Below, in pieces: positions 1-24,743 of a DNA stretch of 24,743 bases. The stretch is from contig JAICPV010000001.1 of the NCBI GenBank assembly GCA_025929655.1, positions 1-24,743 of the forward strand. The letters are read 5' to 3'. The notes below the pieces were generated by a model that was not told where the DNA came from, searched no databases, and saw only the letters and a program-made list of their open reading frames with translations. How positions within the stretch are numbered: the stretch's first letter is position 1; every line of letters starts with the position of its first letter. Made by a program: the position numbers and the translations under genes. Source of the DNA: Pyrinomonadaceae bacterium (GTDB taxonomy: Bacteria > Acidobacteriota > Blastocatellia > Pyrinomonadales > Pyrinomonadaceae).

Positions 1-2
1 TG

Positions 3-728
3 TCCATCCCGACCGACGAGGTGTGCGAAAAATGCGGATCGCGGATGGTGATCAAGTTCGGCCGTTTCGGACAGTTTCTGGCGTGCGAGACCTACCCGGA
101 ATGCCAAAATACCCGCGAGGTCGCGAGCAAATCGGAAGGGGAGAACGGTAGAAAAGGAGAAGGGGAGACAGAAGAAGTTCCGGCGTGCGAATTGTGCGGA
201 AAGGAAATGGCTTTGAAAAAAGGCCGTTTTGGGTCGTTTTACGGCTGTACGGGTTATCCCGAGTGCAAAAATATTCGTAAGATCGCCAAAGGAGATCAGA
301 AGGCGGTTCCGCCGCCCGTCCAGCTTGAAGAGATCTGCCCGAAGGACGGCGCGTTTCTCGTTCGGAGGCACGGGCGATTCGGAGAATTTACAGCTTGCTC
401 GAACTATCCCAAGTGCGATTACGTAAAGCGTGACGTCGTCGAGGGCATCAGATGCCCGAAGGACGGAGGCGAGATCGCGGTCAAGAAATCGCGCCGCGGC
501 AAGGTGTTCTACGGATGCGTCAATTATCCGAAATGCGACGAGGTTTACTGGGATAAACCGGTTCCTCAGAGCTGTCCGCAGTGCAGCGCGCCGCTCCTGC
601 TCGAGAAAACGACAAAGAAGGACGGGACCTTCCGATATTGCAAAAATGAAGATTGTGACTATAAAATGTCTGTCGTTTCTGCAGGTTCAGGTTCCGCCGA
701 GGCGGAAAAAACCACTTCCACCGTTTAG
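3..728 (+). CDS. topA: DNA topoisomerase I, C-terminal zinc-ribbon region (5'-truncated by the window edge)
   Basis: The frame is open from the left edge (SIPTDEVCEKC...). It has five Topo-IA zinc-ribbon repeats of the CxxCG..M..K.GRFG.F..C..YP.C type. Confidence 0.9.
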   Translation, partial: SIPTDEVCEKCGSRMVIKFGRFGQFLACETYPECQNTREVASKSEGENGRKGEGETEEVPACELCGKEMALKKGRFGSFYGCTGYPECKNIRKIAKGDQKAVPPPVQLEEICPKDGAFLVRRHGRFGEFTACSNYPKCDYVKRDVVEGIRCPKDGGEIAVKKSRRGKVFYGCVNYPKCDEVYWDKPVPQSCPQCSAPLLLEKTTKKDGTFRYCKNEDCDYKMSVVSAGSGSAEAEKTTSTV

Positions 729-740
729 GATCGATAATCG

Positions 741-1322
741 ATGAATGAAAATATCGAGTTTCTTCAGGCGTTCCTGAAGAATCCCGCAAAAGTGGGTTCC
801 GTTAAACCCAGTTCACCGGAACTCGCCGCGACAATGATCGAGGGCCTTGAGCCTTCGGCCGAGAATGTCGTGATCGAGCTTGGTGTCGGAACCGGAGCTA
901 TAACTAAATTCCTGCAGAATATTGTGCCGGACCACCGGTCCTATCTGGGGATCGAACTGGATTCTGCTCTCGTCAAGAACCTGCGGAGGAACTTCCCCGA
1001 CCTGAATATCGTTTGCGGGAATGCGATGGAAACCGCGGCGATACACAAACGCTCAGGTTTGGGAAAGGTGGGCTATATAGTTTGCTGCCTGCCGTTCGTT
1101 TCTCTTCCCGCTCCGGTCCGAACTGGGGTGCTGGAAGAGGTCGATGAGTTCATGCAGCAGGGCTGCGAATTTCGCACGCTCCAATATGCTCACGGTTATT
1201 ATCTGCCGCCCGCTATGAAGTTTCGCGAGCTAATGCGAAAGCGCTATGGAAAGGAAAAGCGCAGCCCGCTAGTGGTCAGAAACGTTCCGCCCGGCTACAC
1301 GCTTACATGGGACTCGAAATAG
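741..1322 (+). CDS. Class I SAM-dependent methyltransferase, phospholipid N-methyltransferase (PmtA-like) family
   Basis: N-terminal FLQAFLKNPAKVGSVKPSS, SAM motif VIELGVGTGAIT, GIELD, and IVCCLPF match rhizobial-type PmtA-like enzymes. Substrate not determinable. Confidence 0.75.
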   Translation: MNENIEFLQAFLKNPAKVGSVKPSSPELAATMIEGLEPSAENVVIELGVGTGAITKFLQNIVPDHRSYLGIELDSALVKNLRRNFPDLNIVCGNAMETAAIHKRSGLGKVGYIVCCLPFVSLPAPVRTGVLEEVDEFMQQGCEFRTLQYAHGYYLPPAMKFRELMRKRYGKEKRSPLVVRNVPPGYTLTWDSK

Positions 1323-1377
1323 CTCAAAAACGAGTTTTCCTCGAAGTAAACAGAAGCAGTTTTCGTAGAAAAAAGGC

Positions 1378-1407
1378 TTGACAACTCTCGCTTCAACCAG
1401 TTAGTAT
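1378..1407 (+). promoter_or_regulatory. Sigma70-type promoter candidate P1
   Basis: TTGACA (1378-1383), 18-nt spacer, TAGTAT (1402-1407). Confidence 0.55.
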
Positions 1408-1527
1408 TCAACGTCTTAACGGGTGCTCCGTTAAGTAATACTTCACCTTTTCAAATTCAAAATAGGAATTCTGCATTGGGGTTTTTCGGCGATGGCCTAC
1501 GGCCCGGTTTTTTCTCTATCCTTTCTA

Positions 1528-1556
1528 TTGACAAGGCTTTAGGAAATCGGTAGAGT
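1528..1556 (+). promoter_or_regulatory. Sigma70-type promoter candidate P2 upstream of the OMP gene
   Basis: TTGACA (1528-1533), 17-nt spacer, TAGAGT (1551-1556). Confidence 0.7.
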
Positions 1557-1689
1557 CTGTAATTTCGGCCCGGCCGAAGTGAACTCACCAGATCTTCCAC
1601 GATCCGGATGAATTTCAGGCGTCAGCGTCGGTCAGTACTGGTCGACATGCGGCCAAATCTAGAAACCAAATAGTAATGGAGTCAGCTAT

Positions 1690-2325
1690 ATGAAGCGTTA
1701 TTTTCGAATTTTGTCTATTTTTGCACTCATTTCAGCAGCGTCGGTTTTCGCCGCTGCACAGGACACGAATAAGGTCGAATTTTTCGGCGGTTATTCGTAC
1801 ATGAACTTCGATACGGGTCTCGACGATTTCGACGAAGATTTCTTCGATTCGCGTGCCGGAATGCATGGCTTTAACGGGTCCATCACGGGCAACGTCAGCC
1901 GCCGTGTCGGGATCAAGTTCGACTTCTCGACCCATAGCAAGGACTTGTTCGACGATGGGTTCACGCGGGTCAAAGGTCGCAACAATCAGTTCATGGGCGG
2001 TGTTCAGTTCAAGAACAATGAAACTGACGGCCCGACACTGAAGCCGTTCGCTCACATCCTCGCCGGTGTAGCCAATCAGCGGCTTAGCTGCGAAGGCGAC
2101 TGCTTTATTGATGTGGAAGGCGGAAGCGGCGATTTCACCGAAACGCAAAACAATTTCACGGCAGCCTTCGGCGGCGGTCTCGACGTTAAAGTACACCGCC
2201 GCGTCGACATTCGCGTATTCCAGTTCGATTACAACCCGACCTGGTTCAAGGGCAATGACGCTCTTGGAACGGAAAGCTTCACGCAGCACAACGTCCGGAT
2301 CGGCGTCGGCATCGTGATCCATTAA
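1690..2325 (+). CDS. Small outer-membrane beta-barrel protein (OmpA/OmpW-like transmembrane fold)
   Basis: Sec signal peptide ending AAAQD. Alternating amphipathic strands (VEFFGGYSY, HGFNGSITGN, FGGGLDVKV, VRIGVGIVIH). GGAG at about 1677-1681. Confidence 0.8.
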   Translation: MKRYFRILSIFALISAASVFAAAQDTNKVEFFGGYSYMNFDTGLDDFDEDFFDSRAGMHGFNGSITGNVSRRVGIKFDFSTHSKDLFDDGFTRVKGRNNQFMGGVQFKNNETDGPTLKPFAHILAGVANQRLSCEGDCFIDVEGGSGDFTETQNNFTAAFGGGLDVKVHRRVDIRVFQFDYNPTWFKGNDALGTESFTQHNVRIGVGIVIH

Positions 2326-2349
2326 TTTTAGTTCGTATTTTGAACCTAC

Positions 2350-2376
2350 GGCCGGGCTGATCGTCCGGCCTTTTTT
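2350..2376 (+). terminator. Rho-independent terminator after the OMP gene
   Basis: GGCCGGG-ctgatcg-TCCGGCC stem (one G-U) followed by T6. Confidence 0.8.
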
Positions 2377-2471
2377 AATTCGCGCTGCCGCATGAAACCT
2401 TTGGCAGCGGTTTGTGGTATAAGTTTAGCTTTCGAGAATTAAACTTTATTCAGTTTTTTGGAGATCTAACT

Positions 2472-4247
2472 ATGTTTCGACGCAAATTTGCAGGCGTTTT
2501 GTTGACCTACGCTCTGCTTGTTCCCGTTTACTCGCTGGGCCAGACGGCGGCACCCAAGATCTTTGAAGCGCCGGCGGATGTGGTGAAGCAGATAAAAGAG
2601 GAAGGCACAACGCGCTCGCAAGTGATGCAAACGCTTTCATATATGTCCGACGTGATCGGGCCGCGTTTGACCGGGTCACCCGGGATGAAGCGCGCAAACG
2701 AATGGACGCGCGACACCATGACCAAGTGGGGTCTGCAAAACGCGCGGCTCGAGTCCTGGGGGCCGTTCGGACGCGGCTGGACGCTTAAGAAGTTTTACGC
2801 GAACGTCGATGGACCGACCGCGTTTCCGCTGATCGCATACCCAAAGGCCTGGTCGCCCGGAACCGATATACTCTTCGAGCAGGCGCCCGCGACAAATAAC
2901 AAAAAAGGAAAGAACGGCGCCGCTGCACCCGCGAACCATACAACCGCTTACACTGCCGATGTCGTGCGATTCAACGCCGCAAACGAAGCCGAGCTTGCGC
3001 AATACAAAGGAAAGTTGAAGGGCAAGATAGTACTGATCGGCGCTATCCGGGAGCTTCGAGCGCATTTCGAGCCGCAGGCCGAACGTGCGACCGAAAAGGA
3101 ACTTCTCGATCTCGCCAACGCGCCCGACCCGGCTTCGATTCGCCGCCCGGCAGGCCAATTCGGTCCCGGAAACGCTCAGCAGAACGTACTTTCTAACGCT
3201 CGCCGGATGCGTTTTCTTCATGATGAAGGCGCTGCAATTCTGCTGGATGCGGGCCGGGGCGACGGCGGTACGATCTTTGTGCAGGGGGCACAGGCAGTGC
3301 CGCCCGCAACACAAACTCCCGGTCAACCTAACCCGTCGGTCAGAGACAAGAGTGCGATAGTGCCGATCCAGATCAGCACCTCGGCGGAACACTTCAACCG
3401 GTTGGCACGAATGATCGACGCAGGCGAGAAAGTCACGATGACCGTGGACCTGGCGGTCGAGTTTCAGGACCAGGACCTCAATGCATACAACACGATCGCC
3501 GAAATTCCCGGGACAGACCTCAAGGACGAGATCGTGATGCTCGGCGGCCATTTGGATTCGTGGCAATCGGGAACCGGGGCGACCGACAACGCTGCCGGCT
3601 GTGCCGTGATGATGGAGGCGGTCCGCATTCTTCAAACGCTTGGGTTGAAGCCGCGGCGGACGATCCGCATCGCTCTTTGGTCCGGTGAAGAACAAGGTTT
3701 GCTTGGTTCACGCGCTTATGTTCGTCAACATTTCGGTTATTTCGGCGACGGCACTACGCCTGCATTCGGCGGAGGCAATAACAACACTCCCCGCGTACTC
3801 ACCAAACTTCCCGAATACGACAAATTCTCTGCTTATTACAATATCGACAACGGGACCGGCAAGATCCGAGGCGTCTACATGCAGGGTAATGAGGGAGTTC
3901 GGCCTTATTTCCGAAGGTGGCTGGAAACTTTCAAGGACGCGAAATGGTACGATCCGGCAAAGGACCTGAGCGCCAATACGCTCTCATTGGCGAATACCGG
4001 CGGTACGGATCATCTCGCATTCGACGCGATCGGGCTGCCCGGTTTCCAGTTCATACAGGACGAGATCGAGTACAGCACGCGGACGCACCACTCGAACATG
4101 GACGTCTTCGACCGCATCCAGGCCGATGACATGAAGCAGATGGCGATCATTCTCGCGATGTTTGTCTATCAGAGCGCGATGAACGACGAGAAGCTTCCGA
4201 GAAAGGCCGGTAACTGGACGGTCAAGGAAGTAAATCCAGCTCCATAA
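2472..4247 (+). CDS. Secreted M28-family Zn metallopeptidase (carboxypeptidase Q-like)
   Basis: Start at ATG 2472 behind GGAG, with signal peptide. Intact motifs GGHLDSW, GATDNAAG, SGEEQGLLGS, NIDNG, GGTDH, HHSNMD. Confidence 0.9.
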   Translation: MFRRKFAGVLLTYALLVPVYSLGQTAAPKIFEAPADVVKQIKEEGTTRSQVMQTLSYMSDVIGPRLTGSPGMKRANEWTRDTMTKWGLQNARLESWGPFGRGWTLKKFYANVDGPTAFPLIAYPKAWSPGTDILFEQAPATNNKKGKNGAAAPANHTTAYTADVVRFNAANEAELAQYKGKLKGKIVLIGAIRELRAHFEPQAERATEKELLDLANAPDPASIRRPAGQFGPGNAQQNVLSNARRMRFLHDEGAAILLDAGRGDGGTIFVQGAQAVPPATQTPGQPNPSVRDKSAIVPIQISTSAEHFNRLARMIDAGEKVTMTVDLAVEFQDQDLNAYNTIAEIPGTDLKDEIVMLGGHLDSWQSGTGATDNAAGCAVMMEAVRILQTLGLKPRRTIRIALWSGEEQGLLGSRAYVRQHFGYFGDGTTPAFGGGNNNTPRVLTKLPEYDKFSAYYNIDNGTGKIRGVYMQGNEGVRPYFRRWLETFKDAKWYDPAKDLSANTLSLANTGGTDHLAFDAIGLPGFQFIQDEIEYSTRTHHSNMDVFDRIQADDMKQMAIILAMFVYQSAMNDEKLPRKAGNWTVKEVNPAP

Positions 4248-4695
4248 ACAAAACGCCCTCGTGCGGGTTTTTGTAGTAAGGTTCGATCGGGCGAAAGCCG
4301 TGAGACTCGTAAAGTTTCACGGCTTTACCCATTTTCGGCGGATACGTGTCGAGACGCATTTTCTGGTAGCCGATCTCGCGGGCGTCGGCGATGAGTTTTT
4401 CGATCAGTTTATTTCCGAAGCCGTGGCCGCGAGCATTTTCTCGAAGGTAGAGCCTTTTCATCTCGCACACTCCGTCCTCGATCTTGCGCAGGGCGATGCT
4501 GCCGGCGGGTTCTTCGGCAACATAGGCTAAATACAATCGACCTGCCGGCGGAGCGTATTTCCCGGGCAGACCTGTGACCTCCTCCTCAAAACTTTGGAAG
4601 CACAGCGACATTCCGAGCCAGGTTTCGTACTCGCGAAACAATTCACGTGCGAGGTCGATGTCCTTTTCTATCTCTACCAGGCGAACCGCGAACAT
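4222..4695 (-). CDS. GNAT-family N-acetyltransferase
   Basis: CEMKRLYL followed by acetyl-CoA loop ARGHGFG, MRLDT, and AVKLYESHGF. Confidence 0.85.
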   Translation of the reverse strand: MFAVRLVEIEKDIDLARELFREYETWLGMSLCFQSFEEEVTGLPGKYAPPAGRLYLAYVAEEPAGSIALRKIEDGVCEMKRLYLRENARGHGFGNKLIEKLIADAREIGYQKMRLDTYPPKMGKAVKLYESHGFRPIEPYYKNPHEGVLFMELDLLP

Positions 4696-4762
4696 ATGTA
4701 GATTTTACTCACTGGCTGAAATAAAATCGAAACAGGAATTGTTCGAAGCTGGTCTATTGTTC

Positions 4763-6175
4763 ATGGATAGAAGGTCGTTCGTCACAACCGCCGGAGCTTC
4801 TGCTGCCGGGCTCGCCGTTGCGTCATCCTCGCTCGAACGGCTTGTTGAGGCGATGGTCGGAAGACGAACTGCGGAATATTTCGTTCCCGGTTTCGGGGAA
4901 CTGCTTCCAACGCCAACCAGGAATACCGGCGAGACCTTCCTCGCCCTGCCAAAAGGTTTCGAGTACAACGTCATCGGAAAAGTTAAGTCGCAGATGTCGG
5001 ACGGGCGTCCGACGCCGTCGCGTCACGACGGGCAATGGACATTCAAGGTTGGCCGCGAGCTGCGGATCGTGCGGAACCATGAAGTGTCGAACAGTTCGCT
5101 GCCGGTACCTAACGCGGGCATCGGCACGGCAAACCATTACGACGAGACGTGCGGCGGCGGGACCACGACGCTAGTGATCGATCCGAAAAAGAAGGAGATC
5201 GTTCGCGATTTCGTCAGCCTTTCGGGAACGCTGATCAACTGTTCGGGAGGGCCGACGCCGTGGAATTCTTGGATCTCATGCGAGGAAACGACCTTAGGGC
5301 CAACCGTGCGAACGAACAGCAGCACGGGCAGGAAAACGGGCGGGTTCCTGAAGCCTCACGGATACTGCTTCGAAGTGCAAGCTTCGGCGAACAACAATCT
5401 GCCGCCGGTGGCTCTGAAAGCGATGGGACGCTTCACGCACGAGACGGTCGCTGTCGACCGAAAGACCGGCGTCGTATACGAAACTGAAGATTTGAATCCA
5501 AGCGGCTTTTACCGTTTCATTCCGAAGCGAAACAAGCGGCTCGCTGAAGGCGGTACGCTGCAGATGCTCGCGATCGAAGGGAAGCCGGAATACGACACTC
5601 GTACCGGTCAAAGACAGGGCAGTGTTTTGCCGGCGACTTGGGTGACGATCGACGATCCCGATCCTGCACATGCCGATGTCGATCCGTCGGCGGTGTTCAA
5701 GCAAGGGAAGGCAAAAGGCGGTGCTTCTTTCAATCGTCTGGAAGGGTCCTGCATGGATGATCGCGGGAACGTCTATTTCGACGCGACCAGCGGCGGCGAC
5801 AAACGCGGCGGGCAGATATGGCGTTACGAGCCGATGGGACGCGACCGCGGGAACCTCCGCCTGCTGTTCGAGTCGCCCAGCCGCGAGATCCTCGACATGC
5901 CGGACAATATGTGCTTGATGCCGAAGAGCAAACTCTTGTTCATTTGCGAAGACAGCGATTACGTCGGCGAAGGCGGCACGCCCGATAACTACGTCCGAAT
6001 TCTTACACCTGAGGGCAAGATGGCGAACTTTGCGAAGAACATCGTGAAGGGCTTTGAGCGTTCCGAGTTCGCCGGCTCGTGCTTTTCGAACGACGGCAAG
6101 ATATTCTTCCTCAACCTTTACACGATAGGGGCCACCTTCGCGATCTGGGGCGACTGGTCGAAATTCCGCTCGTAA
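4763..6175 (+). CDS. phoX: PhoX/DUF839-family alkaline phosphatase with Tat signal
   Basis: Probable start at ATG 4763 gives MDRRSFV (twin-arginine). Motifs RNHE, NCSGGPTPWNSWISCEE, GRFTHE, RLEG, PDN, EFAG. The track's 63-aa N-terminal extension overlaps the GNAT gene and is unlikely. Confidence 0.8.
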   Translation: MDRRSFVTTAGASAAGLAVASSSLERLVEAMVGRRTAEYFVPGFGELLPTPTRNTGETFLALPKGFEYNVIGKVKSQMSDGRPTPSRHDGQWTFKVGRELRIVRNHEVSNSSLPVPNAGIGTANHYDETCGGGTTTLVIDPKKKEIVRDFVSLSGTLINCSGGPTPWNSWISCEETTLGPTVRTNSSTGRKTGGFLKPHGYCFEVQASANNNLPPVALKAMGRFTHETVAVDRKTGVVYETEDLNPSGFYRFIPKRNKRLAEGGTLQMLAIEGKPEYDTRTGQRQGSVLPATWVTIDDPDPAHADVDPSAVFKQGKAKGGASFNRLEGSCMDDRGNVYFDATSGGDKRGGQIWRYEPMGRDRGNLRLLFESPSREILDMPDNMCLMPKSKLLFICEDSDYVGEGGTPDNYVRILTPEGKMANFAKNIVKGFERSEFAGSCFSNDGKIFFLNLYTIGATFAIWGDWSKFRS

Positions 6176-6179
6176 CTGG

Positions 6180-6261
6180 AAACTGTTAACTATAAAACTG
6201 ATAACTGTTAGAAACTGTCGACCTAACAGTTATCGGTTTTCCGGTTTTTAGTTAGCAGTTT
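6180..6261. repeat. Imperfect palindrome built from roughly 7-nt AACTG(A/T)T units
   Basis: 6194-6211 pairs with 6223-6240 (17/18) and 6180-6192 pairs with 6249-6261 (12/13), with an 11-nt loop. Confidence 0.85.
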
Positions 6262-6297
6262 GCGCGTTCACCGCCGAAAATCGAATAATAGAAACCG

Positions 6298-7101
6298 ATG
6301 GAATTGGCGGTCGAAAAATTCAAGGTCGCGGACGAGCCCTTTTACCTGCCGATCGGCAGGGAAGTCGAGCTATTTGAGGCGGCGTACGCCGCGAAACTGC
6401 CCGCGATGCTCAAGGGCCCGACCGGTTGCGGCAAGACGCGCTTCGTCGAGCATATGGCGTGGCGGCTCGGCCGTCCGCTGATCACGGTGGCATGTCACGA
6501 AGATCTTTCATCGACCGATCTCGTCGGCCGATTCCTGCTCGAAGGCGAAGAAACTGTTTGGCACGACGGGCCGCTGACCTCTGCGGTTCGCGCCGGAGCG
6601 ATCTGTTATCTCGATGAGGTCGTCGAAGCGAGAAAAGATACCGTAGTTATCATCCATCCACTGACCGATGACAGACGGCGGCTGCCGATAGAAAAACGGG
6701 GAACGGTTCTCGATGCGCCGGACGATTTTATGCTCGTCGTGTCGTACAATCCCGGCTACCAGTCGATCCTCAAAGACTTGAAACAATCGACACGCCAACG
6801 GTTTGTCGCGATGGAGTTCGATTACCCCGAGCCGGAGGCGGAAACGCAGATCGTTGCGAAGGAAGGAGGCATCGACGAAGCCACCGCTGCCGATCTGGTA
6901 AAGATCGGGCAAAAGGTGCGCAACCTTCGCGGTCACGGCCTTGAAGAAGGAGTCTCGACACGCCTTCTTATTTACGCTGCCCAGATGATCGCGAAAGGGA
7001 TTTCACCCGTCGACGCTGCCGAGGTCGCGATCTGCTCCCCCATCACCGACGACCGCGATCTCCAGCGCAGCATCCGCGAGATCGTGACGACGATTATTTG
7101 A
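6298..7101 (+). CDS. CbbQ/NirQ/NorQ-family (MoxR-class) AAA+ ATPase
   Basis: Walker A GPTGCGKT, Walker [39 protein letters not shown]. No symbol is given because the client pathway is unknown. Confidence 0.9.
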
Positions 7102-7105
7102 CAAT

Positions 7106-7477
7106 ATGGAACCTGAACAGCAAAAAGTACTTTTCAAACCGGAACGCCATCTTTGCCAGGAAAGATGGAGATCATAGTTAGTCCCAGCGACGGTACACGG
7201 TTCCGCGTCGAATGCTCGACCGTTCTCGCCTTTACCTGCTTTCGACGAAAGCTGTGCTCCAATGCGCTCGTTCAGCACGGTCGAAACCGAACAAGCACGG
7301 ATCAGTGCGTATCCTTGCCTTGATTCTCCCTGGATCAAGTCATACGAAGGTTGCCAATATGACGCAGAGAGTAACCCCTTTCCGCTAAATCATTACCTGA
7401 TCTTCGGCGGCGACAATATCGTTGAGTTCCTCTGCCAAAACGAACCGGTTGTTTCGCAACTTCCCAATTGGAACTGA
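7106..7477 (+). pseudogene. Small hypothetical gene (about 123 aa) broken by two compensating 1-nt frameshifts
   Basis: MEPEQQKVLFKP (from 7106), shift at about 7140 to GTPSLPGKMEIIVSPSDGTRFRVECSTVLAFTCF, shift at about 7242 back to DESCAPMRSF...NHYLIFGGDNIVEFL...NWN*. The unshifted frame has TAG at 7175-7177. Confidence 0.6.
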
Positions 7478-7518
7478 TAAGTAAGCCACTGTGGCCACGC
7501 TAATTCGCTGAGCTACGC

Positions 7519-7557
7519 AAAAAGAAAAAAGGCGAAACCATTAACTGATCCGCCTTT
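7519..7557 (-). terminator. Rho-independent terminator of the M1-like/TPR gene
   Basis: On the minus strand, AAAGGCGGA...TTCGCCTTT stem (12-nt loop) is followed by a T-rich tract. Confidence 0.6.
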
Positions 7558-7576
7558 GAATGGTATCGAATTCAAA

Positions 7577-9661
7577 TCACCTGGTAGCGGTGGCGTCCTT
7601 CTCTTTAGGATCATACGGGGTGGCCTGGTATTTGCGAACGGCGGCCTGAGCGCCGTCGTAGTCGTCGTTTAGGTCAGCGGCTCGTTTGTACATCGCGATG
7701 GCACGCGTGCGGTCGCCTTTGGCGTCGTAGGCGTTGCCCATTTTGATGTTCGACCAGACCTGTAGCCATTGCGGGTTGATGTTCCCGCTCAAGGCAGCTT
7801 TGAAATTATCGATCGCCAGATCGTAATTTCGCTGCTCAAGGAATAACAGGCCCAGATGGTAGTAGATCCACGAATTCGAACGGTCGAGTTTCAAAGCAGC
7901 TTCGAACTGCGCCTGTGCGTCGGCGAAATTGCCTTCCTTCATCTGCTCGATGCCGCGGCGGGCAACCGACGAGACGCGAAGGTCCGGTGAAATTCGGAGC
8001 AGTTTGTATCCCGGATCGATCACAACATTCAGCGGCTTCCCGTCGGCTTCGATGTTGAAGTCGGCGGTGGCGTCTTCAACGCGAACCGCCTGGATCTTAG
8101 AGCCATTTTCGCCTTCGGACCGCAGCATTATGTCGAGCGGTAACTTCAAATTATCGTAATTCTGCTTCACCGTGCCGCGGGCGATGAACTTCCCGCCGCG
8201 CGTTCGAATTATCTGGTAATCGGCCGTAAACTCCGGCACGCCCGTGCTTTCGACCCAGCGGGCGAAAAAGTAACGCATGTTCTGACCTGCGAGGCGCGTA
8301 GCCAACTTTTCAAAATCGTCGATCGAGGCGTTCTTGCCGCGAAACTCGTTGAGGAAAGTGCGCAGAAGCTGGTTGAATTTCGCTTCACCGAGCGTATCGC
8401 GCAAAAGGCGATATACGGCCGGCCCTTTGCCGAACATGATGTACTGGTACGCTGCCGACTGGTCGTCAAGATTCGCCGGGGCGCGCAGAAGCGACGCGGT
8501 CTGCTCGAAGGTCAGTGCTTTTTCAAGCAGTTCGCGGCGTGCGAAATCCAGCTTCGCGCCGGTCAGCATCGTTTCGCGAAGTGCGAAAGCGCTGTACTCC
8601 GCAAGGCCCTGCGAAAGCCAAACATCGTCGAAAGATTTCAGCCCGACGGTCAACCCCCACCATTGATAAGCAGCTTCGCGCTGCAGCCTTTCGGCGGTCG
8701 CGTCGCGCGGCTGTTCGAACTGCCGGCTCGAGATGAAAAGCATCCCGTTCGAGGAATAGAAATCGAGGCTTTCGTCGTCGATCTGCGCGACCGTGAGGGT
8801 CTTGCCCATCGCCGGTGCCCCAAACGACTTGGTATAAAAATCCAACGCTTTCCCAAGCGTTTCCGCGAACGATTGCACGTTTGCGTCGAAGCCCGGCATT
8901 GTATTGAAGTTGATCGCGTACTCGCCGAATTTCAAATTCCGCGGAACGTACTTGCCGTATGCGAAATTGCCCACGAGCCCCGGTTTCGATTGGACGAACC
9001 GAGATTTACCGCCAGTCGGTGTCACCGGCGAATCGCTGTAGCCCGCGAACTGAAGGCCCGAAGGCAGCGAGATCGTGATATCGGAGGTCGCAAGATCGGC
9101 GGCGTAATTGTGGAACGGAAACCAGCGTGCGGCGTACATCAAATAGCCTTCTTCCGGGCCGATATACGCGAGCCTTTTGCTCAGCAGCGGACCGCCGCTG
9201 GGCGTATTCAGCACGCCAGAATATTTGAAAAGCAATGTCACGGTTGAACCCGCAGGAACCGTATCACCGAGGTCCACGCGAACGCTTGGCCCGAGGTCTG
9301 AAACTCCCACCTGGTCCTGAACGAAGGTCACATCACCGAGTTTCGGTGTTGCGACTGCCGGCGGCGTTGCGGTTTTTCCTTTTGCGGCCGCAGCCGCGAC
9401 GGGCGTCTTATCGGTCCTCGCGATGGAGTCGACCTTCAGCGAACCGTTTAGCTCAAAGGTCACGGAACGCGTTTCTTCCTGTGGCGTAAATGTCACCGCC
9501 GTTGAAGCCGTCAGTTTGTTCTCGATCGGGTTAAGCTGGGCGTCGATCAGGTACGAAGAAACGTCGAACGGCGTCCGTTTCACCTGCTGCGCCGAGCCGG
9601 CCGTGGCTAAAGCGGCCAAGACGATCGCGGCCGCAAAAAAACTGTTCAAAAATCGGTTCAT
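7577..9661 (-). CDS. Secreted M1-aminopeptidase-fold protein with C-terminal TPRs; Zn-binding motif degenerate
   Basis: Signal peptide. REAAYQWWG...WLSQGLAEY aligns to HExxHQWFG...WLNEGFATY. MFGKG aligns to YxKG. C-terminal helical repeats (AQAQFEAALKLD..WIYYHLG, AIDNFKAAL, MGNAYDAKGD) are TPR-like. Confidence 0.85.
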   Translation of the reverse strand: MNRFLNSFFAAAIVLAALATAGSAQQVKRTPFDVSSYLIDAQLNPIENKLTASTAVTFTPQEETRSVTFELNGSLKVDSIARTDKTPVAAAAAKGKTATPPAVATPKLGDVTFVQDQVGVSDLGPSVRVDLGDTVPAGSTVTLLFKYSGVLNTPSGGPLLSKRLAYIGPEEGYLMYAARWFPFHNYAADLATSDITISLPSGLQFAGYSDSPVTPTGGKSRFVQSKPGLVGNFAYGKYVPRNLKFGEYAINFNTMPGFDANVQSFAETLGKALDFYTKSFGAPAMGKTLTVAQIDDESLDFYSSNGMLFISSRQFEQPRDATAERLQREAAYQWWGLTVGLKSFDDVWLSQGLAEYSAFALRETMLTGAKLDFARRELLEKALTFEQTASLLRAPANLDDQSAAYQYIMFGKGPAVYRLLRDTLGEAKFNQLLRTFLNEFRGKNASIDDFEKLATRLAGQNMRYFFARWVESTGVPEFTADYQIIRTRGGKFIARGTVKQNYDNLKLPLDIMLRSEGENGSKIQAVRVEDATADFNIEADGKPLNVVIDPGYKLLRISPDLRVSSVARRGIEQMKEGNFADAQAQFEAALKLDRSNSWIYYHLGLLFLEQRNYDLAIDNFKAALSGNINPQWLQVWSNIKMGNAYDAKGDRTRAIAMYKRAADLNDDYDGAQAAVRKYQATPYDPKEKDATATR

Positions 9662-9825
9662 TATTAAGGATCCCTTTAATATTGCGTGCCTTTCTATGAT
9701 GTTTATGCCTGTTAAATCGTTTGCCGCTCCAAACCTATAAGAACCTGGTCGCGTTATGACAGGGCCTTTTGCTTTTGACCGCCTATCTCTCTATATTAGA
9801 CCGAATCTCGCGGCAACTCTATCTC

Positions 9826-11319
9826 GTGGCGAACGAAGCGAAAAGCAACATTTCCAAAGGAAAGATCTGGCAGGTCATCGGCGCCTCATCCGTCGGTACG
9901 ATGATCGAATGGTACGATTTTTATATATTCGGCAGCCTTGCTCCGGTCATCGCCCCGCTTTTCTATCCTCCCGAAGACCAAACATTCGCCTACATCGCGT
10001 ATCTCGCGACATTTGCGGTCGGATTTGTGGTCCGCCCGTTCGGCGCTCTTTTCTTCGGACGGATCGGCGACATCGTGGGCCGAAAATACGCGTTTCTCGT
10101 TACGCTTCTCATCATGGGCGGAGCGACCGCCCTGATCGGTTTCCTTCCGACCTATGCTCAAATCGGTATTGCGGCACCTATCGCGTTGCTGGTCATACGT
10201 ATTCTTCAGGGCCTCGCGCTTGGGGGTGAATACGGCGGGGCGGCGGTTTATGTCGCCGAGCACGTACCGGACAAGCGGCGCGGGTTTTACACCTCCTTTA
10301 TTCAGATAACGGCCACGTTAGGCCTGTTTCTTTCGCTCGCGGTGATCCTGATCATTCAGAACCTGATGTCGCCGGACCAGTTCGCCGGAAGAGCAGAGGG
10401 TTTGAGCGGCTGGCGGATACCGTTTCTCATCTCGATCGTCCTTGTCGGCATTTCGCTTTACATTCGCCTGCGTATGAAGGAATCGCCGATCTTCGAGCAC
10501 ATAAAATCAGGAGGAATGACGTCGGCAAACCCTCTGGTCGAGGCGTTTACGAAATGGGCGAACTTGAAACGCGTTTTGATCTCTCTGTTCGGCGCGACCG
10601 CCGGGCAAGGCGTCGTATGGTACACCGGCCAGTTTTACGCGCTCTTTTACCTGCAATCGATCCTTAACGTGAATGCAACGTCGGCGAATTACATCGTCGC
10701 GATCGCTTTGCTTTTGGGGATGCCGTTCTTCGTCGTTTTCGGTGCTCTCAGTGACCGCGTGGGGCGTAAATGGATAATTCTCGCAGGCTGTCTGCTCGCG
10801 TTGGTCTCCTATTTGCCGATATACAAAGCGATGCAAGCCGCTGCCGGATCCAACGTGGTCACCGCCACGTCCCAGACGAATTTGTCGACCGGGGCGATCT
10901 CGTTAACGCCGCAATCGGTTGATCGGTACGGTGAATTGGTCGCAGCGCCGAAAGTACTGCCGTATTCGTCGTTCGGCGAGCTGGTATCAGATCGTTCGGC
11001 GCAGTTGCTTATCTTGCTCGTTTTCGTTCAGGTGATCTGGGTCACGATGGTGTACGGCCCGATCGCAGCTTATTTGGTCGAGGCCTTCCCTGCCAGAATT
11101 CGCTACACCGCTCTTTCGCTGCCCTACCACATCGGTAACGGCGTCTTCGGCGGCCTTTTGCCCGTGATAGGCCTATCGGTGGTCGCGTCCACCGGAAATA
11201 TCTACGCCGGGCTTTATTACCCGATGATCGTAGCGGCGATTACATTCATCGTCGGCGCCGTGTTCCTTAAGGAAACCCACGGGCATCGGATCTGGGAGGA
11301 GGTAGCTAACAGAAATTAG
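9826..11319 (+). CDS. MFS transporter, metabolite:H+ symporter (MHS) family
   Basis: GTMIEWYDFYIFG, VRPFGALFFGRIGDIVGRK, GGEYGGA, ESP, SDRVGRK motifs. The start is uncertain: GTG 9826 is preferred over the track's 9769. Confidence 0.88.
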   Translation: MANEAKSNISKGKIWQVIGASSVGTMIEWYDFYIFGSLAPVIAPLFYPPEDQTFAYIAYLATFAVGFVVRPFGALFFGRIGDIVGRKYAFLVTLLIMGGATALIGFLPTYAQIGIAAPIALLVIRILQGLALGGEYGGAAVYVAEHVPDKRRGFYTSFIQITATLGLFLSLAVILIIQNLMSPDQFAGRAEGLSGWRIPFLISIVLVGISLYIRLRMKESPIFEHIKSGGMTSANPLVEAFTKWANLKRVLISLFGATAGQGVVWYTGQFYALFYLQSILNVNATSANYIVAIALLLGMPFFVVFGALSDRVGRKWIILAGCLLALVSYLPIYKAMQAAAGSNVVTATSQTNLSTGAISLTPQSVDRYGELVAAPKVLPYSSFGELVSDRSAQLLILLVFVQVIWVTMVYGPIAAYLVEAFPARIRYTALSLPYHIGNGVFGGLLPVIGLSVVASTGNIYAGLYYPMIVAAITFIVGAVFLKETHGHRIWEEVANRN

Positions 11320-11354
11320 ATCTTTTTTGAGCCTTCCTTTACAACCTCTTCATC

Positions 11355-11572
11355 CTTTGCGTTCTTTGCGTCTTTGCGTGAAACCAATTTCTTGATAACC
11401 ATGACCGAAAATCAAATCGCAACTGTGATTAACGACTTGACCTATCCGATTAACAAACCTAAAGCTCGGATTGTTAGTTAATTTCGAAGTTGATCTTATA
11501 AAGGATGGGATAAAACGAGTTGTGAGTGGGTTGTGAGGAAATGCTTCACGCAAAGTCGCAAAGGCCGCAAAG
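11355..11572. repeat. Inverted-repeat cassette with 3xCTTTGCG arms enclosing a GxxExxY gene remnant
   Basis: Left arm 11355-11382 CTTTGCGTTCTTTGCGTCTTTGCGTGAA. Right arm 11545-11572 TTCACGCAAAGTCGCAAAGGCCGCAAAG. The arms are 25/28 complementary. Confidence 0.9.
11401..11536 (+). pseudogene. Internally deleted, frameshifted GxxExxY (PD-(D/E)xK nuclease-like) gene remnant
   Basis: ATG 11401 gives MTENQIATVI (family-typical N-terminus), then ND-LTY, a frameshift at 11446, and RLTNLKLGLLVNFEVDLIKDGIKRVVSGL* (11447-11536, family-typical C-terminus). The GxxExxY motif itself lies in the missing middle. Family recognised from memory, not by search. Confidence 0.8.
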
Positions 11573-11605
11573 AAAAACTTAAGCCACAGGTATTACATTT
11601 CACAA

Positions 11606-12057
11606 TTACAAATGTGGACTGAGCCTCTGCAGGATCGCCTCTCTCGATTGCACACCCACGATGCGGTCGACCTCGCGGCCGTCTTGTAGGATCAGCAAAG
11701 TAGGAATACTTTGAACCTGGAAACGCGCGGCCGTGCGTGGGTTTGCGTCCACGTCGAGTTTGCCGACGAGCACTTTCCCTGCGAGTTCGGAGGCGAGAAT
11801 TTCGACCGTCGGTGCGATCATCCGACACGGCCCGCACCATGCCGCCCATAGGTCGAGAAGAACAGGCAGTGCGATCTTTCAACAAGGGAATTGAAATTTG
11901 CATCAGTAACAATGACAGGGTCGGACGACGGTGCCGGAAGGGGATTCCTGCATTTTCCGCAAACAGGCCGCTGTTTGAGCGCTGCGTCGAACCTGACGCG
12001 GTTTTTCGCTCCACAGTTCTGGCAAGCAACGATCAAACTTTTTGCCGGCGCGGCCAT
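11606..12057 (-). pseudogene. trxC: Thioredoxin 2 (zinc-finger thioredoxin) split by a 1-nt deletion at about 11871
   Basis: N-terminal CQNC...CGKC zinc finger. Restoring one C in TCG C(C)A CTG gives [24 protein letters not shown], joining track ORFs 11818-12057 and 11606-11821 with an intact WCGPC site. May be a sequencing error. Confidence 0.88.
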
Positions 12058-12069
12058 AGGTTCATTCTT

Positions 12070-13575
12070 TCACGGGGTTTGCGCGTTTTCGTTCACTACC
12101 TGACGAAGCCGTTCATTCAAAAGGTCCCAAACTTTCTTTAAATGCCTTTCCTGGACGCGGATGCTGCCGACGGAAAGGCGGAGTGTGAACTTGCCGTTGA
12201 GTTTTGTGTGGGAAAGATATGCTTCGCCTGATGCGTTGATGGCGTTCATCAACTTATCGTTAAGCTCGTCGATGTCCGGAAGTGAAGACAACCCGGTCGC
12301 TACCGCTCCCGGTTCTGACAGGATCGGGTTCGCCCGGAAACAAACGAGGGAAAACGGCACGGGTGCCATTAGTTCGAAATCTTTTGCGGCTTCAATCCAA
12401 GATGCAAAAATTTGTGCGAGGCGGCAATGTTCTCGTATTCGAGCCTCCAGTCCATCGCGGCCGAAATACCGCATCACGAACCAGAGCTTCAGCGCGCGGA
12501 AACGGCGGCCGAGCTGGATACCGTAATCCATCCCGTTTTTCACGGCGCCTTCGTCGCTTGTTTTTAGATATTCGGGAACGAGCGAAAATGCTTTTTTTAA
12601 TTCATCGAGATCGCGGCAATAAAGCACAGACAAATCGAATGGCGTGAAGAGCCATTTGTGCGGATTTACGACTATAGAGTCCGCACGCTCCCAGCCTTCG
12701 AACAAATCTCTCTTTTCCGGGAGCATAGCAGCCGGCCCGGCGTATGCTGCGTCCACGTGCAGCCAAATGCCATTTTTTTCACAAATATCCGCGACCGCCT
12801 CGACCGGATCTACGCTGGAGCTCGATGTGGTCCCAATGGTCGGGATCACACAAATTGGAACGACTCCATTCTCGATGTCTTCCTCGATCGCGTTGGTGAG
12901 CTTTTCCGGAATCATCTCGAACCGCTCATTGCATTCGATCTTTCGCAAAGAACGCGTGCCGAGGCCGAGGGTTATACATGATTTGTCGATCGACGAATGA
13001 ACGTGTTCGGAGCTGTAAACCCGCAGCAGAGGGAGATCGTTACGGCCGCTCATACCTTTTTCGCGAACTTCCAGGTTTGCTCTTTCGCGCGCCGCGGCGA
13101 TCGCGTGCATGGTCGAAACGGAAGCAGTGTCGTAGATGATCCCCTCAAAGAGCTCGGGAAGTCCGAGCACCTTTCGCAGCCAATCGAGTGTTACGTCTTC
13201 CAACTCGGTCGAGGCGGGCGATGTTCTCCAGAGCATCGCCTTCATATCGAACGCTGCCGCGAACATTTCGCCGAATACGCCGACGGACGACGCAGAAGTG
13301 GAAAACAAGCCGTGAAAATTCGGATGATTCCAATGTGTCACTGCGGGGAGGACAAGTTCATCGAAATCACCTAAAACCTCTTCGAAATCCTCGCCGGATT
13401 CAGGTGCGGACGCCGGTAAAGCCTCTCTCAGCGAACCCGGCTCGATCTGCGACAGCACCGGAAATTGTTCGATTTGGTCAAAATATTCTGCGATGCGGTC
13501 GACGACAGCGTAGCCGTATTTGCGAAACTCGTCCGCCGGCATGTCGCCGAGAGGGTTTTTGCCTTCACTTTTCAT
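12070..13575 (-). CDS. Group II PLP-dependent decarboxylase, aromatic-L-amino-acid decarboxylase-like
   Basis: HWNHP, SPASTELE, HVDAAYAG, PLP-lysine motif NPHKW, loop PEYL, GRRFRALKLW. ATG 13575 has GAGG 6 nt upstream. Confidence 0.88.
   Translation of the reverse strand: MKSEGKNPLGDMPADEFRKYGYAVVDRIAEYFDQIEQFPVLSQIEPGSLREALPASAPESGEDFEEVLGDFDELVLPAVTHWNHPNFHGLFSTSASSVGVFGEMFAAAFDMKAMLWRTSPASTELEDVTLDWLRKVLGLPELFEGIIYDTASVSTMHAIAAARERANLEVREKGMSGRNDLPLLRVYSSEHVHSSIDKSCITLGLGTRSLRKIECNERFEMIPEKLTNAIEEDIENGVVPICVIPTIGTTSSSSVDPVEAVADICEKNGIWLHVDAAYAGPAAMLPEKRDLFEGWERADSIVVNPHKWLFTPFDLSVLYCRDLDELKKAFSLVPEYLKTSDEGAVKNGMDYGIQLGRRFRALKLWFVMRYFGRDGLEARIREHCRLAQIFASWIEAAKDFELMAPVPFSLVCFRANPILSEPGAVATGLSSLPDIDELNDKLMNAINASGEAYLSHTKLNGKFTLRLSVGSIRVQERHLKKVWDLLNERLRQVVNENAQTP
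12289..12330. repeat. REP-like hairpin inserted in-frame in the decarboxylase gene
   Basis: AACCCGGTC (12290-12298) pairs with GATCGGGTT (12322-12330), 9 bp with one G-T, around GCTACCGCTCCCGGTTCTGACAG. The 42 bp encode NPILSEPGAVATGL. Confidence 0.55.
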
Positions 13576-13620
13576 CTGAACCTCAACGCCCGCTTTGTCC
13601 AAATAGTACCCGATAACCGC

Positions 13621-13648
13621 TCGACATGCCCATCGAATCAGGTATAAT
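13621..13648 (+). promoter_or_regulatory. Sigma70-type promoter of the liv operon
   Basis: TCGACA (13621-13626), 16-nt spacer, TATAAT (13643-13648). Confidence 0.7.
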
Positions 13649-13736
13649 GCGTGTTTGCGCGAATCTTAAACCCAATGTCTGTTGCAAACGTAATTTCGTT
13701 TGGTCGATACAAATTCAAAACACTTGCGAGGTAATT

Positions 13737-15038
13737 ATGACTAGATTTCTTTTGGCCATTAGTTTGGTCGTTTCGGTGATGCTGTCGGTCGCATGCGTTC
13801 AAAAAGGCGGCAACGACGTAGCCGGTCCGGCCGGCGACACGATAAAGGTCGGTGTCTACGGCGATCTGACCGGTCCGACATCGAGTTTCGGGCAGTCGAC
13901 CAAGAACGGCATCGAGCTCGCGGTCGAAGAGATCAATAATGCCGGCGGCATCAACGGAAAAAAGGTCACGCTCGTCGTCGAGGACGATCAGGGCCGTCCC
14001 GAGCAAGCCAAGACCGTCATTTCGAAGCTGATCAACCAGGACAAGGTGCAGGCTGTTCTGGGCGAGGTCGCGTCGAGCAATAGCCTTGCTGCCGCACCGG
14101 TCGCTCAGGAAGCGAAGATCCCGATGATCACTCCTTCCTCGACCAACCCGAAGGTGACCGAAGTGGGCGATTACATTTCACGCGTTTGCTTTATCGATCC
14201 TTTCCAGGGTTCAGTCATGGCGAAATTCGCCGCCAATACGCTGAAGGCAAAATCCGCGGCGATCATCGGCGATGTGCAGTCCGACTACAGCAAGGGCCTC
14301 ACACAGTTTTTCCGTCAGGAATTCGAAAAGCTCGGCGGGCGGATCGTTTCGGAGCAAAGCTACGCTCAGACCGATCCCGATTTCAAGGCCCAGTTGACGG
14401 CGATCCGAAACACCAACCCGGACGTGATCTACATCCCCGGCTATTACGGGCAGGTCGGCATCATCGCGCGCCAGGCACGTGAACTCGGCATGAACATGCC
14501 TCTCCTCGGCGGCGACGGCTGGGATTCGCCGGAGCTTTGGAAGCTGGGCGGCGACGCACTGAAAAACTCTTACATTTCAAATCATTATTCGGCCGATAAT
14601 CCGGCGCCGGAAATTCAGAATTTCGTTAAGACCTACCAGGCGAAATTCAATACCGTTCCGGATGCACTCGCTGCCCTCGCTTACGATGCGATGAAAGTTC
14701 TGGCAGACGCGATCAAGCGTGCCGGCGGGGCTAACGACAGCGCAAAGCTCAAGGACGCGATCAATGCGACAAAGAACTTCGCCGGCGTAACAGGCACGAT
14801 AACGCTCGATTCCTCGCGGAACGCGGTGAAGCCGGCGGTCGTGCTTTCGTTGAACCCTTCAGCCTCCAAATTCGAATTCAGGGAAACCATCTATCCGGAA
14901 GGGATGACCCCGCCGACGGCTTCCACGACGGCCGCCAATACCAATTCGACAGCCAACACAAATGCGCCGGCGAATTCGAATATGAATACGGTAAGCAACA
15001 CCAACACGGCCTCTAATTCGGCCAATTCTACAAGGTAA
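13737..15038 (+). CDS. livK: Branched-chain amino acid ABC transporter substrate-binding lipoprotein (LivJ/LivK family)
   Basis: GAGG then ATG 13737. Lipobox-like LSVAC. IKVGVYGDLTG, EDDQGRPE, GEVASSNSLA, GGDGW motifs. Asn/Thr/Ser/Ala-rich C-terminal tail. Confidence 0.88.
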   Translation: MTRFLLAISLVVSVMLSVACVQKGGNDVAGPAGDTIKVGVYGDLTGPTSSFGQSTKNGIELAVEEINNAGGINGKKVTLVVEDDQGRPEQAKTVISKLINQDKVQAVLGEVASSNSLAAAPVAQEAKIPMITPSSTNPKVTEVGDYISRVCFIDPFQGSVMAKFAANTLKAKSAAIIGDVQSDYSKGLTQFFRQEFEKLGGRIVSEQSYAQTDPDFKAQLTAIRNTNPDVIYIPGYYGQVGIIARQARELGMNMPLLGGDGWDSPELWKLGGDALKNSYISNHYSADNPAPEIQNFVKTYQAKFNTVPDALAALAYDAMKVLADAIKRAGGANDSAKLKDAINATKNFAGVTGTITLDSSRNAVKPAVVLSLNPSASKFEFRETIYPEGMTPPTASTTAANTNSTANTNAPANSNMNTVSNTNTASNSANSTR

Positions 15039-15044
15039 GAAGTA

Positions 15045-15087
15045 GGAATTGGGCCCGGGGATCTATGTGATCTCCAGGTCCAATTCC
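15045..15087 (+). other. Stable stem-loop between livK and livH (probable mRNA-stabilising or partial-termination hairpin)
   Basis: 19-bp stem 15045-15063 / 15069-15087 with 2 G-U and 1 mismatch, loop TATGT, and no U-tract. Such hairpins commonly follow binding-protein genes in ABC operons. Confidence 0.65.
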
Positions 15088-15125
15088 CCCGAATAGGCTT
15101 TTCGTTCCGGCGAGCTTCCGCCTCT

Positions 15126-16043
15126 ATGGATACTTTCGTTCAGCAGCTAATTAACGGACTCACCATCGGGTCGATCTATGCGTTGATCGCGCTCGGATAC
15201 ACGATGGTTTACGGTATCCTGCGGCTGATCAACTTCGCCCATGGCGACATATACATGCTGGGCGCGTACGCCGGCTTCATAATCGCCACCTCGATGGGTT
15301 TTGCTGCGAATCCGTCGGCGATCGGCTTCGCTGTCACCCTTGTAGGTTCAATGGCAATAGCGGCCGCGGTTGGCATGGCCATTGAACGATTTGCGTATCG
15401 CCCCGTAAGAAAATATTCGAAGATGACGACGCTGATCACCGCGATCGGTATGTCGCTTTTCATCGAATATCTTTTCGTTTTTATCTTCTCCGGAACTCCG
15501 CGTTCGTTCCCTCAGCTGCTGCCTAACGAGAACATCACGCTCTTCGGTAACGCCACGATCTCTACCTCGCAGATCCTGATCTTTGTCGTGTCGATGCTGC
15601 TGATGTTCCTGCTGCAGTGGATCATTTACAAAACTAAGATCGGCAAGGCGATGCGGGCCGTCTCATTCAATCTGAACTCGGCGAAATTGATGGGCATCAA
15701 CACGAATTTCGTGATCGCCTTCACTTTTGCTCTCGGTTCGGCTTTGGCGGCCGCGGGCGGCGTCCTTACCGCACAATATAATCCGAAGATAGAGCCGCTG
15801 ATGGGCATCATGACGGGGCTGAAGGCTTTTGTTGCGGCGGTTTTGGGGGGGATCGGAAACATCCCGGGAGCAGTGCTCGGTGGACTGCTGATCGGGGCCG
15901 CGGAGACTTTGGTCGTGGGATATGGCGGTTATATCGGCGTGCCATCGACGTTCAGGGACGCGGTCGCGTTTGCGATCCTGATCCTCGTTCTGCTTTTGAG
16001 GCCCGCCGGGCTTTTGGGTTCGAACGTTCAAGAAAAAGTTTGA
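15126..16043 (+). CDS. livH: Branched-chain amino acid ABC permease
   Basis: QQLINGLTIGSIYALIALGYTMVYGILRLINFAHG, KIGKAMRAVS, GLKAFVAAVLGGIG. Confidence 0.93.
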   Translation: MDTFVQQLINGLTIGSIYALIALGYTMVYGILRLINFAHGDIYMLGAYAGFIIATSMGFAANPSAIGFAVTLVGSMAIAAAVGMAIERFAYRPVRKYSKMTTLITAIGMSLFIEYLFVFIFSGTPRSFPQLLPNENITLFGNATISTSQILIFVVSMLLMFLLQWIIYKTKIGKAMRAVSFNLNSAKLMGINTNFVIAFTFALGSALAAAGGVLTAQYNPKIEPLMGIMTGLKAFVAAVLGGIGNIPGAVLGGLLIGAAETLVVGYGGYIGVPSTFRDAVAFAILILVLLLRPAGLLGSNVQEKV

Positions 16044-16047
16044 CGAT

Positions 16048-17097
16048 ATGTCTTGGTTAAAGAACATCGGTGCCGTGGTTGCCATCTTTGCCGTTCTTTA
16101 TGTGCTGAACGCGATGATGAGCAGCGCGGGCTTTTTCGGAACCGGGATAAACGATTATCAGAGCCGGTTGCTGGTGTTCATCGCTATCAACATCATCCTC
16201 GCTACGTCGCTCAACCTGATCAACGGCTTCACCGGCCAGTTCTCGATCGGCCACGCGGGCTTCATGGCGATCGGAGCTTACGCGTCGGCTTACTTTTCAA
16301 ATGTTTACGGCGAATCGATCGTAAGGTCGTTTTCTTTTCTCGGCGAAACAGCTGCGGTAAGCGTTGTTCTCCTGATCGCGATAATCGTCGGGGCGTTGGT
16401 CGCCGCTTTGATGGGCCTTATCGTCGGCATTCCGAGTCTGAGGCTCAAAGGTGACTATCTCGCGATCGTAACGCTCGGTTTCGCCGAGATCATCCGCATC
16501 GTGATCTTGAACATCGACGCGGTAGGCGGTGCGACCGGATACTCGGTGCCCGGATACGCAAACTTTTTCTGGATCGGCTTGTTCGCGATCGTCACGATCG
16601 TCGTCATCAACAATATCGTCAATTCCGATTCCGGCCGAGCTCTGGTTTCGATCCGCGAGGACGAGCTCGCTGCAGAGGCGATGGGCGTGAACACGACACG
16701 ATACAAGGTTACGGCATTCGTGATCGGTTCCGCCTTTGCGGGTATCGCGGGCGTCCTCTTCGCTCACAACAACAAGTTTCTTCATACTAACGACTTCCAG
16801 TTCATCAAATCGTTCGAGATCATCATCATGATCGTGATCGGCGGGATGGGTTCGATCACCGGCGCGATCCTCGGCGCGATCATCGTGACGCTGCTGCCCG
16901 AGCTTCTACGCATGCTGCCGGACGTAACTCTGGGCGGCTTCACCGTTAGGTTCGCGGACCTCCGGCTGGTGATCTTCGCGTTGATACTGATCGTAACCAT
17001 GATCGTCAGGCCGCAGGGCCTATTGGGTACGATGGAAATTGGCCATATTTTCAAGCGTTTTCGCCGTGCCGATAAGCCGACCGGAGGTATGAAATAA
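16048..17097 (+). CDS. livM: Branched-chain amino acid ABC permease
   Basis: LNLINGFTGQFSIGHAGF, LRLKGDYLAIVTLGF, GRALVSIREDELAAEAMGVN. Confidence 0.93.
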   Translation: MSWLKNIGAVVAIFAVLYVLNAMMSSAGFFGTGINDYQSRLLVFIAINIILATSLNLINGFTGQFSIGHAGFMAIGAYASAYFSNVYGESIVRSFSFLGETAAVSVVLLIAIIVGALVAALMGLIVGIPSLRLKGDYLAIVTLGFAEIIRIVILNIDAVGGATGYSVPGYANFFWIGLFAIVTIVVINNIVNSDSGRALVSIREDELAAEAMGVNTTRYKVTAFVIGSAFAGIAGVLFAHNNKFLHTNDFQFIKSFEIIIMIVIGGMGSITGAILGAIIVTLLPELLRMLPDVTLGGFTVRFADLRLVIFALILIVTMIVRPQGLLGTMEIGHIFKRFRRADKPTGGMK

Positions 17098-17873
17098 TGG
17101 CGGCCACGAACGGAAACCAGGTACTGCGGACGCAAAACGCGACCATTCGCTTCGGCGGCCTCGTCGCGGTCAACGAGCTGGATATGGACGTCCGGCAGGG
17201 CGAGATCTACGGCCTGATCGGGCCGAACGGGGCGGGGAAAACGACGATCTTCAACCTCCTCACCGGTGTCTACGAACCCACGTCCGGCGATATCAATATT
17301 TTGGGAACGCGCGTCAACGGCCTGCGTCCTTATCAGATCTCGCGGCTCGGCGTTTCCCGAACTTTCCAGAACATCCGCCTTTTTCCGAGCATGACGGTTC
17401 TGGAAAACGTTGTGACCGCCTGTCACCGCCACGCAAAACAATCGATGGCGGATGCCGTTTTCCGCCTACCGCGCTATTTCAAGGACGAACAGGAACATCG
17501 CGATTTCGCTCTAGAGCTGTTGAGCATTTTCGAGCTGGAAAAATACAAGAACGAAGGCGGAACTTCTCTCCCGTATGGGAACCAGAGGCGGCTGGAGATC
17601 GTTCGTGCCCTGGCGACGCGCCCGCAGCTTCTTTTGCTCGACGAACCCGCCGCGGGGATGAACCCGTCGGAGCAGGAAGACCTGACCGCTCTGATCAAAG
17701 AGGTTCGCGACAAATTCAACCTGACGATCATCCTTGTCGAACACAACATGCGCGTCGTGATGGGCGTCTGCGACCGCATCCAGGTGGTCGACTACGGCAA
17801 ATCGATCGCGCTCGGACTGCCGCAGGAGATCAAGAGCGATCCGAAGGTGATCGAAGCGTATTTGGGAGATTAG
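17097..17873 (+). CDS. livG: Branched-chain amino acid ABC ATP-binding protein
   Basis: FGGLVAV, GPNGAGKTT, RTFQNIRLF, LPYGNQRRLEI, LLLDEPAAG, VIEAYLG. Confidence 0.93.
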   Translation: MAATNGNQVLRTQNATIRFGGLVAVNELDMDVRQGEIYGLIGPNGAGKTTIFNLLTGVYEPTSGDINILGTRVNGLRPYQISRLGVSRTFQNIRLFPSMTVLENVVTACHRHAKQSMADAVFRLPRYFKDEQEHRDFALELLSIFELEKYKNEGGTSLPYGNQRRLEIVRALATRPQLLLLDEPAAGMNPSEQEDLTALIKEVRDKFNLTIILVEHNMRVVMGVCDRIQVVDYGKSIALGLPQEIKSDPKVIEAYLGD

Positions 17874-17936
17874 TTCGTGGTTCGTTGATCGTTGTTCGTT
17901 GCATTCATCACGATCAACCAACAACCAACAACGAAC
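17873..17936. repeat. Heptad-unit palindrome filling the livG-livF gap
   Basis: Left arm TTCGTGG TTCGTTG ATCGTTG TTCGTTG. Right arm CACGATCAACCAACAACCAACAACGAAC. The arms are 22/27 complementary. Confidence 0.85.
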
Positions 17937-17942
17937 GTATTT

Positions 17943-18647
17943 ATGTTAACGCTCGATAATGTTTCCGTCAGCTATGGCGCGATCGAAGCTCTGACCGGCA
18001 TAAATTTGCACGTTGAGAAGGGCGAGGTCGTTACGCTGATCGGCGCAAACGGCGCGGGGAAAACGACCACGCTTAGGACCATCACGGGGTTGCTCGATCC
18101 GATTGCCGGCCGTGTCGTTTACGAGGGGAACGAGATCCAAGGCGTTCCGACGCACAAGCTGGTTTCGAGGGGAATCGCGATGTCGCCCGAGGGCCGCGGC
18201 GTTTTTGCGAACCTTAGCGTCCGTGAAAATCTTGAGATGGGCGCGTATATCCGCAAGGACAAAAAAGCTATCGCAAGCGACATGGAACGCGGTTTCGAGC
18301 TTTTCCCGCGGCTCAAAGAACGCGAAGCGCAAAAGGCGGGAACACTGTCTGGAGGCGAACAGCAGATGCTTGCGATGGCACGCGCGCTGATGTCGAAACC
18401 GCGGCTCCTCTTGCTTGACGAACCTTCGCTCGGGCTAGCCCCTCTCGTCGTTCACACGATATTCGAAGCGATCGAGCGGATCCGCCAGGAGGGTGCGACT
18501 ATCCTGTTGGTCGAGCAGAACGCGAATGCCGCACTGCACCACTCCGACCGCGCGTATGTGCTGGAAACGGGCCGGATCGTGATGGAAGGCGATTCAAAAC
18601 AGCTCGCGCAGGACCCGAGAGTTAAGGAAGCATACCTCGGCGAGTAA
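17943..18647 (+). CDS. livF: Branched-chain amino acid ABC ATP-binding protein
   Basis: Start at ATG 17943 (MLTLDNV). GANGAGKTT, PEGRGVF, LSGGEQQMLA, LDEPSLGLAP, VKEAYLG. Confidence 0.93.
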   Translation: MLTLDNVSVSYGAIEALTGINLHVEKGEVVTLIGANGAGKTTTLRTITGLLDPIAGRVVYEGNEIQGVPTHKLVSRGIAMSPEGRGVFANLSVRENLEMGAYIRKDKKAIASDMERGFELFPRLKEREAQKAGTLSGGEQQMLAMARALMSKPRLLLLDEPSLGLAPLVVHTIFEAIERIRQEGATILLVEQNANAALHHSDRAYVLETGRIVMEGDSKQLAQDPRVKEAYLGE

Positions 18648-18674
18648 GCCGTTTAGATTTTTTTGGCTTTCACG

Positions 18675-18705
18675 AGCGGAGGGTTTCGATACCTTCCGCT
18701 TTTTT
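18675..18705 (+). terminator. Rho-independent terminator of the liv operon
   Basis: AGCGGAGGGT-ttcgat-ACCTTCCGCT 10-bp stem (one G-U) followed by a T run ending at 18705. Confidence 0.8.
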
Positions 18706-18708
18706 CAT

Positions 18709-20127
18709 ATGGCGAATCGCGACAGAAAAAACTGGTGGCGTTGGCTGGCGGTCGTTGGATGTCTCGTCGGAGTATATGCATTGGTTCCCGAGACGGCCGC
18801 CCCGATCGAACACCGGGCGCTTCTGGCGATCTTTATTGCTACGATCGTTGGTTCCATCGTTCAGCCGCTGACGGGAGCGGCGATGGTGCTGCTCGGGGTC
18901 GTGGCTCTCGCGCTGTTTCGCGTTGTCCCGATCGAAAAGGCGCTAAGCGGTTACGCGGATAAATACGTCTGGCTGGTTCTCGCCGCGTTCTTTATCTCAC
19001 GCGCGATGATAAAAACCGGGCTCGGTCACCGCATTGCATTGATCTTCGTACGGCTGATCGGCCGCAAGACTCTGGGGCTCGGATATTCGCTGGTTTTCAC
19101 CGATTTCATTCTCGCGTCCTTCATCCCGTCAACCGGTGCGCGTTCGGGCGGCATAATCCTGCCTATCGCACGGAGCATTACGGAAACGTACGATTCGCGA
19201 CCGGAAGACGGTACCGAAGGGCGGCTCGGCACATTTCTGATGTCGATGCTTTACCAGAGCGAAGTAATTTTGTGTGCGACATTCCTCACGGGCCAGGCGT
19301 CGAATGTGATCATCGCCGGATTCGCGCGGCAGCACGCGGGCATCGATCTTAATTATTCGATCTGGTTCGTTTCCGCGATCGTTCCAGCGCTTGTTTCGCT
19401 AATTGTGATCCCGCTGATGATCTACCGGCTGTTTCCGCCGGAGGTCAAGGAGACGCCGCACGCCGTCACGTTCGCTCACGCAGAGCTGGAAAAACTCGGC
19501 CCGCCGTCCAGGCACGAAAGGCTTTTACTGGCAGTTTTCATTTGTGTTGTAGCCCTCTGGATAACCGCAAGGCTGCATGGCATAGACGCGACGGTGATCG
19601 CGCTCGTCGGCATCTCCGCACTGCTCGTTTCCGGCGTGCTTGAGTGGCGCGACCTGATCGACGAAACGCACGCTTGGGAAGTTTTCATCTGGTACGGCGG
19701 CCTCGTGATGATGGCAACTGCTCTGGGGGAGACAGAACTGCCGAAACTTTTCGCGGGCGGGGTAGCGTCATTGACGGGCGGAATGTCGTGGCCGGTCGCC
19801 CTCGCGATCCTCGCACTCGTTTTCTTTTACGCGCATTACGCGTTCGCCTCGATCACCGCGCACGTTACAGCGATGTTCATTCCTTTTCTGGCGGTTACGG
19901 TCGCGGTCGGCGCACCGGCCGGATTGACCGTATTAGTTCTGACTTATTTCGCCAATCTTAGCGCGGGCCTGACGCACTATGGCACGACACCCGCCCCGGT
20001 CTATTTCGGATTAGGTTATGTAACACAAAAACGGTGGTGGACGATCGGGCTGATCGCCTCGATACTGAATATCGTGATCTGGTCTCTCATCGGACCCGTA
20101 TGGTGGAAAGTTTTGGGTTGGTGGTAA
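18709..20127 (+). CDS. DASS-family (CitT/2-oxoglutarate-malate translocator-like) anion transporter
   Basis: AFFISRAMIKTGLGHRIAL, IPSTGARSGG, FLTGQASN, YAFASITAH, LTHYGTTPAP, WWKVLGWW. Confidence 0.9.
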   Translation: MANRDRKNWWRWLAVVGCLVGVYALVPETAAPIEHRALLAIFIATIVGSIVQPLTGAAMVLLGVVALALFRVVPIEKALSGYADKYVWLVLAAFFISRAMIKTGLGHRIALIFVRLIGRKTLGLGYSLVFTDFILASFIPSTGARSGGIILPIARSITETYDSRPEDGTEGRLGTFLMSMLYQSEVILCATFLTGQASNVIIAGFARQHAGIDLNYSIWFVSAIVPALVSLIVIPLMIYRLFPPEVKETPHAVTFAHAELEKLGPPSRHERLLLAVFICVVALWITARLHGIDATVIALVGISALLVSGVLEWRDLIDETHAWEVFIWYGGLVMMATALGETELPKLFAGGVASLTGGMSWPVALAILALVFFYAHYAFASITAHVTAMFIPFLAVTVAVGAPAGLTVLVLTYFANLSAGLTHYGTTPAPVYFGLGYVTQKRWWTIGLIASILNIVIWSLIGPVWWKVLGWW

Positions 20128-20149
20128 ATGCGATTGGAGGTGAATAAGT

Positions 20150-20218
20150 CACAGATCAACACGGATACACACGGATTAGGACCAATACTTATCTGTGTAG
20201 ATCTGTGTTCATCTGTGG
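20150..20218. repeat. 10-nt-unit palindrome between convergent DASS and ppiD-like genes
   Basis: CACAGAT CAACACGGAT ACACACGGAT, a 14-nt loop, then ATCTGTGTAG ATCTGTGTTC ATCTGTG. Confidence 0.88.
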
Positions 20219-20242
20219 CTCAAAATACTCTTTCTTCGCCGT

Positions 20243-22234
20243 TTATTGATCCAGGAGCCCGCTAAAGGGGTCAGCCGGAGTTGTCCCTTCATCGAGTTTC
20301 GCGATCACGTCGTTGTAGATCTTGATCTTGCCGTCTGCTTCCATCTTTTGACGTGTCGACGCGAGATACTCGCTGTAGACCTCGCCGCGTCTCTGACTCA
20401 ACATTTGCTCCATCAGCGTGTCGCGCGCCTTAGCGAATTCGGCCATATTCGCGTCCTCGCGTTTCGTCATCCCCACGATCATCCAATTGTCGCCGACCTT
20501 GATAGGTGTTCTCGTGACATCGCCTTCCTTCATTGCGTAGATCGCGTCCTCTAGCTGGTCGTTGGTTGTCGCGGTCGGCCCTTCGCCGAGCGGTGAGCCG
20601 AGTATGAATGCTTTCGAATCCTTTGCGGTTAACCCCTTTGAGGCTGCCGCCGCACCCAAACCACCGGCATCAGTAGCACCCGACGCGATCCCCTTTGCTA
20701 TCTCTTCGACCTGCGCCTGCGCCTTTTGAATTTTCACAAGTTCGGTAACCTGTGCTTTTACTTCTTCAAAATCCGCGTCGCGCGGGCCTTTTTGGTCGAC
20801 GAGCATCGGAATGGCGAAGCCGTCGGGGATCGGCGTTTTATCGCCGACGTCGTTCACGTTTTGGAGGGGAGCGATACCTTCCTCGAATTGCGGCGAATTA
20901 CCGATCTTGTCTACGGTGTCGCCGGGTTTGATATATGCGGTTTCGCGGACCATCTCGGCAACGTTCATGTTCGCCTGCGCGGCATATTCCTGGGCGGTCT
21001 TCTGGACGTCCTTTGATTGCTTCAGCGAGTCGACAACCTTCTGCGCCAATTCCGCCGCAGCGCCATACGCGCGGCGATTTCGCAAAGAAACCTCGATCTC
21101 CTTCTTCGCGTCCTCGAATGTCTTGGGCACGTCCTCGCCGCGGCGAAGCACGAAATAGCGGCCCTGATAATTGATCGGCTCGGTGATCTCGCCCGGCTGC
21201 ATCGTAAGAAGCTGCTGATACGGGTCGTCCTTTTTAGCTTGGTTCTCGCGGACCACTCCCGGGATCTTTCCGCCGGTTTGCGCTGTCGCAGGATTTTCGG
21301 ACTGCCCCTTTGCGGCTTCCGCAAAAGCTTCCTCGGTAACCGACGTCCCGTTTTGCCGCAGCCTCGCTACAAGTTCTGTCGCCTTTTGCAGGACCTGGGC
21401 TTCCTGATCAGGCTTCGGGATGCGGAAGACGATCTCTTGCCCGTTTACGCCGGCCTTTTTTCGTTCGAGCGGAAGCGCGTCGTATTCGGCACGTAGGTCG
21501 GCTTCCGGAATATTCAGCTTTTCGCCGATCTTCGAAGTGTTAACGAAAACGTAGCGGATCTTTTTCTGAGGCACGTCGATGCGGTAGCTTGCTTTGTTCT
21601 GCTCGTAATACGCTCGCAGCTCATCGTCGGTCGGCGTGATCGATTTGGCGAGGTCCGTCGCGTTGACGGTCACATACGAGAGATCGAATTTGCTGTTTTT
21701 CCGCTGATACTCTTTGAGAACTTCTTCTTCAGAAACCGTAACGCCCGACGTGATGAACGCACGCAGCTTGTTCGCGCTGAGGTCGTCACGCACGCTTTCC
21801 TCAAACGCCTTGATGTTGCCGAAACGCTCGACGATGCTCTGCTCGTACCGCTTCTGGTCGAAGGGTTTGCCGTCTTCCGGCTTGAACTGTTCGCGGATCG
21901 CGGCCGCGACCTCGGCGTCCGATGCCGTCAGGCCGAGCCGATTAGCCTCGACACGCGAGATCTTGCTGCCGATCATCCCGTTGATGATCATCTTCGCCGG
22001 GTACGGCCGTCCCTGCATAAACTGGCTGAATTGCTCACGCTGCCGCTCGATGTCGCCCACGGTGATCACTTCGCCCGAGACGGTGGCGGCGGTTTCCGAG
22101 CTGTTCACCGGATTTACGTTTAGATCGCCGCGCGTCGGGGCGTAGAAAAACACCAAGCTGCCGACCATCAGCACGGCAAACACCAGAAGAACGAAGTTGC
22201 GTGTCCTTTCGAGACGGGTGATAAACTTTAACAT
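20243..22234 (-). CDS. ppiD: PpiD/SurA-like periplasmic chaperone (N-terminal TM anchor, SurA_N domain, parvulin-like domain)
   Basis: Single N-terminal TM helix, GLTASDAEV, VTVSEEEV, and parvulin-like FAEAAKGQSENPATAQTGGKI...PGEITEPI. 663 aa. Confidence 0.75.
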   Translation of the reverse strand: MLKFITRLERTRNFVLLVFAVLMVGSLVFFYAPTRGDLNVNPVNSSETAATVSGEVITVGDIERQREQFSQFMQGRPYPAKMIINGMIGSKISRVEANRLGLTASDAEVAAAIREQFKPEDGKPFDQKRYEQSIVERFGNIKAFEESVRDDLSANKLRAFITSGVTVSEEEVLKEYQRKNSKFDLSYVTVNATDLAKSITPTDDELRAYYEQNKASYRIDVPQKKIRYVFVNTSKIGEKLNIPEADLRAEYDALPLERKKAGVNGQEIVFRIPKPDQEAQVLQKATELVARLRQNGTSVTEEAFAEAAKGQSENPATAQTGGKIPGVVRENQAKKDDPYQQLLTMQPGEITEPINYQGRYFVLRRGEDVPKTFEDAKKEIEVSLRNRRAYGAAAELAQKVVDSLKQSKDVQKTAQEYAAQANMNVAEMVRETAYIKPGDTVDKIGNSPQFEEGIAPLQNVNDVGDKTPIPDGFAIPMLVDQKGPRDADFEEVKAQVTELVKIQKAQAQVEEIAKGIASGATDAGGLGAAAASKGLTAKDSKAFILGSPLGEGPTATTNDQLEDAIYAMKEGDVTRTPIKVGDNWMIVGMTKREDANMAEFAKARDTLMEQMLSQRRGEVYSEYLASTRQKMEADGKIKIYNDVIAKLDEGTTPADPFSGLLDQ

Positions 22235-22335
22235 CAGTTACCTTTTATTAATTGCGGGTTAACGGCCTTTTGGGGCAAACTGTGATTTTAACAAAAACCC
22301 GATTGTATTCAAACGAAACGCCGTATTATTGACCT

Positions 22336-22403
22336 CTTTGCCATCCTGGCGTCTTTGCATGAAAAAAAGCTTTGTTTCACGCCAAGCCGCAAAGAACGCA
22401 AAG
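22336..22403. repeat. Empty copy of the CTTTGCG-arm palindrome
   Basis: Arms 22336-22364 and 22375-22403 are 22/29 complementary, with a 10-nt loop. The reverse complement of the right arm matches 11355-11383 at 27/29. Confidence 0.88.
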
Positions 22404-22418
22404 CGATTTGATCCTTAG

Positions 22419-23270
22419 ATGAGCGAAAAGCGAATAAGGTCTGTCGGGATCGTTGTAAAACCCAATAACGAGGATGCTGAGGCCACTGCCCTCCAGCTCT
22501 CCGATTGGCTGCGCGCTCGGGGCATCCAACTGGCTGGCGAGCCCGTTTTTACCGGGAAGGAAACCGACGAAACTCGACAAAAGATCGATGCAGACATGAT
22601 CGTCGTGCTCGGCGGCGACGGGACGATGATCGCTACCGCACGAATGGTCGCGGACTGTGACGTGCTGGTGCTCGGGATCAATTACGGCGGCCTCGGTTAT
22701 CTGACGGATTTTCGGATCGAGGAGATGTATTCTGCGATCGAATCGATACTCGCGGGTGATTACGAGGTCGATCAACGCGTGATGCTCGACGTCGAACATC
22801 GACGCGGGAATGAAATTGCAGGGTCCGGCCGGGTTTTGAACGATGTCGTTATCAACAAGGCCGCACTCGCCCGCATCATCGAGATCGAAGTTACACTTAA
22901 CGGCCAATTCGTAAATTCGTTTCGATCCGACGGCCTTATCGTCGCGACGCCCACCGGTTCGACGGCCTACAATCTCTCGGCCGGCGGCCCGATCGTGTAC
23001 CCGTCCATGAACGCCGTGCTTTTGACGCCGATATGCCCGTTCACGCTCACAAACCGCCCGATCGTCGTGCCCGACCGCGCTGAGATCGAGCTCAAACTGA
23101 TCGACGGCCATGAAGGGGTCATTCTAACGCTGGACGGCCAGACGGGCTTTTCGATGAACGGAGGCGACACTGTTCGCATTCGTAAAAGCGAAACGACGTT
23201 GAATCTCCTCCAGCCGCCAAACCGGAACTACTTCGATGTATTGAGAAACAAGCTAAAGTGGGGCCGATAG
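22419..23270 (+). CDS. nadK: NAD kinase
   Basis: LGGDGT, GINYGGLGYL, LNDVVI, DGLIVATPTGSTAYNLSAGGP. Confidence 0.96.
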   Translation: MSEKRIRSVGIVVKPNNEDAEATALQLSDWLRARGIQLAGEPVFTGKETDETRQKIDADMIVVLGGDGTMIATARMVADCDVLVLGINYGGLGYLTDFRIEEMYSAIESILAGDYEVDQRVMLDVEHRRGNEIAGSGRVLNDVVINKAALARIIEIEVTLNGQFVNSFRSDGLIVATPTGSTAYNLSAGGPIVYPSMNAVLLTPICPFTLTNRPIVVPDRAEIELKLIDGHEGVILTLDGQTGFSMNGGDTVRIRKSETTLNLLQPPNRNYFDVLRNKLKWGR

Positions 23271-23379
23271 GACCCGGTCCGGAAGGATTGGCACCCCTAC
23301 GCCGCCTTCACATTTCAATTCAGTTTTCTGTGAGCGACACGTCGCCATTTAGACGCGTTCCGGTATTACAATTTAGTTG

Positions 23380-24099
23380 ATGCAGATCTTAGCTGACGGG
23401 TCCTATACGATCGATGATGAAGTTTCGATCCCGAACGAGGGCGTTTCGCCGTTCGTTTTTAGCGCAGGCTGGCTGCTGGAGATCGTCGAGATAATAAGCG
23501 GCGAATACTATTTCCTCAGCGATGGTGTTCCCGTGAGGCCCGAAGGGAATAGGTTTGGGGCATATTACCCTTCGTTCACGGTTGTCAGCTCCTATGTAAA
23601 GGACTTTCGCGGTAAAGTCCGTGGCGTCGGAAAGGTCGAGGCAATCGACGGCCTGCCGGCAAAACCGGTCATTTTCGAAACTGACTATGACCGGGCATTT
23701 GTTTCGGCAGCCCAGGCGGTTGATGTTCTCGGCTCCGCCGGAAACCTGCGAAACATCGAAATAAACACGAACCCTTCTTTCCTATCCATTCGCGCCAAAA
23801 GGCTGATAGATGAAAACTACGCGGTTTATCCATCGATCTCAAAGATCGCCGAACGGCTGAAAGTGTCGCACGCTCATCTTTCGCGTCAGTTCAAGCGCGA
23901 CTTCCAGACGTCGCCGAGCGGATACCTGCATCAACTGAGGGCTTCCGACGCCACATTTCGCCTGTCGCTCGGTGAGGAGATAATCGATATCTCGCACGAG
24001 GTCGGTTACAACGACCTCAGCCGGTTCTACAAACAATTCAAAAAGCAAACCGCGACCTCACCCGCCGCATGCCGAACAATGCTGGGAAAGAGCGCATAG
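23380..24099 (+). CDS. AraC/XylS-family transcriptional regulator
   Basis: C-terminal double HTH (IAERLKVSHAHLSRQFK...ISHEVGYNDLSRFYKQFK). ATG 23380 is preferred to TTG 23377. Confidence 0.88.
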   Translation: MQILADGSYTIDDEVSIPNEGVSPFVFSAGWLLEIVEIISGEYYFLSDGVPVRPEGNRFGAYYPSFTVVSSYVKDFRGKVRGVGKVEAIDGLPAKPVIFETDYDRAFVSAAQAVDVLGSAGNLRNIEINTNPSFLSIRAKRLIDENYAVYPSISKIAERLKVSHAHLSRQFKRDFQTSPSGYLHQLRASDATFRLSLGEEIIDISHEVGYNDLSRFYKQFKKQTATSPAACRTMLGKSA

Positions 24100-24170
24100 A
24101 TCGATATCAAAAAACGCCAAGACCAGTTTCATCGTTTCGAACTACAATTCGAAGTAATGGAGGCGAAATT

Positions 24171-24725
24171 ATGCGAAAAGTGATATACGGCGGAGCAACA
24201 AGCCTCGACCTTTATCTGGCACGCGAGGACGGTGCTGTGGATTGGCTGATCCAGGACGCCGAGGCGATGGAGCTCATGAAAGACATGTGGCCGCGGTTCG
24301 ATGCGATGGTGATGGGGAGAAAAACCTGGGACGCATCGATAAAGAACTTTTCCGAAGAAGAACTGGAAAAAGCGCGTGAGATGAGCAAGGGAATGCGGGC
24401 GGTCGTATTCTCACGAACACTCGAGCCGGGCGAGCGGCACGGAGCTGAATTCATAAACACTGATGCGGGCGAGTTCGTGCGGGAGATGAAACGCGAGACG
24501 GGCAAAGACATCATGGTGATGGGCGGCGGCGAACTCGCGCAGTCGCTCTTTGAAGCGGGCGTCATCGATGAGGTCGGCTTTAATATTCATCCGGTCCTTC
24601 TCGGCAGCGGCGTTCCGGCATTTCACAGAATGTCGCGACAGATCGACCTCGAACTCCTCGAATGCAAAGCGATGAAAAGCGGCTGCGTTTATGTGTATTA
24701 CAGGGTGAAGCACGCAACCGCTTAA
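24171..24725 (+). CDS. Dihydrofolate reductase-like (RibD C-terminal domain) protein
   Basis: GGAGG then ATG 24171. SLDLYLA..DGAVDW, VMGRKTW, VMGGGELAQS, IDE..HPVLLGSG. Confidence 0.88.
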   Translation: MRKVIYGGATSLDLYLAREDGAVDWLIQDAEAMELMKDMWPRFDAMVMGRKTWDASIKNFSEEELEKAREMSKGMRAVVFSRTLEPGERHGAEFINTDAGEFVREMKRETGKDIMVMGGGELAQSLFEAGVIDEVGFNIHPVLLGSGVPAFHRMSRQIDLELLECKAMKSGCVYVYYRVKHATA

Positions 24726-24743
24726 TGCAGAAGCCCGCACGAA

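Follow-up and report, generated by a model that had tools for sequence, protein, structure and literature searches.

Five intergenic hairpins lie in the window, the whole 24,743-nt stretch of Pyrinomonadaceae DNA that was analysed, and we think it rather probable (about 0.6) that they belong to a class of small palindromic cassettes, four of them (Elements 1, 3, 4 and 5) as gene-less copies and Element 2 as an internally deleted one. This class is widespread, insertable and barely described. Its members would be promoterless selfish cassettes accompanied by gene-less derivatives, with a small protein of their own as the probable agent of recognition. New here are the agreement between arm word and protein tree in both families of cargo gene, the construction of the arms as word arrays, and the orientation of the cargo after a host stop codon.

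Hairpins of the window

A sequence-only reading had described five intergenic palindromes built of short tandem units in inverted arms. All five are present where it placed them, with the units it gave, and their arms consist of 3 to 5 tandem units of 7 to 10 nt:

Element 1: 6174..6260, + strand, gene-less hairpin; arms 6174-6211 and 6223-6260, 11-nt loop, about five AACTGNN units.
Element 2: 11355..11572, + strand, internally deleted GxxExxY cassette; left arm 11355-11382, right arm 11545-11572.
Remnant ORF (in Element 2): 11401..11481, + strand, 26 codons, opening with ~10 codons from the N-terminus (MTENQIATVI) of a class-C GxxExxY protein.
GxxExxY C-terminal ~30 codons (in Element 2): 11444..11536, + strand, in another frame than the N-terminal part, ending ...LGLLVNFEVDLIKDGIKRVVSGL.
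Element 3: 17873..17936, + strand, gene-less hairpin; arms 17873-17901 and 17910-17936, words GTTCGTT / AACGAAC.
Element 4: 20148..20219, + strand, gene-less hairpin; arms 20148-20176 and 20190-20219, CACRGAT words at 10-nt spacing.
Element 5: 22336..22403, + strand, decayed gene-less hairpin; arms 22336-22364 and 22375-22403, CTTTGC(G) / CGCAAAG family.

All of them lie between protein genes, and the co-directional, convergent, divergent and intra-operon contexts recognised by the sequence-only reading are right for the window. The start of Element 1 overlaps the phoX stop codon (6173-6175), and a cbbQ/norQ-like gene begins at 6298. Element 3 occupies the whole 69-nt livG-livF intercistronic gap (livG stop 17871-17873, livF ATG 17943). 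Element 4 sits in the convergent gap between a Na/sulfate symporter gene (stop 20125-20127) and ppiD (stop 20243-20245), and Element 5 in the divergent ppiD-nadK gap, ending 15 nt upstream of the nadK ATG (22419). Folding is strong for Element 1 (dG -41.1, z -6.3, + strand), Element 2 (z = -6.9) and Element 4 (dG -39.9, z -7.8); the z score of Element 3 is -2.8 on the + strand and -3.9 on the - strand, and Element 5 is the weakest of the five (z = -1.0 and -2.8, respectively).

Terminator function had been judged insufficient to explain the palindromes, and this judgement stands: none of the five has a U-tract and none is called as an intrinsic terminator by terminator prediction, whose sole match among the elements (6232-6245) is a sub-stem within an arm of Element 1. 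A canonical terminator is present elsewhere in the window, at 18674-18701. No rRNA or other Rfam family was matched in the window, and no PF05635 ORF lies inside any of its five elements.

Elements 3, 4 and 5 bear the word of a gene-bearing family. Element 3 has 36 6-mers in common with the four-helix-bundle cassette G000:C30:684-1142 (null 99th percentile 26), and Element 5 has 38 in common with the GxxExxY cassette on C348. The word of Element 4, laid out as CACAGAT-CAA-CACGGAT-ACA-CACGGAT ... ATCTGTG x3 with CTGTGG at the end, is that of GxxExxY clade A2. Element 1 falls under the word-match threshold of this comparison between gene-less elements and gene-bearing cassettes; one of its 8-mers (GATAACTG) recurs in an arm that belongs to a four-helix-bundle fragment on C115, words resembling its own are found on C102 and C359, and its assignment to a word family is loose.

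The nuclease-family remnant reported in one palindrome is borne out by Element 2, which keeps both ends of a GxxExxY gene. Its arms (CTTTGCG x3 + TGAA facing TTCA + CGCAAAG x3) enclose an interior of 162 nt. The N-terminal 10 residues are near-identical to those of the C348 GxxExxY protein, which begins MTENQIATII, and the C-terminal 28 residues match positions 99-126 of the 127 in a GxxExxY profile built in this analysis (hmmsearch, 27.4 bits, E 6e-9). The middle ~85 codons are deleted, including the D-E-K catalytic residues, so that the remnant is a pseudogene. When Element 2 is aligned to the intact cassette G000:C348:5437-6040, identity reaches 88.6% in the left arm, 90.3% in the right arm, 90.5% at the gene start and 76.6% at the gene end. 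Element 2 is a deletion intermediate on the way from a gene-bearing parent to a gene-less copy, and internal deletion yields such copies.

Cargo genes, arm words and gene-less copies

In the 2.95-Mb Pyrinomonadaceae MAG, a purpose-built detector found at least 78 inverted pairs of tandem-unit arrays, compared with 0 in a second-order Markov copy, which excludes chance genome-wide; the count is a lower bound because the detector misses Elements 1 and 5. Loop lengths are bimodal: about 65 pairs have loops of up to 75 nt, and about 9 have loops of 349-551 nt. Among 67 gene-less hairpins, 27 match a gene-bearing cassette in their word beyond the null 99th percentile (~0.7 expected), and gene-less copies retain the polarity of their family in 20 of 23 cases. 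According to crude ORF calls, on which these context statistics rest, the 42 resolved contexts comprise 32 co-directional, 9 convergent and 1 divergent gaps, so that the divergent context present in the window is rare genome-wide; the median distance is 5 nt from stop codon to arm and 13 nt on the start side of genes. On C348, elements form mosaic clusters in alternating orientation.

A full cassette measures ~450-550 bp and consists of 3-5 copies of a 6-7-nt word every 7-10 nt, a gene of ~125 codons and the inverted array. The gene encodes either a GxxExxY or a four-helix-bundle protein; it is promoterless, sense-oriented and directly 3' of the stop codon of a host gene. Cargo and upstream gene are co-oriented in 28 of 30 cases, (+,+) being found 20 times and (-,-) never. 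In this genome, all four GxxExxY (PF13366) genes are bracketed by word-array arms, as is every PF05635 four-helix-bundle gene with both flanks assembled, and in 30 sister genomes of the genus the arms abut the start and stop codons at about 22-24 of 30 loci per family. The sequence-only reading had inferred several parallel families of non-autonomous elements, each possibly tied to a small protein gene (GxxExxY or four-helix-bundle), while noting that the window does not show mobility; this inference is supported by the gene link and by the word matches of the gene-less copies. In 43 of 47 cases, against a permutation mean of 23, the arms closest in sequence from another genome enclose the same type of cargo. 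Copies per genome range from 0 to 12 for GxxExxY and from 0 to 13 for the four-helix bundle (at E <= 1e-25), of which many copies in this genome are broken.

The GxxExxY protein (TIGR04256/PF13366) is predicted to adopt a restriction-endonuclease-like PD-(D/E)xK fold with an invariant D-E-K triad: the best structural matches of the model (pLDDT 93) fall exclusively among PD-(D/E)xK nucleases (Z 6-7.7). Residues G32, G34, E37, Y40, D77, E87 and K89 are invariant, and this nuclease-like protein is under selection. The four-helix-bundle family (TIGR02436/PF05635) also includes Avd and the protein encoded in 23S rRNA intervening sequences. To our knowledge, neither PF13366 nor PF05635 is a transposase family, and we know of no catalytic activity of the four-helix-bundle protein; a PD-(D/E)xK nuclease by itself cannot join strands. 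The search for a reverse transcriptase in this genome, which is about 90% complete, found none, and an Avd-like retro route is therefore without a visible enzyme.

A single genome contains more than a dozen different words, and each of them goes with a separate GxxExxY or four-helix-bundle clade. Within the genus, GxxExxY clades have one word each (CACAGAG, CACRGAT, CGCNGAG, CGCAAAG, CACGAAA). With word groups defined by regular expressions that were picked after the arms had been viewed, the GxxExxY tree of the genus requires 7 word-label changes (12.6 after shuffling), the four-helix-bundle tree 10 (minimum 9; 18.5 after shuffling) and a tree of 65 GxxExxY proteins from many phyla 14 (32.5 after shuffling), and in each case 0 of 200 shuffles were as low. 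Such agreement is equally expected from plain co-inheritance of a linked module. Among 47 armed GxxExxY loci from many phyla, 46 have words of the form C-R-S-N-R-A-R, and 30 keep the cap [A/C]ACC[A/G]C...G[C/T]GGT[G/T] (0.11 expected). Words persist while the cargo proteins differ by 20-50%, between species whose intergenic DNA can no longer be aligned.

How could such cassettes be maintained? The cargo may be transcribed through read-through from the host gene, and the RNA would therefore carry both arms. The small protein would bind the array of its own word, in the manner of a transposase on its ends or of a Rep protein on iterons, acting in cis and also in trans on gene-less copies, which it would spread or maintain. 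Movement might proceed by repair that the nuclease triggers or by copying into matching arrays, by recombination of one array with another, or through a host enzyme. Given two unrelated proteins in one design, a shared host or structure-specific machinery fits as well as self-encoded mobility.

Turnover and alternative explanations

The hairpins could instead be RNA-level elements, that is, RNase III sites or 3'-end stabilisers comparable to REP sequences or rRNA intervening sequences, kept by the host with the small genes as passengers. We consider this unlikely. Several observations agree with it, namely the location immediately 3' of stop codons or between cistrons, with hardly any copies in divergent gaps, the strong folds, the polarity bias relative to host transcription, the ordinary terminators that occupy the same place in other species at two window sites, and the cleavage by RNase III of the intervening-sequence stem of Coxiella burnetii at the first of its three GACAGAT heptamers (PMC4990558). 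However, mismatches compatible with G-U pairing on the sense strand are not in excess (67 vs 60), and the elements have no U-tract. Arm-to-arm identity, 0.80 in register, stays at 0.77 after a one-unit shift and drops to 0.26 out of phase, so that each arm behaves like a series of one word and not like a fitted stem. Since shifted arms match equally, and the spacers between words do not pair in the folds of the window elements, it is the word that is conserved rather than the pairing. Moreover, the word tracks the clade of the cargo protein, which a generic RNA structure would not need.

Comparison with sister species also bears on a host role. There, the five gaps of the window are either empty or occupied by a plain terminator or by a hairpin built of another word. 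The phoX/cbbQ gap is empty in G004, holds a plain terminator in G024 and a CACGGAT hairpin in G020; the site of Element 2 is empty in G004 and G014; Element 5 is absent from the orthologous gap in four genomes (G004, G014, G020 and G024). In the livG/livF gap, G004 (with two copies) and G031 have words that differ from that of the window, and across four lineages this gap is occupied by four words. Cassettes and hairpins are thus gained and lost at orthologous sites, and because hairpins are missing there, no host function is tied to the site. The empty orthologous sites that the sequence-only reading had proposed to look for therefore exist at three places (phoX/cbbQ and the sites of Elements 2 and 5), and the elements, far from being low-copy, fixed and gene-independent, are multi-copy, not fixed and associated with two gene families.

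Returning to small insertable cassettes, the 72-nt Element 4, loop included, recurs at 85% identity in G014, at two loci that are not orthologous to its own. Cassettes of the same clade are alike over only about 400-540 nt, between unrelated flanks, and relatives at 60-80% identity are found in Alphaproteobacteria, Planctomycetota, Nitrospirota and Bacteroidota. At the strain level the hairpins are stable: among contigs from other samples with 99.4-99.6% identity, nine have an identical Element 3, and of the four with Element 1 three have no change and the fourth a single substitution. Assembly error is excluded, since these contigs carry both elements essentially unchanged. At Element 4, contigs from other samples break at 20147. 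Among the strain-level contigs (99.4-99.6% identical) no presence/absence difference was seen, and no movement event was caught. The ends inspected revealed neither a sharply defined element end nor a consistent direct repeat that would represent a target-site duplication, the sister genomes being too diverged for base-by-base alignment of empty sites.

It is very improbable that the hairpins are REP-like repeats moved by a Y1 (RAYT or IS200-type) transposase encoded elsewhere in the genome. REPs are likewise intergenic palindromes at gene 3' ends without clear target duplication, and the genome has nine Y1-transposase (PF01797) matches, three of them full length. Yet none of the nine is flanked by or adjacent to arms, except for one pair 600 nt away on C46, and each of the more than a dozen coexisting words is tied to a GxxExxY or four-helix-bundle clade. 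The RAYT part of the REP analogy drawn by the sequence-only reading therefore finds no support.

We give equally little credence to binding sites of a host global regulator, the published interpretation of similar class 1-3 repeats in Geobacter metallireducens (PMC2700814). Paired short-word arrays, often near gene starts (the 13-nt median), would suit it, but the sites are mainly 3' of stop codons and not in promoter gaps, they are not conserved at orthologous positions, there are many words per genome, and the arms enclose genes of their own; furthermore, a GxxExxY word, CACGGAGA, reads on the opposite strand as TCTCCGTS, the Geobacter class 2 word. Finally, formation in place, by slippage and template switching between arms that homogenise locus-specific palindromes without transfer between sites, would read the four words of the livG-livF gap as fast local evolution and has a parallel in the variable heptamer number of Coxiella strains (PMC4990558), but it is scarcely credible in view of the copies of Element 4 at non-orthologous loci of another species, the unrelated flanks of same-clade cassettes, the stability of hairpins among strains, and spacers that are not complementary, as template switching would make them.

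Comparison with known systems

Intervening sequences (IVSs) of 23S rRNA that bear an ORF also occur in Leptospira, Brucella and Xanthomonas; insertion is in helix 9, 25 or 45, and the protein, S23p, is PF05635. The helix 45 IVS of Coxiella burnetii is a ~430-nt insert with terminal inverted repeats, whose 28-bp stem of three tandem GACAGAT heptamers encloses a promoterless four-helix-bundle ORF beginning right after the repeats; its authors regard it as a selfish element of unknown origin (PMC4990558). The window elements resemble it in that their inverted repeats form long stems containing tandem heptamers, GACAGAT being one base away from the CACAGAT of the window. PF05635 genes are enclosed by arms of this kind elsewhere in the genome and genus, not in the window, where Element 3 bears the word of one of them. 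In contrast to the IVS, the elements here follow stop codons of protein genes and do not interrupt an rRNA gene, most contain no gene, the same design also accommodates another cargo, unrelated to the first (the GxxExxY nuclease-like protein), and the pattern of mismatches, which is neutral towards excision from the transcript by RNase III, does not point to RNA-only selection.

With the REP/BIME-RAYT systems of Enterobacteria and Pseudomonas, the elements have in common multi-copy imperfect palindromes at gene 3' ends or between cistrons, several families per genome, mosaic clusters in alternating orientation (here on C348), and a dedicated small protein gene flanked by inverted repeats. They differ in partner proteins, which are not Y1 transposases, in arms that are arrays of 3-5 short words and not the single 20-40-nt palindrome of REP, and in that the GTAG-type 5' tetranucleotide is not seen. 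Like MITEs, they are short non-autonomous copies with inverted ends that outnumber their parents, with internal deletion of a gene-bearing parent illustrated by Element 2; unlike them, they have a parent cassette without a recognised transposase, no target-site duplication was found at the ends inspected, and their ends are word arrays. Cyanobacterial STRR sequences, reportedly described by Mazel et al. in 1990, are tandem heptanucleotide repeats dispersed in intergenic regions, with several families per genome. The likeness extends to both traits; a link of STRR to the GxxExxY or four-helix-bundle families is only a lead.

The 'putative global regulator binding sites' of Geobacter metallireducens (classes 1-3) are paired on opposite strands at variable distance and consist of 3-5 tandem 7-9-nt repeats (GTTGCTYN, TCTCCGTS[Y], MTYCTGA), with tens of copies per genome (Aklujkar et al. 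2009, PMC2700814). Compared by this published description, they include in TCTCCGTS the reverse complement of the very word that accompanies GxxExxY in Alphaproteobacteria, Planctomycetota and Geobacteraceae. They differ in having been read as regulator sites, with no link to GxxExxY or four-helix-bundle genes reported (PMC2700814). On a broader reading, which we hold tentatively and at somewhat less than an even chance, these would be distinct mobile cassettes spanning phyla, in which a ~125-residue protein (PD-(D/E)xK GxxExxY or Avd-like bundle) reads an arrayed 6-7-nt word, and word and protein co-diversify into many orthogonal pairs per genome; rRNA intervening sequences, the Geobacter classes 1-3 and perhaps STRR would be footprints of one system. 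If this is true, the so far unexplained tandem-heptamer palindromes of many bacteria trace to that single system.

Hairpins and their small genes

All five intergenic palindromes described by the sequence-only reading are present in the window, and its claim that they are built from different units is borne out. Each element has two inverted arms of 3-5 tandem units (words of 6-7 nt), with a unit spacing of 7-10 nt.

6174-6260: element 1, between phoX and cbbQ
11355-11572: element 2, a degraded cassette
11606-12057 (- strand): thioredoxin-2-type gene in two frames (thioredoxin ORF 11606-11821, Zn-ribbon ORF 11818-12057)
17873-17936: element 3, between livG and livF
18674-18701: canonical intrinsic terminator between livF and the symporter gene (11-bp stem and T-run)
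20148-20219: element 4, between the symporter gene and ppiD
22336-22403: element 5, decayed, between ppiD and nadK

The window, one entire contig (C107) of a MAG of 600 contigs (2.95 Mb, 54% G+C, about 90% complete), carries genes of an ordinary housekeeping kind: a topoisomerase tail, a methyltransferase, an OMP, an M28 peptidase, phoX, a cbbQ/norQ-like ATPase, an M1-peptidase/TPR protein and an MFS transporter; the split thioredoxin-2 gene and a PLP decarboxylase; and the livKHMGF transporter, a Na/sulfate symporter, ppiD, nadK, an AraC regulator and a RibD-C protein. The thioredoxin-2 gene adjoins element 2; an in-frame TGA immediately ahead of the WCGPC motif interrupts it, which points to a frameshift pseudogene or else to an error in the assembly. 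Rfam and tRNA scans of the window gave no match.

Genome-wide, word arrays were sought as chains of three or more 6-mers, spaced 6-11 nt apart and with no more than 1 mismatch, that have an inverted partner array no more than 900 nt away. This detected 78 pairs, and none in a second-order Markov copy of the genome; 78 is a lower bound, as the decayed elements 1 and 5 escape the detector. Two other detectors, TRF-based pairing and ungapped autocorrelation, coped poorly with the variable unit spacing and overlooked most window elements; the chained-word detector replaced both. Loop lengths form two modes, one of about 65 loops of 75 nt or less and one of about nine, of 349-551 nt, which corresponds to small genes; element 2, at 167 nt, lies between them. 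Two unrelated protein families occupy this long-loop class. All four PF13366 (GxxExxY) genes of the genome lie exactly between arms, and so do all PF05635 (four-helix-bundle) genes with both flanks assembled. Further four-helix-bundle fragments are found at contig ends, each beside a single arm, which fits a tendency of assemblies to break at these repeats; many of the four-helix-bundle genes in this genome are at such ends. Two independent contigs of the same species from other samples (L095 and L096) end at window position 20147, at the start of element 4, as fits a multi-copy repeat fragmenting short-read assemblies.

Among the gene-less hairpins of this genome, 27 of 67 carry the word of a cargo cassette at a level above the 99th percentile of a random-word null, and they are evenly split between the two cargo types. 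By word, elements 2, 4 and 5 are of the GxxExxY type and element 3 is of the four-helix-bundle type (cassette on contig C30); element 1, whose match is below threshold, resembles arms beside a four-helix-bundle fragment. The tie to small protein genes proposed by the sequence-only reading is supported, for both the GxxExxY and the four-helix-bundle families.

PF13366 and PF05635/TIGR02436 are very common small 'hypothetical' families, for which we know of no role outside diversity-generating retroelements. The GxxExxY protein (TIGR04256/PF13366) has eight residues invariant in 18 sequences (G32, G34, E37, Y40, E47, D77, E87 and K89), which make up a PD-(D/E)xK signature. Its AlphaFold model is confident (pLDDT 93), and the best fold matches are all restriction-endonuclease-fold nucleases of modest Z, 6-7.7 (BpuSI, Cas4, CinB, BglII and Hjc); these matches being generic to PD-(D/E)xK, with Z below 8, we name no specific nuclease subfamily. 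A sequence search of solved structures gave no match, and PADLOC reported only a faint Cas4 similarity. The four-helix-bundle cargo (TIGR02436/PF05635) matches the pentameric XCC0516 structure 2GSC, and belongs to the family of the rRNA intervening sequence (IVS) protein, which is homologous to Avd of diversity-generating retroelements (PMC10053308). A reverse transcriptase (PF00078), which would be the link of an Avd-like cargo to such retroelements, had no match in this ~90%-complete genome.

Element 2 documents how a gene can be lost. Its arms are 88-90% identical to those of an intact cassette on contig C348, and what remains of the gene between them corresponds to the first 21 coding bases (90% identity) and 46 bases of the 3' end (77%) of the C348 gene; the last 28 positions of the GxxExxY profile are matched (27 bits), while the middle, catalytic residues included, is missing. 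Element 2 is a deletion derivative, and illustrates one way in which a gene-bearing cassette becomes gene-less. At the C348 locus itself (5371-6040), CTTTGCG/CGCAAAG arrays are arranged as a'-a-[GxxExxY gene]-a'-a-a': additional gene-less hairpins flank the cassette on either side, in a mosaic that recalls BIME clusters.

Arm words follow the cargo protein

For 48 armed cassettes drawn from 31 genomes, the closest arm match in a different genome had the same type of cargo in 43 of 47 cases, where 23 would be expected. An attempt to cluster the arms by single linkage on shared 6-mers merged them all into one group and was not used further. Mapped on the cargo protein trees, each clade has, almost without exception, its own arm word: CACAGAG, CACRGAT, CGCNGAG, CGCAAAG and CACGAAA for GxxExxY clades, and GAGTTRC, GAAGTCY, AATCGTN, GTGAAAA, GTTGTCR, GTTCCWR and CAGCART for four-helix-bundle clades. 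With word classes set by eye and then by regular expression, the four-helix-bundle tree requires 10 label changes (minimum 9) versus 18.5 after shuffling, and a cross-phylum tree of 65 GxxExxY proteins requires 14 versus 32.5, counts that ignore kinship (related sequences share labels) and so are not in themselves a test of co-evolution. Words persist while the proteins diverge by 20-50%, and other intergenic DNA is unalignable between the same species, which indicates selection on the word. The GxxExxY words fit a common form, C-R-S-N-R-A-R, at 46 of 47 armed loci, and a cap, [A/C]ACC[A/G]C ... G[C/T]GGT[G/T], is kept at about two thirds of GxxExxY loci (0.11 expected). Arms and cargo form one module.

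At three loci of the CACRGAT clade (L062, L050 and L058), the array enters the coding sequence: the last word forms the start codon (CACAGATG), and further word-like repeats encode an N-terminal extension, MDTDK... Certain GxxExxY clades have the gene turned around relative to its word arrays, so that the cap motif faces the gene rather than the outside (L055, L059, L139 and the C348 cassette versus L043 and L185; L053, L056 and L057). Such a flip would be the expected product of recombination between inverted arms.

Turnover and placement

The five sites were compared with sister species of the same genus (gene DNA identity about 70-80%), and at the livG-livF gap also with a member of another family.

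Occupancy of the five sites in related genomes
Site 1 (phoX/cbbQ): empty in G004 (gap of 27 nt); an ordinary terminator, G+C-rich, in G024; a hairpin of CACGGAT type in G020
Site 2 (gap of element 2): no cassette in G004 or G014
Site 3 (livG/livF): occupied in every lineage with this operon, by a different word in each: CAACCGA (G004, contig C243), CAACTTC (G004, contig C105), ATTTGCG (G031, another family)
Site 4 (symporter/ppiD): a hairpin of GGTAAAA type in G014; one arm with a terminator in G020; in both G024 and G004, a plain terminator
Site 5 (ppiD/nadK): empty in all four genomes (G004, G014, G020 and G024)

The CAACTTC-bearing gap may hold a four-helix-bundle remnant, a weak profile match (E 0.047) being suggestive only. 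In two Chloracidobacterium-like genomes, which have two replicons, a DNA methyltransferase gene of about 1.1 kb lies instead between livG and livF, at the very position that word-array hairpins occupy in the Pyrinomonadaceae genomes (G035, C1:653117-654254, L015; G039, C1:489708-490904, L016).

Elements also recur away from these sites. Copies of element 4, 85% identical with the loop included, occur at two unrelated loci of G014. Between cassettes of the same protein clade, homology is mostly limited to 400-540 nt and the sequences to either side are unrelated; some cassettes are kept at orthologous loci across species. One identical pair (L112/L113) is part of a larger duplicated segment and is uninformative on cassette ends. 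Within the genus, copies per genome range from 0 to 12 for GxxExxY and from 0 to 13 for the four-helix bundle (E <= 1e-25). Relatives of one GxxExxY protein, at 50-82% identity, are found in Alphaproteobacteria, Betaproteobacteria, Planctomycetota, Nitrospirota, Bacteroidota, Desantisbacteria and others, and PF13366 had been flagged earlier for 'multiple transfers' (PMC3424549). At strain level, elements 1 and 3 are essentially unchanged (99.4-99.6% identity in several samples), and contigs from other samples revealed no presence/absence polymorphism; no element was caught moving. Sites that differ between species and are stable within them imply that turnover is real but slow. The elements are not the low-copy, fixed sequences devoid of a gene partner that would have refuted the sequence-only reading. 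Target-site duplications or sharp ends were not consistently found at the cassette ends inspected, and in one alphaproteobacterial lineage homology extends 30-45 nt past the arms.

Arms typically lie 0-20 nt from the start and stop codons of the cargo, which leaves no space for a promoter. In 28 of the 30 cases that could be resolved, the cargo gene shares its direction with the host gene upstream; between two co-directional genes it is sense in 20 and antisense in none. Gene-less copies of this genome begin a median of 5 nt past a stop codon, in 32 co-directional, 9 convergent and 1 divergent contexts, and in 20 of 23 cases their orientation to the host gene is that of the matching gene-bearing family. 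All these orientation counts rest on crude ORF calls, and directions of transcription and replication are inseparable in the fragmented assembly.

Probable selfish cassettes and comparable known systems

The reading that we favor, with a probability of roughly 60%, is that of promoterless selfish cassettes whose word arrays are read by their own small protein. Cassettes would lodge directly behind host stop codons, so that the cargo is transcribed by read-through, and the small protein would recognize its family-specific arrays at both ends. Internal deletion would give rise to gene-less copies, and these would persist, perhaps with a matching protein acting on them in trans.

The main rival is an RNA role: the hairpins would act chiefly in the transcript, as RNase III sites or stabilizers. 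Folding is compatible with it: elements 1, 2 and 4 fold far better than shuffled sequences (z -6.3, -6.9 and -7.8), element 3 moderately better (z -2.8 and -3.9) and the decayed element 5 weakly so (z -1.0 and -2.8), the common pattern being paired words with the 1-2-nt spacers left as internal loops. RNase III, moreover, cuts the Coxiella 23S rRNA IVS at its first repeat (PMC4990558). Termination is a poor candidate for an RNA role, as none of the five elements has a U-tract or an intrinsic-terminator call, and the terminator at 18674-18701 implies that the genome uses ordinary terminators alongside word-array hairpins. Arm-to-arm identity is 0.80 in register, 0.77 when shifted by one unit and 0.26 out of phase (0.76, 0.66 and 0.33 for cargo cassettes), and the G-U strand asymmetry that would be a sign of RNA-level selection was not found (67 sense versus 60 antisense G-U-type mismatches). 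The conserved feature is the word in two inverted arrays, and neither a particular base-paired stem nor a stem selected in the sense RNA only; we therefore consider the RNA explanation unlikely.

If the selfish-cassette reading is right, a single architecture gives PF13366 and PF05635/TIGR02436 a testable function, the reading of their own word arrays; and with one word per protein clade and many clades per genome, they would amount to a naturally occurring set of orthogonal modules, very small in size, for sequence recognition. Annotation and assembly are affected: the elements occupy intercistronic gaps, begin at stop codons and fragment assemblies. Expression of neighbors may be affected as well; here, elements lie within the liv transporter operon and just upstream of nadK.

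Unexplained tandem-heptamer palindromes have appeared in the literature for decades, and the cassette model may unite several of them: rRNA intervening sequences, the Geobacter 'regulator sites' and possibly the cyanobacterial STRR. A full-text literature search found no paper linking GxxExxY/PF13366 genes to such repeats. REP/BIME sequences are a functional analog in placement and in mosaic clustering (as on C348), but their RAYT partner is not involved here: none of the nine Y1-transposase matches of the genome (PF01797, IS200/RAYT-like; three full length; contigs C81, C386, C46, C392 and others) is flanked by word-array arms, and this part of the analogy drawn from the sequence is rejected. 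Geobacter metallireducens has class 1-3 'global regulator binding sites' in which 3-5 tandem 7-9-mers form paired arrays (PMC2700814); the reverse complement of one such word is a GxxExxY word found here. The closest described object is the ORF-bearing 23S rRNA IVS. That of Coxiella is a selfish element of 428 nt with a 28-bp terminal stem of three GACAGAT heptamers just before the S23p start (PMC4990558). The present elements share this anatomy, but lie outside rRNA genes, are mostly gene-less and include a second cargo family.

What the first reader, a model, noticed from the sequence alone, without database searches (positions are those of the whole stretch)
7577..9661. Secreted M1-aminopeptidase pseudoenzyme fused to TPRs
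Established: M1 peptidases need HExxH(x18)E Zn ligands, a GxMEN exopeptidase motif and the Tyr of YxKG. Seen: REAAY (H to R, H to Y), WLSQG (E to Q), MFGKG (Y to F) and no GxMEN, while the flanking fold residues (QWWG, W, GLAEY, FFARWV) and the full-length ORF are preserved. Loss of all three Zn ligands plus the catalytic Tyr in an intact gene points to repurposing rather than decay. Inference: a non-catalytic periplasmic peptide-binding or scaffold protein using TPRs to recruit partners.
Basis: partly seen in the sequence, partly recalled or inferred. Interest (0 to 1): 0.7.

Follow-up and report, generated by a model that had tools for sequence, protein, structure and literature searches.

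The report
Secreted zinc-less M1 peptidase homologue with TPRs
This soil acidobacterium carries a well-conserved secreted protein with the full shape of an M1 aminopeptidase but none of its zinc-binding residues, so it is very probably a non-cutting binding protein that databases wrongly call an aminopeptidase.

Summary
The ORF at 7577..9661 (-) encodes a 694-aa protein with a Sec signal peptide. It has a four-domain M1 aminopeptidase fold (Pfam E 1.3e-17; Z about 30 to F3, ERAP1 and IRAP) and three C-terminal TPRs.

Alignment to solved M1 enzymes places REAAY on HExxH, WLSQG on WLNEG, MFGKG on YxKG and QIDDE on GAMEN.

The gene is not decaying:
- It was found in 40 of 41 related genomes, spanning seven families of the class.
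- R328 and E329 are invariant, and Q351 is nearly so.
- dN/dS is 0.02-0.07 in every domain.

- Relatives that keep HExxH also carry the TPR tail, and it lies where M1 domain IV normally sits. It is therefore an inherited lid rather than a new recruiting module.
- Those same relatives also lack GxMEN and the domain-I glutamate.
- The Tyr slot varies between Y and F within the family.

The protein belongs to a large, well-supported clade of M1-TPR proteins. Most of its subfamilies have their own degenerate zinc sites, and databases name them aminopeptidases.

My best reading is a non-catalytic periplasmic peptide or protein binder. Its ligand and partners are unknown. A first-stage note of this scan recorded the same motif pattern in another genome.

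The parts
7577..9661 (-). Complete CDS, 694 aa: M1-fold pseudopeptidase with a C-terminal TPR domain (P0001)
   Evidence: AF2 model with pLDDT 86.9 and pTM 0.82
9590..9661 (-). Sec-type signal peptide, residues 1-24, with a likely cleavage site after G-S-A. There is no Cys, so it is not a lipoprotein.
   Evidence: Read directly from the sequence. 95 of 95 orthologues have a basic n-region, a hydrophobic core and a small-x-small site before a conserved QQ. No dedicated signal-peptide predictor was available.
8897..9574 (-). Domain I, the N-terminal beta domain (residues 30-255). It includes a disordered Ala/Pro/Thr-rich loop at residues 86-108 (nt 9338..9406).
   Evidence: Secondary structure and pLDDT; VIA alignments start at model residue 24-32
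9095..9145 (-). Domain-I cleft segment, residues 173-189 (Y-L-M-Y-A-A-R-W-F-P-F-H-N-Y-A-A-D). It aligns to the canonical segment that holds the N-terminus-anchoring Glu; here that Glu is replaced by hydrophobic residues.
   Evidence: 10 of 17 positions are invariant across the class. The own-genome canonical M1 has Q-G-E at this place.
8237..8896 (-). Domain II, the thermolysin-like former catalytic domain (residues 256-475)
   Evidence: Pfam PF01433 covers residues 297-469
8771..8785 (-). QIDDE (293-297) in the GxMEN slot; D295 lies opposite the GAMEN Glu
   Evidence: Alignment. I-D-D-E-S is invariant or nearly so in 120 homologues. D295 is invariant class-wide.
8666..8680 (-). REAAY (328-332) in the HExxH slot: His1 to Arg, general-base Glu kept, His2 to Tyr
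   Evidence: R is 120/120, 80/80 and 16/16. E is 117/120 and 16/16. Position 332 varies among Y, F, M, L and I.
8606..8620 (-). WLSQG (348-352) in the WLNEG slot: third zinc ligand Glu to Gln
   Evidence: Q is 120/120 and 15/16; the one exception has His.
8423..8437 (-). MFGKG (409-413) in the YxKG slot: transition-state Tyr to Phe
   Evidence: This slot is polymorphic Y/F in the family.
7997..8236 (-). Domain III, a small beta sandwich (residues 476-555)
   Evidence: Six strands; aligned to M1 domain III
7607..7996 (-). C-terminal helical domain (residues 556-685): three TPRs plus a capping helix, lying where M1 domain IV sits
   Evidence: Pfam TPR_1, TPR_2 and TPR_8; consensus-TPR structures at E 1e-12 to 1e-48; model residues up to 693 align into domain IV of ERAP1, IRAP and F3; dN/dS 0.00-0.03 in the close orthologue pairs
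7520..7557 (-). Terminator-like hairpin followed by a T-run, 20 nt after the stop codon. It suggests a monocistronic unit.
   Evidence: Sequence. The fold is -13.4 kcal/mol with z only -1.5, so this is weak evidence.

Best explanation
The gene encodes a secreted (periplasmic or beyond) pseudopeptidase. It has the complete M1 aminopeptidase fold, but all three zinc ligands are replaced (His to Arg, His to Tyr, Glu to Gln). It therefore cannot be a zinc metallopeptidase.

It is a core, single-copy, strongly constrained gene of its acidobacterial class (records name Pyrinomonadaceae and Blastocatellia). It sits beside an ordinary, fully equipped secreted M1 enzyme encoded elsewhere in the same genome.

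The most likely mechanism is inferred, not shown. The old substrate cleft between domains I and II is kept as a binding site for a peptide or an unfolded protein segment. That cleft is still lined by invariant residues, including D295, R328, E329, Q351 and K412. The three-TPR domain, inherited from catalytically equipped ancestors, takes the place of helical domain IV as a lid or second binding face.

The invariant Arg and Gln probably bridge the two former zinc-binding helices in place of the metal. Both N-terminus anchors of true aminopeptidases are absent: the domain-I Glu and the GxMEN motif. Any bound peptide is therefore probably not held by its free amino end in the classical way.
For: Shown here:
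- M1 homology and fold: Pfam E 1.3e-17; AF2 pLDDT 86.9 and pTM 0.82; Foldseek E about 1e-28; VIA Z about 30 over 490-590 residues.
- Residue-level replacement of the zinc ligands.
- Conservation of R, E and Q in 120 close homologues, 80 named genomes and 15 class-level orthologues at 42-49% identity.
- Nei-Gojobori dN/dS of 0.02-0.07 in 12 close orthologue pairs. Domain II is 0.00-0.06 and the TPR domain 0.00-0.03.
- The gene was found in 40 of 41 relatives, including 16 of 16 genomes from six other families, and in all 11 class genomes of a phylum sample.
- A signal peptide in 95 of 95 orthologues.
- A canonical M1 with GGMEN, HELAH, WLNEG and YSKG elsewhere in the same genome.
- TPR tails also occur in HExxH-bearing relatives.

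From the literature: all 18 mutants of the HExxHx18E motif of aminopeptidase B lost activity (PMC2241622).

Class-invariant residues are concentrated in the cleft segments: 10 of 17 in residues 173-189 and 9 of 11 in residues 326-336, against 106 of 694 overall.
Against: - No binding, metal content or activity was measured, and no ligand or partner is known.
- The general-base Glu (E329) is kept, and many members keep the Tyr. That leaves room for residual or altered chemistry.
- I had no model coordinates. Whether the cavity persists and whether R328 fills the metal site was therefore not checked.
- Gene neighbourhood gives no functional clue. Only family-level synteny was seen, with a PLP decarboxylase in 29 of 41 loci and an MFS transporter in 20 of 41, and there is no operon.
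- The invariance of R328 and Q351 could be purely structural.
Confidence: 0.6

Rival explanations
1. It is still a hydrolase, but metal-independent. The conserved Glu329 acts as general base, with Gln351 and/or Arg328 polarising the scissile carbonyl. This would resemble the Glu/Gln dyad of glutamic (eqolisin, G1) peptidases, rebuilt on an M1 scaffold.
For: E329 is kept in 117/120 and 16/16 sequences, Q351 in 120/120 and 15/16, and R328 in all. The Tyr slot is Y in 109 of 120 close homologues. The cleft segments are highly conserved.
Against: - No precedent is known to me for metal-free catalysis in clan MA.
- Sister degenerate subfamilies replace the Glu as well (RRxAY, NTIAH, NNIAR), so the clade as a whole does not need it.
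- The Tyr slot drifts freely between Y and F.
- One class-level orthologue has His in place of Gln.
Confidence: 0.08
2. It still binds a metal through a different set of ligands, for example E329 with D295, D345, D346 or H184, and works as an atypical metallopeptidase.
For: Several acidic residues and one His near the old site are class-invariant: D295, D345, E329 and H184.
Against: - All three canonical ligands are gone at once, and position 332 is any hydrophobic residue.
- Every tested mutant of the zinc motif in aminopeptidase B was inactive (PMC2241622).
- An Arg side chain at ligand position 1 would repel a cation.
Confidence: 0.05
3. It is a purely structural or scaffolding envelope protein. 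The M1 body is only a rigid platform with no use for the old cleft, and the TPR concave face does all the partner binding.
For: The TPR domain is the most constrained part, with dN/dS 0.00-0.03 in the close pairs. It also has many class-invariant non-canonical residues: R562, R568, R569, Q610, N612, D618, W632, W636, D646, R651 and R653. Periplasmic TPR proteins often act as adaptors (established knowledge, e.g. NlpI, BamD).
Against: - Domain II is constrained almost as strongly, with dN/dS 0.00-0.06 in the close pairs.
- The cleft motifs are invariant, which a mere platform would not require.
- TPRs are inherited from HExxH-bearing relatives and lie in the domain-IV position. Their conservation may reflect packing against the body.
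Confidence: 0.2
4. It is a decaying or recently inactivated aminopeptidase gene, that is, a pseudogene in the making.
For: None beyond the missing catalytic residues.
Against: - The ORF is intact in all orthologues inspected.
- dN/dS is 0.02-0.07.
- The same substitutions are fixed across a whole class, down to 42% identity.
Confidence: 0.01

Closest known systems
Active four-domain M1 aminopeptidases (tricorn-interacting factor F3, ERAP1, IRAP, PepN/APN, LTA4H)
   Same: Same overall fold, in the same order: beta domain I, thermolysin-like domain II, beta-sandwich domain III and a helical C-terminal domain. VIA Z is about 30. Scaffold motifs are shared: QWWG after the first helix, W-L-x-x-G-[LF]-A, x-K-G and F-F-x-x-W.
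   Different: - There is no HExxH, no third Glu, no GxMEN and no domain-I Glu anchor; this sequence has Phe for the Tyr.
- The helical domain is only three bona fide TPRs (about 130 aa) instead of the roughly 300-aa ARM/HEAT-like domain IV.
- It carries a signal peptide.
M1-TPR proteins that keep the zinc site
   Same: Same M1 + C-terminal TPR architecture, similar length, and the same lack of GxMEN and of the domain-I Glu. P0133 and P0144 fall inside the same well-supported clade (SH-aLRT 99) as the target.
   Different: They retain H-E-x-x-H and the third Glu, so they may be active enzymes. The target's subfamily has R-E-x-A-[YF] and Q fixed.
TAF2, the TFIID subunit with an aminopeptidase-like domain
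   Same: A eukaryotic M1-fold protein used for protein-protein interaction rather than catalysis. It appears among the Foldseek hits (7edx_B, E 2e-25). Its aminopeptidase-like domain is described in PMC4309443.
   Different: It is nuclear, eukaryotic, part of a megadalton complex, and has no TPR tail or signal peptide. No specific relationship beyond the family fold was found.
Tma108 (yeast M1 homologue that binds nascent chains)
   Same: An M1 family member proposed to use its substrate pocket for binding rather than cleavage. It is the only M1 entry in the pseudopeptidase review PMC11266112.
   Different: Tma108 keeps HExxHx18E, whereas the protein here has lost all three ligands. Tma108 is cytosolic and ribosome-associated.
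Degenerate LytM (dLytM) factors EnvC and NlpD of Gram-negative bacteria (from my own knowledge; not tested here)
   Same: Secreted bacterial metallopeptidase homologues that have lost their zinc ligands and act as regulators or adaptors in the cell envelope. This is the best functional analogy for a periplasmic pseudopeptidase.
   Different: They belong to a different family and fold (M23, not M1). Their partners (amidases) are known, whereas no partner is known here.

Membership tests
Peptidase family M1 (homology and fold) | Significant match to the Peptidase_M1 catalytic-domain profile | tested here: met
   PF01433 E 1.3e-17, 64.6 bits against a cut-off of 27.7, residues 297-469
Peptidase family M1 (homology and fold) | Multi-domain M1 architecture: beta domain I, thermolysin-like domain II, beta-sandwich domain III, helical domain IV | tested here: met
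   AF2 model with pLDDT 86.9; Foldseek E about 1e-28; VIA Z about 30 with 490-590 residues aligned to F3, ERAP1 and IRAP over model residues 25-693
Active M1 zinc aminopeptidase | HExxH with two His zinc ligands and the general-base Glu | tested here: not met
   The slot reads R-E-A-A-Y. Both His are replaced and the Glu is kept.
Active M1 zinc aminopeptidase | Third zinc ligand Glu, 18 residues after HExxH (WLNEG) | tested here: not met
   W-L-S-Q-G, with Gln in 120 of 120 homologues
Active M1 zinc aminopeptidase | GxMEN exopeptidase motif | tested here: not met
   The slot reads Q-I-D-D-E. The motif is also absent from HExxH-bearing M1-TPR relatives.
Active M1 zinc aminopeptidase | Transition-state-stabilising Tyr of YxKG | tested here: not met
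   Phe410 in this protein. The slot is Y/F polymorphic in the family.
Active M1 zinc aminopeptidase | Zinc content and peptidase activity | not testable with these tools
   Needs purified protein
TPR repeat proteins | Repeats of the 34-residue helix-turn-helix motif matching TPR profiles | tested here: met
   TPR_1 at 1.4e-12, TPR_2 at 1e-11 and TPR_8 at 2e-9, all above cut-off. Seven helices at residues 559-680. Consensus-TPR structures match.
Pseudoenzyme (pseudopeptidase) | Homologue of an enzyme family that lacks essential catalytic residues yet is maintained by purifying selection | tested here: met
   Residue loss; dN/dS 0.02-0.07; class-wide conservation
Pseudoenzyme (pseudopeptidase) | Demonstrated lack of catalysis | not testable with these tools
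   Inferred from the mutagenesis of aminopeptidase B (PMC2241622).
Sec-secreted protein | N-terminal signal peptide with a basic n-region, a hydrophobic core and a small-x-small cleavage site | tested here: met
   Read from the sequence. A hydropathy test passed in 95 of 95 orthologues. No SignalP-type predictor was available, so the cleavage site is inferred.

The most novel reading that the evidence does not exclude
The clade of M1-TPR proteins around this gene (36 representative clusters, 34 of them without a complete zinc site, each subfamily with its own fixed replacement residues) is a large, undescribed radiation of secreted bacterial pseudopeptidases. They would act as envelope peptide receptors or adaptors. 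Alternatively, in the R-E...Q subfamily, the protein could be a metal-free hydrolase with a Glu/Gln/Arg site built on a zincin scaffold.
Probability: 0.3. Interest if true: 0.7.

Novelty: new variant of a known kind. Interest (0 to 1): 0.5.

Why it matters
Pseudopeptidases of the M1 family are so far discussed only for eukaryotes. TAF2 is one example. Tma108 is the only M1 entry in a 2024 review (PMC11266112), and it still has its zinc motif. The bacterial examples of the concept known to me are in other families, such as the dLytM factors (own knowledge).

Here a zinc-less M1 protein is a core, strongly constrained secreted protein of a whole class of abundant soil Acidobacteriota. It belongs to a wider M1-TPR clade found in several phyla. 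Where sources name members of that clade, they call them 'M1 family aminopeptidase', 'aminopeptidase N' or 'TPR repeat protein'.

Two things follow:
- It flags a systematic misannotation that inflates the predicted peptidase repertoires of soil bacteria.
- It offers a tractable case of how an exopeptidase cleft is re-used once the metal is lost.

The practical weight is moderate until a ligand or phenotype is found.

Tried and rejected
I measured dN/dS instead on close pairs among species-level genome loci. Pairs that include the window have saturated dS (1.7-2.0) and are less reliable.
- Gene neighbourhood showed only family-level synteny: a PLP decarboxylase in 29 of 41 loci, an MFS transporter in 20 of 41 and a CbbQ/NorQ ATPase in 9 of 41. 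These lie on other strands or behind a divergent gene, so there is no operon and no functional inference.
- The Rfam scan of the whole window found no match.
- The consensus promoter and terminator scan was at background level.
- Literature searches for a described bacterial M1-TPR or M1 pseudopeptidase found nothing specific. One search failed on a term that was too short.
- The model coordinates are not exposed, so I did not measure cavity volume, the position of R328 or the TPR-body contacts.
- No complex-prediction job was sent, because no candidate partner exists.
- ORF 7003..7338 (-) has no family, overlaps the end of the CbbQ gene, and has no counterpart in 41 related loci. I treated it as spurious.
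- The weak third 'M1' hit in the genome (C213, 23.6 bits, below cut-off) has HEIFH but no Pfam family. I left it out.
Full report
**What is there.** The minus-strand ORF at 7577..9661 is intact and encodes 694 aa.
- Pfam finds one Peptidase_M1 domain (E 1.3e-17, residues 297-469) and three TPRs at about residues 563-670, all above the curated cut-offs.
- NCBIfam finds only far sub-threshold matches to the aminopeptidase N equivalogs: 51 bits against a cut-off of 591.
- The N-terminus is a typical Sec signal peptide without a lipobox Cys. All 95 orthologues with a complete N-terminus show the same design, ending in a small-x-small site before a conserved QQ.
- A possible Shine-Dalgarno sequence (AAGGGA) lies upstream of the ATG.
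- A hairpin followed by a T-run lies 20 nt after the stop codon. Its statistics are weak.
- The neighbours are on the other strand: a convergent CbbQ/NorQ ATPase and a divergent MFS transporter. The gene therefore looks monocistronic.

**Checking the motif claims.** I aligned the protein by phmmer to solved M1 enzymes, namely puromycin-sensitive aminopeptidase and tricorn factor F3.
- R328 and Y332 lie on the two His of HExxH, and E329 on the general base.
- Q351 lies on the third zinc ligand.
- F410 lies on the Tyr of YxKG.
- The GAMEN slot reads Q-I-D-D-E, with D295 opposite the Glu.
- An alignment with the genome's own canonical M1 shows that the domain-I Glu, which anchors the substrate N-terminus (Q-G-E), is replaced by Y-L-M.

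**Fold.** An AlphaFold2 model built from a 53-sequence alignment is confident, with pLDDT 86.9 and pTM 0.82.
- Low-confidence stretches are the end of the signal peptide (residues 20-28), an Ala/Pro/Thr-rich loop at residues 86-108 and the last five residues.
- Foldseek gives E about 1e-28 to IRAP, PSA, ERAP1 and F3. TAF2 of TFIID (7edx_B) also appears.
- VIA-align gives Z about 30, with 490-590 aligned residues spanning model residues 25-693. These reach deep into domain IV of the enzymes, for example ERAP1 residues 50-842.
- The two-domain Deinococcus M1 aligns to model residues 27-555 only.

The protein therefore has the whole M1 body plan, and the TPR helices stand where helical domain IV normally stands.

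**Is it maintained?** Yes.
- *Close homologues.* There are more than 3000 homologues; the best 120 are at least 71% identical. Their named sources are Pyrinomonadaceae or Acidobacteriota MAGs, labelled 'M1 family aminopeptidase', 'aminopeptidase N' or 'TPR repeat protein'. Among those 120, R328 is 120/120, E329 117/120 and Q351 120/120, and I-D-D-E-S is essentially invariant. Position 332 is any of Y, F, M, L or I. The Tyr slot is Y in 109 and F in 11.
- *Named genomes.* Eighty named species-level genomes give the same picture.
- *Genome searches.* An orthologue was found in 40 of 41 relatives: 23 of 24 in the genus and 16 of 16 in six other families of the class. A phylum-wide sample of 151 genomes has the orthologue in all 11 genomes of the class (the window's own included) and weaker relatives in 30 others. 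That sample includes the unpublished G088, one of those 30, used only for that tally.
- *Class-level orthologues.* Fifteen orthologues at 42-49% identity keep R and E in 16 of 16 sequences (the 15 plus the window's own protein) and Q in 15 of 16. The Tyr slot is F or Y.
- *Selection.* Nei-Gojobori dN/dS in 12 close orthologue pairs is 0.02-0.07 overall, 0.00-0.06 in domain II and 0.00-0.03 in the TPR domain.
- *Paralogue.* The same genome also encodes a canonical secreted M1 with GGMEN, HELAH, WLNEG and YSKG. The target is thus a long-diverged paralogue, not the cell's only M1.

**Wider family.** A search of the M1 part against 50%-identity cluster representatives gives 12,389 hits.
- The nearest lineages nearly all have degenerate zinc sites, and each has its own fixed pattern: R-E-x-A-Y with Q, R-R-x-A-Y with D, N-T-I-A-H with N or D, and N-E-V-S-R with N.
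- In a tree of 54 sequences, 34 degenerate representatives and two HExxH-bearing ones (P0133, P0144) form one clade with SH-aLRT 99. The target's subfamily is a well-supported group of six (SH-aLRT 99). The tree needs at least three changes of state, although one origin is not excluded by the well-supported branches.
- Members with and without the zinc site share the M1 + TPR architecture and the lack of GxMEN and of the domain-I Glu.
- ESM Atlas look-alike clusters with M1 + TPR occur in Acidobacteriota, Aminicenantota, Bacteroidota and Verrucomicrobiota.

**Interpretation.**
- *What follows firmly.* This is not a zinc aminopeptidase. In aminopeptidase B, all 18 mutants of the HExxHx18E motif were inactive (PMC2241622).
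- *What is inferred.* The cleft segments are the most conserved stretches of the protein: 10 of 17 and 9 of 11 positions are class-invariant, against 15% overall. Domain II is constrained almost as strongly as the TPR domain. The simplest reading is that the cleft is still used, as a binding site.
- *The TPRs.* They are inherited from relatives that keep the zinc site and occupy the domain-IV position. I therefore read them as a lid or second binding face rather than a newly acquired recruiting module.
- *R328 and Q351.* They may simply tie the two former zinc helices together. I could not check this without coordinates.
- *Rivals.* These are a metal-free hydrolase using E329 with Q351 or R328, an alternative metal site, and a pure TPR scaffold. 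They cannot be excluded by computation and are listed with odds in the rival explanations.

**Comparison with what is known.**
- M1-fold non-enzymes are known in eukaryotes. TAF2 is described in PMC4309443. Tma108 is the only M1 entry in the review PMC11266112, and it still has HExxH.
- Secreted bacterial pseudopeptidases are known in family M23 (the dLytM factors; from my own knowledge).
- I found no paper describing a bacterial zinc-less M1-TPR family.
- A first-stage note of this scan recorded the same motif pattern (REAAL, WLSQG, TPR tail) in another genome. My data show that REAAL is a common variant, present in 11 of 80 genomes.

**Verdict.** The novelty class is a new variant of a known kind, of moderate interest.

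Noticed in passing
G000 contig C382, locus L001:745-2439 (+): The same genome encodes a canonical secreted M1 peptidase of 564 aa with a three-domain layout. It has intact GGMEN, HELAH, WLNEG and YSKG motifs and a signal peptide. It is a natural positive control for any assay of the pseudoenzyme.
   Followed up: partly
G000 contig C213, locus L003:606-2090 (+): A 494-aa secreted protein with an HEIFH...YEGF zincin-like motif. It gives only a sub-threshold M1 hit (23.6 bits) and matches no Pfam family. It may be an unclassified gluzincin.
   Followed up: no
window 7102..7576: A 475-bp stretch between the convergent CbbQ/NorQ gene and the target has no convincing gene. ORF 7003..7338 (-) has no family and no counterpart in 41 related loci. 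The only feature found is a terminator-like hairpin at 7520..7557.
   Followed up: partly
window 2412..6175: Two further secreted-type hydrolase genes lie upstream: an M28 peptidase (611 aa) and a PhoX alkaline phosphatase (533 aa). An OMP beta-barrel gene is at 1690..2325. This neighbourhood is conserved in only a few relatives (2-4 of 41).
   Followed up: partly
window 13626..18647: A complete branched-chain amino-acid ABC uptake operon: a periplasmic binding protein, two permeases and two ATPases. A DASS-family (sodium:sulfate/dicarboxylate-type) symporter gene follows at 18709..20127.
   Followed up: no
clusters P0133 and P0144 (representative library): These M1-TPR proteins sit inside the mostly degenerate clade and keep HExxH and the third Glu. 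They lack the Tyr at its usual position (F or Q there; P0144 has a Tyr one residue later). They also lack GxMEN and the domain-I Glu. They may be intermediates, or enzymes with a non-aminopeptidase specificity.
   Followed up: partly
I did not examine them. None lies inside the target gene.
   Followed up: no

Follow-up and report, generated by a model that had tools for sequence, protein, structure and literature searches.

The nearest systems in print to the locus presented here are the following: (i) the REP/REPIN repeats with their RAYT genes (PMC3116915; PMC3337134); (ii) the Ssn nucleases with their NTS/SRM repeats (PMC11893778); and (iii) the intervening sequences (IVSs) of 23S rRNA that bear an open reading frame (ORF) (PMC4990558). 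The Ssn enzymes, of the GIY-YIG type, cleave single-stranded DNA; every NTS forms a full 30-bp hairpin by itself, and such repeats occur on both sides of 14-42% of ssnA homologues (PMC11893778). The GxxExxY proteins (PF13366), for their part, constitute a large family distributed across many phyla, whose function is given as unknown (PMC3424549). A full-text literature search returned no paper tying GxxExxY/PF13366 to flanking repeats, and searches for the family names and for IVS-like cassettes found no description of the design reported below. A hairpin-bounded nuclease cassette of this type appears to be undescribed in print.

The locus lies in a window of 24,743 nt (the whole stretch of DNA that was analysed), which is contig C107 of a fragmented soil metagenome-assembled genome (MAG) from a Pyrinomonadaceae bacterium (600 contigs, 2.95 Mb, 54% G+C, ~90% complete). 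It is probably what decay has left of a hairpin-bounded GxxExxY nuclease cassette, that is, of a heritable unit of gene plus arms which decays toward a bare hairpin. The first-pass annotation of the window had described 28-bp inverted arms, paired at 25 of 28 positions, around a 136-bp gene relic between the convergent 3' ends of an MFS transporter gene and trxC, and all these elements were recovered on re-analysis. The inverted repeat occupies positions 11355-11382 and 11545-11572 (28 nt per arm, 25/28 paired, 89% complementary), with 162 nt between the arms. On the forward strand, the left arm (11355-11382) reads as three CTTTGCG units, separated by the spacers TT and T, followed by TGAA; the right arm (11545-11572) starts with TTCA and continues with three CGCAAAG units separated by the spacers T and GC. 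By direct reading, all three arm mismatches fall in the 1-2-nt spacers between CTTTGCG units. The MFS gene (9769-11319, forward strand) has the same orientation as the relic and its stop lies 35 nt upstream of the left arm, while trxC (thioredoxin 2; 11606-12057, reverse strand) converges on it and has its stop 33 nt past the right arm. In the assembly, trxC is frameshifted, being split into two frames (11818-12057 and 11606-11821) with a break near 11868. Contigs of three other metagenome runs contain an additional G after 11868, with which trxC would read in one frame; the break is either an assembly error or a strain-specific frameshift. Around the relic, no sigma-70-like promoter or intrinsic terminator pattern was found, and the sequence holds no direct repeat or target-site duplication flanking the arms.

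Between the arms, all on the forward strand, the following segments can be differentiated: (i) a leader from the left arm to the ATG (11383-11400), similar both to the leaders of intact CTTTGCG-clade cassettes and to the left part of the loop of gene-less hairpins (TGAAA..CTT); (ii) codons 1-12 of a GxxExxY gene (MTENQIATVIND; 11401-11436), with the N-terminus of the CTTTGCG protein clade and the deletion junction after 11436; (iii) the codons LTY (equivalent to ~93-95 and including the invariant Y95) plus one leftover base at 11446 (11437-11446), where a loss of 2 nt causes a frameshift; (iv) the 29 C-terminal codons and the stop, in another frame (11447-11536), matched by TIGR04256 positions 93-116, by PF13366 and by our own HMM; and (v) a short trailer ahead of the right arm, delimited by direct reading (11537-11544). 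From the ATG at 11401, the first frame (11401-11445) reads MTENQIATVINDLTY and, past the extra base at 11446, the second frame (11447-11533, with the stop at 11534-11536) reads RLTNLKLGLLVNFEVDLIKDGIKRVVSGL. From ATG to stop, the relic measures 136 nt.

The assignment to the GxxExxY family, which the first-pass annotation had put forward, was supported by profile searches. The stitched peptide matches TIGR04256 (GxxExxY) with an E-value of 2e-5 over profile positions 89-116 of 116; its score of 24.9 bits stays below the cut-off of 35, as these positions are the only ones of the profile left in the relic. Against PF13366 it scores 23.7 bits, above the cut-off of 22. When solved structures were searched by sequence, no meaningful match was obtained. 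Moreover, when compared with C348 (locus L002), an intact cassette of this genome with CTTTGCG arms, the relic aligns over its full length, arm to arm, across one large internal gap, the aligned parts being the left arm, the leader, codons 1-12, the last ~33 codons, the trailer and the right arm. The gap is in frame and runs from ~D12 to ~L93, and the 2-nt loss after LTY is a separate event. As had been noted at first reading, only the N- and C-terminus persist: ~codons 13-94 are absent relative to C348, and with them the invariant G22, G24, E27, Y30, D67, E77 and K79, so that of the invariant columns only Y95 is kept. The relic is a pseudogene of the GxxExxY family and not a functional member of it.

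The deleted form is present, with 0-2 differences, in contigs from three independent soil metagenomes and from one run of a kind guessed as RNA; it is therefore not an artefact of the MAG. The relic is fixed in the populations sampled, which come from several soils; the lay-out of the reads among populations sharing the relic revealed the relic form only, and no variant without it. Two kinds of read joints were considered as possible empty sites. Those skipping 157-165 nt were rejected, as they correspond to other arm copies with short loops (their short sides cover 20-29 letters), and a joint from 11303 to 11634 was set aside on account of the unknown letters between its sides. In three runs, a strain variant was observed with 73 other letters in place of the 96 nt at 11259-11354 (MFS C-terminal codons plus spacer); the exchanged stretch stops exactly at the outer edge of the left arm. 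The possibility that a chance palindrome coincides with a spurious peptide match, or that the MAG was mis-assembled at this point, has nothing in its favour except the fragmentary HMM score below the TIGR04256 cut-off. It is refuted by the PF13366 score, by the end-to-end alignment with the intact cassette, by the identical sequence in independent metagenomes and by the shifted-window control presented below (3/354), and its probability is negligible.

The intact relatives of the relic are predicted PD-(D/E)xK nucleases, since they combine a conserved E, D and ExK with an alpha-beta core in the structural model. In an alignment of 55 proteins of the genus, G22, G24, E27, Y30, D67, E77, K79 and Y95 are invariant. 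The AlphaFold model of an intact relative has a pLDDT of 93.6 and its nearest solved folds, according to Foldseek, are Cas4 SSO0001 (TM 0.58, probability 0.99), the AdnAB nuclease domain and lambda exonuclease, with weak E-values (at least 0.015). Intact genes are under purifying selection: the same-site orthologues C348 and that of genome G026 differ by 58 synonymous versus 8 non-synonymous codon changes.

Regarding the association between gene and arms, all four GxxExxY genes that this genome retains in intact or nearly intact form (4/4) are located in the loops of periodic hairpins with ~3 tandem units per arm. The arm units of these genes (C368, C348, C242 and C461) are all different, namely CCGAGACG, CTTTGCG, CACAGAGA and TTCCGTG, respectively. 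The last of them (G000:C461:236-703) has its last ~26 codons in another frame, owing to a frameshift near the 3' end which may represent an early step of decay. Apart from the relic, these four genes and the out-of-frame 3' end of C461, our own HMM detected no GxxExxY sequence in this genome. The sample was then extended to 60 GxxExxY genes of the genus, drawn from its better-assembled genomes, taking as criterion a gapless inverted repeat with a score of at least 14 around the gene, and windows shifted by 1-2 kb inside the same loci served as controls (n=354). Bracketing inverted repeats were found around 37 of the 60 genes (62%), versus 3 of the 354 shifted controls (0.8%); hence, intact GxxExxY genes bear arms well above background, in this genome and in the genus alike. 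Of the two outcomes that the first-pass annotation had named as refuting its reading (no family match of the peptide, and arms at background frequency around intact genes), neither was obtained.

Arms and proteins have also diverged together. When the 11 arm classes are placed on the protein tree, 14 changes are needed, versus a mean of ~39 (minimum 34) in 300 label shuffles; as related rows share labels, this test shows co-inheritance and does not yield a probability. The CTTTGCG-armed genes form one protein clade with 99% support, and the arms of its sister clade (CTTTGTG) differ by one base. The N-termini of the CTTTGCG clade follow the pattern M[HT]EN[EQD]IA..IVD, which is also that of the relic, and on these features the relic belongs to this clade. 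Complementarity between arms amounts to 93% in core columns and 79% in non-periodic columns; this latter value led us to reject the notion that arm pairing is a mere by-product of the repeated cores. Within the genus, the CTTTGCG clade occupies at least six different loci and the CACAGAG 'MEND' clade five, while one genome (G061) harbours two diverged copies at different sites. That GxxExxY genes and these repeats form one cassette-like element, as first proposed from the window, is supported by the correspondence between arm class and protein clade and by the gain and loss of the whole as a block.

This gain and loss can be followed at two junctions. The MFS 3' junction was compared across 80 Pyrinomonadaceae species, among which these states were distinguished: (i) empty, as the first-pass annotation had anticipated for sister genomes, in the nearest relative (L099), whose MFS and trxC stops overlap, and in L104, L111, L121, L134 and L137, whose stops lie 3-30 nt apart; (ii) full cassette in L169 (CTTTGCG clade, in the orientation of the relic) and L142 (in the opposite orientation); (iii) broken, frameshifted gene in L109 and L167; (iv) relic, by internal deletion in this window and by 5' truncation in L106, which has lost its left arm and all of its CTTTGCG-clade gene except the final 26 codons, with these codons and the right arm placed directly against the MFS stop; and (v) bare hairpin of another unit class (TTATTCA) between MFS and trxC in L103. 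A single-arm state was not seen at this junction among the 80 species. In L010, the MFS 3' junction contains gene-less nested hairpins with the units ACGCGAA and CGCTAAT; intergenic 3' junctions seem, from these sequences, to be reused by different hairpin classes. At the MFS/decarboxylase junction, species differ in the orientation of the cassette (L169 versus L142, L109 and L167), which could reflect independent insertions or inversion of the loop via recombination between the arms.

At the purM-purN junction, the series is as follows: (i) empty in G034 (L092), whose genes overlap in ATGA, and in G032, with an 18-nt gap; (ii) full cassette in this genome (C242); (iii) relic by internal deletion in G006 (L096; G006:C256:5400-6100), consisting of the left arm, ~17 codons and the right arm; (iv) bare hairpin of the same arm class, with a 21-nt loop, in G014 (L091); and (v) one arm, the right one, in G009 (L094). 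Both in the full and in the relic form, the outer end of the left arm includes the stop codon of purM (TTAGCC...GGCTAA). The 21-nt loop of G014 seems to keep the last codons of the gene. A broken (frameshifted) gene was not seen at this junction.

The first-pass annotation had called the relic 'MITE-style'. One part of this description stands, in that the relic is an internally deleted, non-autonomous derivative. The other part does not: the deleted form is single-copy, it has no close match among the intact copies sampled, and it shows no movement among near-identical populations. Its loop is unique both in this genome and among 60 relatives, where recurrence is limited to the arms. A candidate second relic (C77:157-386, with a 172-nt 'loop') was rejected, as it turned out to be a short hairpin plus an extra right arm. 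The relic is 72-77% identical to every sampled CTTTGCG-clade cassette, including the same-site cassette of L169; no intact near-parent was found in this genome or among the sampled clade members, and an exact-pattern scan of metagenome contigs for the intact parent gave nothing. Given its single copy and its 72-77% identity to intact copies, the relic is therefore to be regarded as an old decay intermediate in place and not as an amplified MITE.

This genome contains 58 tandem CTTTGCG pairs versus one intact CTTTGCG-clade gene, a disproportion reminiscent of REPIN/RAYT systems. In such a scheme, bare hairpins replicate and are moved in trans by a repeat-flanked, single-copy nuclease gene, and the relic would be a true MITE transposed after its deletion. 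The flanking of the gene by its own repeats in inverted orientation agrees with it, as does the joint persistence of repeat and gene across the genus. We nevertheless regard it as quite unlikely: the deleted form does not recur beyond its arms, the gene encodes a PD-(D/E)xK nuclease and not a Y1 transposase, every genome has many arm classes and several genes, and hairpin-rich genomes exist without the clade gene. In fact, there are 64 tandem CTTTGCG pairs in G008 (99% complete) and 107 in G015, and no CTTTGCG-clade gene at 54% identity or more was found in either of them, an assembly gap being possible. A strict co-occurrence of CTTTGCG hairpins with the clade gene is rejected by these two genomes, and a strict dependence of the hairpins on a resident cognate nuclease is thereby weakened.

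A decayed cassette remains the preferred reading for the locus, and the gene-less hairpins of this genome can be examined in that light. The loops of its periodic hairpins are bimodal in length, with either 0-59 nt (44 loci) or ~340-430 nt, and the relic is among only four intermediates. Complete CTTTGCG hairpins (~11 in this genome) have loops of 12-28 nt which begin like cassette leaders. The window itself holds three gene-less periodic hairpins, with loops of 10-17 nt, at 6174-6260 (unit AACTG(T/A)TA), 17873-17929 (GTTCGT) and 22333-22405, the last of which is a degenerate hairpin of the CTTTGCG class, the same as that of the relic arms. Elsewhere, eight or more CTTTGCGG units follow one another head to tail on one strand (G014:C1:286205-286267), in a long array that looks like an expansion of arm units without a partner arm. 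Two further loops of periodic hairpins in this genome are occupied by four-helix-bundle genes (G000:C26:3392-3854, of class AAACTAA, and G000:C475:10800-11216, of class AAAGTGAA) which, judged by their sequence, are of the 23S-IVS-protein kind; several gene-less hairpins of the AAACTAA and AAAGTGAA classes are present elsewhere in the genome. Hairpins of one kind thus accommodate two unrelated families, GxxExxY and four-helix-bundle, and it is not necessarily the gene in the loop that mobilises the element.

The excess of gene-less over occupied hairpins also invites the opposite order of events, in which hairpins (of host origin, or selfish and REP-like) come first and a GxxExxY gene invades its cognate loop by cutting, being copied in via arm homology, with the relic as a stage of degeneration. 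Such homing would account for the match between arm class and protein clade, for the TGAAA..CTT start shared by the loops of bare hairpins and the cassette leaders, for the frequency of degenerate copies and for hairpins in genomes without the cognate gene. The junctions tell against it, as the empty purM-purN and MFS-trxC sites have no hairpin whatsoever, their genes overlapping or abutting, coding ends often lie inside the arms, and relics with a deleted interior indicate that loss yields shorter loops; the codons apparently kept in the bare-hairpin loop of G014 point weakly in the same direction. On balance, homing into older hairpins is an unlikely origin for the relic.

The position of the cassettes relative to their neighbours raises a further alternative. 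In 43 of 47 cassettes, the gene next upstream runs in the same direction, and in 26 of 47 the left arm lies between -10 and +16 nt from the stop of that gene. When folded as RNA, the element closes its arms with z = -6.3 relative to shuffles, without a match to any Rfam family. The relic loop sequence occurs, in addition, in one run of a kind guessed as RNA, at depth 2 and with DNA carry-over possible. These facts, together with the presence of 23S-IVS-protein-kind genes in the same type of hairpin, would suit an element acting at the RNA level, similar to a 23S rRNA intervening sequence: its stem would be cut by RNase III, thus freeing or stabilising the loop and the upstream mRNA, the nuclease would have a role unrelated to the arms, and the relic would stabilise or insulate the MFS transcript at its 3' end. 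Arm mismatches on the sense strand comprise 64 G-U-compatible versus 42 A-C pairs and 132 transversions (~p 0.03 by normal approximation, with related loci); this mild G-U excess leans toward RNA but is too weak to decide between an RNA and a DNA hairpin, and transversion mismatches outnumber transitions. Furthermore, a plain RNase III stem requires neither tandem-unit cores better conserved than their spacers nor units that diverge with the protein clade. We thus consider a purely RNA-level element improbable as the explanation of the locus.

The reading that we retain as probable is that of a decayed cassette, with the following course of events. An intact cassette consists of a left arm (~3 tandem units of 7-10 nt), a short leader, a gene of ~125 codons for a predicted PD-(D/E)xK nuclease and a right arm that is the inverse of the left one. 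Because the junction is empty in sister species, a CTTTGCG-clade cassette was gained between MFS and trxC in this lineage, placed just downstream of the MFS gene and co-oriented with it, in the usual position relative to an upstream gene. One in-frame deletion of codons 13-94, and later the loss of 2 more bases, then removed every catalytic residue, leaving as remaining product a long stem with a 162-nt loop in the MFS 3' region, which is fixed in the population. At other sites, the same route can be observed, from full cassette to broken gene, internal-deletion relic and, finally, bare hairpin, so that at least part of the gene-less periodic hairpins are end products of decay. As this genome has only ~11 complete CTTTGCG hairpins and a single relic, another origin is possible for most bare hairpins.

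As for how intact cassettes operate, they might be transcribed by read-through from the upstream gene, and their arms would pair in the read-through RNA and could also pair in single-stranded DNA. The nuclease of each clade would recognise the repeated units of its own arms; were this so, arm type and protein clade would diverge together and the six units of a cassette would stay alike. Arm recognition might likewise underlie the rare spread to new intergenic sites. We infer the mobility of the cassettes from between-species comparisons only, in which no recombinase or target-site duplication for their movement was found. A broader proposal is advanced here as a tentative one, more doubtful than not. 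According to it, GxxExxY proteins would be sequence-specific nucleases recognising the tandem 7-10-nt units of their own arms and, together with these arms, would make up undescribed self-propagating intergenic cassettes, whose decay would be a major source of periodic hairpins in Acidobacteriota and other phyla and of which ORF-bearing rRNA intervening sequences would be a special case.

The locus and the two junction series constitute direct comparative evidence for a gene-arm unit, for its gain and loss as a block and for its decay by internal deletion to bare hairpins. They offer an explanation of how at least some of the many intergenic hairpin repeats in these genomes arose and provide each GxxExxY clade with an obvious candidate substrate, i.e., its own arm units. 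If sequence-specific, the small GxxExxY nucleases could serve as tools, as the Ssn family did.

When compared with known elements, the relic resembles a MITE in having terminal inverted repeats around a gutted interior from which the catalytic gene was lost, but, unlike a MITE, it has no target-site duplication, no amplification (being single-copy) and no known transposase. Similarly, the cassettes share with homing endonuclease genes the presence or absence at orthologous sites, the frequent frameshifted and deleted copies and the small size of the nuclease; unlike them, they bring inverted arms of their own, no target hairpin could be recognised at the empty sites examined, and no intron or intein is involved.

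The three systems mentioned at the outset each share the logic of a nuclease or ORF plus repeats, and each departs from the cassettes in at least one defining feature. As in REP/REPIN and RAYT systems (PMC3116915; PMC3337134), hairpin repeats are dispersed over intergenic regions and flank a low-copy gene in inverted orientation, repeats and gene are co-inherited over long times, and each genome holds several repeat families with a gene of their own. Contrary to RAYT, which is a tyrosine transposase of the IS200/IS605 type (Y1), the cassette gene encodes a PD-(D/E)xK protein of 125 aa; contrary to REPINs, the arms are made of ~3 tandem units of 7-10 nt that pair across the gene, which is thus placed in the loop, and hairpins of the cassette type are also found in genomes without the cognate gene. 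In ORF-bearing 23S IVSs (Coxiella, Leptospira; PMC4990558), there is likewise a long stem with a small ORF in its loop and there are ORF-bearing and ORF-less forms, and four-helix-bundle genes of the IVS-protein family occur in the same kind of hairpin in this genome; nonetheless, the relic lies between the protein-coding genes MFS and trxC instead of within rRNA, and belongs to another gene family. Finally, Ssn (PMC11893778) is also a widespread small nuclease whose gene has a dispersed repeat on either side and whose repeat variants are tied to nuclease variants, recognition having been demonstrated for Ssn and being presumed for GxxExxY. While in the Ssn/NTS system each flank is a complete hairpin, in the GxxExxY cassettes, with their predicted PD-(D/E)xK fold, each flank is one half of a single hairpin which closes around the gene.
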